The notes under the pieces were generated by a model, which saw only the letters and a program-made list of their open reading frames with translations, was not told the DNA's origin and did not search any database. From positions 3,392,001-3,456,000 of the forward strand of contig OZ253462.1 of NCBI GenBank assembly GCA_965261395.1: a DNA stretch of 64,000 nt. Direction: 5' to 3'. Shown one piece after another: positions 1 to 64,000 of this stretch (its first letter is position 1; each line of letters begins with the position of its first letter). Source of the stretch: Candidatus Latescibacterota bacterium. Its GTDB lineage: Bacteria; Latescibacterota; UBA2968; UBA8231. The translations under genes and the position numbers were made by a program.

Positions 1-605
1 GCCAGGTGCGCCGCTTGCCCCAGCCGTGCTGACGCACCTTCCACTCGCCTTCGCCATACCCCTTCAACCCCGTCGAATCAACGACCCAATGCCGGGGTTG
101 ATCCGTGGGCTGGGTAGGCAACGCTACTGTCAAGTCAGCCTGACGCCGCGAGAGGGTCGTATGATCCGGCACCCGTATAGCCAAGCCCATCAAGGCTACA
201 ATGGAAGCGACAAACCCCTCGGTTTGGCGTAGCGGCAAGTGATACATAAGCCGCAACGTCAACGCCGTGTGGATGGCTACGTCCGAAAAGGTATATTGCG
301 CCCCCCGTTGGCGCGGCCCTTGATAATACCACGCTTCGACCGCTTGGGGGGAAAACCACACCGTCAGGCTACCGCGCTGGGTAAGCCCCGCATCATAATC
401 AGGCCAATTACGCACCCGATACACAACCTTCGAGCGACGGCGACGGGGCTTGACCGAAGACGGAGCAGACGATACGTTGGACAGGACAGGTTCCTTGGAA
501 GAGAAGGCATAGAGTCTTTTCGCAAAAAAGTCATGCCCAATCTACTGAGGAGCCTGTCTTTATTCAACCGAGAAACCCAAAAATACCGATCCATGCACCA
601 AAGCC
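1..605 (-). mobile_element. IS5-family (IS903-like) insertion sequence, partial at window edge; copy 1
   Basis: Near-identical to 11566-12170; ends in ATGCACCAAAGCC (reverse complement GGCTTTGGTGCAT, like the IS903 terminal repeat GGCTTTGTTG). Transposase start is CTG here (cag at 482-484) versus ATG in copy 2. Confidence 0.92.
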
Positions 606-1403
606 ATCGTCAACTATAATACGCGCGACTGGCTCTCGCAGTGCCTGCACTCGATATATGCGCGGGATATCGCCGCGGAAGTGGAAGTCGTTGTAGTCGA
701 CAGTGCATCAACCGATGACTCAATTGACATGGTGCAGCGCGACTTTTCCGGCTGCACACTTATTGCTGGCAAAGAAAATATCGGGTTTGGACGCGGCAAT
801 AACCTTGGTGCAGCCCAAAGCACAGCTCCGATTTTGCTATTTCTCAACCCCGATACGTACGCGACAGACGGGGCACTGGCCGAACTCTTGCTTTTTATGG
901 ATCAGCATCCCCAGTACGGAGCGGCTGGTGGACGAATCTACGATGGAGAGGGGCAACAGGAACTCTCCGCGGGAACATGGCCGACGCTTTTGAGCCTAAT
1001 GTTAGACCGGGTTCTGGTAAACTTTCCGTCACTTTGCGGGTCATTAGAATACTTGGCCCATCACTACCGGGAGTACGAAAAGCAACGCGAAGTTGATTGG
1101 ATAACTGGAGCTTACTTGTGTATTCACCGCGATTTGTTTGAGCAACTGGCTGGGTTTGACCCTGCTATTTTTATGTATTACGAAGACGTAGAGCTGTGCT
1201 ATCGGGTGCGGGCGGCCGGGTCGCGAATCTGCTATTTCCCGGGCGCATCAATCCTTCACTATCGCAACAAAGCACCCATCCGCCAGCTACATCGCAAGCA
1301 TCGGATGCGCCAAGGCTTGCGCCAGTTTGCCCGCAAGCATTACGTGGGGGTGGGATGGGAGACGCGCTGGGCTGCGGAGTTGTTGTATTACCTAAACCTG
1401 TGA
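606..1403 (+). pseudogene. GT2 family glycosyltransferase, 5' end cut by IS
   Basis: From 606 the frame reads IVNYNTRDWL...VVVVDSASTD...NIGFGRGNNLG...LFLNPD...FMYYEDVEL (GT2 motifs). The IS end abuts the IVNYN codons, so the start and first residues are missing. Confidence 0.85.
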
Positions 1404-1432
1404 GAAGACTCTGCTTGTAGATCGATCTACAA

Positions 1433-1516
1433 ATGGCTCCCCATCCGAGATCCCCATCACACCTTTGCACCCCAAGCGTTGCTGTCGACTCATACGTGAA
1501 TGGATAAAGTCGAGCT
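1433..1516 (+). mobile_element. Internally deleted remnant of the IS701-like element
   Basis: 1433-1493 closely matches 13926-13986; 1494-1516 matches the element's right end 14365-14387 (ACGTGAATGGATAAAGTCGAGCT). Confidence 0.8.
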
Positions 1517-1581
1517 TCGTTAGTTGACCCTCCCAACGCGCGTTGATACGTTTTGGCGACCACCGCCAAAAGGAGAAGCTC

Positions 1582-3309
1582 TTGACGCGCCCCGCTTTCT
1601 CGCTAATCCTCGCTTTGGTCTGCGCCGCTTGTAGCGGCGAAGGTAGCCTGCAACACGTGCCGCGCGAGCGCACCTTGATCACCGACTGCGTCGATCAGGG
1701 CACGTGCAGCGGCCAGTTCCAGGACTACGACGCCTTTAATCCCTACCTGCCCGGCAAGGTCTCTCGCACGGGCTATAACTTCCTCTACGAGCCGCTCTAC
1801 TTTTACAACGCCTATCGCGACGAGATCATCCCCTGGATCGCCACTGGGCACGAGTACAACGAAAACTATACCGAAGTCACCATAAAAATTCGGCCCGGAG
1901 TCGAATGGAGCGACGGGCAGCCGTGGACGGCGCACGACGTGGTTTTTACGATCAACATGCTCCGCGACAATGCGCCGGAACTGACCTTTGCGGTCGATAT
2001 GCAGACCTGGGTTAAAACAGCCGTGGCCAGCGACAGCCTGACGGCGCACATTGCGCTGACGGCCCCCAACCCGCGCTTCGTCTTTACGTATTTCACCCAC
2101 AACTTCGACAATGGCGTGCCGATTGTGCCCCGGCACATCTGGGAGGGCCAAGACCCCAAGACCTTCGCCAACTTCGATCTGGCGCGGGGCTGGCCTGTAG
2201 TAAGCGGTCCGTACCGCTTGGCGCACTCCGTGCCGGAGCAGCGGATCTGGGATCGGCGCGAAGGCTGGTGGGCCGCCAAGATCGGCTTCCGCCAGCCGCC
2301 GCAAGTCGAGCGGCTGATCTACCTGCCCTATATGGAGGAGGCCAAACAGGTACAAAACCTCGCTACCGATGCCATGGACCTGTGCGCCGACATGCTGCCC
2401 CCCAACATCCGCACAATTCTAGAGCAAAACCCCAATGTGACGACCTGGAGTGGCCAAGAGCCGCCCTATGGCTATCTGGATTGGTGGCCCATTTCGCTGG
2501 GGTTCAACGTTCAAGAGTCGCCCTACGACGAGCCGGCCTTCCGCTGGGCCGTAAACCACGCCATCAACCGCGAACAGTTAGTGGAGGTTGGCTGGCAGGG
2601 GGCAGGGCGACCAACCCTATTGCCGTTTCCCGACTTTCCGCGGCTCAGGCACTACACCGCCCAAGTCCAAGACTTGCTGGAACAATATCCGGTGGGGCTG
2701 TTCGATCCGGCCCGCAGCGCGGCCCTGATGCAGGAGTCTGGGTGGCATCTGGACGCCGAAGGCATTTGGACGCGGGACGGGGAGCAGGCCAAGATGCTGC
2801 TCGACATCAGCCAGACCTTCCAAGACATCGCGCCGATCTTGGTCGAGCAGTTGCAGCGGGCGGGCTTTGCGGCCAACATGCGAATGACCTCAGACAACTA
2901 CACGCGGATGGCCACGGGCGCGGCCAAGGGCTATATATTTGGCAATGGAGGCTCAGTGCGCGACCCATATTTTACGCTGCGGCTCTACCACAGTCGCTTC
3001 GTCCAGCCGACGGGTACGGCGACGCCGAACTTCTGGCGCTGGAAAAACCCCGCGTATGACGCACTCGTCGATCAGATGGGACAGACCGCACCCGAAGACC
3101 CGCGCTTGGTGGGCCTGTTCAGGGAGGCGTTGGCGATTTGGCTGCGCGAGATGCCAGCCATACCCTTGCTGCAATTTTACCACCGCTTGCCCCACAACCA
3201 AACCTACTGGACCAACTGGCCGTCGGTGGACAATCCGTATATCAATACGGCCTACTGGCACCGAACGTGGCTTTTAGTGTTGTTGAACCTGCAACCAACG
3301 CGAGGTTAA
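1582..3309 (+). CDS. ABC transporter substrate-binding lipoprotein, family 5 (OppA/DppA fold)
   Basis: AGGAG RBS then TTG at 1582; lipobox VCAAC; family-5 signature IRPGVEWSDGQPWTAHDVVFT. Confidence 0.9.
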   Translation: MTRPAFSLILALVCAACSGEGSLQHVPRERTLITDCVDQGTCSGQFQDYDAFNPYLPGKVSRTGYNFLYEPLYFYNAYRDEIIPWIATGHEYNENYTEVTIKIRPGVEWSDGQPWTAHDVVFTINMLRDNAPELTFAVDMQTWVKTAVASDSLTAHIALTAPNPRFVFTYFTHNFDNGVPIVPRHIWEGQDPKTFANFDLARGWPVVSGPYRLAHSVPEQRIWDRREGWWAAKIGFRQPPQVERLIYLPYMEEAKQVQNLATDAMDLCADMLPPNIRTILEQNPNVTTWSGQEPPYGYLDWWPISLGFNVQESPYDEPAFRWAVNHAINREQLVEVGWQGAGRPTLLPFPDFPRLRHYTAQVQDLLEQYPVGLFDPARSAALMQESGWHLDAEGIWTRDGEQAKMLLDISQTFQDIAPILVEQLQRAGFAANMRMTSDNYTRMATGAAKGYIFGNGGSVRDPYFTLRLYHSRFVQPTGTATPNFWRWKNPAYDALVDQMGQTAPEDPRLVGLFREALAIWLREMPAIPLLQFYHRLPHNQTYWTNWPSVDNPYINTAYWHRTWLLVLLNLQPTRG

Positions 3310-3380
3310 ACGAAACGGTTTGCTCGCGCTTAATCGACGCGGCTGGTATCATGTCACTCGAAACCGATGCGAGGTCTACT

Positions 3381-5162
3381 ATGAAACGCAGCATTTGCAC
3401 ATTGCTCAGCGCGTGGCTGCTCAGCGGCTGCGGCGATAGCCCCTCCGACCAAGAGCCATCGGACGCAGCCGGCCAGCGCGAGGACGCTGAGGACTCGGCG
3501 CTTATACAGGTTCCACGGAACCGCACCTTGATCATGGATTGCGCCGCAAGCGGCACGTGCGCCGGGCAGATCCAAGACTACAATTCGTTCAACCCCTATC
3601 TGCCGGAAACCACCTCGCGCACCGGGTACAATTTCGTTTTCGAGCCGCTGTATTTCTACAATGCCTTTGAGGGCAAGCTGATTCCCTGGATCGCCACCGA
3701 GCACCGCTTCAACGACGCCTATACCGAAGTGGAGATCACCATTCGCCCGGGGGTCCAGTGGAGCGACGGCATGCCGTGGACGGCGCACGATTTGGTCTTT
3801 ACGATCAACATGCTCAAGGACAACGCGCCTCTGTTGTCCTATTCGACCGACATGAAAAACTGGGTCCAAGAGGCCGTGGCCGTCGATAGCCTGACGGCGC
3901 GCATCGCGCTGACCGCGCCCAATCCGCGCTTTGTCTTTTCGTACTTCACCCACAACTTCGGCAATGGGGTGCCGATCGTGCCCAAGCACGTGTGGGAAGG
4001 ACAGTCGCCAGACACCTTTGTAAACTTCGATCCGCAAAAAGGCTGGCCCGTGTTTTCCGGGCCTTACAAGCTGACGCTATCCTCGCCGCAGCAGCGCATC
4101 TGGGACTTGCGGCCGAATTGGTGGGCCGCGGCCAGCGGCTTCCAAGCCCTGCCCAAAGTCGAGCGCATCATCTACCTGCCTTACATGGAGGAAGCCAAGC
4201 GCGTCCAGAATCTAATCACCAACCACATGGATACCTGCCTAGACCTCCGGCCGCCCAACATCCGGACCGTGCTCGACCGCAACCCCCGCGTGACGACGTG
4301 GACCGGGCGAGAGCCGCCGTACGGGTACGTGGATTTCTGGCCCATTTCGCTGGGCTTTAACAACCTCGAGGCCCCCTTCTCAGACGTGGGCGTGCGCCGC
4401 GCGATCAACTACGCCATCGACCGCGCCCAGCTCGTGGAGATCGGCTGGCAGGGAGCGGGCACCTCGACGCTCTTGCCCTTTCCCGCGTACCCGGCGCTGC
4501 GGCCTTACTTCAGCGAGGTCGAAGATTTGCTAGAGCAATACGAGATTGGGGTCTTTGATTTGGCCAAGAGCGCCGCCCTGATGAAGAGCATGGGCTGGCA
4601 GCGGCCCGAAGGCGGCTATTGGACTAAGAATGGCAAGCCATTTAAGATGGTCATCGACATCTCCTCGATTTTCCAAGACATCACGCCGGTCCTAGTCGCG
4701 CAGCTAGAGAAAGCGGGTTTTGACGCGGACTTCCGCAACACCCCGGACACCTATACCCGCATGTCGCACGGCACGGCCCGCGCCTTTATCAATGGGCACG
4801 GCGGCAGCGTGCGCGACCCGTATTTTACGCTGCGGCTCTACCACAGCCGCTTCGTGCAGCCAACCGGCACCCCCGCCGAGCACTTCTGGCGCTGGCAGAA
4901 CGAGGAATTCGATCGGATCGTCGATCAAATGGCGGAAATCGCGCCGCGCGATCCGCAGCTGGTGCAATTGTACCGCCAAGCCATGCAAATCTGGCTCGCC
5001 GAACTGCCGTCGATTCCGCTCTTGCAGTGGTATCACCGCATTCCCCACAACCAGACCTACTGGCGCAACTGGCCTTCGGAGCACAGCCCGTACATCAACA
5101 GCGCCTATTGGCACCGGGTGTGGCTGTTAGTGTTGCTCAATTTGCAGCCGGTACAAGGGTAA
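3381..5162 (+). CDS. ABC transporter substrate-binding lipoprotein, family 5; tandem paralog
   Basis: ATG 3381 after GAGG; lipobox LLSGC; IRPGVQWSDGMPWTAHDLVFT; collinear with the upstream paralog. Confidence 0.9.
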   Translation: MKRSICTLLSAWLLSGCGDSPSDQEPSDAAGQREDAEDSALIQVPRNRTLIMDCAASGTCAGQIQDYNSFNPYLPETTSRTGYNFVFEPLYFYNAFEGKLIPWIATEHRFNDAYTEVEITIRPGVQWSDGMPWTAHDLVFTINMLKDNAPLLSYSTDMKNWVQEAVAVDSLTARIALTAPNPRFVFSYFTHNFGNGVPIVPKHVWEGQSPDTFVNFDPQKGWPVFSGPYKLTLSSPQQRIWDLRPNWWAAASGFQALPKVERIIYLPYMEEAKRVQNLITNHMDTCLDLRPPNIRTVLDRNPRVTTWTGREPPYGYVDFWPISLGFNNLEAPFSDVGVRRAINYAIDRAQLVEIGWQGAGTSTLLPFPAYPALRPYFSEVEDLLEQYEIGVFDLAKSAALMKSMGWQRPEGGYWTKNGKPFKMVIDISSIFQDITPVLVAQLEKAGFDADFRNTPDTYTRMSHGTARAFINGHGGSVRDPYFTLRLYHSRFVQPTGTPAEHFWRWQNEEFDRIVDQMAEIAPRDPQLVQLYRQAMQIWLAELPSIPLLQWYHRIPHNQTYWRNWPSEHSPYINSAYWHRVWLLVLLNLQPVQG

Positions 5163-5180
5163 CGCACGAGGAGAGTACCT

Positions 5181-6170
5181 ATGAAATTGCACATGTTGCG
5201 CTGCATCGCAGCCGTTTTGGGAATAGTCGCCCTAAGCTGCGGCGATCAGCAAGAAGCACCGATAGAGAAGAAGCTCAAGATCGCCGGGATCGTCTTTCAG
5301 GAGGACCAGTTTTTTCGCCTGATCCAGTTTGGGATGCAGGACGCGGCCGACAAAGCGGGCGTCGAGCTGCTGCTGGCTAATAGCGCGAATAAGCCGGACA
5401 AGGAGATTCAGCTAGTCAACACCTATATCGCGCGCGGCGTCGATGCCATTGTGATCTCGCCGCTGAGTACCAAGGCTTCAGCCACTGCATTGCAGCGAGC
5501 CAAGGACGCCGGGATCGTGGTGGTGACGTACAATTCGACGGTGGAAGGGGATATTCCCGCCGCCTATATCGAGAGCGACCAAGGGGACTTGGGCCGACAG
5601 ACCGGGCTTGTGGCGCGGCGCTACATCGAAGAGCAGCTAGGGGGCCGGGCCAAAATTGCAACCCTCGCCTTCAAGTCACAGCTCGCCGAGCAAAGCGACG
5701 CGCGTCGCAACGGGTTCGTCGAGGTGGTGGGGCAGTTGCCGGGCGTGGAATTCGTCGCCGAGCAGGACGCCTGGCTGCCGGAAATGGCGCTCAAGAAGGC
5801 CGGGGACATTCTCACGGCCCATCCAGAGATTGACATCCTCTGGTCGGCCAACGAAGGCGGCACCGTTGGGTCGGTGATGGCGGTCAAAAACGCCGACCGC
5901 GAGGGGAAGGTGGCCGTCTTTGGCACCGATGCCAGCCAGCAGCTCGTCGAGTTCATGCTCGCCGATGACGGCATCTTGCAAGCTCTCACCACCCAGACCC
6001 CTTTTGAACTAGGCGTAAAGGCCATCGAACTGGCCATCGGGGCACTCAAGGGGCAAGATGTCGCGGCCAAGGTGGTGATGGACGGGGTGCTGTTGGCGCG
6101 TCAGGACTCGGCCGGAGTGCGGGCCTTTGGCACTCGACTCGCGGACCTGATCGCCCTCGGCAATCAGTGA
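5181..6170 (+). CDS. Sugar ABC transporter substrate-binding lipoprotein (RbsB-like)
   Basis: Lipobox ALSC; RGVDAIVISP; periplasmic binding protein type 1 pattern. Confidence 0.9.
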   Translation: MKLHMLRCIAAVLGIVALSCGDQQEAPIEKKLKIAGIVFQEDQFFRLIQFGMQDAADKAGVELLLANSANKPDKEIQLVNTYIARGVDAIVISPLSTKASATALQRAKDAGIVVVTYNSTVEGDIPAAYIESDQGDLGRQTGLVARRYIEEQLGGRAKIATLAFKSQLAEQSDARRNGFVEVVGQLPGVEFVAEQDAWLPEMALKKAGDILTAHPEIDILWSANEGGTVGSVMAVKNADREGKVAVFGTDASQQLVEFMLADDGILQALTTQTPFELGVKAIELAIGALKGQDVAAKVVMDGVLLARQDSAGVRAFGTRLADLIALGNQ

Positions 6171-7669
6171 GCCAACTCCCTTTCAAACTAGCAGTTGAAG
6201 ACCTAGGCAAGGACTACCCGGGGACCGTGGCGCTCGACGGGGTTTCGGTGGGGTTTGCCCCCGGCGAGGTCCACGCGCTGATCGGCAAAAACGGCGCTGG
6301 CAAAAGCACGCTGGTCAAGATCCTAGCCGGATCGGTCGCCCCGAGCAGGGGGCGCATCCTCTGCGATGGGGCACCGGTTGCGCTGCGCTCGCCGCAGGAC
6401 GCCTTTGACTGCGGCATCGCCATGGTCTATCAGGAGCTGAGCTTGGTGCCAGGGCTGACGGTGGCCGAGAATATCCTGCTCGGACGGGCACCGAAACGGC
6501 GTGGACTCATCGACTGGGCGGCAACCTACACACGGGCCGAGGATGTGCTCGCGAGGCTGGGAGTCGCCATCGATGTCCAGACGCGCACCGGCGATTTAGG
6601 GGTAGCGCAACAGCAGATCGTCGAGATCGCCAAGGCCATGTCCTTTGACCCGGCCGTGCTCATCCTCGACGAGCCGACCTCGGCACTGGCGACGCACGAG
6701 ACCGAGCAACTCTTCCGCGTGGTCAAAGGGCTGGCGGCAGCGGGCGTGGCCATCATCTACATCTCTCACCGCTTACAGGAATTGCGCTCTATCGCCGACC
6801 GGGTCACGGTCTTGCGCGACGGGCATCACATCGGCACGGTGGCGATGCAGGAGACGAGCGTCGCGGAGATCGTGCAAATGATGTTTGGCGAGATCGCGCA
6901 ACAGGAGCGGCCGGATGATTTGCGGCCGGGTGCAACTCCGGTGCTGGAGGTGCAGGGCTTGTCGCGCGGGGACGCCTTTGCCGATGTGAGCTTCGCGCTT
7001 TACGAGGGCGAAATCCTCGGCATTGCCGGGATGCTGGGCGCGGGGCGCACCGAACTGCTGCGCGCCCTCTTCGGCGCAGACGCCTGCGACCGCGGACAAA
7101 TCGCGGTCCAAGGCCAGCGCGTAGAAGCGCCGACCCCCCCGAAAATGAAGGCGCATGGCTTGGCCTTTACCCCTGAAAACCGCAAGGAAGAGGCTCTGAT
7201 CCAAGCGCATAGCATCCGCGCCAATATGTGTTTGGCGAGCATGGGCCGGATCGCCCACCGGGGATATATCACCCGCGTGGGGGAGCAGGCCGTGGTGGAT
7301 AGGCTAGTGACCCAACTCGAAATCAAGGTCGCCGACACCGAAGCTCCGGTCTCGGCGCTGAGCGGCGGGAATCAGCAAAAGGTGGTGTTGGGCAATTGGC
7401 TGGGCAATCGCCCCCGGGTCATGCTCTTTGACGAGCCGACGCGCGGTGTGGATGTGCAGGCCAAGCAACAGATTTTCGAGGCGATGTGGGATTTGAGCCG
7501 CCAAGGCATTGCTTCGCTTTTTGTATCGACCGAGTTAGAAGAACTGGTCGAAGTCTGCCACCGGATCTTAATCATGCGCGAGGGACGAATTGAAGGCCAA
7601 GTGCGGCCCGGAGAAATCAGTGCCGACGAGTTGGCGCTGCGCTGCATGGGGGCGGGCCGCAATGCGTGA
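6167..7669 (+). CDS. Sugar ABC transporter ATP-binding protein (RbsA-like, double NBD)
   Basis: Walker A GKNGAGKST; LILDEPT; LSGGNQQK; LFDEPTRGVD. Confidence 0.95.
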   Translation: MSQLPFKLAVEDLGKDYPGTVALDGVSVGFAPGEVHALIGKNGAGKSTLVKILAGSVAPSRGRILCDGAPVALRSPQDAFDCGIAMVYQELSLVPGLTVAENILLGRAPKRRGLIDWAATYTRAEDVLARLGVAIDVQTRTGDLGVAQQQIVEIAKAMSFDPAVLILDEPTSALATHETEQLFRVVKGLAAAGVAIIYISHRLQELRSIADRVTVLRDGHHIGTVAMQETSVAEIVQMMFGEIAQQERPDDLRPGATPVLEVQGLSRGDAFADVSFALYEGEILGIAGMLGAGRTELLRALFGADACDRGQIAVQGQRVEAPTPPKMKAHGLAFTPENRKEEALIQAHSIRANMCLASMGRIAHRGYITRVGEQAVVDRLVTQLEIKVADTEAPVSALSGGNQQKVVLGNWLGNRPRVMLFDEPTRGVDVQAKQQIFEAMWDLSRQGIASLFVSTELEELVEVCHRILIMREGRIEGQVRPGEISADELALRCMGAGRNA

Positions 7670-8615
7670 ACGGCTTTTGGCGTGGGTGAAGCGCTCGATT
7701 ATGGAGATCATTCTCTTCGTCCTCTGCGCGATTTTGGCGTTTGAGGCCGAAGGGTTTTTCTCGGTGGACAACTTGCTCAACGTGTTGCGCAACGTATCCA
7801 TGCAGGGCATTATCGCCTTTGGCATGACGATGGTCATCATCTCCGGGGAGATCGACCTGAGCGTGGGGTCGGCGGTGGCTTTTGCCGGCTGCCTGACCGC
7901 CTATGTGACGCAGCATTTGGCCGGGGCTGGGCTAGCGGTGGAATTGGCGGTGCCCGCAGCCATGCTGGCGGCCTTGCTAGTCGGCTTGAGCGTCGGTGCC
8001 CTGAGCGGGTTTATCCGCGTGCGCTTTGGGGTGCCGACTTTTATCATCACCCTGGCGTGGATGACGGTCTTGACCGGATCGGCGCAACTCATCACCGGGG
8101 GATTTCCGCTGACGCCATTTCCCGAGTGGTACAATTTTCTGGGCGGCGGTTATCTCCTCGGAGTGCCCTTTCCGGCGCTGGTTTTCGCGCTGGTCTTTTT
8201 GACGACGCATTTCCTGATGGGCTACACCACGTTGGGGCGCTCGATCTACGCAGTGGGCGGCAATGCCGAGGCCGCGCGGCTCAGCGGCATTGAGGTCGGC
8301 AAAATCAAGATCGCCGTCATGGCAATTGTCGCCTTCTTAGCGGCGCTGGCCGGCATCATGCAGTCGGCCGAGATCATGTCCGGTGCAGCGACGACGGCGA
8401 GGGGATGGGAGTTGGATGTGATCGCCGCAGTCATCATCGGCGGCACCAGCTTGATGGGTGGCGAGGGACAGATACGCGGCACCCTGATCGGCGTGGTGTT
8501 CTTGGGCATCTTGGTCAACGGCATGACGCTGATGAACATTAGCGAATACTGGCAGCTCGTGGTGCGGGGGGTGTTGATCCTGAGTGCGGTGCTGATTAAC
8601 CGGGCGCATCAATAG
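7662..8615 (+). CDS. Sugar ABC transporter permease (RbsC-like)
   Basis: GEIDLSVG; GRSIYAVGGNAEAARLSGI; ELDVIAAVIIGGTSL. Confidence 0.93.
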   Translation: MRERLLAWVKRSIMEIILFVLCAILAFEAEGFFSVDNLLNVLRNVSMQGIIAFGMTMVIISGEIDLSVGSAVAFAGCLTAYVTQHLAGAGLAVELAVPAAMLAALLVGLSVGALSGFIRVRFGVPTFIITLAWMTVLTGSAQLITGGFPLTPFPEWYNFLGGGYLLGVPFPALVFALVFLTTHFLMGYTTLGRSIYAVGGNAEAARLSGIEVGKIKIAVMAIVAFLAALAGIMQSAEIMSGAATTARGWELDVIAAVIIGGTSLMGGEGQIRGTLIGVVFLGILVNGMTLMNISEYWQLVVRGVLILSAVLINRAHQ

Positions 8616-8692
8616 TAGGCGAGAGCGGCTCCGGATAGAATTGAGCGCAACAGATTTCATCAACAAATTTTCACAAACACAAGGAGCGTACG

Positions 8693-9268
8693 ATGGTTAA
8701 TAGTATAGCTATTGAGGTGAATCAGAAAGATATATTTCGCGCCCGTACGGGCCGCGGGCCATCCCCGGATGGGATAAACGATAATGGTACGACTGACCTC
8801 CACTTTGCAGCGGAGCTAAACCTAGACGTACTGATTAAATCCCTGCTGAATCGGGGGGCTATGGTCAACGCGAAGAACAACCAAGGCTCGACGCCGCTAC
8901 ACTTTGCGGCGTCGTATGATGCCTCTAAGGCGGCAGAGCTATTGCTGAACCGGGGGGCTACGGTCAACGCAAAGAGCAATGAAGACTCCACGCCGCTGCA
9001 CTTTGCAGCGATGAGAAAAGCTGCTGAGGCAGCCGCGCTGTTGCTGAAACAGAAGGGCATCCAGGTCAATGAGAAGGACAACGAAGGCCGGACGCCGTTG
9101 CACTTTGCGGCGGTGAATAATGCTGCTGAGATAGCCGAGTTATTGCTGAATCGGGGGGCTACGGTCAACGAGAAGGACAACGAAGGCCGGACGCCGTTGC
9201 ACTTTGCGGAACAGTACAATGCTCATGAGACGGCAGAGTTATTGCGCCGTTACGATGGTCGAAACTGA
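8693..9268 (+). CDS. Ankyrin repeat protein
   Basis: About five 33-aa repeats of the type GxTPLHFAA...AELLLNRGAxVN. Confidence 0.95.
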   Translation: MVNSIAIEVNQKDIFRARTGRGPSPDGINDNGTTDLHFAAELNLDVLIKSLLNRGAMVNAKNNQGSTPLHFAASYDASKAAELLLNRGATVNAKSNEDSTPLHFAAMRKAAEAAALLLKQKGIQVNEKDNEGRTPLHFAAVNNAAEIAELLLNRGATVNEKDNEGRTPLHFAEQYNAHETAELLRRYDGRN

Positions 9269-9301
9269 AATAAGCTGATTTTTGAAACAATTGGAGATGC
9301 T

Positions 9302-9589
9302 ATGAGCGAAGAGCAATACCCTCTCAACGCCTTGCCCCAAGGACATCGGCTCCAAGAATACGAACTGGTCCGTGTGTTAGGCTTTGGCGGCTTCGGCATG
9401 ACGTATCAGGGCTTTGACCACAATTTGGACAAAGCCGTCGCCATCAAGGAATATCTGCCGTCCGACATCGCCACTCGTACAGGCGAGCACAGCGTTGCCC
9501 CGCAAGCCAGCGACTTTCGTGATGATTTTCAGTGGGGACTGGCTCGTTTCTTAGAGGAAGCACGCTTCGACTATCACTACCTACTTTAG
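9302..9589 (+). pseudogene. Truncated Hanks-type Ser/Thr protein kinase (N-lobe only)
   Basis: LGFGGFGMTY Gly-loop, VAIKE and RFLEEAR (helix C), then a stop; no HRD or DFG motif. Confidence 0.85.
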
Positions 9590-9603
9590 AAGGATAAATT
9601 TTA

Positions 9604-10759
9604 ATGAGTAAGAGTTCCTAACAAAACTCTTTGAGGTGGTTCCAACAGATGAGTATACATCCGATGTCGAGGAAGGCCTCATGGATTTCGGCTCGCCGCT
9701 CCCAGCGCACTCGTAACCGCCGAAACTGATGCAACCACGCCAACGTCCGTTCCACCACCCACCGATAGACGCCCAAGCCGCTGCCGTGGGCTTGTCCCCG
9801 CCGCGCCAACACCGCGCCGATGCCCCGCTTTTGCAAGGCGCGCCGATGCGCTTGCGAATCATAGGCCCGGTCGCCTTGCACCTGATCGGGGCGACGACGC
9901 GGTCGGCCGACTCGACCGGCCACCGCAGGGATGCGATCCACCAACGGCAACAACTGCGTCACATCATGCCGATGCGCCCCCGTCACGCTGGCGGCCAACG
10001 GGACCCCCTGTGCATCGGTGATTACATGATGTTTGCTGCCCGGTTTGCCCCGATCGGTCGGATTGGGACCGGGGTGCGCCCCCCCCCAACCGCCCGCACC
10101 GAGGCACTATCGATCACCGCCCGAGACCCGTCGATCCGGTCGGCCGCCCGTAGTTGGTTCAACAGAATATGGTGGACGCGCTTCCAGACCCCGGCTTGCT
10201 GCCAAGCCCGCCGCCGACGCCAGCAGGTCATCCCCGAGCCGCACCCCAACTCTTGCGGCAAATACTCCCAAGGGATGCCCGTCTTGAGCACAAAGACCAG
10301 GCCGGTCAGCACCCGACGATTATCCAGCGGGGGCCGACCGCCTTTGGGCTTGGCTACATCGGGGGGTAAAACCGGTTCAATGAGTTCCCATAACGCATCG
10401 TCGAGTACGGGCTGGGCCATGAACAAACCTCCATACCAAGGGAGTAGCATCAATACCGAACAAATGAATATAGATCAGCCTAAACGACATAAAAAGGGTT
10501 TGTTAGAGACTCTAAGTATTACATCATCTCCTACGACATGGCCGAGGGAGGCAATTACGACGCCCTCTACGATGCCATTGAGGGCTATGGCAATTGTGCT
10601 CACGTCACTGAGTCGACATGGATAGTGAAGACCGAGTGGAGTGCAGGAGAGATAGTTGCTGACTTGGATAAATACCTACCTGAAGGAAGTCGTCTTTTTG
10701 TTGCAGAGGCCGGCGACGACGCAGACGGGCGAAACTTATTAATCAACCCTTGTTTTTAG
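9604..10759 (+). pseudogene. Small Cas2-like (ferredoxin-fold) protein gene split by IS within codon 3
   Basis: Removing the IS (9612-10512) and one TAA copy gives ATG AGT AAG TAT TAC ATC ATC TCC TAC GAC = MSKYYIISYDMAEGGNYDALYDAIEGYG...ESTWIVKT (83 aa); AAGGA RBS upstream. Confidence 0.65.
9612..10512 (-). mobile_element. IS5-family element (two-ORF type, IS427-like) with -1 frameshift transposase
   Basis: Terminal inverted repeats GAGTTCCTAACAAAAC / GTTTTGTTAGAGACTC; TAA direct repeat at 9609-11 and 10513-15; orfA 10420-10022 and orfB (GPNPTDRGKPGSKHH...RWVVERTLAWL, stop 9618) joined by a -1 shift at a G9 run (10079-87). Confidence 0.92.
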
Positions 10760-10764
10760 ACACT

Positions 10765-10961
10765 GCATAGTTTCTCCCAAGCCGTGCGGGGGCACCCCTG
10801 TATTCGGGTATGCGGATTCACATCACTGATATGCTGGATTTGCTCGTCGACGACTTGTTATTGAATAGATTTTGGCCGAGCATCCTGACCTCGAAACTGA
10901 GGATATTCGCGTTTGTCTGCGCTTTGCTAGTTCGGATGCGGCGACGGAGAGTAATGGATAG
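10765..10961 (+). pseudogene. DUF433-like (putative antitoxin) remnant with frameshifts
   Basis: Pieces in shifting frames read CGG-PCIR-MRIHITDMLDLL...ILAEHPDLETEDIRVCLRFA, resembling the DUF433 pattern. Confidence 0.6.
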
Positions 10962-10994
10962 GAGTCATACATTGAAAGACCTTGACCGCATTTC

Positions 10995-12170
10995 GGCTTT
11001 GGTGCATGAAAACTGTCGGGGCCGTGTTGCCCCTTGTCTGGTGTGTTTTAGACTTCCTTGGTTATCGGATAGGACTCGGGCTTAGCCAAATGCAATAGCC
11101 GGTTGAGTATGGCACATCCCACTCGTGTTTCGGTTTGTTGGTGGGATAGGGTTCGGGCGTGCAAGGTGTCGCCGAGGCTCTGTTTGTAGCGGCCGATCTG
11201 GGTTTCGACGAGGGATCGGCGATGATAGCCACTGGTTTTTTTCCAGGTTCGACGGCCCCGGCTACGGATGGTTCGGATCGTCTCATCGCGGGGCAACGGC
11301 TCCGCGTTGCAGTTGCCATGTTGCTGGATTTTGGCGTCTTTGCGCGGCGGAATGATCGGCCGGATCGGCGGCCCTCGGTCCGGCGCAGCCAACGCCTCAA
11401 ACACCTTGCGTTTATCATAGGCTCCATCCCCGCCCACCGCCGCGATGGGGGCCGCGACTTGCTCCAGCAACGGCTCGACCTGCCCGGCATCATCTGGGCG
11501 ATTGGCCGTCAACGTCTGGGCGACGATCTCGCCGGTGGCTTCGTCGACCCCAAGGTGCAATTTGCGCCAGGTGCGCCGCTTGCCCCAGCCGTGCTGACGC
11601 ACCTTCCACTCGCCTTCGCCATACCCCTTCAACCCCGTCGAATCAACGACCCAATGCCGGGGTTGATCCGTGGGCTGGGTAGGCAACGCTACTGTCAAGT
11701 CAGCCTGACGCCGCGAGAGGGTCGTATGATCCGGCACCCGTATAGCCAAGCCCATCAAGGCTACAATGGAAGCGACAAACCCCTCGGTTTGGCGTAGCGG
11801 CAAGTGATACATAAGCCGCAACGTCAACGCCGTGTGGATGGCTACGTCCGAAAAGGTATATTGCGCCCCCCGTTGGCGCGGCCCTTGATAATACCACGCT
11901 TCGACCGCTTGGGGGGAAAACCACACCGTCAGGCTACCGCGCTGGGTAAGCCCCGCATCATAATCAGGCCAATTACGCACCCGATACACAACCTTCGAGC
12001 GACGGCAACGGGGCTTGACCGAAGACGGAGCAGACGATACGTTGGACATGACAGGTTCCTTGGAAGAGAAGGCATAGAGTCTTTTCGCAAAAAAGTCATG
12101 CCCAATCTACTGAGGAGCCTGTCTTTATTCAACCGAGAAACCCAAAAATACCGATCCATGCACCAAAGCC
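10995..12170 (-). mobile_element. IS5-family (IS903-like) element, copy 2; transposase 11048-12049
   Basis: Terminal repeats GGCTTTGGTGCATG / CATGCACCAAAGCC; YRVRNWPDYDAGLTQRGSLTVW, VDSTGLK, RRTWRKLHL, GYHRRSLVET. No matching flanking direct repeat. Confidence 0.95.
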
Positions 12171-12940
12171 TTTGAGCGGTGTAAATCCAGTCCCTTGTTT
12201 GGCGACGACTTCCAAGTCGATCTTATGCGTCTTTTTTAAGTCCGCTACCCAAGCTTTGAGGTCGGCCCCCGAATAGCCGCCATCAACCCACAGCTTGTGC
12301 AGCCTAGGCACACCGGGAGCCGCGTAGCGTGTCAACACGCGCTTCAGGCCGTCCCGATCGCCCACCTCGGCGGCGGTGACTTCCACCTGTCGGATCAACC
12401 CCAAGGTATCCACCAACCGATGACGCTTGCGTCCTTTGATCTTTTTGCCCGCGTCATAACCGATTGTTTCCCCTTGGGTTGCCGTCTTAATGGTCTGGCT
12501 ATCGACGCAGCCGGCCGACGGGGTGGGTTGGCGGCCTTGCCGGCGGCGTTCCCGCTGGGTGAGTCAATCCAATATCGGCGGCCAGACCCCGTTTAGGCTC
12601 CAGCGACGAAAGTAGTCATACACGGTTTTCCACGGCCCAAAACTCGGCGGCAACAAAGCCCAGGGACCGCCGGTTTTGGTCCGATACAAAAGGCCATTGA
12701 TGATCTGGCGTGGATCCCGCCGTGGGCGGCCCGGCCCGCCGGGATGCCAGATGGGGGCGGGCAGTAATGGCTCGATCAGACGCCATTGCGCATCGGTTAT
12801 ATCGGTGGCATATTCGTCCGTCGGCGTACTCATCATAGGGCCTTTCTGTTCAGATTTTGTGGTGAAACCTGAATATGGCCCGATGAGTACGCCGCTTCAA
12901 GCGCTCGATCCAGTATGAGAGTTTTCAGACTGCTGCTTAG
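12171..12940 (-). mobile_element. IS5-family (IS1031-like) element, inactivated and truncated
   Basis: Transposase from 12836 (YATDITDAQW...FGPWKTVYDYFRRW) has an in-frame TGA at 12564-66, continues in the same frame (VDSQTIKT, GYDAGKKIKGRKRH, WVDGGYSG) and is cut at 12171 by the IS903-like copy. Confidence 0.85.
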
Positions 12941-14385
12941 CGACTTTATCCAAAGAAGAATGGCAGCGACTCGGATTCCTTCGTAGCGTAGATGGTGTCG
13001 AGACACCTACAGCGTCGGAGGAACCCATGAGTCGACTGCCGAAGGATATAATAAGCGTTTTGTCGCACGTTGCCCCTATTTTTTCTGCCCGTGTCTGGCC
13101 GCAAGCGCAGACGTTGTTGATCGGTGCCTTGTTGGCACCGGGCAAACGTACGGTGAGCGCCGTGTTGGAAGTGATGGGGTTGGCGGCGGAGCCCCAGTTT
13201 CAAACCTATCATCGCCTGCTCAATCGCTGTGTCTGGTCTCCGGTCGCCGGTAGTCAGCGTTTATTGGCGTTGTTAGTGGCGACCTTTGCGCCGACCGGCT
13301 GGATTGTCTTGGGCTTGGATGATACTATTGAGCGGCGGCGTGGCGACCACATCCGCGCCAAAGGCATCTATCGAGATCCGGTGCGTTCCAGTCGGCGCCA
13401 TTTTGTTAAAGCCAGTGGCCTACGCTGGCTGTCGTTGATGCTCCTGACGCCGATCGGCTGGGCGGATCGGCTTTGGGCGTTACCCTTTATGAGTGTACTG
13501 TGTCCCTCCCCGCGCTATTATACGCAGCAGGGTCGCCCCGCGGTACCTCTCTTACAGCGCGCCCAAAGTATGCTCCACGTAGTCGCCCGTTGGCTGCCCG
13601 GACGGCGTATGGTCGTGGTGGCCGATAGTAGCTTTGCGGCGCTGGCCTTCCTCGACGCGGTCGCCTCCTATGTTACCGTCGTGACGCGCCTGCGTCTGGA
13701 TGCGGCCCTCTATACCCCGGCCCCGCCTCGGTCGGTTCACCAAGTGGGTCGACCTCGCTGCAAAGGGAGCCGTTTACCTCCCCTCCAACACCATCTAGAC
13801 GACCCGGATACGCCTTGGCAACCGATAACGATCCATCGTTGGTATGGCCGCGGACGGCGCACCGTGGAGGTCTATTCCCAAACTGCCGTCTGGTATCACA
13901 CCGGCTTGCCTGCCGTGCCGATTCGATGGCTCCTCATCCGAGATCCCCACGACACCTTTGCCCCCCAAGCGTTGCTGTCGACCCATCTGAGCCTCTCGCC
14001 CCGGCAGATCCTGACCTTTTTTATGCAGCGCTGGGCGGTCGAAACCACCTTTGAAGAAGCCCGTGCCCATCTCGGTATGGAGACCCAACGCCAGTGGAAT
14101 GATCAAGCGATTGCTCGCACCACCCCGGTCCTCTTAGCCTTGTTTAGTCTCGTCACGTTGATCGCCCATCGCTGGGTCAAAAAACGAGCACAGGGCTGCC
14201 ACGCCACCGCGTGGTATAAAAAAGTAAAACCGACCTTTGCTGATGCGTTGGCTGGGATCCGAAAACAAATTTGGGCGACTTTTTCAACCACCCAACCGCG
14301 AGACGACATGGTAAAAATACCGCGTGCCCTATTTAACCGCTTGATACACACCGTCTGTTACGCTACGTGAATGGATAAAGTCGAG
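12941..14385 (+). mobile_element. IS701-family-like element; transposase 13027-14370
   Basis: Inverted repeats CGACTTTATCCA (12941-52) / TGGATAAAGTCG (14372-83); LGLDDTIERR, VVADSSF, RWAVETTFEEAR DDE motifs. Confidence 0.88.
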
Positions 14386-14454
14386 CTAACGTTTTGGTTG
14401 CAAAAATCCCGATCACCACCACTTTGGTCCATGACGCGCCTGTGCATCCTGCGA

Positions 14455-15318
14455 TCAGGTCGGCGGCTGGTCTTCGATGCCGTCGAGGATGATGTCTAGT
14501 TGGTCCGCGGGCGCGTAGTACGCGCCGGGTGCGCTATTAGGGCCGATATCGCCCATCAGGCGTCGCTGACGCGGCGTCATGCGCGCTAGCACTTCGGGCG
14601 GTGCCTTCTCGTAGTCCCACGGCCGCGACCATAGCTGCCCGTAGCGAAAGGTAACGCTGCGCCGGACGCCCTCGCCCTCGTTCGGGGCCACGCCGTGCCA
14701 CAGGCCGTAGGTGAAGATGACGGCATCACCGGCCTCGGCGACTAGCTGGACGCCGCCCTCTGGCCATGCTCCCTTGGCGAAACCCTTCTCGGGAAAGTCC
14801 CGGCGATGGCTGCCGGGCACGAAGCAGAAGTTGGCCCGGTTATCTGCGGGGATGTCGGTCAGGAAATACTGGATCTTAAAGTTGAGCGGGCGGCTGTCCG
14901 GCTCGACGCGGAACTCGCGCAAGGAGGCACCCCCGTCTGTGTGCCAGTCGAAGGGCATGTCTTCACTGGGATAGCGGACGTAGATCACCGTGCCCATAAT
15001 CTGGAGATAGGGGCCCATCAGGTCGACGATGACGCCGAAGGTGTTAGGATGATCGATCAGCGAATCGAAATCCGGTGACCGCTCGACCGTCTGGATGATG
15101 TTGAAGGCGTCCTGATCGCGGGCCTCGGGGTGGGTCTCGCGGTATTTGGCGACCACCTCGTCGGTCGCGGATAGATAGTCTGCGACTTGGTCGCGAGTGA
15201 GGGCACCCTTGAGATGGATATAGCCCTTTTCCACCCAGTTGCGTCTTATGTCGTCGGTGAGGCGTCGCACGGTAGTCTCGGTTTGTTTAGGAGTGAGTAA
15301 AGTGCTCAAAGCAATCAC
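14455..15318 (-). CDS. Phytanoyl-CoA dioxygenase (PhyH) family Fe(II)/2OG oxygenase
   Basis: WHTDGG (HxD), FVPGSHR, AGDAVIF...WHGVAPN; true start may be slightly downstream. Confidence 0.88.
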   Translation of the reverse strand: MIALSTLLTPKQTETTVRRLTDDIRRNWVEKGYIHLKGALTRDQVADYLSATDEVVAKYRETHPEARDQDAFNIIQTVERSPDFDSLIDHPNTFGVIVDLMGPYLQIMGTVIYVRYPSEDMPFDWHTDGGASLREFRVEPDSRPLNFKIQYFLTDIPADNRANFCFVPGSHRRDFPEKGFAKGAWPEGGVQLVAEAGDAVIFTYGLWHGVAPNEGEGVRRSVTFRYGQLWSRPWDYEKAPPEVLARMTPRQRRLMGDIGPNSAPGAYYAPADQLDIILDGIEDQPPT

Positions 15319-15381
15319 GGTAGCCGGCGGGTGTCAACGTACACTGATCCAAATACCAGCCCCGCAAAAGGATGACTCAGT

Positions 15382-16311
15382 TTACGGTCTGCCCAGTCGA
15401 GAGACTATAGCGCATATATCAGTCATGAAGTCTGGCACCCAGGTTTTGGATATGGGAATTGCGTCCAAACCAAATTCAAGGATCCATTGCAGACAGTGGA
15501 CGCTCCAGCAGAGCCCGCCCATGTCAAGGTGCCAGTCTGTAACTTCCTCTTGTATTCCTTGATCTTTTAGCCCGGACCTGTAGGCACCGATTAGTGTCTC
15601 TCGGGAAATATGTTGGTCTTTCCCTTCGTTAATCAGGCAATAGAGATCTCCGAGGTGAGGGCTGATACGCGCATTTGCCCAATCGACGGGAACAAGGCGT
15701 CCGCTGACATTTAGAAGATTCTTGGCGTGATAGTCATTGTGATTCAGTGTAGGGGGAAGCTCTTGGTATAATCGGTCCAAGTGTCTTGAGAATGAATTGG
15801 CCTGTCTCCCCAAGGCATGAATCATTTCCCGGTGCTCCGAACCTGCGTGCTCAATCACATAGTCAAAGTCAAGCAGAAGTTGGTCTTTGGTCAGCAAGTG
15901 CCTTTGAAGATCAGAATCACTGATCTTGCCGATTCTGTCTGCAGAAGTCCGAATGTCCGCGAGCTTGCGGGCCGCCTCTAGGAAAGCTGACTTTGACGGC
16001 TGTTGTTCAAGGTCTGTACCTCTTAGATCCTCCATAAGCAGGATATACTCAGAATCGCTCGCATAGCTTGCGAAGACAGTCGGTGCATCTATGGCGAGAG
16101 GAATCAGGCACTCTTGGTAGATCTCCAACTCCGTAGGGCCTTTAGTGGGAATCCCTCGCTTGACGATTAGGGTGCGGTCCTCGTCGTCTAAAGCTAACCG
16201 GAACACTTGCGAAAGAGACCACTCCCTGAGAGGATCTACACCTGCGACTTTGGCAGGTTTGAGAGAGTCGGCAATCAACTCTAACCAATCAGGAAAACTA
16301 TTCGTGGTCAT
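15382..16311 (-). CDS. Aminoglycoside/choline kinase-like phosphotransferase
   Basis: LLMEDL; HNDYHAKNLL (HxDxxxxN); VDWANA. Confidence 0.82.
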   Translation of the reverse strand: MTTNSFPDWLELIADSLKPAKVAGVDPLREWSLSQVFRLALDDEDRTLIVKRGIPTKGPTELEIYQECLIPLAIDAPTVFASYASDSEYILLMEDLRGTDLEQQPSKSAFLEAARKLADIRTSADRIGKISDSDLQRHLLTKDQLLLDFDYVIEHAGSEHREMIHALGRQANSFSRHLDRLYQELPPTLNHNDYHAKNLLNVSGRLVPVDWANARISPHLGDLYCLINEGKDQHISRETLIGAYRSGLKDQGIQEEVTDWHLDMGGLCWSVHCLQWILEFGLDAIPISKTWVPDFMTDICAIVSRLGRP

Positions 16312-16387
16312 CGTCTGTAACAGGAGCGAGACTGGCCCGATCTTTCAAGGACGTACTCAATGTACATGGCAATAACCCATTTCTGCA

Positions 16388-16426
16388 GCAAAAAAAGGGA
16401 AGGGCACGAGGCCCTTCCCCTTTTGC
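16388..16426. terminator. Intrinsic terminator hairpin downstream of hsp20
   Basis: AAAAAAAGGGAAGGGC-ACGAG-GCCCTTCCCCTTTT; U-tract on the minus strand. Confidence 0.8.
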
Positions 16427-16441
16427 GCGTCTCAAGGCAGG

Positions 16442-16912
16442 CTAGCTGGTCTTGACTTCCACCTGGCGGACGACCTTCTTCGCCTCCTCCTTCTTGGGCA
16501 GGGTGATCGCCAAGACGCCGTTCTTGAACTTGGCTTCGATCTTCTCTGCCTCTACTCCATCGGGAAGGTGGAAGGCCCGCTCGAAGCGGCCGTAGATGCG
16601 CTCCTGGCGGAAGTACTTGCCTTCCTTTTCCTCGGTGTCGCTGGTCTTTTCGCCCCGCAGCACGAGGGATCCGTCGGCGACGGAGATTTCGATGTCCTTC
16701 TCCTCCAACCCCGGCAGTTCGGCCGAGATTTCGTAGGAGACGTCGTCTTCTCTGACGTCGATGCGCGGGGCGAAGGCGAAAGTCCCCCCGTTGCCAGTCA
16801 AAACGGGCATACGCGAGTCATCGCTAAAGAAGGCATCGAAGAGATTGTCGAACGGGCTGCGCCACGGGCGATTGCTGACGCGAGCGCTGGGTAGTAAGGT
16901 TTTGACGGCCAT
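16442..16912 (-). CDS. Small heat shock protein, Hsp20/alpha-crystallin family
   Basis: PRIDVRE, AELPG, ERIYGRFERAFHLP, AKFKNGVLAITLPK; AAGGAG RBS. Confidence 0.95.
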   Translation of the reverse strand: MAVKTLLPSARVSNRPWRSPFDNLFDAFFSDDSRMPVLTGNGGTFAFAPRIDVREDDVSYEISAELPGLEEKDIEISVADGSLVLRGEKTSDTEEKEGKYFRQERIYGRFERAFHLPDGVEAEKIEAKFKNGVLAITLPKKEEAKKVVRQVEVKTS

Positions 16913-16968
16913 GATTTTTTCTCCTTGTTAAGTGGTGGTTGGTTCGTATGGCCTGCTCCCATTGTATC

Positions 16969-16983
16969 GCAAAAACCGTGCCA
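16969..16983 (-). promoter_or_regulatory. Putative sigma-54 (-24/-12) promoter of hsp20
   Basis: Minus strand TGGCACGGTTTTTGC = GG-N10-GC consensus, about 56 bp upstream of the ATG, next to an AT-rich tract. Confidence 0.65.
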
Positions 16984-17162
16984 ACACTTTAAATTTTTAC
17001 ATATCTTGTTGTTATACATAGAGTTGAGAAGTTTTTGATGCAAAAAGGGACACTGTCCGTATTGTCAGCAGGGCCTAGAAAAATTGGCAGGCGTTGCACG
17101 AAATTGGCCGAAGTCCATGCCGTTATGGCACTCCGTCCTCGTAGCCATCGAAAGGAACCATT

Positions 17163-18506
17163 GTGATCGACTGGGAAGCTGTGCGCGCCGAAGTGACCGG
17201 GCATTTGCAGGCCCTCATCCGCATCGACACCACCAACCCCCCGGGCAACGAAAGCGAGGCCGCGCACTATCTCGAAGGCGTGCTGCGGCGGGAGGGCTTT
17301 GATCCGCTCTTCGTCGAGTCCGCGCCCGGGCGGGGCAATGTCCTCGCGCGGCTGGCTGGCGGCGACGAACCGTCACTCATGCTATTGGGACATACCGACG
17401 TGGTGGCCGTCGAGCCTGAACACTGGACCCACCCGCCCTTTTCCGGCGCGTTGGCCGACGGCTGCGTGTGGGGACGAGGCGCGTTGGATATGAAGAACAT
17501 GGTCGCGACGAATCTGATGGTTTTGCTGTTGCTGCAACGGGAAGGCGTCCAACTCAACCGCGACATCGTCTTCGCTGCCACCGCCGACGAGGAAGCGGGC
17601 AAAGGCAATCACGGGCCGGGGTGGATTATCGACAACCGACCAGAGCTGTGGGACGCGCCCCTGATCATCACCGAGGGCGGCGGCAGCGACTTCGCGGTCG
17701 GCGAACAGCGTTTTTACACCTGCCAGACCGGACAAAAGGGGCTGTGCCGGCTGCGCCTGATCGCCCGCGGAACGCCCGGACACGGCTCCATGCCGCACGG
17801 CGACAGCGCGATCATCAAGCTGTCCAGAGCACTAGCCGGCTTGGAAGGAGCCGTGTTCCCCGCGCACGTGTCCGCGAGCGTGCGCCGCTTTATAGAGGGG
17901 ATTGTCGGCCGCCGTCCGGCCGCCGAGGCCGCCCTTTGGCAGCAAGTCCTCGCCCCGGCGACCGCGGACGCCGCACTGCGCAACCTGCCCATCGGCAGCC
18001 CCTTGCGCCGCGAGTTGGGCGCGGTGCTGCACAACACCGCCTCGCCGACCATGGTGCAGGCCGGTTCCAAGATCAACGTGATTCCGGGAGAGGCGACCGC
18101 CTGGATCGATGGGCGCTTGGTGCCCGGACAGACGGCAGAGAGTTTCGCGGCCGAGCTGCGCGCATTTGTCGGCGATGAGGTCGCCATCGAGATCGATCAG
18201 TACACGCCGCCGTTGGAAGCGTCGTCCGACACCCCGCTCTTCCGCACGGTCGCGGCCGTGATGCAAGAGCGCGAGCCAGACGCACCAATGCTCCCCTATC
18301 TGATGCCGGCCGGCACCGATGCCAAGCACATTGTGCCGCGCCGTCCCGAAACGCAGATCTACGGCTTTATGCCCTATCGGCAACAGCCGGGCGAGGAGGA
18401 GATGGAACTGATCCACGGCCACGACGAGCGCACCTCCGTGCAAGAACTGCTCTTTGCAACGCAGGTGCTCTACGAAATCGTCTGCCGCTTTGGGGAAGTA
18501 AAGTAG
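17163..18506 (+). CDS. M20/M25/M40 family metallo-hydrolase (peptidase/deacylase)
   Basis: LLGHTDVV, WGRGALDMK, ADEEAG, GTDAK, IHGHDER. Confidence 0.92.
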   Translation: MIDWEAVRAEVTGHLQALIRIDTTNPPGNESEAAHYLEGVLRREGFDPLFVESAPGRGNVLARLAGGDEPSLMLLGHTDVVAVEPEHWTHPPFSGALADGCVWGRGALDMKNMVATNLMVLLLLQREGVQLNRDIVFAATADEEAGKGNHGPGWIIDNRPELWDAPLIITEGGGSDFAVGEQRFYTCQTGQKGLCRLRLIARGTPGHGSMPHGDSAIIKLSRALAGLEGAVFPAHVSASVRRFIEGIVGRRPAAEAALWQQVLAPATADAALRNLPIGSPLRRELGAVLHNTASPTMVQAGSKINVIPGEATAWIDGRLVPGQTAESFAAELRAFVGDEVAIEIDQYTPPLEASSDTPLFRTVAAVMQEREPDAPMLPYLMPAGTDAKHIVPRRPETQIYGFMPYRQQPGEEEMELIHGHDERTSVQELLFATQVLYEIVCRFGEVK

Positions 18507-18508
18507 CG

Positions 18509-19009
18509 CTAGCTCGGATCGACGACGGCGACGCCATCGCGCACTTCGATAACCAGTACGCGATGGCCGGGGTTGAGGGGGCCTTGTGCGTTGGCCTGGC
18601 GCGCCAACAGTTCGATGGTGCGCCCTTGGACGGTAGCGGAAATTTTGCCGGTGCTACCCGGGGCGATGGGGACGGTGACTTCGGCTTCGATGCCGATCAA
18701 GTCGTCGCCCTCCAGCGAACTGTCGGCGCTTGATCCGCTCAGCCGGCCCAGCATCCAGTCGCCCAACAAGGAGCAGACTACGCCGGTGCCCAGCGCCGTG
18801 AACAACACAGCACTCGGACCCATCAGCAGGCTGCCGAGCATCCCGGCCAAACCAAAGAAGAAGGCAAAAAAGAAGAACAGCCGCAGCCGCAAAAAGGCCA
18901 GCGCTTGCAGGCCGTCGCTCACGCCATCACCGTCCCCGCCAAACAGCGAAGCACCAACGGCGATCCCCCCGACGATCAGCCCGCTCAAATACAGATAAAG
19001 GGGATCCAC
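18509..19009 (-). CDS. NfeD-like membrane protein (flotillin partner)
   Basis: Three N-terminal hydrophobic segments plus C-terminal OB-like IGIEAEVTVPI...GHRVLVIEV; 1 bp from the flotillin stop. Confidence 0.8.
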   Translation of the reverse strand: MDPLYLYLSGLIVGGIAVGASLFGGDGDGVSDGLQALAFLRLRLFFFFAFFFGLAGMLGSLLMGPSAVLFTALGTGVVCSLLGDWMLGRLSGSSADSSLEGDDLIGIEAEVTVPIAPGSTGKISATVQGRTIELLARQANAQGPLNPGHRVLVIEVRDGVAVVDPS

Positions 19010-19010
19010 G

Positions 19011-20291
19011 CTACCCTTCCTGCGTCGGGAGCTGGCCGTCGGCCTTGTCGCCGATGACCGAGGCCAGATCGATGCCGGTGGTGGCCTTGATGCTCTCGAA
19101 GAGCGCAGGGGCTAGCCCCCCGATCTGGCTGACGACCGCTGGCAGGCCGCTCTGATCGCCGTTGCCAGAACCGACGACGGCGAGGTGGTCAATCTTGATG
19201 TCCTTGGCCATGGCGGTGATTTGCTCGACCAAGTTCGGCAGCATCTGGATCAACAACAGCTCCTTGCCATTGGGGCCAGCGATGGTCCAGACTTCGCTCT
19301 TCTGTTTGAGCACCTCGATCTCGGCGAGGCCATTTTCGAGGATGTTGGCCGCCTCGCCCTTGGCGCGCAATTCGGCAGCGTCGCGATCGGCGCGGGCCGG
19401 CTCAATGATCTCGATTTCGAGCCGGCGCTTTTGCAGCGCTAGGCGCTCCTGCTCAACCTGCTGCTCGGCCTGGACTTCGGCTTTGCGGGCAATTTGCGCG
19501 GCGCGCTTCTCGGCAGCCAAGCCCTCGCCTTCCAGCTCGGCCTTGCGGACGCGGAGCAAGTTTTGCGCATCGACGATCTGGACTTGGGCCTCGGCGTCGG
19601 CGACTTCGCCGCGACGGCGGGCCTCGGCGGATTTCTCCTGTGATTCGGCGCGGTTTTCCGCCTCGGCGACTTCCGCCTCTTTGAGGATCGAGGCGGTGCT
19701 CCGGCGGCCGATAGCGTCGAGATAGCCGACATCATCGGAGACGTTCTGGATTTTGAGCGTGTCGAGCACTAGGCCCAACTTCTGCAGATCGACGTCGGCC
19801 TCGTCGATGAGCGATCCGGCGAATTTGAGGCGGTCCTCGTTGACTTCTTCGGGGGTCAGCGTAGCGAGGACACCGCGCAGGTTGCCTTCGAGGGTATCTT
19901 TGGCAATGTCCTGAACTTCGTTGAGCTGGATGCCCAGGAATCGCTCTAGCGCGTTGCCGAGCAGCGGCTCGTCGCCGGCAATTTTGATATTGGCGATGCC
20001 TTGCACCGACAGCGGGATGCCGCCTTTGGAGTACGCGTTGGCGATCGATAATTCGAGGGGGATCGTGCGCAAGTCGAGGCGATCGACCTTTTCGAGGAGC
20101 GGGATGCGGAAGGCGCGGCCTCCCTTAATCACGCGGTAGCCCACCGCACGCCCATCGGCCGTCTGGCGTTTGCGGCCCGAGAAAATGATGACTTCGTTGG
20201 GCTGGCAGATAAAGAGGTTCGTCCTGACGATGACGATCACCAAGACGAGCAACACAGCGAAAACTAGGGCAAAGGTCAGAAGCATTTCCAT
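19011..20291 (-). CDS. Flotillin family (SPFH domain) protein
   Basis: N-terminal TM; ICQPNEVIIFSGR; TLEGNLRGVLATLTPEEVNEDR; Ala/Glu-rich coiled coil. Confidence 0.92.
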   Translation of the reverse strand: MEMLLTFALVFAVLLVLVIVIVRTNLFICQPNEVIIFSGRKRQTADGRAVGYRVIKGGRAFRIPLLEKVDRLDLRTIPLELSIANAYSKGGIPLSVQGIANIKIAGDEPLLGNALERFLGIQLNEVQDIAKDTLEGNLRGVLATLTPEEVNEDRLKFAGSLIDEADVDLQKLGLVLDTLKIQNVSDDVGYLDAIGRRSTASILKEAEVAEAENRAESQEKSAEARRRGEVADAEAQVQIVDAQNLLRVRKAELEGEGLAAEKRAAQIARKAEVQAEQQVEQERLALQKRRLEIEIIEPARADRDAAELRAKGEAANILENGLAEIEVLKQKSEVWTIAGPNGKELLLIQMLPNLVEQITAMAKDIKIDHLAVVGSGNGDQSGLPAVVSQIGGLAPALFESIKATTGIDLASVIGDKADGQLPTQEG

Positions 20292-20317
20292 CTGGCACCT
20301 CCACAGGTTGGTTTGTG

Positions 20318-20345
20318 GTAGGGGCGACCGGCCGGTCGCCCCTAC
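20318..20345. repeat. Perfect 28-bp palindrome, GTAG-type REP-like element
   Basis: GTAGGGGCGACCGG|CCGGTCGCCCCTAC, intergenic between the sulfatase and flotillin genes. Confidence 0.75.
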
Positions 20346-20363
20346 GTAACGTCAGTTAGCAAT

Positions 20364-21824
20364 CTAATACGCGCCTTTAATTCTCCCAAACCACCCGCGC
20401 AACGGATCGCCCAATTCCTCCATGTAGCGGCCCATCCGCTCCATCAGGTCTTGGCGCACGGCTTCATAAGCCGGATCGCCATATACGTTGTCTAGCTGAT
20501 AGGGGTCGCGTTGCAAGTCGTACAGCTCGCCCGGGTCGCCCGAATTAAAGGTGAACTGATGGGTGCGGGTGCGGACCATGCGCTGGTTGGCGACCGTAAA
20601 ATGGCGGTCGAACACGCAGTACACTTCCTCGCGCCCGTTCGCAAATGGGCGTCCCTCGATGGCCGGGAGAAAGGACTGGCCGTCGAGGTCGGATGGAACT
20701 TCGAGACCAGCGGCGTCGAGCGCCGAGAGCATGATTTCCTGCAAATAGACGAACTCGTCGCAGGCCGTGCCGGGAGCCTCGCAGTCGGGATGGGCGATGA
20801 CGAGTGGAATGCGATAGATCTCGTCGTACATGAACTCGCCCTTCTCGATCAGCTTGTGCGCGCCGAGGCAGTCGCCGTGATCGGCGGTATAGACGATGAT
20901 GGTGTTGTCGAGGACGCCCAGTTGTTCCAAGTGAGCCACCACCCGGCCGACCATGTCGTCAATCAAGGTGCAATGCCCAAAGTAGCGGGCGGCGATTTCC
21001 TGAAAGCCCTCCCAACCATAGTCCCCCAACCCCCACAGCCGTTCGATTAACTGCTGACGATAGGGTTTTTTCTCAAAGGTCTCGGCGTACCCAGGATGTT
21101 CGGGAATGGCCTTTGGATCGTACATGGAAAAGTACGGCTCCGGCACCAGCGAGGGACTGTGCGGCCCCCAGAAGTTGGCCCAGAGGAAAAAGGGCTGCTC
21201 ATCGGTGGCCACTTCGTCGAGGACGCGAATGGCCTCCTCGGCGACAAAATACTCAATGCACGACTCGACCGGCCCCTCGTGCAATGCGAACATCTCCTGA
21301 GCCTGATTCGAGGGGTTGGTGCCGACAAAGCGGTGCGAGACCGTCGGCGGCGGGTCAAAGCCGCGCTCCTTGAGATAATCGGCATACGGGTTGTGTCCCC
21401 TCGGCTTGGCCCCGAACTGCAAGCCGGGCAGCAGGTTGCCCCCCGGAAAGGCGTAGCCCATGAAGTCCTGGCCCGTGAACCCGTAGCCCGTCGGGCCGGT
21501 CTGCTCATCCACGTGCCACTTGCCAGCGTATCCGCAGCGATAGCCGACCTCATCCAGATAGTGATTTAATCCGCTCACGCCCTCGCGCAGGCACAGACCG
21601 TTGGCCGTGACCCCGTGCTTGTGCGGGTAGAGGCCCGTGTAAAAGGAAGCGCGGGCCGGCGAGCAGATCGCAGTCGGCGTGAAGGCCGAGTCAAAGCGAA
21701 TGCCGCGCGCGGCCAAGGCGTCGATGTGCGGCGTCTGGCACACCTTGTTAAGCCCATAGCAACTGACGGTGTCGAGCCGCTGCTGGTCGGACATCAAGAC
21801 GACGACATTAGGTTGCTTAGCCAT
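20364..21824 (-). CDS. Sulfatase (formylglycine-dependent, Cys type)
   Basis: PNVVVLMSDQ; CSPARAS (CxPxR); GKWH; YTADHG; ELYDLQRDP. Confidence 0.95.
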   Translation of the reverse strand: MAKQPNVVVLMSDQQRLDTVSCYGLNKVCQTPHIDALAARGIRFDSAFTPTAICSPARASFYTGLYPHKHGVTANGLCLREGVSGLNHYLDEVGYRCGYAGKWHVDEQTGPTGYGFTGQDFMGYAFPGGNLLPGLQFGAKPRGHNPYADYLKERGFDPPPTVSHRFVGTNPSNQAQEMFALHEGPVESCIEYFVAEEAIRVLDEVATDEQPFFLWANFWGPHSPSLVPEPYFSMYDPKAIPEHPGYAETFEKKPYRQQLIERLWGLGDYGWEGFQEIAARYFGHCTLIDDMVGRVVAHLEQLGVLDNTIIVYTADHGDCLGAHKLIEKGEFMYDEIYRIPLVIAHPDCEAPGTACDEFVYLQEIMLSALDAAGLEVPSDLDGQSFLPAIEGRPFANGREEVYCVFDRHFTVANQRMVRTRTHQFTFNSGDPGELYDLQRDPYQLDNVYGDPAYEAVRQDLMERMGRYMEELGDPLRGWFGRIKGAY

Positions 21825-22793
21825 TTAGCGCTTCTCGCTGCGCAAATCCAGCCACGCCATCTCCGCCTCAGTGAGCGGGTTGTCGAGTGCTTGGATGTTC
21901 GCCGCGATCTCATCGCCGCTCATGCTGCCGACCAAAGCGTAGATGTCGAGTGGATAGCTGAGCACGTACGACAAGGCGATCTGCGGCACCGACAGCCCCT
22001 TTTCTTGCGCCAGTGCCCACGCTCGGTCGAGCCGCTTGAAGTTGTCTTCGCAGTAGTACGATTTGGGCATGGTGCCGTCGAATTGGTCGCGCACTTGTTC
22101 GGCGTTGGCGCGGGTAACTTTGCCTGAGAAAAAGCCTCGAGCCACGCTCGACCAAGTAAAAAGCGGCATGTCGTGCGCCGCGTACCACGCGCGGGCGGCG
22201 GCTTGGCTCGGGCCGGCAATCGACAGGCAATCCTTCCACGGCTCGGCGATCTGATCGGCCAAGCTGAAGTTCGGGCTGGAGGCGGCAAAGGGCACCAGCC
22301 CGCGTTTATTCGCGTATTCGTTGGCCTCGGCTAATCGCTCCGGCGTCCAATTCGAGCCACCGAAGGCGTGGATGCGACCGGCCGCGTGGTGCTCGTTGAG
22401 CGCCTCGACAATGGGACCGACCAGCACTGCCGGATCGTCTCGGTGCAAAAGGTAGAGGTCGATGTAGTCGGAGCGCAGCCGCACTAGCGAGTCGGCCATG
22501 TCCGAGGCGATGTCGTACGGGGTGACGCGGTTGCGGTCCTGGTTGAGGTGGGCGCCCTTGCCAATGATGACGATTTCATCGCGGTTACCCCTTTCCTCCA
22601 TCCACAGCCCGAGCATGCGATCCACTTCGCCGCCGCCGTAGCCGTGAGCCGAGTCATACGTAGTGATGCCGACCTGCCGAGCGGCGTCGAGCAGGGCGAA
22701 GCCTTCTTCCTTGTGGCTGCGATTGAGCATGATGGAGCCTTGAACTATGCGCGAGATCTTCTTTTTGATGCCTTGTAGGTTGCCGTATTGCAC
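21825..22793 (-). CDS. Aldo/keto reductase
   Basis: GITTYDSAHGYG; SLVRLRSDYIDLYLLHR; FGGSNW. Confidence 0.92.
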   Translation of the reverse strand: MQYGNLQGIKKKISRIVQGSIMLNRSHKEEGFALLDAARQVGITTYDSAHGYGGGEVDRMLGLWMEERGNRDEIVIIGKGAHLNQDRNRVTPYDIASDMADSLVRLRSDYIDLYLLHRDDPAVLVGPIVEALNEHHAAGRIHAFGGSNWTPERLAEANEYANKRGLVPFAASSPNFSLADQIAEPWKDCLSIAGPSQAAARAWYAAHDMPLFTWSSVARGFFSGKVTRANAEQVRDQFDGTMPKSYYCEDNFKRLDRAWALAQEKGLSVPQIALSYVLSYPLDIYALVGSMSGDEIAANIQALDNPLTEAEMAWLDLRSEKR

Positions 22794-22807
22794 GAGTATT
22801 TTCCTTT

Positions 22808-23791
22808 CTATTCCATTGGGTATTTAAGGCCGATCTGAGCGCGGATTTCGTCGAGGATCCGCATCAGTGCCACGGTTTCGTCGAGCGGCATGACCGCGCT
22901 TTCAGTCAGACCTTGGCCGAGACAGCGGGCGACTTCTTGTGCTTCGTAGTTGTAGCCATTGCCCGCCAAGGGCAATTCGATGCGCTCTTCGCGGCCCCCG
23001 GCTATGAGCGTGGCACTTTCGCCCTTCCACCACGCCGGGTCAATGGCAATCGTCCCCTCGCTGCCGACGATGCGGGCCTCGTGCGGGGTCGTGGCACGGA
23101 TGGCACAAGAGAGGTTGGCGATGGCTCCGCTGCTATAGCGGAGCACGATGCCGGTTTGCTCGTCAACGCCGGTTTCGCCGAGGTGCGCGGCCGCGGCGAC
23201 CTGGGCTGGTTGCGACCCGAGCACCATCGCCGCAAAGGAGACGACGTAGATGCCGATGTCGAGCAGGGCACCGCCGCCCAAAGCGGGATTGAAGAGCCGG
23301 CCAGCGGGATTGACGCCAGCGCGAAAACCAAAGTCAGCGCTGACCATCAGCGGCTCGCCGATAGCACCGGCGTCGAGCCACTGGCGCACCTGCACCATGA
23401 TGGGCAGGTAGCGGGACCACATGGCCTCCATCAGCAAGACGCCCTTGGCGCGAGCACAGGCGACGACGGCTTCGGCCTCGGCGGCGTTGATGGTAAAGGG
23501 CTTCTCGCAGAGCACGGCCTTGCCGGCTTCGAGGCAGAGGATCGCATTGTCTTGGTGGAAGGGATGAGGGGTGGCCACGTACACCGCGTCGATATCGGGA
23601 TCGGTGCTGAGGGCCTCGTACGAGGCGTGGCGGTTGGGGGCACCGTACTGGTCTGCAAAGGCGTCGGCACGCTGCTGGTCGCGCGAGCCAACGGCGACCA
23701 ACTCTCCTGCGGGAGTGGCCTGGAGGCCGCCGGCGAATTTGTGGGCAATGCTGCCCGGGCCGAGAATGCCCCAGCGGATGGGTTCGGTCAT
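22808..23791 (-). CDS. Gfo/Idh/MocA family oxidoreductase
   Basis: WGILGPGSIA; VYVATPH; VLCEKP; GGGALLDIGIY. Confidence 0.93.
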   Translation of the reverse strand: MTEPIRWGILGPGSIAHKFAGGLQATPAGELVAVGSRDQQRADAFADQYGAPNRHASYEALSTDPDIDAVYVATPHPFHQDNAILCLEAGKAVLCEKPFTINAAEAEAVVACARAKGVLLMEAMWSRYLPIMVQVRQWLDAGAIGEPLMVSADFGFRAGVNPAGRLFNPALGGGALLDIGIYVVSFAAMVLGSQPAQVAAAAHLGETGVDEQTGIVLRYSSGAIANLSCAIRATTPHEARIVGSEGTIAIDPAWWKGESATLIAGGREERIELPLAGNGYNYEAQEVARCLGQGLTESAVMPLDETVALMRILDEIRAQIGLKYPME

Positions 23792-24054
23792 GGACGCTCC
23801 TATTGAGACGAATTACGAATCGGGCTGATGGAAAAAATAAGTGAGGGTATAGTTTGGCAGTGCGCAGGAAAGGCGTCAACCTAGCTTTGAGCGGCAAAGG
23901 CGCGGGCGTTTTGGCAGAGCTTCAGCCACGGCGCGATTTTAGCAGAACGCACTCGATCTTCCTATATTTTTTAAAACGGTTTCACCTCTCCATCTCTCGG
24001 GCACAAATCGCCTTGTGAAATCGTTTCTCGCACCCCCTTCTTCGGCAGGTTGCC

Positions 24055-25527
24055 ATGAGGCGTGGCCTCAGCTTGTGGTCGCTTATCCTGGTTGCAGCAT
24101 GCGCGTCGGAGCAACAGCCTCCCGACGGGCCCGGTGGGCAGACGGTCTCTATCCAAGAAGGCGAGCGCCTGAATAATCGCGGGGTCCGCTTGCTGCACAA
24201 CGGACGTCCCCGCAGCGCTCTGGTAGCCTTCCACCAAGCCGTGGAAATACTGCCCGACTCGGCAGAAATCCATTTAAACATGGGTTTGGCATACGCACAA
24301 TTGAAACAGTATCCGGAAGCTATCGCGGCTTTTGAAAAGGCCGATGTGCTGCATCTTCCCAATCCCGATGACTTGTTCTTCTCCCTTGGTATGGCCCTAT
24401 ATGCCCAGCGCCGCTATGGGAGTGCGATCGAAAGGTTTCAGCAGGCCTTTGAACTAGCACCCAAACGGCCCGAATACTCCTTTCACCTCGGCGAGAGCAA
24501 AAGATCTATTGGCGATCTTGACGGTGCCATAAAGGCCTATGAGGAGACCATACGTCTGGAGCAAGGACATGTACAAGCCCATTACTATCGCGGCTTATTG
24601 CTGGCGTACAGCAACCAACCGGATTCGGCTGCAACTAGCTTCAGGCGCGTCCTAGAGTTAGACCCAGAGCATGTCTCCGCCCACCTGGGCCTGGGAAAAG
24701 TCTACACCGAGCAGGGGCGCTATCAGGAAGCCATAGAGATCCTGCAACAAGGTGCGAATCTGGAGCCGAGGAATACCAGTATCCACTTCACCTTGAGCCA
24801 AGCCTACCTAAAAGCCGGACAACCTCGGCAAAGAGAGTCCGCTCTAAAGACGTTTCAACAGCTCGACAATGCGGCAAAGCACTTCGACCAGGGGAAACGC
24901 TATGCCAGCCAGGGGGCCTGGGCCTTGGCGGCCTCCTCACTGAGTCGGGCCATTCAGATAGATTCCTCTTTTGTCGAGCCCTATTTCACCTTGGGCAAAG
25001 TGCACTTACAGCAAGAAATGCCCGGGCCGGCCATTTTGCCGCTGCAGCAGGCCATTGCTCTAGATCCACAAAATCCAGAACCTCACAACCTCTTGGGCAA
25101 TATCTACTTGATGCAGGATGATCCTGTGGCGGCCCGGCAGTCCTATTTGCAGGCTCTGCGTCTCGAACCGGAATCCGCCCAAGCGTTCTACGGCCTAGGC
25201 CGCGCTAGTCTTCTCCTCAAAGATCTGCCAGCAGCCACCCGCGCCTTTAGCCGGGCCCTGGCCAGTGAACCAGAATACAGAGACGCCTATTATCATCTTG
25301 GACTCGCCTACGCCGGACAACGGCGCTATCGCCAAGCCGTCACTTGCTTCCGGGAAACCGTGGTGATTGATCCCTCCTATTCGGAAGCCTATTATGCCTT
25401 GGGCTTGGCCTTGGCCGAACAAAAAGACCATGCCAGCGCCAAGGAGGCCATAGAAAAAGCGCTCGAGTTGAGACCGGACTATTCCGCAGCCCAAGCCATC
25501 CTGAAAGAACTAGAGCGAGATCTGTAA
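24055..25527 (+). CDS. Tetratricopeptide repeat (lipo)protein
   Basis: Lipobox-like LVAAC followed by many 34-aa TPR units (e.g. AYYHLGLAYAGQRRYRQAVTCFRETVVIDP). Confidence 0.9.
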   Translation: MRRGLSLWSLILVAACASEQQPPDGPGGQTVSIQEGERLNNRGVRLLHNGRPRSALVAFHQAVEILPDSAEIHLNMGLAYAQLKQYPEAIAAFEKADVLHLPNPDDLFFSLGMALYAQRRYGSAIERFQQAFELAPKRPEYSFHLGESKRSIGDLDGAIKAYEETIRLEQGHVQAHYYRGLLLAYSNQPDSAATSFRRVLELDPEHVSAHLGLGKVYTEQGRYQEAIEILQQGANLEPRNTSIHFTLSQAYLKAGQPRQRESALKTFQQLDNAAKHFDQGKRYASQGAWALAASSLSRAIQIDSSFVEPYFTLGKVHLQQEMPGPAILPLQQAIALDPQNPEPHNLLGNIYLMQDDPVAARQSYLQALRLEPESAQAFYGLGRASLLLKDLPAATRAFSRALASEPEYRDAYYHLGLAYAGQRRYRQAVTCFRETVVIDPSYSEAYYALGLALAEQKDHASAKEAIEKALELRPDYSAAQAILKELERDL

Positions 25528-25557
25528 GAGCCGTCTAAAAATTCCGCATGGCTAGGC

Positions 25558-27861
25558 TCATACCCAGAAAATGGCATTGCCCACCTTTCCGGTGAAGTAA
25601 TCGACAATCAGCCATGCGCCATTGCACAGAGCCTGTCCCGAGATCAAGCCAAGAAAAAAGGCCTGGCTGCGCGTATAGTGGCCGGCTCCTCCATACTTGA
25701 GCACCAGCTTCTTTATTAGCCAGGCCAAAAACACGCTGAACCAGACGTAGTCCATCATGCTGTTGGCCCCGATGGGAAATCCCAGCGGGTGCACCGGCCA
25801 CCAGAGCAAGCGCTGGCGCAGCCACGTCAACAGGAACATCGCGGCACCCCCCCCGACGCAAAAGCCCAACCCGACCCTGTCAATTCCAGAGGGTTCCATA
25901 TTCCTCAAGGCACTGTCGTAAACTGCGGACGGAGCTCCGTGAAAGAACCAGCTATTCAGATTGATTCCACCGTACTTGTAGCTCGTGTGGAAGATCATCC
26001 AGCACGCGCCCAGACTGCCAATTAGCAGTGCCAAGATAATACTCCAGAACGCACAGCGCCGGCTTGGGCGGCCCATCTCCTCGACCAGCTTTAGGCCGTT
26101 GGCACAGGTGGCCATGACGAATACCCGGAGACTGCCGCTCCACATATAGCCCATGGATAAATTGAACACACCGGTCGGGCCCACTAGCTGGGACCCCAAA
26201 CCCTGGATCAGCAGATCTGGGGCGATCATAGGAGTTCGCACAGCAGCCAGTCCGGCTTCGGCCACGACGCGGGTAATGCCGACAAAAATCATCATTGCAA
26301 CCACCACAAATACCAGCGAGATCCACCACGGAGTCCCCAAGGCCCACAGCCAGCCCACCATCACTAGGACGCCCCCTGCACCCCCGATCACGGCACTGCG
26401 GTAGGAGCATATCTCGTCCCCATCGTCGATATGAGGTGCCCTGCCAAGTGCTTTCAGCACGACATTTTTGAGATGTTCCCGGCCGCTCCACAAGCCCAGC
26501 ACGACCAGAGTCAGCAGGGCCCCGACCCCTTGGTAGGCCAGAAAGGGAGAATCGCTCACGCCAAAGACAATGTGTTGTTCGGATTGCAAGCCGATAGCGG
26601 GCAAAACGGCCTTCTCCATCTTGAGTAACAAGTAGAAAAACCAAATCCCGGCGGCGACATGGGTATTGATCAGGTAGGAAAATCCCAAAATCATGAAGGT
26701 TATGTGGAGCTGCAGGGTATGGGGCGGAAAGAAGGGAATGATCCAGGTGAGTTGAAAGGGGCTGAAGGCGGGATTGTAACGGTGCAGAGCGATGAGACTA
26801 CCGACGATGAACGGGATGGAACAGCCCGCCCACATAGCCCAGCTCTTGAAAAAGCCGTTGACTAGTTGGCCAGAATCTTCCCCGCGCACCATGGCCAGAG
26901 GCACCTGGGTAATGGGATAGGCCAGCCGCTCTCGCTCCACCCATTGCCGTCGCAGGATCACCGCAGTACATACCATGGCTACGTACAGGGCTAGCAGGAA
27001 AATCCCCCACCAGACCAGCGGCTCTACCCAAGCTGAGAAGGGGATGTCGTGTCCGGCCTGGGAAATGCCCTCGTAGAAGCTCCTATTGTCGTTGCCGTCG
27101 TCGACCAGGATATGGTGCTCGGGCACATGGGGCAAAAGCTTCTCCATCCACTCGTTCTCCGGCGAGGCATAGTAGAAAAGGGCGGTCAGCATGGGCAGCA
27201 GTTGCTCGCTCAACCCCATAGTGCACAGAGCTGAGACGATTAGTAGCATGAGGTAGACCAGGATGAGTTCCGACCTATTCAGCGCCAAACTGGCCCCGTC
27301 TTGCACCACCTTGACGTTGAGCAGCGCCGTAATGACGACAAAGGTGGAAAAAATCAAGCCAGGAGAATGGGGATCAAGCTCGTCGAAGGGCCAGAAGGCA
27401 TAGGCATAGGCCCCAATTAGGATAAAGGCGAAAAGCAAGGCGGAGAGAAGTCCTCTGGCCGCCAGTTTGAAGCAGAGATTGAGTACCCCGATGAGGAAGA
27501 GGAAGAGGAAGATGGCTCCCGGTGTGCTGAAATCGAGAGCCATGTACGAGCCCCGGATAACCATATTGCCGTAGGGGGCTCCAATGGCTAGGAAAAAGCT
27601 CAGAAAAGTCCCCACCCAGAACGCCCGGAAGGACAGTTTCTGCGATCTGGCCCCTTCCGCCCTGCGGCGCTCAAGGAAATGCCTGTACGTCTTGGGAATC
27701 AATTGCTGCAGATATGCACTCCTCGCCTTGGGCAAGCCCGCAACGGATTCGACGTCTCGGAGTAGATAGCCTGAGTCTTGGAACGCCACTAATCCGCCTC
27801 TACCGGCCGTAGAGGACGCTATATTGTCTCCCAAGGAACCGACCTGCCGAATCGCCGCCAT
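25558..27861 (-). CDS. Large polytopic membrane protein, DUF6785/DUF6784-like; paralog 1
   Basis: Many TM segments; GSYMALDFS, YYASPENEW, LRRQWVERERLAYP, WWPVHPLG, LKYGG...FFLGLISG shared with three paralogs in the window. Start uncertain. Confidence 0.8.
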   Translation of the reverse strand: MAAIRQVGSLGDNIASSTAGRGGLVAFQDSGYLLRDVESVAGLPKARSAYLQQLIPKTYRHFLERRRAEGARSQKLSFRAFWVGTFLSFFLAIGAPYGNMVIRGSYMALDFSTPGAIFLFLFLIGVLNLCFKLAARGLLSALLFAFILIGAYAYAFWPFDELDPHSPGLIFSTFVVITALLNVKVVQDGASLALNRSELILVYLMLLIVSALCTMGLSEQLLPMLTALFYYASPENEWMEKLLPHVPEHHILVDDGNDNRSFYEGISQAGHDIPFSAWVEPLVWWGIFLLALYVAMVCTAVILRRQWVERERLAYPITQVPLAMVRGEDSGQLVNGFFKSWAMWAGCSIPFIVGSLIALHRYNPAFSPFQLTWIIPFFPPHTLQLHITFMILGFSYLINTHVAAGIWFFYLLLKMEKAVLPAIGLQSEQHIVFGVSDSPFLAYQGVGALLTLVVLGLWSGREHLKNVVLKALGRAPHIDDGDEICSYRSAVIGGAGGVLVMVGWLWALGTPWWISLVFVVVAMMIFVGITRVVAEAGLAAVRTPMIAPDLLIQGLGSQLVGPTGVFNLSMGYMWSGSLRVFVMATCANGLKLVEEMGRPSRRCAFWSIILALLIGSLGACWMIFHTSYKYGGINLNSWFFHGAPSAVYDSALRNMEPSGIDRVGLGFCVGGGAAMFLLTWLRQRLLWWPVHPLGFPIGANSMMDYVWFSVFLAWLIKKLVLKYGGAGHYTRSQAFFLGLISGQALCNGAWLIVDYFTGKVGNAIFWV

Positions 27862-28207
27862 AAAATATAAACGTATTGCCCTAAAATACCCTCCTCTTGA
27901 GGATATACAAACCCGCCCGCAGTTCTCTAAGTTGATGTTTTGTCAATTTCTGGAAATTCTCGACACATTAGTCAATCATTTTTTGCTTGACTTTATTGTC
28001 AGTATATTTTATGGATTAGTGATTAATTATGCTCTCCGTACCTTTTTCAACTTTTCTAACCTTATATTTTTTCAATATTTTTCAAAAAGAAAGGAGGAAG
28101 ATAGAGCTGTCTTTTTTCATTGTTCCGAGCACTATTTTCGTGCTTCCTCATACGAGAAACTCTCAAGAGCGAGGAAACTGAAAATCTACTTATCGGAGGA
28201 AGAAAGC

Positions 28208-29116
28208 ATGAGACGCTTTACTCTTTTCTTTTTAATCTTGGGTTTAGGCATAGGACTTCCCAGCGATGCCAGGGCCCACATTGGAGACAATGTGTATTTG
28301 TTCTTCGAGATTGCCGATGAAGATCTCGAAGAGTTCGATTTTACGGATGGAACGATCGAGGAGTGGGAAGAGATCGTCGGGGAACCATCCTTGCTGCCGG
28401 GAAACTTCATCTTTTCTGAGACCGTAGGGGATGGAGCCCAGTACGATCCGGCCGACATGGACTTCCGGATCTGGTTGGGCTGGAACGCGACTACAGACCG
28501 TTTCTACTACGGGGTGTGGAGATCGGACAACGTCTACATCAACGAGTATGCCGGCGGCAATCCAGGCGAGATATGGCGACACGACTCCATATCCTTCAAG
28601 ATCGATGCCGATCATTCGGGCGGGCCGTATCAATTCAGTCAGGACGACTTTGAGACCGAAGAGGATTACAAACTGGCTAGGGGGTCTCATGCCCAAATGT
28701 TCAATTTTATCCCCACCTCGCCCGACGACATCATAGTCGGGCATACCACCGAAGCCGGGGAGTGGCTCGTTTCCCCGCCCTTCAGTGAATCGGGTGGGGC
28801 CGCGGTGGGCCAGAATCCCACTATCCTGATCAACGAAGCCTATATAACTGCTTTTGACAGGCTGATCTACAATGATCCGGCGGGGAGCGTGGTGTCCGAT
28901 CTTTTCCCCGGCAAAATCATCGGTTTTGAAACCTCTCCTTCCGACTTCGACACCGAGCCGACTGCGTACCGCTCTTTTTCCACCCTGTCGGGTCAGTCTG
29001 GAACCAGCGGCGAATCCAGTCGTTTTGTCGATGGGCGTCTGATCGGCGTAAGCGGAGACGATACCGCTGTCGAGAGGAACTCCTGGGGGCGCATCAAAGC
29101 TTCTTTCGAAGATTGA
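28208..29116 (+). CDS. Secreted acidic protein (possible CBM9/DOMON-like sugar-binding fold) with C-terminal SWGRIK tail
   Basis: GGAGG RBS, ATG 28208; signal peptide ending ARA; DGTIEEW, D.IS.KIDADHSGG; C-terminus DTAVERNSWGRIKASFED. Confidence 0.75.
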   Translation: MRRFTLFFLILGLGIGLPSDARAHIGDNVYLFFEIADEDLEEFDFTDGTIEEWEEIVGEPSLLPGNFIFSETVGDGAQYDPADMDFRIWLGWNATTDRFYYGVWRSDNVYINEYAGGNPGEIWRHDSISFKIDADHSGGPYQFSQDDFETEEDYKLARGSHAQMFNFIPTSPDDIIVGHTTEAGEWLVSPPFSESGGAAVGQNPTILINEAYITAFDRLIYNDPAGSVVSDLFPGKIIGFETSPSDFDTEPTAYRSFSTLSGQSGTSGESSRFVDGRLIGVSGDDTAVERNSWGRIKASFED

Positions 29117-29173
29117 ACTAGGAGCTCCAGCCCAGCAAGGCCGCCTTGGGCTCAGATACAAGCGGCTAACTAG

Positions 29174-29220
29174 AACAGTCCCAATAGCGCATGTGTAATG
29201 TGCTATTGGGACTGTTTATT
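29174..29220 (+). terminator. Long hairpin / probable terminator
   Basis: AACAGTCCCAATAGC...GCTATTGGGACTGTT followed by TATT. Confidence 0.7.
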
Positions 29221-29306
29221 ATTCCTCCAGATAGCTAATCGCCGGAGCGTTGGAGTCCGGCGGATAGTCCCCATTCATCTCCACCTTTAGACCTTTGCAC
29301 AGTGCC

Positions 29307-30119
29307 ATGGCGGGCCAATTGAACGAAAAACAGCAGTGTCAGTGGGCGACTGATGGCTACCTGTTGTTGAAAGACCTGCTTTCGCCGCTAGAGGTGAAAC
29401 GATTCGCTCGGGAAGTGGACCGGCTTTACTGCGAGCATGTGCCTCGTGATGGTCGGGTAGCCGGGAAGGGGATGGACATCTATTTTGCTATAGAAGAGAG
29501 CGAGGTGTTGATGGAACTGATCGACTACCCGCCGATCTTCGACCTAGCTCTCGAGTTGATGGGGCCCTACATCCAGTTGAGTATGGCCGAGGTTCTAGTG
29601 CGCCCTCCCAATCCCGAGGCCGCAGGCTATATCCATACCGATGGAGGACCGGGGCTGCGCCGCATTCGGGTGACCGAAAAAAGCTGGCCCCTTCAGATAA
29701 AGGTTCAATATTTCCTGACGGATGTTGCCGAGCCCTACAGCGGAAATTTCACCCTTTGCCCAGGGAGTCATTTGCTGTCATTTCCAGAGGTTCCCCCCGG
29801 CGACGAGCACCTGCCAACCGGTGTAGAGACGCCGGGAGCGGTTCAGCTCTGTGTCGCGGCGGGAGACGCGGCCGTGTTCTCCCATTCGCTCTGGCACGGC
29901 GTCGCACCGAATCGCTCGCGCCGCACTAGGAAATCGCTGATTTTCGGGTACAGCCAGTTGTTCCTCCGGTCTTTCGGCTATGACCGGCCTTCGCGGGAAC
30001 TACTGGCGCAGTGTACTCCCAGACAGCGGCGCTTGTTGGGTGACATGGGACGCGCTTGGCACCCGGGCGCTTATTTCAAGCCGCCCCAAGACCAAGTCGA
30101 ACTCATGCGAGAGAAGTAG
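29307..30119 (+). CDS. PhyH family Fe(II)/2OG dioxygenase
   Basis: IHTDGG; PGSH; AGDAAVF..SLWHGVAPN; TPRQRRLLGD tail shared with 14455-15318. Confidence 0.88.
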   Translation: MAGQLNEKQQCQWATDGYLLLKDLLSPLEVKRFAREVDRLYCEHVPRDGRVAGKGMDIYFAIEESEVLMELIDYPPIFDLALELMGPYIQLSMAEVLVRPPNPEAAGYIHTDGGPGLRRIRVTEKSWPLQIKVQYFLTDVAEPYSGNFTLCPGSHLLSFPEVPPGDEHLPTGVETPGAVQLCVAAGDAAVFSHSLWHGVAPNRSRRTRKSLIFGYSQLFLRSFGYDRPSRELLAQCTPRQRRLLGDMGRAWHPGAYFKPPQDQVELMREK

Positions 30120-30140
30120 CAGCGCCAGAGCGCGCAGTCT

Positions 30141-32126
30141 ATGGAAAGTACCACGCCGCTTGCCAAGTCGGAAAATTCGGCGGTATCTGCGGCCGAGGGT
30201 CATAGACCGCGCGTTACCTTCCTCTCCCTGCTGGTCGGTTCCCTGTTCGTCTTCTGCATAGCTGCCGGAGCGCCGTATGCCAATATGGTATTGCGGGGTT
30301 CGTACATGGCGCTCGATTTCAGCAATGCCGGCGCCATCTTCCTCTTTTTCTTTTTTATGCTTTTGGTGCCCGCGATCCTAAGGCACTTCCGTCTGAAGTT
30401 CCGCGACCACGAACTGGTTGTCATCTACATCATGGCTCTTGTGGGTTCTTCGATTGCCACGCTGGGCCTTACGGAAAATTTTCTCCCCATCATCAGCGGC
30501 GGCCTCTACTATGCCAACTCGGAAAACGCATGGGCCGAGCAGATCCATCCCTACACCCGCCGCTGGATGTTCCCCCAGGATTGGGAAGCAGTCAAGTACT
30601 TCTACGAGGGCTTGCCGACGGGCTATCCTATCCCTTGGGCCGCCTGGATAAAGCCACTCCTTTGCTGGCTTCCCGCGATCCTAGCCCTCTACTTCGCCAT
30701 GATCTGCACAACGGTCATCCTGCGGCGCCAGTGGATCCAGCACGAGCGCCTGATCTTTCCCTTGGTCCAACTCCCCCTAGCCATACTTGCGGAGGGAGAG
30801 CAAACCTCGCGCTACAAGCCCTTTTTTAAAAACCCGATCATGTGGACCGGATTCGCCATTCCTTTCACTGTGGGTTCCATGCGCGCCTTGCACAACTATC
30901 ACAACTTCATTCCCGACATCAACTTGGTCGCCAGCTTCCCCTTCTTCCGGCAGACCACCGAGGTGACCATTGCGCTCAGCTTTCCCATGGTCGGCTTTTC
31001 GTACTTCGTCAATCTGGATATCGCCCTAGGCATTTGGCTCTTTAACCTGATCGCCCGCATCGAAGAGGGGTGCCTCAATATGTTGGGGGTCTCTAGCACC
31101 GAGGTGCTGGATTTTTCCGGGCCGTCTCCTCTCGTCGCCCATCAGGGCATGGGTGCCATAATCGTCTTAGTGATCTTCGGTTTCTGGATGGGACGCCGAC
31201 ATCTTGCTCAGGTTTTCCGCAAGGCTTTCCAGGGCGATGAGAGCATCGACGATTCGGACGAAATCCTCTCCTATCGAGTCGCCGTCCTCGGCCTGCTGGT
31301 CAGCAATCTCTTTATCGGCTGGTGGCTGCTGGAGGCCGGCATGGCCTTCTGGGTAGTACCCATCTACCTATTCGCCTTGTTTCTGCTTTGCATCGGTGTG
31401 AGCCGGGTAGTCTCCGAAGGCGGTGTTGCCTCGACGCGCACCCCTCTCATACCCACGGCTTTTGTCGCCTCGGGCTTGGGCAGCAGCACCCTCGGCCCCC
31501 AGAATCTGACCGTCTTAGGGATGACCTATGTCTGGGCCACCAGTCTGCGCAACCTGCTCATGGCCTCCTGCGCCAATGGCCTCAAGCTGGCCGAAGAGTA
31601 CTTGCCGGGTAACAAGCGCGCGCTGTTCTGGGCGATGCTGCTGGCCATTGTGGTCAGTCTGGTCTCTTCGATCTGGGCGGTGCTCTACCTGAGTTATTCC
31701 TACGGCGGGATCAATCTCAACGGCTGGTTCTTCGGCCCTTCAGGCATGCCGGTCTATCCGTTCAATTTTGTTAGTCGCGAACTCAACAGCCCCGATGGCC
31801 CCGATATCGGCGGCTGGCTCGCTACTGCGGCCGGAGGCAGCATTATGGCCCTGCTGATGGTTGCCCGTCAGTACCTGACTTGGTGGCCCCTGCACCCGCT
31901 GGGCTTTGCCATCAGCACCAATGCTATGACGAACTACATCTGGTTCAGTGTCTTTTTGGCTTGGCTCATCAAGGGTCTGGTCCTCAAGTACGGAGGACCG
32001 GCACTCTTTCAGCGGACTCGTCCTTTCTTTTTGGGTCTCATCGCCGGACAGTTTAGCTGTGCGGGGATATGGCTGCTCATAGACTATTTCACCGGCATGA
32101 CGGACAACAACATCTACTGGGTTTGA
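30141..32126 (+). CDS. DUF6785/DUF6784-like membrane protein; paralog 2
   Basis: GSYMALDFS, YYANSENAW, LRRQWIQHERLIFP, WWPLHPLG, RPFFLGLIAGQ. Confidence 0.82.
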   Translation: MESTTPLAKSENSAVSAAEGHRPRVTFLSLLVGSLFVFCIAAGAPYANMVLRGSYMALDFSNAGAIFLFFFFMLLVPAILRHFRLKFRDHELVVIYIMALVGSSIATLGLTENFLPIISGGLYYANSENAWAEQIHPYTRRWMFPQDWEAVKYFYEGLPTGYPIPWAAWIKPLLCWLPAILALYFAMICTTVILRRQWIQHERLIFPLVQLPLAILAEGEQTSRYKPFFKNPIMWTGFAIPFTVGSMRALHNYHNFIPDINLVASFPFFRQTTEVTIALSFPMVGFSYFVNLDIALGIWLFNLIARIEEGCLNMLGVSSTEVLDFSGPSPLVAHQGMGAIIVLVIFGFWMGRRHLAQVFRKAFQGDESIDDSDEILSYRVAVLGLLVSNLFIGWWLLEAGMAFWVVPIYLFALFLLCIGVSRVVSEGGVASTRTPLIPTAFVASGLGSSTLGPQNLTVLGMTYVWATSLRNLLMASCANGLKLAEEYLPGNKRALFWAMLLAIVVSLVSSIWAVLYLSYSYGGINLNGWFFGPSGMPVYPFNFVSRELNSPDGPDIGGWLATAAGGSIMALLMVARQYLTWWPLHPLGFAISTNAMTNYIWFSVFLAWLIKGLVLKYGGPALFQRTRPFFLGLIAGQFSCAGIWLLIDYFTGMTDNNIYWV

Positions 32127-32162
32127 GCCATAGCAACCGATTGATTGCTTATAAAACCGCTT

Positions 32163-33262
32163 GAATTCAACTTGTAAGTGCAATCGCTTGGGTAGCTGGC
32201 ATAGAAAAGGCCAACTGGTATATTTTCCCTGGCCATTTCAAACGCAGCTCCCGACGGAGGCGCTTATGGGAACGTATCACCAGTTGACCGAGCATCAAAG
32301 ATACCAAATTTACGCCCTGAAGAAAGCCGGGCATGATCAGCAGTCCATCGCGGCGACGGTGGCGGTATCGCCCTCGACGATTTGTCGGGAGTTGCGGCGC
32401 AATCAAGGGCAACGCGGCTATCGTCCCGGCCAAGCCCATCACAAAGCGTTGGCGCGTCGTCGCCACAAGGCGAAGGCGACCAAGATGACGGCGGCGGTCA
32501 TCGAGCGCATCGAAGCGGGCCTGGGTCAGCAGTGGAGTCCAGAGCAGATTGCGGGTCGGCTGGCGACGACCGACGGGTTTCGATTGAGTCCGCAGCGTAT
32601 CTACCAGCACATCCAGGCGGATCGCCAGGCGGGCGGGATGTTGTATCGCCATCTGCGCCACAGTCAGAAGAAACGCAAGAAACGTTATGGAAAAGCCGAT
32701 GCCCGAGGGCAGATTAAAGGCCGCATCAGCATGGACCAGCGACCGGCCATCGTGGAGGAAAAAAGTCGCATCGGCGATTGGGAAATCGACTTGGTGATGG
32801 GACGTGCACGCACCGGGGCGCTCGTCTCGGTGGTGGAACGTCGCTCGCGCTATACCGTGCTGGGCAAAGTCCCCTCCAAACAGGCCGAGCACGTAGCGGC
32901 GGCCACCATTGCGTTGCTCGCTGCCCATAAGGGGCATACCCAGACGATTACGGCCGATAACGGCAAGGAGTTTGCCCACCATGCCACGATCAGCCAAGCG
33001 TTGGACGCGGCTGTGTATTTTGCCCATCCCTACCATGCCTGGGAGCGCGGACTCAACGAGAACACCAACGGGCTGATTCGCCAGTATGTGCCCAAAGGGA
33101 CGGCCTTGGATACGCTGTCCCAGGCGCAGGTACACCACATCATGGAGCGGCTCAATCATCGACCGCGAAAGGGCTTGGCATTTCAAACGCCGCATGAAAT
33201 CTTATGCAAGGAAACAGAAGTTCAACCCAAACATGGCGAAATTGCGCTTACGAGTTGAATCC
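32163..33262 (+). mobile_element. IS30-family element; transposase 32266-33258
   Basis: YHQLTEHQR HTH; GDWEIDLV, TITADNGKEF, WERGLNENTNGLIRQY; imperfect inverted ends ATTCAACTTGTAAGTGCAAT / ATTGCGCTTACGAGTTGAAT. Confidence 0.95.
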
Positions 33263-33264
33263 GC

Positions 33265-33518
33265 GAAATACACTACGAGGGACAGACGGAGTTTGTCGCC
33301 ACAGACCAGCAGCGCAAGCCCGTACGGCTGTTCGTCGCTTGTCCGGCGGGCCTAGAAGCTGGGGCCGATGTGCGCGTTTCGATCAGCGCGTTCCATTCCT
33401 TTTCCCGCAAGTGGACGCTTGCAGATCCTTTTGTCGAAGGGGGCGAGGGCGTGGTGGTGATCGGGCATAGGTTGGCGCGCGACTGGACCGATATGACGCG
33501 GGGCGGCGACGGTCCGGC
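33265..33518 (+). repeat. 254-bp direct repeat of 34210-34463 (5' part of the downstream hydrolase gene)
   Basis: Same-length alignment with only scattered substitutions; truncated copy lacking the start codon. Confidence 0.92.
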
Positions 33519-33647
33519 CGATTAACGACTAGCTCTCACATTTCTACCGTGGGCTTGAGGTTATGCAAGCCGATAGTTCGGTCGCATGATCGGGGAAACC
33601 TTGCCCTCGACAACTATTTTAGGACATATTAACTGGATACCGACTCA

Positions 33648-33944
33648 ATGAACTTTCATTTTGAGTGGGATGCCAATAAGGCAACTGCTAACGCGACAAA
33701 GCACAATGTGAGCTTTGAAGAAGCAGCCGCCGTGTTTCGCGATCCAGTTGCTGCTATTTTCGATGATGAAGCTCATTCAAATGAAGAACGCAGAGAGCTC
33801 ATCATTGGACACTCTGATAGGAACCACTTGCTTTTAGTATGCTTCTCTGAGCATGACGATGCCATCCGCATTATCAGTGCTCGTCAAGCAACAAGGAGGG
33901 AACGTAGAGATTATGAAGAATACCAAATCCAGCGCCGCGGATGA
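33648..33944 (+). CDS. BrnT family toxin (type II TA)
   Basis: FEWDANKATANATKHNVSFEEA...HSNEERR...IRIISARQATRRERRDYE. Confidence 0.92.
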   Translation: MNFHFEWDANKATANATKHNVSFEEAAAVFRDPVAAIFDDEAHSNEERRELIIGHSDRNHLLLVCFSEHDDAIRIISARQATRRERRDYEEYQIQRRG

Positions 33945-34137
33945 GATGCGAGATGAATACCAGTTCGACTACGGTAAGGCGAAGCCTAATCGTTTTGCAG
34001 ACAAAATTGGACGAGATCAATTGATGGTCGTTCTCGATCAAGATGTCGCGGCGGTATTCAAGACTCCTGAATCCGTTAACCAAGTACTGCGGGCGATTAT
34101 CACTTCAATGACAATCGCGGAAAAAGGCGATCTCTGA
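33913..34137 (+). CDS. Cognate antitoxin (BrnA-like)
   Basis: Overlaps the toxin 3' end; DEMRDEYQFDYGKAKPNRFA...VVLDQDVAAVF...VNQVLR. Confidence 0.8.
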   Translation: MKNTKSSAADEMRDEYQFDYGKAKPNRFADKIGRDQLMVVLDQDVAAVFKTPESVNQVLRAIITSMTIAEKGDL

Positions 34138-34194
34138 GTCCAAAGCGCCGGTCACTCCGGCGACCTCGGACAATACCACTGGCGGAGTTGCACT

Positions 34195-36012
34195 ATGTAC
34201 GAGCAATTAGAAATACACTACGAGGGACAGACGGAATTCGTCGCCACGGACCAGCAGCGCAAGTCCTTGCGGCTGTTCGTCGCTTGTCCGGCGGGCCTAG
34301 AAGCTGGGGCCGATGTGCGCGTTTCGATCAGCGCGTTCCATTCCTTTTCTCGCAAGTGGACGCTTGCAGATCCTTTTGTCGAAGGGGGTGAGGGCGTGGT
34401 GGTGATCGGGCATAAGTTGGCGCGCGACTGGACCGATATGACGCGGGGCGGCGACGGTCCGGCTGGCGGTGGATTGGTGGGGCGGCCGATCAACGAGCTC
34501 TACTTGTGTACCATTCAGGTCACCAAGGCGCTAAGCGCGGGAGCGCGGCTGGTCTTTCCCTTTGGGGTGGTGCCGTCGCCACATGCGGATATAAGAGGTG
34601 ATTTGCAAGTGCGGGTGCGGCGACCCGAAGCTGAAGTTTTCGAGAAGGTGGGCGACCCGATTCCGCTGTGCAACACTCCTGGCCCTCTGACGCGGATAGA
34701 AGGGCGCGTCTCTGTGGCAGCGGATGCGGAGGGAAGGCGTAGGGTCGTAGTTTTCGCGACGGACGATCATCTCAATCCGATAGCCTCCTACCGGGGGACG
34801 GTGGCTGTGCAGGCCGACGGCGCGGTCGCCGGGTTGTCCGATGAGGTAGAAATTGGTGCCGATGGGCGGGGTGTGGTCGAGGGGGTTGAGGTGCAGGGCG
34901 ATGGTCCGGTCCGCATTGCAGTGCGCGATGTCGGACGCGGTTTAGAAGCGCAGAGCGGTCCGGCGCAGGCGGTTGGCGAGCGCGGCCACTACTTCGGCGG
35001 CATCCACTTCCACACGCGGCTTTCGGTGGATGGCGACCGGGAGCCACGCGCGGCCTACGCCTATGCTCGCGACTTTCTCAACCTCGACGTGATCGCGATG
35101 ACGGATCACGCGCCGATTGGCCCCGGATGGGCCGAGTGCTTGGCGGTCAATGAGGAATTTTACGAGCCGGGTCGCTTTGTGACGATCCCCGCGTGGGAAA
35201 GCTCCAATGCCTACGGGCATGCCAACCTCTACCTGCGCACGCCGGAAGTCGATGGCGGCACTTGGCACTGGAAACCGGAGCTTTGCCCCTCGGAAGTGGT
35301 TTGGGACAAAGATGTGGTCATGGTGCCGCACCATCCCAACTGCGGACAGCCCATCGAATACGGCAAGCACCGCGAGGTCATGGGTAAGACGTTTTACTGG
35401 TCTCAATACCATTGGGAGTTCCCCAACAAGCGGGCTAGGTTGGTGGAAATCGTCCAAGGGCGGGGCAATTTTGAAGCCGACTCGCTCGACGAGTACTGGG
35501 GTATCCGCCTTGCCGGGTTGGGTGCTGCGGTGCAGGATGCTTTTGCCCAGGGCTGGCGCTTGGGGTTTGTCGCCGGGACCGACAACCACCAAGGGCACCC
35601 GACGCAAAACCCAAGAGGCTACGTGGGGATGACCTGTTTCCGGGCGACGGAATTGACCCGCGAGGCCGTGTGGCAGGCGATGGACGAGCGCTGGACCTAC
35701 GCGACTTCGGGCGTGCCGATTGTCTGCGACTATGCGGTCAATGGCGTGCGCTCGGGCGCGGAGGGCGCGTTGGCGGAAGGAGAAAAGGTGCATTTCTCCG
35801 CTAGTTTGCATGGGACTGCGCCGATTGAGCGGGTGGAGATCATTGCAAACGGGCAGTGCGTCTGGCAGGACGCGCCCAACGCTTGGGACGTGGAGATCGA
35901 CGGGGCCGAGTTGCCAGCGCCGACGGGCGAATGGTCCTATTACTATCTGCGGCTGCGACAACAGGACGGGCACCGGGCGTGGTTGAGTCCAGTGTGGTTG
36001 GATCGGGTATGA
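34195..36012 (+). CDS. PHP-like metallohydrolase (DUF3604/CehA-McbA-like)
   Basis: YFGGIHFHT, MTDHA, HHP, GFVAGTDNH metal motifs; C-terminal YYYLRLRQQDGHRAWLSPVW. Confidence 0.8.
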   Translation: MYEQLEIHYEGQTEFVATDQQRKSLRLFVACPAGLEAGADVRVSISAFHSFSRKWTLADPFVEGGEGVVVIGHKLARDWTDMTRGGDGPAGGGLVGRPINELYLCTIQVTKALSAGARLVFPFGVVPSPHADIRGDLQVRVRRPEAEVFEKVGDPIPLCNTPGPLTRIEGRVSVAADAEGRRRVVVFATDDHLNPIASYRGTVAVQADGAVAGLSDEVEIGADGRGVVEGVEVQGDGPVRIAVRDVGRGLEAQSGPAQAVGERGHYFGGIHFHTRLSVDGDREPRAAYAYARDFLNLDVIAMTDHAPIGPGWAECLAVNEEFYEPGRFVTIPAWESSNAYGHANLYLRTPEVDGGTWHWKPELCPSEVVWDKDVVMVPHHPNCGQPIEYGKHREVMGKTFYWSQYHWEFPNKRARLVEIVQGRGNFEADSLDEYWGIRLAGLGAAVQDAFAQGWRLGFVAGTDNHQGHPTQNPRGYVGMTCFRATELTREAVWQAMDERWTYATSGVPIVCDYAVNGVRSGAEGALAEGEKVHFSASLHGTAPIERVEIIANGQCVWQDAPNAWDVEIDGAELPAPTGEWSYYYLRLRQQDGHRAWLSPVWLDRV

Positions 36013-36203
36013 ACGGAACGAGACGGGCCGATATAGAGCGTGGAGCGCAGGTGGCCATCGTGCAGAAGCAGGACCAACGCACGGGTCGGCTGACCGAGGG
36101 CGTCGTGCAGGATATTCTGACCAAGTCGGCGACGCATCCGCACGGGATTAAGGTGCGCTTGGCGACCGGCGAAGTTGGCCGGGTCAAGCAGGTGCGCGGT
36201 TAG
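36009..36203 (+). CDS. YwbE family protein (DUF2196)
   Basis: KQDQRTGRLTEGVVQDILTKSATHPHGIKVRL; ATGA overlap with the upstream stop. Confidence 0.88.
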   Translation: MNGTRRADIERGAQVAIVQKQDQRTGRLTEGVVQDILTKSATHPHGIKVRLATGEVGRVKQVRG

Positions 36204-38095
36204 AAGTAGTAGAACGAATAGACCAGCGACGACCCGCCCACGCCGACGCAGGCCCCCATGATAAATCCCAGAAAGAGTGGCCGCACTTTCCTGTATAGAA
36301 TGACCCCTCCGTAGCTAATCAGAATCGACTTAACAAGCCAAGCGAGGAACATCCCAAACCAGTCGCCGCGCACGGTATTGGTCAGGGCCACAGCTAGCCC
36401 CACCGGGTGCAGCGGCCAACCGGCTAGGCGGTGCTGGGCCAAGGAGAGCAGTCCGGCGAGTCCAGCACCGATGCCAGTGAACAGGGTGGTTAGGTGTTGG
36501 GGCGGGTGCGGGTTGTTGACCGTTTTGGCGACCCAGCCCCACTTGCTCAGCGGCGAGTTGATATAGTACCAGCGGAAGCCGTGCATCATGCCGTGCTGAT
36601 AGCCCAGCCATATATAGACCGCGATGGTGGTGACCGTGCTGACGACGAGGGCGGAGGCGAGGAAGAACAGCAGCTTGCGGGCGCTGATCTTTTCTTTCGC
36701 CTCCTCGCAGACCTTGAAGGCGTGGGCCATAGTGCCCATGAAGAATAGTTGCACGTCCGCTGCCCAGACCATGTTAAGTCCCATGGCTGTGAGGCCCTTA
36801 TCGCCGAAATAGGCCGTGCCGAAGATATTGGTAAAAAGCGGCGGGATGGAATGGGGAGCGCGCAGCCGCCCCAAGCCGGTTTGCACCAGCAAGCGCGCAG
36901 TGCCCAAAAAGACCAACAGCGCGACTAGCAGAAAGGCCAAGCTCCAGCCGAGGGAAAAGCCGGTGGCATGGAGGAAGTACGCCATATAGCCCAGCCCGAC
37001 GACTCCCATTAAAGCCGAGGCGCGCGGCGAGGGCAGGTGAGTGTCTGGCCCTCTGGTACCACTGACGATAGTGCGCCACTGGTCTTTGAGGAAGTCGCGC
37101 GACATCCACAGCGACGAGACGATCAGGAAGATGAGCGCCCCCATCTGCTGATGCGACATCAACACCGAGACTTGCTGATGCGGCTGGGCAGGGAGGTTGA
37201 CGGCGACGCCGAAAAAGCCCAACAGGCCGTGTTCGAGATAGACGAGGATGTGAAAGAGCCAGACGCTCAAGAGCACATTGAGGTTGAGCAAGTATCCTAG
37301 GCCGACGACGAGGAAGTTGACGTTGATCCCGTAGGAGATGCCGATGCGGCGCAAAAAGATGCGCGTGGAGGGGATGCCGAAATTGTTAATGGTCTCAAAG
37401 TCGAACACTTGGTCGAGCATGTTGACGGTCGGGATGATCCAGGCGATGAAAAACCCAACCCAGAAGAGCGGGTTCTTAAAGAGGCTTTTGGCCGGGTTTT
37501 CCACGCTCTCGACCATTGCCGTCGGCACTACGGCCAAGGGATAGACTAAGCGCTCGCCGCGGGCCCACTGATGGTGGAGCAGGGCGATGAGCGAGAAGCT
37601 GACCAAAAAGAAGGCGACCATGAAGAGACCCCAGAAAATACTAGGGCCGAGCCAGGCATCCCAAGGTAGCGGCGTACCTTCTGGGGCGCCCTCGAAGAGG
37701 TTGCGGATCATCTCCAAGTCACGCGGGGCAGCCCAGTCGGGGATGTGGTCCCAGAGCAGTTCGCGCCAGTTGTTTTCCGGGGTGGCGTAGTAGAAGACGC
37801 CGGCGAGCAGAGGGATAAAATAGCCGCCAAAACCCATGGTCGGCATGACCGTGGCCACCATCAGCACGGCGTAGATGAGGGCGAAAGTCGAAGTCGGCAA
37901 CCGCAGGAAGGGCCGCAGCAGCGAGAGCAGCAAGGCGGTAAGCGCGACCCAGAACAGGGCGAAGATGACGCCGACGGTATTGAAGTGGTCGGCGTAGCCC
38001 GAGTAGTGGTCGAGCAGTATGTAGCTGCGCACCCCGATGAAGTTGTGGCCGACGCACAGCGCCATGGCCAGCGTCCATTCGAGGACGGGTCGCAT
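36200..38095 (-). CDS. DUF6785/DUF6784-like membrane protein; paralog 3
   Basis: YYATPENNW, QWARGERLVYP, WPLHPVG, YGG...RPLFLGFIMG; TGATG overlap with the upstream SBP gene. Confidence 0.8.
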   Translation of the reverse strand: MRPVLEWTLAMALCVGHNFIGVRSYILLDHYSGYADHFNTVGVIFALFWVALTALLLSLLRPFLRLPTSTFALIYAVLMVATVMPTMGFGGYFIPLLAGVFYYATPENNWRELLWDHIPDWAAPRDLEMIRNLFEGAPEGTPLPWDAWLGPSIFWGLFMVAFFLVSFSLIALLHHQWARGERLVYPLAVVPTAMVESVENPAKSLFKNPLFWVGFFIAWIIPTVNMLDQVFDFETINNFGIPSTRIFLRRIGISYGINVNFLVVGLGYLLNLNVLLSVWLFHILVYLEHGLLGFFGVAVNLPAQPHQQVSVLMSHQQMGALIFLIVSSLWMSRDFLKDQWRTIVSGTRGPDTHLPSPRASALMGVVGLGYMAYFLHATGFSLGWSLAFLLVALLVFLGTARLLVQTGLGRLRAPHSIPPLFTNIFGTAYFGDKGLTAMGLNMVWAADVQLFFMGTMAHAFKVCEEAKEKISARKLLFFLASALVVSTVTTIAVYIWLGYQHGMMHGFRWYYINSPLSKWGWVAKTVNNPHPPQHLTTLFTGIGAGLAGLLSLAQHRLAGWPLHPVGLAVALTNTVRGDWFGMFLAWLVKSILISYGGVILYRKVRPLFLGFIMGACVGVGGSSLVYSFYYF

Positions 38096-39396
38096 CACTT
38101 GTTGCCTTTGCGCCCGGCCTCCCAGTCGTCGTCGAGCATTTTGAGCAGCGCGTCGATGTCGCGGTTGCCGGCTTGGATTTCCTGCATGATGCGGGCCAAG
38201 GTGAGGACGAAGCCGGTGGGTGGGTAGTCCTCAATCGAGATGAAGTAGCCGGGCGTCCAGCCCCAGTGGTCGAGGTTGGTGCTCATGCGCTCGAAGAGGC
38301 GCTGGGTCGGCCCCCAGGTACTTTTGGGGCCATCGACGCCTTCGACTTGGGTGGCGTTGAGCAGCATGCCCTCGGCGTTGAGATAGGCCTGATAGACCGC
38401 CGGGTAGTAGTAGGCATTGAGCACGGCGAGGGATTTTTCGTAGTACGCGCCTTGGGCGCTGGATGTCATGGCCCACCCGCGCTGCTGGTTGGAGGTGTTG
38501 ATGAAGAGGGGCTGGTGGCCGGTCATGGAGGGAATGGGCCAGTACTCGATTTCAAAGTTGACCTGTAGCGGTTCGACGTCGCCGCTCATCCAGCAGCCCA
38601 TCATCCAAGTGGCGGCGTGCTCGTTGAAGAAGTCGCGCTGTTCCTCGTTATACCCGTCGCTCAGTGAGCCTTTCTCGACGAAATTATCCAGCAGCGCGAT
38701 CATGTTTGCCATGATGGTGCGCATCAGTGGGTCGGTGGCAAAGGTGGTTTCGTCACGGTCGCGGCGCACGGTCCAGGAAGGCGGGTCGGCTTGGCGGGTC
38801 GGATCGTAGAGGTTGGTCTGGATCGCATAGGAGAGGGGTACCCCAGCCGACCACTCGCGGCCCCCATAGACGAGGGGCTTGTAACCGGCTGCTTTTATTT
38901 GGTGCAAGGCATCGATAAAGGCGTCCCAAGTCTGCGGCGGCTCGGTAATGCCGGCCTCGGCCCAGATGCGCTTGTTGACGGCGATGCCGGTGATCTGGCG
39001 GCCGACTTGGGCTGTGTAGTACTGGCCGTTGTGCAACGGCGGTAAGGTCTGCCCCACCTGGTCGTAGAGCGCGCGGGGAATGGGGAGTAAGTGGTCGCCG
39101 TTGGCCAGGAATTTGGTGTAGTCGAGGGTCATTATCACGTGGGGCAGGTCGCCGGTGGCAATGGCGCGGCGGTAGTACGCGCCAGCGTCTTCGTTGCCCA
39201 AGTCGATCAACTCCAGGGTCCAGCCGGGGTTCTGGCGCTCGAAGGTGGCCTTCCAGATGTCCCAGTGGACCTGGAAGCCGGGTCGGCCACCGATATTGCG
39301 GGTGACGCGCACGACGCGGGCGTCTTCCTCACCGGCGCAGGCTCCGAAAGCGAGGAAGGCGGCAAGGGCAAAGGTTGCGAATTTGGCAAGGGGCAT
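38095..39396 (-). CDS. Carbohydrate ABC transporter substrate-binding lipoprotein
   Basis: Lipobox FGAC; AIATGDLPHV; AGITEPPQTWDAF; MMGCW. Confidence 0.85.
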   Translation of the reverse strand: MPLAKFATFALAAFLAFGACAGEEDARVVRVTRNIGGRPGFQVHWDIWKATFERQNPGWTLELIDLGNEDAGAYYRRAIATGDLPHVIMTLDYTKFLANGDHLLPIPRALYDQVGQTLPPLHNGQYYTAQVGRQITGIAVNKRIWAEAGITEPPQTWDAFIDALHQIKAAGYKPLVYGGREWSAGVPLSYAIQTNLYDPTRQADPPSWTVRRDRDETTFATDPLMRTIMANMIALLDNFVEKGSLSDGYNEEQRDFFNEHAATWMMGCWMSGDVEPLQVNFEIEYWPIPSMTGHQPLFINTSNQQRGWAMTSSAQGAYYEKSLAVLNAYYYPAVYQAYLNAEGMLLNATQVEGVDGPKSTWGPTQRLFERMSTNLDHWGWTPGYFISIEDYPPTGFVLTLARIMQEIQAGNRDIDALLKMLDDDWEAGRKGNK

Positions 39397-39464
39397 GGGT
39401 AGAGTTCCTCAAAGGCGTATCCGCAGATGAACGCAGATGAGCGCCGATATGGGGCGACGGCCTC

Positions 39465-40283
39465 TCAGCGAATGGAACCAGCGGTCAGGCCTTTGACGAA
39501 GCGGCGCTGCATGGCAAGATAGAGTATAGTGATGGGCAGCGACAAGACCACGACGCCGGCGAAGATGTAGTTCCAGTTCTTGACGTACTTGTCCGAGAGA
39601 AAGCGCCATAGCTGGACAAAGGCCAGTTCGCCCTTGTTGGTGCCCATGAGGATGAATGCGTGGGGAAAGTCGTTCCAGGTAAAGAGGCCCCAAAAGATGA
39701 TGATCGTCACCGTGCAGGGGGTCAAAAGCGGGAAGATCACGCGCCAGAAGGTGCCAAAGGGCGTGCAGCCGTCGATCTGCGCGGCTTCTTCGAGGTCGCG
39801 GGGGATGGAGCGCATGAAGCTGCTGTAGATGAACAGGCACAAGGGCAGGCCGTAGGACACGTAGTGCAGCCAGAGGGCAAAGTACGTGTAGCCGATGCCG
39901 AGGTAATTGAACTGGCGCACAAGCGGCAGCATGAGAATCTGGAACGGCACGGTGATCCCGGCCAAGAAGAAGATGCGCCAGAAGCTGCCCGTGCGCATGC
40001 GGCGGCGCGTGAGCGAGTACGCGGCCATGGAAGAGACGACGATGAGCGTGGCGATGACCGCGGCGCACATCAGGAAGCTGTTGAACATCGGCGCGGCGAG
40101 CTTGATGCCGGTGAAGATGTAGTGGTAGTTTTCGAGGGTCGGTGCTGTGGGCAATGCCACGGGCGAGCGGACGATTTCTGGTAGAGTCTTGAAGGAGTTG
40201 ATCAGTGCCAACAAACAGGGTGACACGTAGAGCAGCCCTAAGAGCAGCATACCGATCTCGAAAAGGGGCAGACGGCGCTTCAC
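39465..40283 (-). CDS. Carbohydrate ABC transporter permease (MalG-like)
   Basis: EAA loop IPRDLEEAAQIDGC; QRRFVKGLTAGS. Confidence 0.92.
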   Translation of the reverse strand: MKRRLPLFEIGMLLLGLLYVSPCLLALINSFKTLPEIVRSPVALPTAPTLENYHYIFTGIKLAAPMFNSFLMCAAVIATLIVVSSMAAYSLTRRRMRTGSFWRIFFLAGITVPFQILMLPLVRQFNYLGIGYTYFALWLHYVSYGLPLCLFIYSSFMRSIPRDLEEAAQIDGCTPFGTFWRVIFPLLTPCTVTIIIFWGLFTWNDFPHAFILMGTNKGELAFVQLWRFLSDKYVKNWNYIFAGVVVLSLPITILYLAMQRRFVKGLTAGSIR

Positions 40284-41167
40284 AGGTCGGTCTCGCGGCG
40301 CTGGAAGAAGGCGACTTGCAAGGCGGCGACCAAGACCAGGAAGGCGAAGACGACAAAGGCGATGGCCGAAGCATAGCCTTGGCGGTCGTTTTCCGTGCCG
40401 AGCCAGTAGATGTAGTAGCCAGCGGTAAACGTGCGGTAGCCGGGGCCGCCTTGGGTGGTGACCAAGATTTGCGGGAAGAGGTTGATGCCGGTGATTAGGG
40501 CGATGACCGAGTTGGTCTTGATCATCGGCATGAGCACGGGGACTTGGACGCGGTAGAAGGTGGCCAAAGGGCCAGCTCCGTCGATCTGCGCTGCTTCGTA
40601 GAGTTCCTTGGGGATGGTTTGTAGTCCGGCGAGGAAGATGGTGGTATAGAAGCCGAGGCCGTGCCAGAGGACTAAGGCGAGGATGAAGTAGGGCACCAGC
40701 CCCGGGTCGCCCATCCAGTCTTGAGCCAGCGCGTCGAAACCAAAGGCGCGTATCAGGGTGTTTATGGCGCCGGTGCGGTAGTTGGCCAGATATTGGAAGA
40801 GCAGGGCACTGACGAGGATGCTGAGGATAAAGGGATAGAAAAACAGGCCGCGCACTAGGCCGCGCATGACCTTCATGCGGTCTAGGAGTACGGCTAAAAC
40901 CAGCGACAGCGAGGTGTAGCCGACGACGATCATGGCCGTTTCAAAGAGCGTGAAGCGCAAAGCGGTGAAGAAGCGATCGTCGGCGAGCAACTCGCGGAAG
41001 TTGTCCAAGCCGATAAAGCGAGGATCTTTGGTCCAGCCAGACCAGTCGGTTAGGCCGTAGGTAAACCCGAGCAGGGTCGGCAGCACGAAAAAGGCTAGGT
41101 AGAGGAGCGCGGCGGGGCCGCAGAGCAGGGCTGAGGCAGTGGATTTTTCGATGGAAGCTCGTTGCAT
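40280..41167 (-). CDS. Carbohydrate ABC transporter permease (MalF-like)
   Basis: FIGLDNF; LAGLQTIPKELYEAAQIDGA; ATG chosen at 41167 because the longer ORF runs into the tnpB element. Confidence 0.9.
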   Translation of the reverse strand: MQRASIEKSTASALLCGPAALLYLAFFVLPTLLGFTYGLTDWSGWTKDPRFIGLDNFRELLADDRFFTALRFTLFETAMIVVGYTSLSLVLAVLLDRMKVMRGLVRGLFFYPFILSILVSALLFQYLANYRTGAINTLIRAFGFDALAQDWMGDPGLVPYFILALVLWHGLGFYTTIFLAGLQTIPKELYEAAQIDGAGPLATFYRVQVPVLMPMIKTNSVIALITGINLFPQILVTTQGGPGYRTFTAGYYIYWLGTENDRQGYASAIAFVVFAFLVLVAALQVAFFQRRETDL

Positions 41168-41183
41168 GGCGCAGGGGTAGTGA

Positions 41184-42317
41184 CTACTCCCAAGCCTCAA
41201 GGCTTGGGCTTCGCGGTGGTTCATCCACCTGAGATTGTAGCCCCAATCTCAGAATGTTTCGAGCGGCGTTTTCATCTCGGTCAAGGACAACTCCACAGCA
41301 GGGACAGACATGGACTCGTTCAGACAGAGCCTTACGATGTCGGTGTCCACACTGGGAGCAGTCTTGCGAGGTATAGGCCGGGTTGACGGCGACCAGCGTC
41401 CTACCAGCCTCTTCCGCTTTGTAGGACAGGCACTGCCGGAACTGCGACCATGCCGCATCGTGAATGGATTTGGAAAGACAGTGATTACGCACCATACCGT
41501 TAATAATCAGGTCTTCGACGGCGATCAGCCCGTAGTGGTTGACCAAACATCGGGCCAGTTGATGAGCAAAATCGTGCCGCCGAAAGCGTATGCGCTCATG
41601 CACTCTTGCTACCACCTTGCGAGCCTTAGCGCGGGCCGGTGTGCCCTTCTTCTGCTTGGAGAGCTTGCGCTGCGCCTTAGCCAGCACCTGCTCCTCTTGG
41701 CGAAAGAAGCGCGGGGGGGCTATCTGATCCCCATTCGACAGGGTGGCAAATTTCTCTAAGCCTACGTCAATGCCCACCGCTTCGTCGCTTTTCGGCAACG
41801 GCTGCGGCTCTACTTCGCAGACGATGGAGGCATACCACTTGCCCGTAGCCGACCGACGCACCGTGCATGTTTTGGATGTACCTTCCAGTGGACGATGTGC
41901 TTTGATACGAATGCGCCCGATTTTCCCCAAGCGCAACCCCCCCTCTTTGATCTCAAACCCATGTGCCTGCGGGTAGGTGAGGCTGTCGTAGCGACCCAAG
42001 CCCCTGAACCGGGGAAAGCCGGGCACACCGCCCACCTTGACCCTACGAAAGAATGCCTGAAACGCCAAATCAACGCGCACCGCCACGTTTTGTAGTACCT
42101 GGCTATACACCTGCGACAATGTAGGACGGTCTAACTTAAGAAACGAAAGGCGAGCTTGCTGGGCGTACAGGCTCAAGCTCTCGCCCCGATTTTGATAGGC
42201 TTGGATGCGATCTACTACAAAATGGTTGTAGAGCATTCGGCATTCCTCAAGGTGCGTCGCCAGTATTCCCGTCTGCTTGCGCGTGGGATACAATCTATAT
42301 TTGAATGCCTTACGCAT
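41184..42317 (-). mobile_element. tnpB: IS200/IS605-family TnpB RNA-guided endonuclease, no adjacent tnpA
   Basis: KAFKYRLYPT; RuvC motifs GIDVG, IAVEDL, DRDENAARNI; Zn finger CSQC/CPCC; right-end hairpin CCCAAGCC-TTGA-GGCTTGGG then AGTAGTCAC ending at 41180. Confidence 0.93.
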
Positions 42318-42641
42318 ACTTAATGGTATGCGCGTAAGACTTAACCCCGTCAAGAGGTTGTCAGGGCTAAAGCCAACCTTATATCTCAATCCTGCTTCGC
42401 CGTGCCTCTAGGCGGGCTTTACGGCCTAAAGGCCGATAGGTGAAAAAGGTGCCTAGGATATCAAGCATTGCTTGAGAAGCCATCTTAAAATTCCAGGGGT
42501 GCCTGCATGTCGTCCGATGAACTCGGTACCCCGATAGATTGCCTGCTACAGCCCGTATAGCGTGTTGGAAAGGCGGCTGGCCATCACCTATATTAGTGCC
42601 CTTTAATCCATTCAGACCACGCTGGCTGAAAGACCTACACC

Positions 42642-45600
42642 ATGGCCGAATTGACCCCTGAGACCAGCCACAACCCGGCTGTCCTGCGCCACCTCCTCGA
42701 TAACTGGCGACAACAGGCCGCCACGGCTGGGTACCGCCGCGAGCGCGACAAAGGAACCACATTCGAGCGGCTTTGCATCGCCTACCTACAGCACGACCCG
42801 ATCCAAGCTCGGCAATACGAGCGGCCCATGTCCTATTCGGATTGGGCCCAAGCACCGGAGCGGCGCGACGACCGAGTGGCCGAGCCCCTGGGATTCTACG
42901 CCGAGCCGGAGCGGTCGGCGCAAGACCTCGGTATCGACTTGGTCGCCAAGCTGCGAGACGAGGAGGGTTGGTGTGCCATTCAGTGCAAATTCCATGCAAC
43001 GGGCAGCCGCATCGCCAAGGCAGATATCGATTCGTTTTTGGCCGCTTCGGGTCATAAGGATTTCCGGCAGCGGCTGATCATCGACACGACCGGCCGTGAG
43101 TGGAACTCCCAAACGGAGGAGATGCTGCGGAAACAAGCAGTACCGGTTCGGCGGATCGGCCTGCAAGAATTACAGGCCAGCCCAATCCGTTGGCAGGACT
43201 TTGCGACCAGCAGCGAAATCCACCTCGCCGCCAAACGCACACTCTTTCCACATCAGCGCAAGGCGATGGAAGCAGTCACCGGCGGATTAGCGAACCTAGG
43301 CAGTCGCGGCAAAATGATCATGGCCTGCGGCACCGGCAAAACACTGACATCCCTCCGCATCGCCGAACAGCTCGCCGGTACCGGAGGGCGGGTTCTTTAT
43401 CTTGTGCCCAGTCTGGCGCTGATGGCGCAGACGGTGCGCGAATGGGCGCAAGACGCCAAAATTCCGCTGCGATCGTTCGCGGTGTGCTCCGACTCACAAG
43501 TTGGCAAGCGCCGGCGTCGCAGTGACGACCTCATCGACATGGACGCGCTGGATTTGGCGTTTCCGGCCAATACAGATGCGGTCCGTCTCGCCACCGTCGC
43601 GGCCCCGTCCGCGCCGGACGACCTGACCGTCGTCTTTGCCACTTACCAATCCAGCTTGGTAATCGAGGAGGCGCAGAAGGTACACGGGCTGCCCGACTTC
43701 GACCTCGTGATCTGCGACGAGGCGCACCGCACCGCCGGGGCGCTGATCGAGGGCGAAGACCCGTCGCATTTCGTCCGCATCCACAGCGACGAGCACATCC
43801 GCTGCGATCGGCGGCTCTACATGACCGCGACACAAAAGATCTATGCCGCCAGCGCACGGACCCGAGCCGGTAAATTGGCGGCGGCCCTCTGCTCAATGGA
43901 GGATGAACCCATCTACGGGCCGTTGCTCTACGAACTTACCTTCGGCGCGGCCGTGGAGCAGAGCCTGCTAGCAGATTACAAAGTGATCGTTCTGACGGTT
44001 CCGGAGGGTGCCGCGGCCCAAGCCATTCAGCGCAGTCTTGCCGAGGACGGCGAATTGAAACTCGACGACGGGGCCAAACTGCTTGGCTGCTGGCGGGCCT
44101 TGGCCAAGGTGGATGACGACCAATTTCCGGAAAACGACCGCGAAGGTATGCGCCGCGCCATCGCCTTTTGCCGCGACATCAACTCCTCCCAGCAAGTGGA
44201 GCGGCTCTTTGCCCAAGTCGCCGAGGAATACCGTGAGCATGAAGGGGCGGGCCTAACGGAATACCCGGTTTCGGCTCAGCATGTCGATGGCACCTTCAAC
44301 GCCACAAAGCGTTCGGCGGCACTGCATTGGTTGGAGGAGGCCGACCGCGGCTGCCGAGTGCTCACCAACGCCCGCTGCCTTTCCGAAGGGGTAGATGTAC
44401 CGTCATTGGACGCCATCCTCTTCATGCACCCACGCAAGAGTCAAATCGATGTGGTGCAGGCGGTGGGGCGGGTCATGCGCAAAGCCCCGGGCAAGCAGAT
44501 AGGCTATGTCGTACTGCCAGTGGTCATTCCGTCGGGCATTCAGCCGGAAGCCGCGCTCAACGACAACAAGGCTTTCGAGGTCGTCTGGCAGACGCTGAAT
44601 GCGATCCGTAGTCACGATGAGCGGTTTGAGGGGATGATAAACCGGATTAAACTGGGCGAACCGGGCGACCGCATTGGCCTTATCACCATAGCGGACTGGG
44701 AGCCGGCTGCGGCTCGGACCGGAGACGGGCCAGGCATTGGAAAAAGGGGGGCGAGGGACCCGGACACCACGCGCACCCAGCCGGAGGATTCCCAGCCGAC
44801 CTTGTTCGACGGACTGCCAGAGGCGATTAGGGCGAAAATCGTCGAGAAGTGCGGCGACCGGAAGTACTGGGACGAATGGGCCGGCGATGTCGCGGATATT
44901 GCCCGTCGGCATATCGAGCGCATCACGGCCCTCGTCGAATCCGGCGACGCCGAGCGGGAGATTTTCCAAGAGTTCGTCACCGAGTTGCGCGACGATCTAA
45001 ACGAGGGCATAACCGATGCCGACGCTATTGAAATGCTGGCGCAGCATTCGGTGACCGGGCCGGTGTTCGACGCGTTGTTCGGCGAGACGGAGTTCGTTTC
45101 GCGCAATCCGGTTAGCCAAGGCATCCAAACTGTGTTGGATGTGCTCAGGCCGGCGAACATCGACGCGGAAGCGGCTAGTCTCGACGAGTTTTACGACAGC
45201 GTCCGGCGGCGGGTGGAAGGAGCGGCTACCGACGAGGCCAAGCAAAAAATCGTCGTCGAGCTATACGACAAATTCTTCCGCAACGCCTTCCCCAACATGA
45301 CGCAGCGGCTGGGGATCGTTTATACGCCCGTGGAGATCGTTGATTTCATCATCCGCTCGGTGAACGATGTCTTGGAGGACGAATTCGGCACGACGTTGGG
45401 TTCCGAGGGCGTACATATTCTCGATCCATTCACCGGCACCGGCACGTTTATTACGCGACTGTTGCAGTCGGGCTTGATTGCACCGGAGGATTTGTCGCGC
45501 AAGTACGCTAATGAGATTCACGCTAATGAGATCGTCTTGCTGGCCTATTACATCGCGGCGGTGAATATCGAAACCGCCTATCACGAGATTGCCGGCGGGG

Positions 45601-47588
45601 ACTACAAACCGTTTGAAGGCATTTGCTTGACGGACACCTTTGAAATGCAGGAAGGCGACGATTTGCTGGCGCAGATTATGCCGGATAATTCTGGGCGGCG
45701 GACGCGACAGAAAGAGACGGATATCCGCGTGATTTTTGGGAATCCGCCGTGGTCGGCAAAACAGGAGAGTGCTAACGACAATGCGGCGAACCAAGAATAT
45801 CTGGGCTTGGATGGGCGCATTCGCGACAGTTACGCAAGACACTCTAGCGCCACCAATCTCAACATTCTTTATGACAGCTATATCCGCGCCGTCCGCTGGG
45901 CGAGCGACCGGATCGGCACAAGCGGCGTAATCGGATTTGTGACCAATGCGGGCTGGATTGATGGCAATGCGATGGACGGGATGCGGAAGTGTCTGGCCGA
46001 GGAATTCTCAAGCCTTTATGTGTTCCACCTGCGGGGGAATGCACGTACTCAAGGGGAACAGCGTCGTAAGGAAAAGGACAATGTATTCGGCTCAGGCTCC
46101 CGTGCGCCGGTCGCCATCACCATCTTCGTTAAAAATCCCGAGGCGACGGAGCACGGGCGCATCCTGTTCCGCGACATCGGCGATTATCTAGACCGCGAAG
46201 CAAAACTCGAAGCAGTCCAGCAATTCGGTAGCATTCGCGGTATAAAAGTAAAGGAGGCCGATAGCTGGACTCGAATAACGCCGGACACGAAGCATGACTG
46301 GTTAGATCAGCGAGATCCAAAATTCGACCAGTTCCCGATGATTGGCAGCAAAGATAAAGCGCAGTTAGCAGAAATACGGCTGTTTGGAAATTACTCATGC
46401 GGCGTTAAGACTAACCGGGACACTTGGTGCTATAACTCCTCACAGGACGTACTCGAAGCAAACATCCGGTCAATGATCGGCTTTTACAATTCAGAGGTAG
46501 AGCGGTTCCGGCAGGAGCGCCCCGGCACATCGCAGGAATCCATCAACGACTTCGTCAACAACGACTCGAAGAGGATTAGCTGGTCGGGAAAACTTAAGGC
46601 TGATCTCGGCTGGGAAAAACCTCTCGATTTCGAAGAGGGGTGGATCACGCCATCCATCTACCGGCCATTCACGCGACAATGCCTGTATTTTAGCCAGCGT
46701 CTAAATGAACGGGTTTACCAAATGCCGCAAATCTTCCCACATGCCGACGCGGGAAATCGCCTGATCTGCGTGCCGGGCGTAGGTGCGCGGTCCTTTTCGG
46801 TGCTAATGGTCGAGGAAATTCCCGATTTAAACATACTGGAAGCAGGAGCCCAATGCTTCCCCCTCCACTTATACAAAAAGCCCGACAGCGATGACGGTCT
46901 ATTCGGTCAGCAACCTGACGCAACCGACGCCCACGGCTATACCCGCCGAGACGCCATCACCGACGATGCGTTAGCCAAATTCCGCACCGCTTACGGTAAC
47001 ACTGTCTCCAAGCACGACATCTTCCACTACATCTACGGTCTGCTCCACGTCCCAGCATACCGCCAGCGATTCGCCAACAATCTCTCCAAAGAGCTGCCGC
47101 GTATCCCGCTCGCCGCTGACCCCGACCATTTCACTGCCCTCGTCGCTGCCGGGCACGAGTTAGGCGATCTACACGTCGGCTTCGACCGTGTTGATCCGTG
47201 GCCGCTCGAATTCGCCAACGGCAGTTGGGACGCGCCGGCCGGTACCGATCCGGCAACCTACTTCCGCGTCCAAAAGATGAAACTCGGCGGCACCCAGAAG
47301 GAACCCGACCGCACGACTCTCATCTACAACAGCAACATTACCGTTACCGGCATCCCAGACGCCGCTTGGGACTACGAAGTCAACGGCAAACCCGCCCTCA
47401 AATGGGTCATGGAGCGACAGGCCGTATCCACCCACAGAGACAGCGGCATCGTCAACGACGCCAACCACTACGCCACCGAAACCATCGGCGACCCATCCTA
47501 TCCGCTAAAACTCCTCGCCTGCGTCATCCGCGTCAGCATGGAAACCAACCGCATAGTCGAAGGACTGCCGGAGCTGGTGTGGATGTGA
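42642..47588 (+). CDS. Type ISP (LlaBIII/LlaGI-like) single-polypeptide restriction-modification enzyme
   Basis: Mrr-like nuclease GIDLVA...AIQCK; SF2 helicase MACGTGKT, DEAH, QAVGRVMR; N6-adenine MTase ILDPFTGTG, GNPPW; C-terminal target recognition region; 1648 aa. Confidence 0.92.
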   Translation: MAELTPETSHNPAVLRHLLDNWRQQAATAGYRRERDKGTTFERLCIAYLQHDPIQARQYERPMSYSDWAQAPERRDDRVAEPLGFYAEPERSAQDLGIDLVAKLRDEEGWCAIQCKFHATGSRIAKADIDSFLAASGHKDFRQRLIIDTTGREWNSQTEEMLRKQAVPVRRIGLQELQASPIRWQDFATSSEIHLAAKRTLFPHQRKAMEAVTGGLANLGSRGKMIMACGTGKTLTSLRIAEQLAGTGGRVLYLVPSLALMAQTVREWAQDAKIPLRSFAVCSDSQVGKRRRRSDDLIDMDALDLAFPANTDAVRLATVAAPSAPDDLTVVFATYQSSLVIEEAQKVHGLPDFDLVICDEAHRTAGALIEGEDPSHFVRIHSDEHIRCDRRLYMTATQKIYAASARTRAGKLAAALCSMEDEPIYGPLLYELTFGAAVEQSLLADYKVIVLTVPEGAAAQAIQRSLAEDGELKLDDGAKLLGCWRALAKVDDDQFPENDREGMRRAIAFCRDINSSQQVERLFAQVAEEYREHEGAGLTEYPVSAQHVDGTFNATKRSAALHWLEEADRGCRVLTNARCLSEGVDVPSLDAILFMHPRKSQIDVVQAVGRVMRKAPGKQIGYVVLPVVIPSGIQPEAALNDNKAFEVVWQTLNAIRSHDERFEGMINRIKLGEPGDRIGLITIADWEPAAARTGDGPGIGKRGARDPDTTRTQPEDSQPTLFDGLPEAIRAKIVEKCGDRKYWDEWAGDVADIARRHIERITALVESGDAEREIFQEFVTELRDDLNEGITDADAIEMLAQHSVTGPVFDALFGETEFVSRNPVSQGIQTVLDVLRPANIDAEAASLDEFYDSVRRRVEGAATDEAKQKIVVELYDKFFRNAFPNMTQRLGIVYTPVEIVDFIIRSVNDVLEDEFGTTLGSEGVHILDPFTGTGTFITRLLQSGLIAPEDLSRKYANEIHANEIVLLAYYIAAVNIETAYHEIAGGDYKPFEGICLTDTFEMQEGDDLLAQIMPDNSGRRTRQKETDIRVIFGNPPWSAKQESANDNAANQEYLGLDGRIRDSYARHSSATNLNILYDSYIRAVRWASDRIGTSGVIGFVTNAGWIDGNAMDGMRKCLAEEFSSLYVFHLRGNARTQGEQRRKEKDNVFGSGSRAPVAITIFVKNPEATEHGRILFRDIGDYLDREAKLEAVQQFGSIRGIKVKEADSWTRITPDTKHDWLDQRDPKFDQFPMIGSKDKAQLAEIRLFGNYSCGVKTNRDTWCYNSSQDVLEANIRSMIGFYNSEVERFRQERPGTSQESINDFVNNDSKRISWSGKLKADLGWEKPLDFEEGWITPSIYRPFTRQCLYFSQRLNERVYQMPQIFPHADAGNRLICVPGVGARSFSVLMVEEIPDLNILEAGAQCFPLHLYKKPDSDDGLFGQQPDATDAHGYTRRDAITDDALAKFRTAYGNTVSKHDIFHYIYGLLHVPAYRQRFANNLSKELPRIPLAADPDHFTALVAAGHELGDLHVGFDRVDPWPLEFANGSWDAPAGTDPATYFRVQKMKLGGTQKEPDRTTLIYNSNITVTGIPDAAWDYEVNGKPALKWVMERQAVSTHRDSGIVNDANHYATETIGDPSYPLKLLACVIRVSMETNRIVEGLPELVWM

Positions 47589-47736
47589 GGGGCGTTTTTA
47601 AAACTAGGGTTTTGGCCTCTTACTCGGCTCAAAACGTCTGGGATCGCGGGCGTCTCGCCCTCGGAAAGCGCCGGACGCCGAGGCCATTAGCTAGCCTACA
47701 AAGCAGCCCAAGGGAGTTTTTGGGCTTGGCTATACT

Positions 47737-48642
47737 ATGAGCGGAGTACTGACGCAGTACCACAAGCATAAGGGGTTGTTGCTGCTGGTGGCACCGGGGC
47801 TGGCCTTTTTCCTCGTCTTCAATTACCTGCCCATGTTAGGGCTGGTGCTGGCCTTTAAGGAGTTTCGCCTGAGCGCCGGCATCTTAGGCAGCGAGTGGAG
47901 CGGGTTGGAGAATTTCTCTCGCCTCTTTGGCGGGGCAGATTTTCCCAATGCCCTGCGCAACACGGTAGTCATCAGCTTCTTGCGCTTGCTGTTTGGCTTT
48001 TTCGCGCCGATCGCGCTAGCGCTGATGCTCAACGAGATCCGCGTTTCCTGGTACAAGCGCACCGTGCAGACGGTGACCTATATCCCCTACTTCCTCTCGT
48101 GGGTCATCTTGGGCGGCATCTTCCTGATGATTTTCTCGCAGAGCGGGCCGGCCAATCAGATTGCCCAGCTCTTCGGCGTTTCCCCGATTGAGTTCCTCAC
48201 CGACGATTTTTGGTTTATCGCGGTGGTCATCGCCACCGGGATCTGGCAGGCAGCTGGCTACGGAGCGGTGATCTACTTGGCGGCACTGGCCGGGATTTCC
48301 CCCGATCTGTACGAGGCGGCCGTCGTCGATGGGGCCGGGCGCTGGAAGCAGACCTTGCACATCACGATCCCGGGGCTGGTGCCGACGATTATCACGCTTT
48401 TCATCCTCAATCTCGGCCACGTGCTCAACGCCGGCTTCGACCAGATTTACAACATGTACAATCCCATGGTGTACGACGCGGCCGACATTATCGACACCTA
48501 TGTCCTGCGGCGAATCGTGCTGATGGACTTTGGGCTGGCCACGGGTGCCGGGCTTTTCAAATCGGTGGTTGGCTTGTTGATGGTGGTGTTGGCTAACTCG
48601 CTGGCCCGGCGGCTCAGCGGAGGGGAGCAGGGAATATGGTAA
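47737..48642 (+). CDS. Carbohydrate ABC transporter permease (LplB-like)
   Basis: GLENF; YLAALAGISPDLYEAAVVDGA; DIIDTYV. Confidence 0.92.
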   Translation: MSGVLTQYHKHKGLLLLVAPGLAFFLVFNYLPMLGLVLAFKEFRLSAGILGSEWSGLENFSRLFGGADFPNALRNTVVISFLRLLFGFFAPIALALMLNEIRVSWYKRTVQTVTYIPYFLSWVILGGIFLMIFSQSGPANQIAQLFGVSPIEFLTDDFWFIAVVIATGIWQAAGYGAVIYLAALAGISPDLYEAAVVDGAGRWKQTLHITIPGLVPTIITLFILNLGHVLNAGFDQIYNMYNPMVYDAADIIDTYVLRRIVLMDFGLATGAGLFKSVVGLLMVVLANSLARRLSGGEQGIW

Positions 48643-49514
48643 GTCGCACGCGAGGCGAGAAGGTGTTCAACGTCTTTAACCTGACGGTGTTGGGCTTGGT
48701 CGGGCTGATGGCGCTCTATCCTTTTGTGTACACGATTTCGATGTCGTTGAGCAGCGCTGCCGAGGCTATGCGCGCCAGCCTGCACCTCTACCCACGGGAC
48801 GTTTCGCTGACCTCGTACCGCATGGTGCTGTCCAACCCCGAGATCGTCACGGGGTTCACCAACTCGATCCTGCGCACGGTGTTGGGCACGGCGCTGACCC
48901 TCTTTTTTACTTGTCTGACGGCCTATCCGCTGGCGCGACGCGAGATGCCGCACCGCAGTCCGCTGCTGTTCTTGGTGCTTTTCACCATGCTCTTTAGCGG
49001 CGGCATTGTGCCCAATTATCTGCTGGTCAAAAACCTCGGTCTGATCGACTCAATATGGGCGCTGGTGCTGCCACAGATGCTGACGGCGTTTAACATTATC
49101 GTGGTCAAGAATTTCTTTCAGGCTATTCCCGAAAGCTTGGCCGAGTCGGCCAAGATCGACGGGGCCAGCGAGTTTAATATCCTCTTTAGGATCTACGTGC
49201 CTCTTTCCAAGCCAGTGCTGGCGACGATTGGGCTATGGACGGCGGTGGCGCACTGGAACCACTGGTTCGACGCCATGCTCTATATCGCGTCGGACGAGAA
49301 TCAGGTGTTGCAGACCTTTTTACAGCGGATCGTCATCGAGAACAGCGTCGAGCTGATCGAGCAGGGGCTGGTCGATCCGAACATCACCGAGTTCACGCCC
49401 GAGACGATCAAGGCAGCGACCGTGGTCGTTACCATCCTGCCGATGCTTTTGGTCTATCCGTTCGTGCAGAAGTACTTCGTGCGCGGGATCATGCTGGGCA
49501 GCGTCAAGGAGTAA
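48636..49514 (+). CDS. Carbohydrate ABC transporter permease (LplC-like)
   Basis: FSGGIVPNYL; IPESLAESAKIDGA; YPFVQKYFVRGIMLGSVKE. Confidence 0.92.
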   Translation: MVSRTRGEKVFNVFNLTVLGLVGLMALYPFVYTISMSLSSAAEAMRASLHLYPRDVSLTSYRMVLSNPEIVTGFTNSILRTVLGTALTLFFTCLTAYPLARREMPHRSPLLFLVLFTMLFSGGIVPNYLLVKNLGLIDSIWALVLPQMLTAFNIIVVKNFFQAIPESLAESAKIDGASEFNILFRIYVPLSKPVLATIGLWTAVAHWNHWFDAMLYIASDENQVLQTFLQRIVIENSVELIEQGLVDPNITEFTPETIKAATVVVTILPMLLVYPFVQKYFVRGIMLGSVKE

Positions 49515-49527
49515 ACAAGCCCGGATC

Positions 49528-50355
49528 TCACATCTGAAAGCCGCCGGCCACCAACATCGATACGCCGGTGAGGTAATCGGCTTCTTCCGAGGCGAGAAAG
49601 GCCACGGTGCGGGCCACGTCCTCGGGCGTGCCAATGCGGCCCAAGGGCGTTTGCGCTTCGAGGTCGTGGACTAGGGCAGCCGTGGTGTCGGCGTCTGGTT
49701 CGTCGCGCTGGGCGAGGCCTGCGGCGATGTAGTGGGTGCGCTCGGTGAGGGTGTTGCCCGGGCAGACGGCGTTGACGTTGATCCGGTGGGGGGCGAGCTC
49801 GCCGGCGAGGGATTGGGTAAAGCCGATGATGGCGAATTTGGATGTGCAGTACGCGGCGTAGCGAGGTATCCCTTGGCGGCCGGCCGTAGAGGACATGTTG
49901 ATTATTTTGCCGCCGTCGCCGCGGTCGATCAGGTGTCGGGCTACAGCGCGCGAGCAGAGAAAGGTGCCCTTGACGTTGACGGTTTGCACTTGGTCCCAGG
50001 CGGCTTCGCTTAGATCGACGACTGGGACGCGATCTGGCCCGGGACGCGAGCCGGCGTTGTTGACCAGTAGGTCGATGCGGCCAAAGCGGGCCAGCGCGTC
50101 TTGCACCATGCCCTCGACTTGGGTGGCATCGGATACGTCGGCCTCCACTGCGAGGGCCTGCCGTCCGGCGGCTTCGACTTCGGCGACGAGGGCGGGCAGA
50201 CCGCCCCAGCCAGACGCGCTATAGGGCTGGGCGCGCAAGTCGTTGACCACGAGGTCGCAGCCTTCGCGCGCGAGGCGCTGGCAGATGGCGCGGCCAATGC
50301 CGTGCTCGCCGCCCGCGCCGGTGACGAGGGCAACTTTGCCGTTGAGATTGTACAT
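49528..50355 (-). CDS. SDR family oxidoreductase
   Basis: VTGAGGEHGIG; LVNNAG; YCTSK (YxxxK). Confidence 0.93.
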   Translation of the reverse strand: MYNLNGKVALVTGAGGEHGIGRAICQRLAREGCDLVVNDLRAQPYSASGWGGLPALVAEVEAAGRQALAVEADVSDATQVEGMVQDALARFGRIDLLVNNAGSRPGPDRVPVVDLSEAAWDQVQTVNVKGTFLCSRAVARHLIDRGDGGKIINMSSTAGRQGIPRYAAYCTSKFAIIGFTQSLAGELAPHRINVNAVCPGNTLTERTHYIAAGLAQRDEPDADTTAALVHDLEAQTPLGRIGTPEDVARTVAFLASEEADYLTGVSMLVAGGFQM

Positions 50356-50469
50356 GAGGTTCTCCGCAGGATTAAAGAGTTGGGTGGCAGCATATATACC
50401 AGATCGGCCTCTTAGAATATGTCGATTACTTTAACTGTTCAAATTTTGACGCGCCGCAGTGGAAGACAA

Positions 50470-52410
50470 TCAGGAGACCGTGAAGCTGTTGCCGGTCATG
50501 CCGGTGAAGTAGTCAATGATAAGCCAGAACCCGGCCGAGCCGAAGCCACCTAGGACCATGCCGAGGAAGAAGGGGCGTAGCTGGGTATAGACTCGGGCAC
50601 CGCCGTACTTGAGGATGGCGGCCTTCAGCAGCCAAGCGATGAAGACCGAAAACCAGAGATGGTACATCGGCGCTGTCATGCCCAAGGTCATCCCGATGGG
50701 GTGGATCGGGAAGCCGGCGAAGCGGTTTTTGACATAGGACATGATGCCCATGAGGACCGCGCCTAGGACCGTGAAAGCCATGTGCCAGAACTGGGTCGGT
50801 TGGGGGTTGTTGAGGTTGTGGGTGATCCAGTTGCCGGTGAACGTGGGCAGACCGCTGAACTGCCAGCCGACTAGGTTGATACCGCCGTACTGGTAGGACA
50901 GTTCGACGATGGCCCAGGCAGAGCCGACTAGGGTGACGAGGATGGCTCCAACCACGGCCCAGAACAGCCGCCGTCCCTCCAGCGCCGTTTCCTGGGCTAG
51001 CTTCACGCCGGTCGCCGCCGAGGCCATCACAAAGGTGCGCACGTCCGCCGACCAAGCGAAATTCAGCCCTAGAATGGTCAGCCCTGGTGCTCCCACTAGG
51101 GAGCTGCCCAACGCATTGACCGTGAAGACGGGGGCCGCTACCGTGGCCCGGTATGAGGCTAGGCCCGTCTGGGCGATGATCCGCGTCAGCCCGATGAAGA
51201 TCACCATGGACATGGTGAGAAAGACCGCTGCCGTGAGTAGGTTTAGCCCCGCGACCAACAGCCAGACTAGCGCCAGCAGGCTGCCTAGCAGAGTGCCGAA
51301 GACAGCCGTCCGGTAGGAGAGCAATTCGCCGCGGTCGTCGACGTCCGGCGCTCCGCCGAAGGCTTTGCGCAGCACGTCCCGCAAGTGGCGGCGGCCGTGC
51401 CAGAAGCCGGCGAACACTAGGAACAACAGCGCGCCTTGGGCCATATGGGCGACGCTGGGTGAGGCTGGGTCGGAGAAGGGCTGCACCGGACCAATGCTCC
51501 AGCCGAGCATGCGCTCCAGTCCCGTCTGCAGCAGGGCGAGGAAGGCGAAAAACCAGACTCCGAACCCCACGTCTAGGCTCAGCAGATAGGAAAGGCCGAT
51601 GACCTCGAAGCGGGGCGAGCAACGCAAGTGGACCGTGTTCTGTAAGATTGGGATGGAAGCGTCTAGGTTGATTGGTGGGATGAAGTGGTAGTACTTGTGC
51701 AGCGCTTCCAGACCGTTGATCAGGAAGGGAATCAGGAAGCCAATCCACATCAAGTAGTTGCTAAAGAAAGGCGGCAGCTTCCTATCCGGCTCCTCGGTGC
51801 TCATCTCTAGGGGAAGCACGGCCATGGGAAAGAGCAGCTTCTCGCGCTCGACCCACTGTTTGCGCAGGATGACCAGCAAGCAGAGCGTGACGAAATAGAC
51901 GGTGACCGCGAAAAGACTCCAGATCAGCAGCGGCGGGCCCCAGGCACCCCAGGAGACCGGCTCGCTGCGGGTGCCGCCCTCGAAGAGCTTCCACACCGCG
52001 TCCCGGCCATCGGGCACCAGCCACGGTGGGATATGTGGCTGGATTAGCTGAGCCCATTCGTTTTCGGGCGTGGCGTAGTAGAAGAAGCCGCCCAGTAGGG
52101 GGATCAGGTTGAGGGTGAAGCCCCAAGAGGGGATGGCCGCGGCGACGATCATCATTATATAGATGGTGACCAACTCGCCGCGTCGCAGGGCCGGCCCGCC
52201 GAGCAGGCGGACCAGCGGATTGAGCAGCAAAGTAAGCGGCAGGAAGAGGAAGATCGCCGCACCGGTCGAGAAGTCGGCACCCATGGGTGAGCCGCGCAGT
52301 ACCAGCACGCCGAAGGGCTCGCCGGCGGCGATGATGAAGCTGCCAAGCAGCCCTAGGAGCACTGCCCGTCTGGATACGCCGTGACCGGCCTTTGCAGGGG
52401 CTTGTGCCAT
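50470..52410 (-). CDS. DUF6785/DUF6784-like membrane protein; paralog 4
   Basis: GSPMGADFS, YYATPENEW, LRKQWVEREKLLFP, FPIHPIG, LKYGG...RPFFLGMVLG. Confidence 0.82.
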   Translation of the reverse strand: MAQAPAKAGHGVSRRAVLLGLLGSFIIAAGEPFGVLVLRGSPMGADFSTGAAIFLFLPLTLLLNPLVRLLGGPALRRGELVTIYIMMIVAAAIPSWGFTLNLIPLLGGFFYYATPENEWAQLIQPHIPPWLVPDGRDAVWKLFEGGTRSEPVSWGAWGPPLLIWSLFAVTVYFVTLCLLVILRKQWVEREKLLFPMAVLPLEMSTEEPDRKLPPFFSNYLMWIGFLIPFLINGLEALHKYYHFIPPINLDASIPILQNTVHLRCSPRFEVIGLSYLLSLDVGFGVWFFAFLALLQTGLERMLGWSIGPVQPFSDPASPSVAHMAQGALLFLVFAGFWHGRRHLRDVLRKAFGGAPDVDDRGELLSYRTAVFGTLLGSLLALVWLLVAGLNLLTAAVFLTMSMVIFIGLTRIIAQTGLASYRATVAAPVFTVNALGSSLVGAPGLTILGLNFAWSADVRTFVMASAATGVKLAQETALEGRRLFWAVVGAILVTLVGSAWAIVELSYQYGGINLVGWQFSGLPTFTGNWITHNLNNPQPTQFWHMAFTVLGAVLMGIMSYVKNRFAGFPIHPIGMTLGMTAPMYHLWFSVFIAWLLKAAILKYGGARVYTQLRPFFLGMVLGGFGSAGFWLIIDYFTGMTGNSFTVS

Positions 52411-52650
52411 CTACTTCTCGCTGTGTGGACCCGCTGAGCTAGCAGGTTTTCCGGCCACAATCCCCGGCCCGTAATCCGCCATTGCGGTCATAATATATTC
52501 GTTGAGCAAGTGCTCCTCGTGTGCAAGGCCGAACGTCCAGATTCGGCGATACATCTCCTCGACGACGGGCTGGTATTGCGGATCAGGGGCAAGGTTCTTC
52601 ATCTGTCCGGGATCGCGTTCTAGGTCGTACAGCTCGTCGCGGTTCATCTG
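52411..52650 (-). pseudogene. C-terminal remnant of a sulfatase
   Basis: DELYDLERDPGQMKNLAPDPQYQPVVEEM resembles the sulfatase C-terminus (cf. ELYDLQRDP in 20364-21824); catalytic N-terminus absent. Confidence 0.65.
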
Positions 52651-52810
52651 TCTGCCGTGGTGCGTGCTTCCCGGCGAGATTGACCGCTCGGCAGATTCTA
52701 AGGTATATTGCGGCCCATATCCCCGTTGGCATGTCCGGCGACTCACTTCCTTTTTTGAGTGCCGCAAGGCTATCCCTGTATCATCGCTAGATAACGACAA
52801 GGAGCGCAAT

Positions 52811-53962
52811 ATGGACAAGGTGCGAATTGGTATTATCGGCCTCGGCGGCATGGGTAGCAGCCACGCCACTTATATTTCCCAAGGCCAAATCGCCGGCGCA
52901 GAACTCGCGGCCGTATCTGATATCGATCCGGCCCGGCTCGCGGGTGTGCAGGACAAATACGGCGCGGGCGTGCAAGCGTTCGCCGGGGCCGCCGCCCTGT
53001 TTGCAGCCCAATGCGTGGACGCTGTGATCGTAGCTTCCCCCCATTACTTTCACCCGCCGCTGGTGATTCAGGCTTTCGAAAACGGCCTGCACGCGATGAG
53101 CGAGAAACCGGCCGGGGTCTATACGCGCCAAGTCCGCGAGATGAACGAGGCTGCGATCAAAAGCGACCGGGTCTTTGGCATGATGTTCAACCAGCGCGCG
53201 CGCGGCGAGCATCAGAAGCTGAAGTCGCTCGTTGAGTCTGGCGAGTTAGGGCCGATTCGGCGCACGATCTACATCATCAATAGCTGGTTCCGCGCCCAGA
53301 GCTACTACGATTCGGGTGGCTGGCGGGCGACTTGGGCCGGCGAGGGCGGCGGCGTGTTGGCCAATCAGTGCCCGCACAACCTCGACCTGTGGCAGTGGAT
53401 CTGCGGAATGCCGCAGCGAGTGCGAGCCTTTTGTCGCTTTGGGCAATACCACGACATTGAGGTTGAAGACGACGTAACGGCCTACGTCGAATACGAGAAC
53501 GGAGCTACGGGTGTCTTTATTACCTCTACGGGCGAGGCTCCAGGGACCAATCGGCTGGAGATTTCAGCGGACCGCGGCAAGGTGGTGTTGGAAGGCGGCA
53601 AAATCACCTTTTGGCGCACGACGGAGTCGGCGAGCAAATTCCTCGTGGAGTGGCCGCATGGGTTTGGCAGCCCGGAGGTTTGGAAGTGCGAGATCCCAGG
53701 CGGCGGTGGCGCGGAGCACAAGGGGATTACTCAAAACTGGGTGCAGGCTATCCGCACGGGGGCACCGCTGTTGGCCGCGGGGACCGAGGGGATCAACGGC
53801 GTGGAACTAGCCAATGCGATGCTGCTTTCGACGTGGACGGACGATTGGGTACCTATTCCGGTGGACGAGGATTTGTACTACGAGGAGCTACAAAAGCGAG
53901 TAGCTAGCTCCAAGGTGAAGGAGGGGGGTGGGCAGGTGATGGATGTGCAGGGGACGTTTTAA
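52811..53962 (+). CDS. Gfo/Idh/MocA family oxidoreductase
   Basis: AAGGAG RBS; IGIIGLGGMG; SEKP; WRATWAGEGGGVLANQCPHNLD. Confidence 0.93.
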   Translation: MDKVRIGIIGLGGMGSSHATYISQGQIAGAELAAVSDIDPARLAGVQDKYGAGVQAFAGAAALFAAQCVDAVIVASPHYFHPPLVIQAFENGLHAMSEKPAGVYTRQVREMNEAAIKSDRVFGMMFNQRARGEHQKLKSLVESGELGPIRRTIYIINSWFRAQSYYDSGGWRATWAGEGGGVLANQCPHNLDLWQWICGMPQRVRAFCRFGQYHDIEVEDDVTAYVEYENGATGVFITSTGEAPGTNRLEISADRGKVVLEGGKITFWRTTESASKFLVEWPHGFGSPEVWKCEIPGGGGAEHKGITQNWVQAIRTGAPLLAAGTEGINGVELANAMLLSTWTDDWVPIPVDEDLYYEELQKRVASSKVKEGGGQVMDVQGTF

Positions 53963-54026
53963 TACGAAAAAAATTTACCCGCCGCTGGTTTGGATTTTGG
54001 TCGGTGGCCCACGATAAGGAGCGAAC

Positions 54027-54812
54027 GTGAAACTTGCGTTGATGCGAGGAGACTTGCTGTCGCCGGCAGAAATGCGGCCCGAGGGATTTGAGGCAGTGCA
54101 GATGTTTTTCGGCTGGGGAGCTGACGAGGATGCGCAGGATCCGTCGGCGGAAGATATCGATAAAGTTCTACAGGCGGCCGACATCGCGCTGGCGGCGATG
54201 ACCTTGCACGTCGATCTGGTTGGGCCAAAGGGGATGGTCCGGGACGATGTCGCAAGGCTGGTGCGCTGCGTGGAAAAGACCGCAGCGCTCGAAGGGCGTT
54301 TCGGCGACAATGCGCGGCCGGTGCTGGTGTGGCATCCGTCGGAGTATCCAGAAGAGGGCGTTGACGACCGGGCGGTGTTCGAGGGGCTATGCACAGGGCT
54401 GACGACGGCCTGCGCAACGGCCGAGAGATGTGGCGTTGTCATCGCGGTGGAAATGACGCGCGCGGGGAGCATCGACGGGGCGGAGCGCTTTTTGCGGGTG
54501 CAGGACCGGGTGGGATCCGCAGCGCTCAAAGTCTGCATGGACGCGGCGAACTTTGCGCCCGACCGCACCCCGCTGGTGCGCGCGGTGCGGATGCTCGGCC
54601 CCGACATTGCAATCGCCCACGGCAAGGATGCGCGCTTTGCCGAGAATGGCGAGGTGACTGACTACGGGCCGACGGGGTCGGGGTGCTTGGACTATCCGAC
54701 CTATATCGGCGCGTTGCAGGAATGGACACAGGTGCCCTATTTCGTCTTTGAGTACTACAAAAGTCGCGATGACATGTTGAAGGCACGCGATATTGTGCGG
54801 GCTTGTTTGTAA
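54027..54812 (+). CDS. Sugar phosphate isomerase/epimerase (xylose isomerase-like TIM barrel)
   Basis: IAVEM, CMDAAN, AHGKD, GSGCLDY, FEY motifs. Confidence 0.85.
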   Translation: MKLALMRGDLLSPAEMRPEGFEAVQMFFGWGADEDAQDPSAEDIDKVLQAADIALAAMTLHVDLVGPKGMVRDDVARLVRCVEKTAALEGRFGDNARPVLVWHPSEYPEEGVDDRAVFEGLCTGLTTACATAERCGVVIAVEMTRAGSIDGAERFLRVQDRVGSAALKVCMDAANFAPDRTPLVRAVRMLGPDIAIAHGKDARFAENGEVTDYGPTGSGCLDYPTYIGALQEWTQVPYFVFEYYKSRDDMLKARDIVRACL

Positions 54813-54890
54813 ATCATGCGTTTCCCTATGGGTAATTCTGAACAAAAGAGAACAAAGAATTCTAAATAACGGAGAATTATGAGGTGTAAT

Positions 54891-55587
54891 ATGACCGAAT
54901 CCAATAGCACAAGGAGAAGCGGGTCTCAAGCTGCCAAGAAATCTACAACAAAACGTAAGATTAGTAAACAAAAGACACCTTCGACTAAAACCCAGAAGAA
55001 ACTATAAAAGCGATGACAAGCAAAATATTGGAGAAGAATTGCATGTATCTGAAGAATACTTTAAAAAAGCAGTCAAAATAACATACGAACTTGGACTCCG
55101 TATAGGACAGGGAGTAACACGACGTCTATTCAAAGGTGAGCTTGATTCGATAGATACTCGTTTACTTGAGTGGGGTTTTGATCTGTTACTAGAAGAACGT
55201 TGGGATCTAGCATCTATCATATTTAATTTTGGCCTCAATATACCAGACAATTTTATTTCAAACGAAGACAGTAAAAAGATATATTTAATGAATCAGGCAA
55301 TAGCTTACAAATGGACTGATGAAGAAGAAAAAATGCGTGAGTTAATCGAGAGTGTGGATTGGAGTGCATCAAGTGCTCGTTTCTTACTCGTTCGTGAGGT
55401 TCTATATGACAGATTCGACTCTGCTGAGAAACTCATGGGACGAATTGGTACAGATGAGATAACAGAAGAAGATTTTCAGACATGGCCAGCCTTTAGAGTA
55501 TTTAGAGGGACGGAAGAATTTAAACGTGGATATAAGAAGATTTTCCGCAAGACCTTTACTCCACAAATACCCCAAGGAACAGTTTAG
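54891..55587 (+). pseudogene. Low-GC hypothetical gene, apparently internally deleted or frameshifted
   Basis: GAGG RBS + ATG 54891 gives a short Lys-rich peptide stopping near 55005; a second frame without a good RBS (IGEELHVSEEYF...) runs to 55587. Confidence 0.45.
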
Positions 55588-55745
55588 CGTTATAGCACTT
55601 AGAAATTGGCTTAAGATCCATGTCGGATCGTATTGAACATCGGTCTTAGAGAATCTGAACAGGCCTCTTTTGAGAGCGAGTTGCCGTACAAGAGCCGGCA
55701 CAAGGAGTTTTAAAACGATTTCTAGGCGACTAATATGGCACCTTG

Positions 55746-55780
55746 TTGACACGAGTTAACATACACGTTACCATAAATGT
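55746..55780 (+). promoter_or_regulatory. Sigma-70 promoter of the TA operon with possible operator
   Basis: TTGACA (55746-51), 17 bp, TACCAT (55769-74), 6 bp before the ATG; TAAC-N6-GTTA inverted repeat between the boxes. Confidence 0.7.
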
Positions 55781-56143
55781 ATGGTTAGAACGATTGAATT
55801 CTATCGTACGAAAGACGGGAAATGCCCAGTCATCGAATTTCTTGATCGCATAGACGGTAGGGATGCTCAGAAGATCTTATGGGTGTTCCGTCTGATCGAA
55901 CGGATCGATCACGTTCCCAAGCCGTATCTAAAGAAGCTCTCCGGCACCAATGGCATTTGGGAATGTCGGGTGAGGACGACAGGGGGAGCCTATCGCTTCT
56001 TCTCTTTTTTTGTTGAAGAAGGCAATCTAATCGTTACTCATGGATACTCGAAAAAGACCAGCAAGACGGATATGCAGCAAATTCGCCGGGCTGAACGGTA
56101 TCAGCAGGAATATTTAGCACGGAAGAAAGGGGCCTCGTTATGA
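55781..56143 (+). CDS. RelE/ParE (HigB/Gp49-like) type II toxin
   Basis: FYRTKDGKCPVIEFL...GIWECRV...YRFF...THGYSKKTSKT. Confidence 0.88.
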   Translation: MVRTIEFYRTKDGKCPVIEFLDRIDGRDAQKILWVFRLIERIDHVPKPYLKKLSGTNGIWECRVRTTGGAYRFFSFFVEEGNLIVTHGYSKKTSKTDMQQIRRAERYQQEYLARKKGASL

Positions 56144-56415
56144 GCGATGTTGAGAAATATATCTCTGCTAGGAAACAGGCAGATTCCGAATTCGTGGAGG
56201 GCTTTGAGACGGGCTATATCGATTTTGAAATAGGTGTTCTGCTCAGACAAGCCCGCGAAGCGGCAGGTCTTACCCAGGAGCAGCTTGCGGATCGGATTGG
56301 TACGAAAAAGACGGCTATTTCTCGACTGGAGAACCATGCCGATGACATCAAGCTTTCCACACTGCGGAAAGTGTCGGACGCACTTGGTCGCCGTTTGGAA
56401 CTCAGGTTACGGTAA
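56140..56415 (+). CDS. XRE-family HTH antitoxin (HigA-like)
   Basis: AREAAGLTQEQLADRIGTKKTAISRLEN; 4-bp overlap with the toxin. Confidence 0.9.
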   Translation: MSDVEKYISARKQADSEFVEGFETGYIDFEIGVLLRQAREAAGLTQEQLADRIGTKKTAISRLENHADDIKLSTLRKVSDALGRRLELRLR

Positions 56416-56464
56416 TTCCCATCCTCCGGACATAGCTAATTGGGAACGCTAGAGGAGAAAGTAG

Positions 56465-57052
56465 TTGCTCAGAAAACTTTTTGTTGTATGCGCGCTTGTC
56501 GTTGGCTTATGTGCCGGAGTCCAAGCGGAGCGTCCGGCGGGCATGGTGCTCTATTTTAAGTCTGGCGGCGAGATATTTCTGCTGCTCGCAGATCACCGAG
56601 AAAATGACAGAGGTTGGTCGGCGTACGGAGGTGGTCCCAACGAGGGTGAAAGCGCCGCGGAAACGGCGGCGAGAGAAACGGAGGAAGAGACGCGGGGATA
56701 TTTTCTGCGCGAGGATCTGCTGACTCTGATCGAGGGGCAGCAACCGGTGATAGATAGCGATGGTTTCGCCCTGTACTTCGCGGAAGTTCCATTTGTTCCG
56801 GCGCAACGTGTGACCAACAACCCGCTCCCAAGTGACGACGAATCCTACACTGAAAGAGGCCCATACGCTTGGATTCCGTACTCAGAACTCGACAGATACT
56901 TAAAAGGCCCGGTCGAGTACAAGAAAAAATATCCCATTGAAGCGACACTTCTTCCGAGTGGACAAAATACGGCATGGTTTTGGCCAATATGGCTTGGCAA
57001 TGTCTGGCTAGCTATTGAAACGGATTCTATCCCTTGGACGATCGAGCGTTAG
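56465..57052 (+). CDS. NUDIX hydrolase with predicted signal peptide
   Basis: GGAG RBS + TTG; hydrophobic N-terminus ending VQA; Nudix box GPNEGESAAETAARETEEETRG. Confidence 0.8.
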   Translation: MLRKLFVVCALVVGLCAGVQAERPAGMVLYFKSGGEIFLLLADHRENDRGWSAYGGGPNEGESAAETAARETEEETRGYFLREDLLTLIEGQQPVIDSDGFALYFAEVPFVPAQRVTNNPLPSDDESYTERGPYAWIPYSELDRYLKGPVEYKKKYPIEATLLPSGQNTAWFWPIWLGNVWLAIETDSIPWTIER

Positions 57053-57110
57053 AATTCGCGCAAAGAGATTCAACTGTGAATCGACACTCTTAAATCGACG
57101 GACATGCATT

Positions 57111-58187
57111 GTGAAAGAAATAGCCTTTACAAACTTCTATTCCTGGTCCGTCTTTAGCCAAGAGCGCCAGATTGACTTCAACGGCCATCTCTGGGTGCGG
57201 GAAGAGGGCAATGTCCTGATCGATCCGGTGCCCATGACAGCGGCTGACTTGGAGCAGTTCGACCAATTGGGCGGGGCCGCTTGGATCGTGCTGACCAATC
57301 GCGATCACGAGCGCGAAGCCGCCTTTTTCCGGGACCGCACGGGTGCCCGCATCGCCGCCCACCGCGCCGACACTGACTTGTTTGAGCAGCCACCGGACCG
57401 CCGATTGGACGACGGCGAGGAGATTGTTCTCGGGCTCCAAGTAGTACATTTGGCGCACGGCAAGAGTCCGGGGGAGATCGCCCTGTACTGGCCGGCCCTT
57501 AAGCTAATCCTAGCCGGCGATCTGGTCGTCGGCGCGCCGCTGGGCCGCATTACTTTGCTACCCGACGCCAAGCTCGCCGATCCGCCCCAAGCTGCCTTGA
57601 GCCTGCGCAAATTGCTGCAGCTCGACTTTGACGCCCTGTTGATGGGCGACGGGCATTCCGTTCTGCACGACGCTCGCCGACTGCTGCTCGAATGTTTGGA
57701 AGAACGGACCGACATTTACATCAACAAGATCAATTTGGGGGACATTCCTTGGGTGCCTTGGGGTGGGGCCGAGGGCTACCGCTGGGAGACCAAGGATATA
57801 GATCCGCTCATCGGCGGGCGGCACTTGGGCTATCGCCTCATCCGCCTGCCTGCTGGCCAGTCGACGTTCCCGCAGCACTTCCACCATTTTGAAGAGGAAA
57901 TGTTCTACATTCTCGAAGGGACTTGCACGCTGGTCGGCCCCCGTGGTCCAGTGGCGGTGGAGCGGGGCGATTTTATCGCCTGTCCACCCGGTCTTCGTAG
58001 CGCGCACAAATTCACCAACCAAGGCCAGCAACCATGCGTGCTCTTGGCCTTGAGCAATGTTCTGCCGCACGATCTGGTCCAATACCCCGATTCGGACAAG
58101 GTCTTCCCCCGGGCCTTGGGCCGACAGGGCATTTTCCGCCGCACCGACTCGGTAGATTACTGGTCTGGCGAAACCGGCTTAAAGTGA
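57111..58187 (+). CDS. MBL-fold-like domain fused to a cupin domain
   Basis: N-half VLIDP, LTNRDH, LAGD, GDG (degenerate MBL); C-half HFHHFEEEMFYILEG...AHKF (cupin). Confidence 0.8.
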   Translation: MKEIAFTNFYSWSVFSQERQIDFNGHLWVREEGNVLIDPVPMTAADLEQFDQLGGAAWIVLTNRDHEREAAFFRDRTGARIAAHRADTDLFEQPPDRRLDDGEEIVLGLQVVHLAHGKSPGEIALYWPALKLILAGDLVVGAPLGRITLLPDAKLADPPQAALSLRKLLQLDFDALLMGDGHSVLHDARRLLLECLEERTDIYINKINLGDIPWVPWGGAEGYRWETKDIDPLIGGRHLGYRLIRLPAGQSTFPQHFHHFEEEMFYILEGTCTLVGPRGPVAVERGDFIACPPGLRSAHKFTNQGQQPCVLLALSNVLPHDLVQYPDSDKVFPRALGRQGIFRRTDSVDYWSGETGLK

Positions 58188-58194
58188 GGGCAAT

Positions 58195-58944
58195 ATGAGC
58201 AACTTTTGGCGACTCAATCTGCGTTCCCAAGGCCTTGCACAGGACGAGGGCGGCCACGCTCTCTGGCAGGTGCAAACCAGCGCCCAAGAATGGGCGGCGG
58301 ACCAAACCGCGCTCTTGCTCTGCGACGTGTGGAACGGCCACTGGTGCCGAGGGGCGGTCGAGCGCCTCGACGCTATGGTAGAGCGGATGGATACAGTGGT
58401 CCAGGCGGTTCGCGCGGCCGGCGGCCTGATCGTCCACGCGCCTTCGGATACCATGGATTTTTACGCTGATGCACCGGCGCGTCAGCGTGCGCTCGCGGCA
58501 CCCCAAGTTGCGCCGCCGCCCGATGCCGAGCGCCCGGATCCACCGCTGCCGGTGGATGCCTCCGATCACGGGGCAGACACGGGCGAGACCGAGACCTATA
58601 AGGCTTGGAATCGGCAGCATCCGGGGATTGGGATCGACCAAGAGCGGGATATTATTTCGGATAAGGGGACGGAGGTGTATAGCTACTTGCAGCACCAGGG
58701 GATCGCGCATCTGCTGATTATGGGCGTCCATACCAATATGTGCGTTTTACACCGAACCTTTGCCATCAAGCAGATGGTGCGCTGGGGGGTGGATGTGGTG
58801 CTGATCCGCGACTTGACCGACGCGATGTACAATCCAGCCATGCCGCCCTACGTCAGCCACGACGCGGGCACGGGCTTGGTGATCGAGTTTATCGAAAAAT
58901 TCTGGTGTCCGAGCGTGGAAAGCAAGGATGTAATCGGGGAGTAA
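58195..58944 (+). CDS. Isochorismatase-like cysteine hydrolase
   Basis: TALLLCDVWN; MGVHTNMCV; LIRDLTD. Confidence 0.8.
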   Translation: MSNFWRLNLRSQGLAQDEGGHALWQVQTSAQEWAADQTALLLCDVWNGHWCRGAVERLDAMVERMDTVVQAVRAAGGLIVHAPSDTMDFYADAPARQRALAAPQVAPPPDAERPDPPLPVDASDHGADTGETETYKAWNRQHPGIGIDQERDIISDKGTEVYSYLQHQGIAHLLIMGVHTNMCVLHRTFAIKQMVRWGVDVVLIRDLTDAMYNPAMPPYVSHDAGTGLVIEFIEKFWCPSVESKDVIGE

Positions 58945-59021
58945 AGTTGTGCCCCATTACCCAATGGTCGCCCATACATAGGCGGCTCGCACCTAAAAGC
59001 AAACCCAAAGGAGGTGCTTTT

Positions 59022-61112
59022 ATGCGACTCATCAGTACGTTTTGCCTCATGCTGGCCTTTGTGCTGGCCGGCAGTGCCCATGCCCACATCGGCGAAAAGG
59101 TCTATCTGATCTTCGAGATCCCGGATGCCGATTTGGGGGATATTAATCTCTTCGACGGGGACATCTCCGACTGGGAGGATGTGGTCGGCGATGCTTCGCT
59201 TGGGCCTGAAGACTTTTTTGCCGATCCGACCGTCGGCGACGGTGCCCAGTACGATCCAGCCGATATGGACTACCGGGTCTGGCTGGGTTGGAACGACACC
59301 AACAACCGGCTCTACCTCGCGGCCGAGCGCACTGACGATGTGTACATCAACGAGTACGCCGGCGGCCAGCCCGCCTCGGTATGGCAGCACGATTCGATCG
59401 AGTTCATGGTGGATGGCGACCACTCCGGTGGCCAGTACAATTTCAACAACGATGATAGGCTTTGTTGCATGAAAACCGGTCGGGGCCGTGTTGGCTTCTT
59501 TCGCGTGTGATTTACGCTTTTTTGGTTAGCGGATAGGACTCAGGTTTCGCCAACGCCCGCATCCGGTTGAGCAAGGCACAGCCCAACCGCGCTTCGGTCT
59601 GTTGGTTGGTTAGGGTTCGGGTGCGCAAGGTGTCACCAAGTATCTGTTTGTAGCGGCCTATCTGCGTTTCGGCTACCGAGCGTCGATGATAGCCGCTCTC
59701 GTGTTTCCAACCTCGACGGCCCCGTTTGCGGATGGCTCGAATCGTCTCATCGCGGGGCAACGGCTCGGCGTTGGTGTTGCCATGTTGCTCGATTTTGGCG
59801 TCCTTGCGCGGCGGAATGATCGGATGAATAGGTGCCCCCTGCTCGGGCGCGGCCAACGCCTTGAACACCTTGCGTTTGTCATAGGCCCCATCGCCGCCCA
59901 ACGCCTCCACGGGGGCCTCGATCTGTGCCAGCAACGGCTCCACCTGCCCCGCATCATCGTGGCTATTCGTCGTCAAGGTCTGCGCGACGATCTCGCCGGT
60001 GGCTTCATTAACCCCGAGGTGCAATTTGCGCCACGTGCGCCGCTTGCTCCAGCCGTGCTGACGCACCTTCCATTCGCCTTCGCCATACACTTTCAGCCCG
60101 GTCGAATCCACCACCAAGTGCATCGGTTGGTCTCCCCGCTGGGGCGGCCACGCCACGGCTAAACCCGCCTGACGGCGCGACAGGGTCGTGTGATCGGGCA
60201 CCCGCAGATCCAAGCCCATCAGGGCCAACACCGAAGCGACAAACCCCTCGGTTTGGCGTAGGGGCAAGTGATACAAAAGACGCAGCGTCAACGCCGTTTG
60301 GATGGCGACCTCCGAAAAGGTATATTGCGCCCCCCGCTGAGGCGGCCCTTGATAATACCAAGCTTCGACGGCCTGGGGCGTGAACCACACCGTCAGACTA
60401 CCGCGCTGTTGCAGCCCGGCCTCATAGTCGGCCCAATTACGTACCCGGTACACGACGTTGGAGCGACGGCGAGGCGAGCGACCAGGCTTGACGGAAGAGG
60501 GGCAAGACGATAGGTTGGCCATGACAGGTTCCTTGGACGAGAAAGCATGGGTTTTTTGGCGAAAGTCGTGCTCAATCTACTGAGGAGCCTGTTTTTATTC
60601 AACCGATCAACCGAAAAAAACACCAATTCATGCACCAAAGCCACGATGATACCATGACCGACGAGGAGAAGGCGCTCAACCAGAACCGCCAAGCTCAGAA
60701 GTGGAACGCGATTTTCGACGTGCCCGATGGGCGGTTTTTGGGCTATCCCGGCCGGGCCGATTGGCTCAACGCGCCACCCTTGAGCGATGGCGGCGGCCAG
60801 TCGGTCGGCGAAGGGCCGACTGTCTCGGTGCTGGAGATCTACGTCACACCCTATGACGACATCGTCTTCAGCGACGAGGCCGCTAGCGTAGCCACCGACC
60901 TAGAGGCCGGCAACATCATCGGCTTACAGATCGCCATGCCGGACTTCGACACCGCTCCTCAGGAGTACCGGGCCTACCACACCCTCTCCGGCCAAGCAGC
61001 GACCTTCCGCTTTGCCGAGCGTTTCGTCGATGGCCAGCTAGTCGGTGCCGACGACGCGACCGCGGTGGCTGACCGGTCTTGGGCGCGGATCAAGGCGAGT
61101 TTTAACGAGTAG
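59022..61112 (+). pseudogene. Secreted SWARIK-tail protein (paralog of 28208-29116) interrupted by IS
   Basis: AAGGAGG RBS, signal peptide ending AHA; halves 59022-59457 and 60652-61112 join in frame (YNFNNDD-TMTDEEK) once the IS and one direct repeat are removed; ends ATAVADRSWARIKASFNE. Confidence 0.88.
59458..60642 (-). mobile_element. IS5-family (IS903-like) element, divergent isoform; transposase 59512-60522
   Basis: Ends GGCTTTGTTGCATGAA / TTCATGCACCAAAGCC; 9-bp target duplication ACGATGATA at 59449-57 and 60643-51. Confidence 0.96.
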
Positions 61113-61125
61113 GCTTTTTGCTTTT

Positions 61126-61174
61126 TACCCCCTGCGCGAGAGGTAGCACCTTTCGCGCAGGGGTACTTTTATTT
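61126..61174 (+). terminator. Intrinsic terminator
   Basis: CCCCTGCGCGAGAGGT-AGC-ACCTTTCGCGCAGGGG followed by TACTTTTATTTT. Confidence 0.75.
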
Positions 61175-61222
61175 TAGAAGCCGTCTGCGCCCCAAGAGCG
61201 AGCGAACGGTTTCTAAGGGCCG

Positions 61223-63535
61223 ATGTTATCGACTCTTTTGAAAATAACAACACCTAACAAGGCTATCGGCTGGACGGCCATTGTGCTGGGGCTGCTTTGC
61301 GGCCCGGTGACAGCGCAAGCGGCGACTCGCGTTGAAGTGCCCATTTTTGAGGGCGGTGCGGGATTGGACTTTTTCTTTTTCTCCGCACGCGAGTACGAAA
61401 AGGTCCGTCCCGATGTGCAGGTCAATCTCTACGGCGACCCGCGCATCGCCGACAAGGTGCGGGTGCGGATCCTCGAAGGGAGTTTCCCGGAAGTCAGCAA
61501 CGCGGGTCTCAACTACTGGTCGCTGATCCGCAACGGCGAAATCCTGCCCCTCGACGACTATTTGGATGGGCCGAGTTGGGATGGGGACCGGACTTGGCGC
61601 GCGTCTTTCCTGCCCGGCAGTCTCGACCGCTATGAGCACGAGGGCAAGATCTACGGCATTCCCTTCCTCTATTCGGTCTATGCGGTCTGGTACAACAAGA
61701 ACATGTTCGAAGAGCACGGCTGGGTACCGCCGCGTACTTGGGACGATTTTTTCGCTCTCTGCGAGCAAATCCGCGCAGCAGGAGTTTGGCCGCTGGCCTT
61801 TCAGGGGCGTTATCCAGGCTATATCGGCGGCGTGACCGACAACGCCTATTACCATCTCGCTGGCCGTGCGCGCTTCTACGAGCAGAAGGAGTTGGTGCCG
61901 GGCAGTTTCGCCAACCCCGAATACGTTACGGCGCTCGGGCTTATTCAGCGCACGGCGCAAGAGTACTTCCAGCCCGGTGCTCTCGGCATGAGCCACACCG
62001 AGGCGCAGCTCGAGTTTTTCTTGGCGCATACCGCGATGGTCTTTTGCGGCTCTTGGCTCAAAAGCGAGATGATGGGCAAAATCCCCGACGGCTTCCGCTT
62101 GGGGACGTTTAATTTGCCCGTGGTCGAGGGCGGAGCCGGCGAACCCGGTGCCATCTATACTGGTGCCGGGTATTACTTTGTCTTCAAAAACAGCGCCCAC
62201 CCCGAGTTGGGCGTGGATTTTTTGCGCTTTATGACCTCGCGGGAGATGGCGGGCACCTTTGCCGAGATGCGCGATATTTTGGTGGCCGTCGACGGGGCGA
62301 TGGAAGGGCGGACCAGCGAGGATTTGCAGGACTTGGTGGAATTGGCGCAGCAGGCTTCTACGGCCTATGGCACTGCCCCGGGCGAGGGCTTCCCGGAGAT
62401 GGATCAGTTCCTCAACGATGTGCGTTTTAAGATCGTCAATGGACAGATAACGCCGGAGGAGGGGGCCAAGAAGTTGGAGTCGGCGGCTGAGGCAGTGCGC
62501 AACCGCAACCAGCACCCGGATCAGATCACCGTCCGCCACCTGTGGAAACCCGCGCTGCTGTTGGGCCTTTTGGCATTGGCGATGGGCTATTGGTTGTACA
62601 CGACGGCGCGGCAGTGGCGCGAGAGGCGGGTCGGTCAAGTGCCACGATCTACCAGCACCGTGCGCCTGGGCTGGGCTGGGGTGGTGTTCTTCGTCGGTCC
62701 GGCGGCGGCGTTCTACACGCTCTTCGTGGTGGTGCCCAGCATCAAGTCCTTTTTCTGGAGCGCGATGCGCTGGGATGGGCTGACGGAGATGGTCTTTGTC
62801 GGGCTGTTGCACTTCCAGCGGCTGCTGTTTGAGAGTGACGAGTTCTGGATCGCGCTGTCGAACAATCTCTTCATCATGTTCGTCATTCCGCTCTGCGTGT
62901 TGCCGCTGGCGCTTTTTCTGGCGGTGTGCATCAGCCGCGAGGTCGTCGGGGCCAAGCTCTTCCGCATCGTCTTCTTCTTTCCCAACATCCTCGGCGGGGT
63001 CGCGGCGACGCTGCTGTGGATGCACTTGTACAATCCACAGGGTGGGCCGGTCAACACGGTGTTGGTGGCCTTGGGGTTGGAGGGGTTTGCTGGCTTTGCG
63101 TGGCTGGCGCAGGACAACCTCTATTGGGCGCTGATACCCATGTCGATCTGGGGCGCGGCCGGGTTTAATATGGTGCTGTTTTTGGCGGCGATGGAGAGCA
63201 TTCCGCAGAGCATGTACGAGGCGGCTGATATCGACGGGGCCTCGGCTTGGCGTCAGTTTTGGTCGATTACCGTGCCGCTGATTTGGGAGGTGTTGTCGAT
63301 AGCGATCGTGTTTATGATCATCGGCGGGATGAAGGCGTTTGAGGTGATTTGGCTGTTGACCAATCAGCGGCCGACGACCGACAACCACGTGATTGGCACG
63401 CGGATGGTGCAGGCGATGTTTACCGAGTTCAAGGTGGGGGAGGCCACGGCGATTGCGGTGCTGCTTTTTTTGATCGTGTTCTTTGGCACTACTGCGACCT
63501 TGCGCGTGATGAAGCGCGAAGCTGTGGAGTTTTGA
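61223..63535 (+). CDS. Fusion of carbohydrate substrate-binding protein and MalF-like permease
   Basis: Signal peptide (AQA); SBP motifs YGIPF, WYNKNMF, PRTWDDF; then TM segments with FVGLLHF and FLAAMESIPQSMYEAADIDGA in one open frame. Confidence 0.88.
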   Translation: MLSTLLKITTPNKAIGWTAIVLGLLCGPVTAQAATRVEVPIFEGGAGLDFFFFSAREYEKVRPDVQVNLYGDPRIADKVRVRILEGSFPEVSNAGLNYWSLIRNGEILPLDDYLDGPSWDGDRTWRASFLPGSLDRYEHEGKIYGIPFLYSVYAVWYNKNMFEEHGWVPPRTWDDFFALCEQIRAAGVWPLAFQGRYPGYIGGVTDNAYYHLAGRARFYEQKELVPGSFANPEYVTALGLIQRTAQEYFQPGALGMSHTEAQLEFFLAHTAMVFCGSWLKSEMMGKIPDGFRLGTFNLPVVEGGAGEPGAIYTGAGYYFVFKNSAHPELGVDFLRFMTSREMAGTFAEMRDILVAVDGAMEGRTSEDLQDLVELAQQASTAYGTAPGEGFPEMDQFLNDVRFKIVNGQITPEEGAKKLESAAEAVRNRNQHPDQITVRHLWKPALLLGLLALAMGYWLYTTARQWRERRVGQVPRSTSTVRLGWAGVVFFVGPAAAFYTLFVVVPSIKSFFWSAMRWDGLTEMVFVGLLHFQRLLFESDEFWIALSNNLFIMFVIPLCVLPLALFLAVCISREVVGAKLFRIVFFFPNILGGVAATLLWMHLYNPQGGPVNTVLVALGLEGFAGFAWLAQDNLYWALIPMSIWGAAGFNMVLFLAAMESIPQSMYEAADIDGASAWRQFWSITVPLIWEVLSIAIVFMIIGGMKAFEVIWLLTNQRPTTDNHVIGTRMVQAMFTEFKVGEATAIAVLLFLIVFFGTTATLRVMKREAVEF

Positions 63536-63537
63536 AT

Positions 63538-64000
63538 ATGGCCGAGCAACGCAAATTTTCCTTCGCCAAACCTTTTGTCTATCTAGCACTGTGCGGCTAT
63601 CTGACGGTTGTGGTCTATCCGATGCTGTGGCTGTTGTACACTTCGCTGAAGACGGACCGCGAGATTTTCCTCAACCCCTTCAGCCTGCCCGAGCTTGGCG
63701 ATCTGCAATGGATCAACTTTGTCAACGCTTGGACTAAGGGGCACTTCGGCGATTACTTCTTTAACAGCGTCTTTTTGACCGTCTCGACCGTGGCGGTTTC
63801 CATGCTGCTGGCGGCGATGGCGGCTTACGCGCTGGCGCGCTTTAGGTTCTTTGGGGTGCGGCCGATGTTTTTCTACTTCTTGGCCGGGCTGATGATTCCG
63901 TTGCAACTGTCTATTGTGCCGCTCTTTTTTCAGATGAAGGACTTTGGACTGCTCAATTCGCGGCTGGGTATTCTGATGGTCTATGTGGCTTTTGGGATGC
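63538..64000 (+). CDS. Carbohydrate ABC transporter permease (MalG-like), runs off window end
   Basis: MAEQRK...YPMLWLLYTSLKT...YFFNSV...AAYALARF...GLMIP. Confidence 0.88.
   Translation, partial: MAEQRKFSFAKPFVYLALCGYLTVVVYPMLWLLYTSLKTDREIFLNPFSLPELGDLQWINFVNAWTKGHFGDYFFNSVFLTVSTVAVSMLLAAMAAYALARFRFFGVRPMFFYFLAGLMIPLQLSIVPLFFQMKDFGLLNSRLGILMVYVAFGM

Follow-up and report, generated by a model that had tools for sequence, protein, structure and literature searches.

The proteins that carry the domains DUF6785 and DUF6784 are probably a deeply diverged, hitherto unrecognised prokaryotic branch of the OPT/YSL superfamily, and are likely to import small organic solutes by a cation-coupled, elevator-type mechanism. 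DUF6785/DUF6784 is a large family with no assigned function, so that its placement in the OPT fold gives it a function that can be tested. The present analysis concerns a 64,000-nucleotide stretch of DNA (hereafter, the window) from a member of the Latescibacterota, an uncultured phylum known for the degradation of complex organic matter. We established the homology of these proteins, their predicted fold, their expansion, their gene contexts and their presence in RNA libraries, each of which is described below.

Table 1. Features of the window considered in this study (positions within the window)
Feature	Position	Strand	Remarks
P0001	25558..27861	-	767 aa; long form
Secreted protein, 29-member CBM9-like paralog family	27824..29116	+	Divergent from P0001; start codon uncertain
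PhyH-family dioxygenase	29295..30119	+	Without signal peptide; 21 bp upstream of P0002
P0002	30141..32126	+	661 aa; modelled, OPT/YSL fold
P0003	36200..38098 (or 38095)	-	632 aa; most divergent copy; modelled, OPT/YSL fold
Sugar-type solute-binding protein (SBP; SBP_bac_1/SBP_bac_8)	38095..39396	-	Signal peptide; translationally coupled to P0003
Two ABC importer permease genes	39465..41224	-	40280-41224, BPD_transp_1; 39465-40283, partner
Second ABC importer permease pair (BPD_transp_1)	47737..49514	+	Adjoins SDR/P0004 unit
Short-chain dehydrogenase (SDR)	49528..50355	-	114 bp downstream of P0004, same strand
P0004	50470..52410	-	646 aa; between sulfatase remnant and SDR gene
Cytoplasmic sulfatase gene remnant	52411..52869	-	Directly upstream of P0004; last ~69 codons recognisable
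GFO/IDH/MocA oxidoreductase and xylose-isomerase-like TIM-barrel protein	52502..54812	+	Divergent from P0004

Four members of one family and their predicted fold

ORF calls and translations showed that all four copies in the window are intact (Table 1). P0001 differs in being extended at the N-terminus and in carrying an insertion of some 60 residues, which holds two additional hydrophobic helices. Pfam analysis placed each protein in both PF20581 (DUF6785; E = 8.1e-112, 8.4e-128, 7.1e-88 and 1.2e-121 for P0001 to P0004) and PF20580 (DUF6784; E = 6e-28, 9.7e-31, 1.7e-19 and 9.5e-27). The scores were 295.7-427.4 bits (cut-off 25) and 70.3-106.4 bits (cut-off 26.4), respectively, so that all four proteins lie above the gathering scores and the likeness to DUF6785/DUF6784 suggested by the original prediction is confirmed. 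In the alignment, P0002, P0003 and P0004 are 44%, 28% and 39% identical to P0001. Given these identities and the Pfam matches, we conclude that the four copies are homologous rather than alike by chance, in other words that they are paralogs of one family, as had been claimed. The motifs YYAxxENxW, QWxxxE(R/K)Lx(Y/F)P, PxHPxG and YGG...FLGx(I/V)xG, which had been described as common to them, were found in all four copies, the last in the form YGG...FLGx(I/V/L)xG. GSxMxxDFS and GINL, claimed for three copies, were indeed found in three and are both missing from P0003.

We modelled P0002 with AF2 without templates (pLDDT 95.1, pTM 0.94) and compared the model with 350,542 PDB chains using Foldseek. 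Only two chains matched at E <= 0.001, and both are barley YS1 (7wsr_A, E = 7.7e-10; 7wst_A, E = 2.4e-9; TM 0.64-0.71). An independent model of P0003 also matched the OPT/YSL structure 7wsr; in both cases the match extends over almost the full length, and nothing else was matched. A lack of similarity to any transporter fold had been named beforehand as a refuting outcome, and both models gave the opposite result. The models thus suggest that the Yellow-Stripe-1 architecture, with its core and scaffold domains, is present across the whole protein. About 16 long helices and short re-entrant elements are predicted, several of which are merged by a crude hydropathy scan; the OPT superfamily is described in PMC3061005 as having 16 or 17 transmembrane segments. 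A shared OPT fold, here a modelled one, does not prove a shared function.

Sequence searches gave a different kind of result. PF03169 (OPT) was not matched at E <= 0.1 by any of the four proteins, nor at E <= 1 by P0002 and P0003. TIGR00728 was likewise not matched, no NCBIfam family was found at E <= 0.01 for the four proteins, and a PDB sequence search with a profile of the four paralogs gave no match. Neither NPG nor KIPPR, two OPT motifs (Koh 2002, cited in PMC3061005), occurs as a string in the four translations or in the family consensus. Profile-profile comparison by hhalign of the DUF6785 family (alignment A2, n = 97 sequences) with canonical OPTs (A3, n = 10, from the same phylum) gave 519 colinear columns at E = 9.3e-4, with a probability of only 22.5%. 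At this overall probability, LRRQW..ERLxFP is paired with PLRRxLIVxEHxxLPYPEG and FFLGLIAGQ with SSGLIAGDAL, so that both of the OPT/YSL motif echoes named in the original prediction are aligned with bacterial OPTs. The canonical OPT string GDxxQDLK, which by its spacing we take to correspond to the Asp pair proposed to bind protons in YS1 (proposed site, Asp446/490/494), falls in a region of low alignment confidence on a DUF6785 segment that conserves only a Lys. Therefore, the coupling chemistry may differ from that of YS1.

Expansion of the family and contexts of the window copies

The genome contains 56 PF20581 matches, 55 of them without an internal stop, compared with 20 MFS_1, 10 SSF and 47 ABC-permease matches. 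Given this number of copies, DUF6785/DUF6784 is probably the main nutrient-importer family of the organism, and among the transporter-like families of Latescibacterota it seems to be the largest. The expansion is class-wide, with tens of DUF6785 copies per Latescibacterota-labelled genome, and the predicted lineage expansion therefore holds. Across the phylum, DUF6785 occurs in 47 of 61 genomes and canonical OPT in 18 (17 with one match and one with two fragmentary matches); the genome studied here also has four divergent OPT 'peptide transporter' genes (cluster106). A search with P0002 recovered 5332 cluster representatives at E <= 0.001, and no publication turned up in a full-text literature search on the DUF names and Pfam accessions. 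With a median tip length of 0.42 in the tree, the paralogs are old, and the window copies fall into four different clades. P0001 belongs to a clade with L059, L032 and L041 (support 100).

The contexts of the four copies had been described correctly. ORF 52411-52869, upstream of P0004, has a weak SGSH_C match (E = 1.6e-5, below the cut-off); over 69 residues, it shares 88% identity with the C-terminal end of a 506-aa sulfatase in a relative (L088). There, the intact sulfatase gene, which encodes no signal peptide, lies 53 bp upstream of a P0004 ortholog (96% identical). P0004 thus follows a sulfatase remnant and precedes an SDR gene. The adjacent GFO/IDH/MocA and TIM-barrel genes are also kept in L088 and in a second relative, L089. 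The proposal that the family imports sulfated compounds is supported circumstantially for this copy, since L088 points to an ancestral operon of signal-peptide-less sulfatase, transporter and SDR. Genome-wide, the sulfatase cluster as a whole showed no significant enrichment near copies (5/41).

The PhyH gene lies just before P0002, as predicted, and RNA-library contigs bridge this gene and the P0002 start in all four runs examined, from two studies, although such contigs do not prove transcription or a single transcript. P0001 is almost uncovered by these contigs. It is divergent from a protein predicted to be secreted (ORF 27824-29116), in agreement with the signal-peptide-like N-termini of the paralogs of that protein. 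This ORF has no Pfam match, and CBM9_1 was detected in seven of 45 relatives. Within the genome, six of the 29 members of its family (cluster12) lie within three genes of a DUF6785 copy.

The predicted coupling of P0003 to a sugar SBP was also verified: the SBP stop codon and the P0003 start overlap within the string GTGATG. This overlap raises the possibility that P0003 alone is a binding-protein-dependent secondary transporter, fed by the coupled SBP as in TRAP/TTT systems, and RNA-library contigs bridge the junction at low depth in all four runs. However, the SBP belongs to the ABC sugar type, and two ABC permease genes precede it in the same operon and direction, so that its presence is explained without P0003. 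In addition, an SBP neighbour is lacking for the nearest P0003 paralog (the L052 copy, 61% identical), and none was seen in the 1.5-kb flanks of P0003 relatives that are 57-60% identical. A search of 30 further genomes of the class yielded no ortholog with more than 62% identity. We therefore regard an SBP-fed P0003 as quite improbable.

Genome-wide neighbourhoods and alternative roles

We also analyzed the neighbourhoods of all copies in the genome. Neighbours on the same strand, at most 60 bp away, include PhyH, aldo-keto reductase, GFO/IDH, SDR, aldolase, amidohydrolase, isochorismatase, lyase and aminotransferase genes, and none of these enzymes has a signal peptide. Catabolic enzymes of the cytoplasm, such as PhyH, aldo-keto reductases, GFO/IDH and signal-peptide-less sulfatases, make up most of the operon partners. 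Within three genes of a copy, we found seven of the 23 members of the aldo-keto reductase cluster (4.9-fold, p = 3.5e-4), 10 of 48 of the PhyH cluster (3.3-fold, p = 6e-4) and all three of the amidohydrolase cluster. These three clusters are thus enriched 3-16 fold, a modest effect based on our own crude gene calls and uncorrected p-values, and the expected association with catabolic genes was observed to this extent. The MR_MLE cluster was not enriched near copies.

A large share of the copies lies beside secreted or envelope proteins instead of enzymes; for example, 14 of the 48 members of the FG-GAP/UnbV cluster are near a copy. Many copies adjoin secreted FG-GAP/UnbV, Kelch, CBM-bearing or T9SS-tagged (CHU_C/FlgD_ig) proteins, and fused MFS/spermidine-synthase membrane proteins are also among the neighbours. 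Together with the apparent lack of conservation, in a low-confidence part of the hhalign alignment, of the proposed YS1 proton-binding Asp pair, this could indicate that the proteins are exporters or flippases of, for example, oligosaccharide, lipid-linked or secondary-metabolite cargo. However, the tight operon partners are cytoplasmic enzymes of catabolic type, including the signal-peptide-less sulfatases, which implies that the substrate is needed inside the cell. No biosynthetic gene cluster was seen next to the four window copies, and the functionally characterised OPTs described in PMC3061005 are all cation:solute uptake systems. Outward transport thus seems very unlikely.

In one clade, the DUF6785 copy is joined by a giant FtsX/M28 protein and a divergent OPT in a conserved triad, or in a fusion. 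All five stand-alone giant FtsX-like genes of the genome lie within three genes of a copy, four of them directly adjacent (uncorrected p ~1e-6), and one copy is itself a 2124-aa fusion of FtsX, DUF6785 and DUF6784, with comparable fusions in other organisms (P0014, 2120 aa; P0126). Among related loci, which were selected by likeness to P0001 and are therefore biased towards its clade, a giant FtsX-like gene is directly downstream in 33 of the 71 whose downstream sequence reaches 1.5 kb or more; of the 59 loci with 5.5 kb or more, 30 have a divergent OPT ('peptide transporter') gene after that. P0001 belongs to this FtsX/M28-linked clade and shares 63% identity with the triad copy L059. It is conceivable, then, that the proteins are not autonomous importers but serve as subunits in an envelope machine centred on giant FtsX/MacB-like proteins, which might handle peptides or envelope material freed by the M28 peptidase domain, and that the window copies are orphaned or re-used subunits. 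However, no FtsX-like gene neighbours any of the four window copies, and linkage or fusion concerns only six of the 56 copies in the genome, scattered over the paralog tree. Moreover, an OPT-fold subunit within such a complex would most simply be its importing part. We therefore consider this explanation unlikely.

Proposed function and comparison with known systems

Returning to import as the favoured reading, we infer from the evidence above both transport and the direction it takes, as well as the substrates and the coupling ion. By analogy with all characterised OPTs, import would most likely be secondary and cation-coupled, probably proton-coupled, with the core domain carrying a small organic solute through the membrane in an elevator-like movement. 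Each of the 56 old paralogs would presumably be tuned to another solute, and the cytoplasmic enzymes acting on that solute would often be encoded in the same operon. Pairings of this kind may be the PhyH dioxygenase with the 30141 copy and, in the ancestral state, the signal-peptide-less sulfatase and SDR with the 50470 copy. The original prediction of a secondary-transporter family for modified organic compounds is thus supported by the modelled OPT/YSL fold and the catabolic neighbours, whereas import itself and the substrates are its conjectural part.

A more far-reaching reading can be put forward only tentatively: the family may constitute a new major clade within the OPT superfamily, one that has moved away from peptides and metal chelates and is the dominant importer of carbohydrate-derived and other modified small organics in Latescibacterota. 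Its cargo could include sulfated or oxidised sugars, to be processed afterwards by cytoplasmic sulfatases, PhyH dioxygenases and reductases. On this reading, one clade would also take part in a hitherto undescribed tripartite or fused inner-membrane machine with a giant FtsX/MacB-like M28-peptidase protein and a second OPT of canonical type. To our knowledge, few bacterial members of the OPT fold have been studied. If our assignment is true, it would widen the range of substrates and contexts of OPT-fold transporters, and the 56 natural paralogs with differing operon partners would be a resource on how specificity is encoded in an elevator fold. The FtsX/M28 triad and its fusions are possibly a new composite machine.

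In polysaccharide degraders, TRAP, SusCD and CUT1 ABC systems occur as many paralogs, each within a different catabolic cluster. The resemblance of DUF6785 proteins to these systems is a functional analogy only; fold and energy coupling are unrelated, and DUF6785 has no consistently attached binding protein or outer-membrane partner. Public names for these proteins are 'hypothetical protein' or 'DUF6785 family protein' only. With the canonical prokaryotic OPTs (PF03169, TIGR00728), they share the superfamily fold, as deduced through YS1, and a colinear profile-profile alignment of low probability, but not the family matches or the NPG and KIPPR motifs. The association with peptidase domains, reported as fused protease domains for OPTs in PMC3061005, has a counterpart here in the FtsX/M28 triad. 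Where it occurs, canonical OPT is a single-copy gene, whereas DUF6785 reaches tens of copies per genome in the class of the window. Compared with the plant YS1/YSL family (TC 2.A.67; 7wsr/7wst), DUF6785 proteins are similar in length and helix count, and the R-rich ...RxxW/L..E.L.FP motif and the C-terminal GLI(A/S/L)G helix align via bacterial OPTs. However, identity to YS1 is 10-14% with no HMM-level similarity, and the proposed proton site, acidic in YS1, showed no conserved acidic residues in DUF6785 in a low-confidence part of the alignment. In addition, unlike the plant proteins, DUF6785 proteins are bacterial and present as 56 paralogs in this genome, and their contexts point to organic catabolic substrates rather than metal chelates.

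Sequence and predicted fold of the four paralogs

All four ORFs (P0001 to P0004) are open and of the size given in the original prediction, and each encodes a DUF6785 domain (PF20581; E 7e-88 to 8e-128) followed by a DUF6784 domain (PF20580; E 2e-19 to 1e-30), far over the curated Pfam cut-offs. Identity to the first copy is 28-44% in the alignment of the four paralogs, in which every motif listed in that prediction was recovered; the two motifs ascribed to only three copies are indeed missing from P0003. No NCBIfam model matches the four proteins, a PDB sequence search with the four-paralog profile returned one spurious match only (E 2.3), and public records give the family no name beyond 'hypothetical protein' or 'DUF6785 family protein'. 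A full-text literature search found no paper with the DUF names or Pfam accessions, and nothing relevant to Latescibacteria with OPT (the oligopeptide transporter family; PF03169, TIGR00728), sulfatase or PhyH appeared in the titles and abstract openings of the best 12 of 39 literature matches. On their own, sequence methods do not give the function of the family.

We modelled P0002 with AlphaFold2 without templates, using a 97-sequence alignment (pLDDT 95.1, pTM 0.94). Foldseek comparison with the PDB gave two significant matches, both to barley Yellow Stripe 1 (YS1; 7wsr and 7wst; E 7.7e-10 and 2.4e-9, TM 0.64-0.71); all other PDB matches had a TM near 0.1. The predicted structure gives a clear answer to the question of fold, namely that of YS1, an OPT. 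Given that the YS1 structure was released in 2022, later than the AlphaFold2 training data, the model is not a memory of that structure. The authors of the YS1 study report that they found no structural homolog of either domain, and propose a proton-coupled elevator mechanism (PMC9691689). Therefore, the match of the family is a match to a distinctive fold. A GT-C glycosyltransferase/polymerase fold had been named beforehand as the alternative; no such chain is among the matches listed for the P0002 model or for a second model, of P0003, and the YS1 match spans nearly the whole protein.

PF03169 did not match the family proteins tested. When the family was aligned by hhalign with ten canonical OPTs from genomes of the same phylum, 519 columns aligned colinearly, with a probability of 22.5% (E 9.3e-4), and the anticipated echo of OPT motifs could be seen in this alignment: LRRQW..E.L.FP falls on PLRRxLIVxEHxxLPYPEG, and GLI(A/S)G on SSGLIAGDAL. 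This sequence-level link to OPT is at the edge of detection.

Copy number and distribution of the family

PF20581 matches 56 times in the source genome, a single 6.55-Mb contig, and a TAG interrupts one of these matches. By comparison, MFS_1 matches 20 times, SSF 10 times and ABC permeases 47 times, and no canonical OPT passes the threshold. In 14 control genomes PF20581 has no match. All-against-all clustering makes DUF6785 the fourth largest paralog cluster of the genome, and in a quick tree the paralogs are old, with the four window copies in four different clades. The broken copy lacks the N-terminal 200 profile positions, and its DUF6784 part is a separate ORF past the TAG stop. Other expansions in this genome include at least 152 PhyH matches and BLAST clusters of secreted proteins with CHU_C/FlgD_ig tails (126 members), GFO/IDH/MocA-like (74), MR_MLE-like (71) and FG-GAP/UnbV_ASPIC proteins (48) and sulfatases (41).

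Beyond this genome, a cut-off of E <= 0.001 gives 5332 cluster representatives of the family, and E <= 1e-30 gives 1274. DUF6785 is present in 47 of the 61 phylum genomes sampled, and one family (13 genomes) lacks it. Each of the other 24 genomes in the class carries it, with 5-56 candidates each and at least 21 in 21 of them (first-look matches, at most 20 per genome being scored). Of the 61 genomes, 18 have a canonical OPT (17 with a single match and one with two fragmentary matches); within the class, only one of the 24 has it. The related loci, found by a search with the four-paralog alignment, come from records of Candidatus Latescibacterota, some labelled Gemmatimonadota, and a few of Handelsmanbacteria, Planctomycetota and Chloroflexota.

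Gene contexts of the copies

Gene positions, Pfam and relatives agree with all four contexts originally described. The PhyH gene ends 21 bp before the start of P0002, the stop of the SBP gene overlaps the start of P0003 (GTGATG), and an SDR gene lies 114 bp downstream of P0004. The ORF on the other side of P0004 resembles, with 88% identity across 69 residues, the C-terminal end of an intact 506-aa sulfatase, which lies 53 bp upstream of a 96%-identical P0004 ortholog in a relative (L088); this indicates that most of the sulfatase gene has been lost in the window. The gene divergent from P0001 encodes one of the 29 members of a secreted family, and some relatives of this family have a CBM9-like domain. 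The window neighbours of P0001 are not shared, at a threshold of 40% identity, by loci with P0001-like genes (about 60% identity), the near-identical genome L080 being the sole exception. For the SBP-P0003 pairing, no P0003 ortholog above 62% identity was found among 30 other class genomes searched.

Between 36 and 54 kb the window resembles a single carbohydrate-type locus, with two divergent CUT1-type ABC permease pairs, the SBP, SDR and GFO/IDH genes, a xylose-isomerase-like TIM-barrel gene and the sulfatase remnant, in addition to P0003 and P0004. An IS605 OrfB/TnpB-like gene and a Type ISP restriction-modification gene lie between the two permease operons. Since the flanking permease genes are only about 130-200 bp apart in the relatives' loci L086-L090, this segment is an insertion in the window's genome.

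Several further elements were observed near the copies. An IS element (HTH_38 and rve integrase) starts 34 bp past P0002 and belongs to a five-member cluster of the genome, in which the L075 member has identical Pfam scores; at 32159/32160 and 33265-33267, RNA-library contigs of several runs break off into loose, unlike sequence, as if the element were absent from related strains. A BrnT gene follows 1.5 kb past P0002, and small toxin-antitoxin genes (BrnT/BrnA, PIN/MazE, PemK/MazE) occur within three genes of four of the 52 other copies in this genome (in L032, L041, L049 and L055), a proximity that is probably coincidental. A CehA/McbA-family metallohydrolase with a DUF3604-like segment is convergent to P0003, and DUF3604-like proteins recur near two other copies. 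Aldo-keto reductase and GFO/IDH genes share the operon of another sulfatase, 3.7 kb from P0001, which is presumably cytoplasmic because it lacks a signal peptide.

Features in the window and in other regions of the source genome (L numbers; G000, whole-genome coordinates)
Feature	Location	Strand	Remarks
Sulfatase	20364-21824		catalytic domain from residue 5
P0001	25558-27861	-	DUF6785/DUF6784
P0002	30141-32126	+	DUF6785/DUF6784
IS element	32161-33258		cluster includes L075:11904-13001
BrnT gene	33648-33944 region
CehA/McbA metallohydrolase	34195-36012
P0003	36200-38098	-	DUF6785/DUF6784
Permease gene	40280-41224
Insertion	41184-47588
IS605 OrfB/TnpB-like gene	41184-42389	-
Type ISP enzyme	42642-47588	+	1648 aa
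Permease gene	47737-48642
P0004	50470-52410	-	DUF6785/DUF6784
ORF upstream of P0004	52411-52869		sulfatase C-terminal match, sub-threshold
Broken DUF6785 copy	L037:7525-8804		G000 1395530-1396809
DUF3604-like protein	L060:2572-4785
DUF3604-like protein	L074:10595-11632
Triad, DUF6785 gene	L162:12165-14321	-	L162 = G000 4264000-4279500
Triad, giant FtsX/M28 gene	L162:7768-12174	-
Triad, divergent OPT gene	L162:4577-7768	-

We also analyzed the neighbours of all 56 copies. Genes were called with a simple codon-usage model, gene gaps and strands were measured, and the Pfam scan covered 295 of the 308 genes no more than three genes away from a copy (ten outside the loci and three window ORFs were left out). 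Close partners on the same strand, at 60 bp or less, are either cytoplasmic-type enzymes or secreted or envelope proteins. The enzymes, which lack a signal peptide, are PhyH, aldo-keto reductase, GFO/IDH/MocA, SDR, HpcH aldolase, amidohydrolase_2, isochorismatase, beta-eliminating lyase, class IV aminotransferase and sulfatases in which the catalytic domain begins no more than 5-20 residues from the N-terminus; the others are FG-GAP/UnbV_ASPIC, Kelch, ThuA-CBM6 and unknown secreted proteins, TPR proteins, fused MFS/spermidine-synthase proteins and giant FtsX-like proteins. To keep annotation bias out of the enrichment test, we clustered the complete set of 4995 gene calls by BLAST. The adjacency of PhyH stands against a very high background, given the abundance of PhyH in this genome.

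Enrichment of gene clusters within three genes of a copy (hypergeometric; p uncorrected, about 40 clusters examined)
Cluster	Near a copy	Enrichment	p
Giant FtsX-like	5/5	16x	9e-7
FG-GAP/UnbV	14/48	4.7x	7e-7
Amidohydrolase_2	3/3	16x	2.4e-4
Aldo-keto reductase	7/23	4.9x	3.5e-4
PhyH (one cluster)	10/48	3.3x	6e-4
CBM9-like secreted family	6/29	3.3x	0.008
Sulfatase	5/41	2x	not significant
MR_MLE	2/71 (directly adjacent)	1.3x	not significant; outside the 25 best-ranked clusters within three genes

RNA-library contigs from two studies (four runs) were aligned over 25.0-45.0 kb of the window. In all four runs, one contig in the 28060-30320 region begins within the CBM9-like gene, crosses PhyH and takes in the first 160-950 bases of P0002, with a word depth of 67-256, far above the rest of this region; the remainder of P0002 has a depth of 3-10, and the SBP/P0003 junction is bridged at 3-11. 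This bridging is weakly consistent with expression and co-transcription, contigs being proof of neither transcription, strand nor a single transcript. P0001 is almost without contig cover and parts of P0003 are also uncovered, which is no evidence of silence.

The FtsX/M28 link and the relation to known transporters

In one copy of the source genome, FtsX-like, DUF6785 and DUF6784 parts are joined in a single 2124-aa protein, and fusions of the same kind occur in other organisms (P0014, 2120 aa, with MacB_PCD; P0126). Five giant FtsX/M28 proteins (1468-1550 aa) stand alone, four of them directly next to a copy. Among related loci chosen by likeness to P0001, a giant FtsX-like gene lies directly 3' of the DUF6785 gene in 33 of the 71 with enough downstream sequence, and a third gene follows the two in 30 of the 59 with enough sequence. 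NCBI names the family of this third gene 'peptide transporter', and relatives at 57-61% identity carry PF03169. The assignment of the 806-aa and 1063-aa FtsX-linked proteins as OPTs rests on this name and these relatives, not on profile comparison, as the DUF6785 family profile matched them weakly (probability 17% and 9%).

The module, also found in the L049 and L063 regions, has the order long-form DUF6785 gene, giant FtsX/M28 protein and divergent OPT, and also occurs as fusions. The OPT of the L162 module (1063 aa) has PDZ domains and a weak S41-peptidase match; OPTs with fused protease domains are on record (PMC3061005). The triad suggests peptide harvesting by this clade. The conserved triad is also the basis of the main rival explanation, in which the DUF6785/DUF6784 protein would be a subunit of a machine with FtsX/M28 rather than a stand-alone importer. 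P0001 has no FtsX neighbour in the window, though it and the triad copy are paralogs with 63% identity.

The homology, fold, expansion and gene contexts of the family are established; transport, its direction, the coupling ion and the substrates are inferred. The best-supported reading is that of a divergent OPT-superfamily secondary importer. Cation-coupled elevator movement would drive solute import, and the family would have diversified into many paralogs, each specific for its own substrate. The conserved polar residues R28, E91, R195, Q197, E202, R352, H354, R422, H585 and K611 (P0002 numbering) could line the cavity or take part in ion coupling. Compared with the OPT family, DUF6785/DUF6784 proteins fall outside it by sequence, although they share its fold as predicted. 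Thus, they would not be ordinary OPT members.
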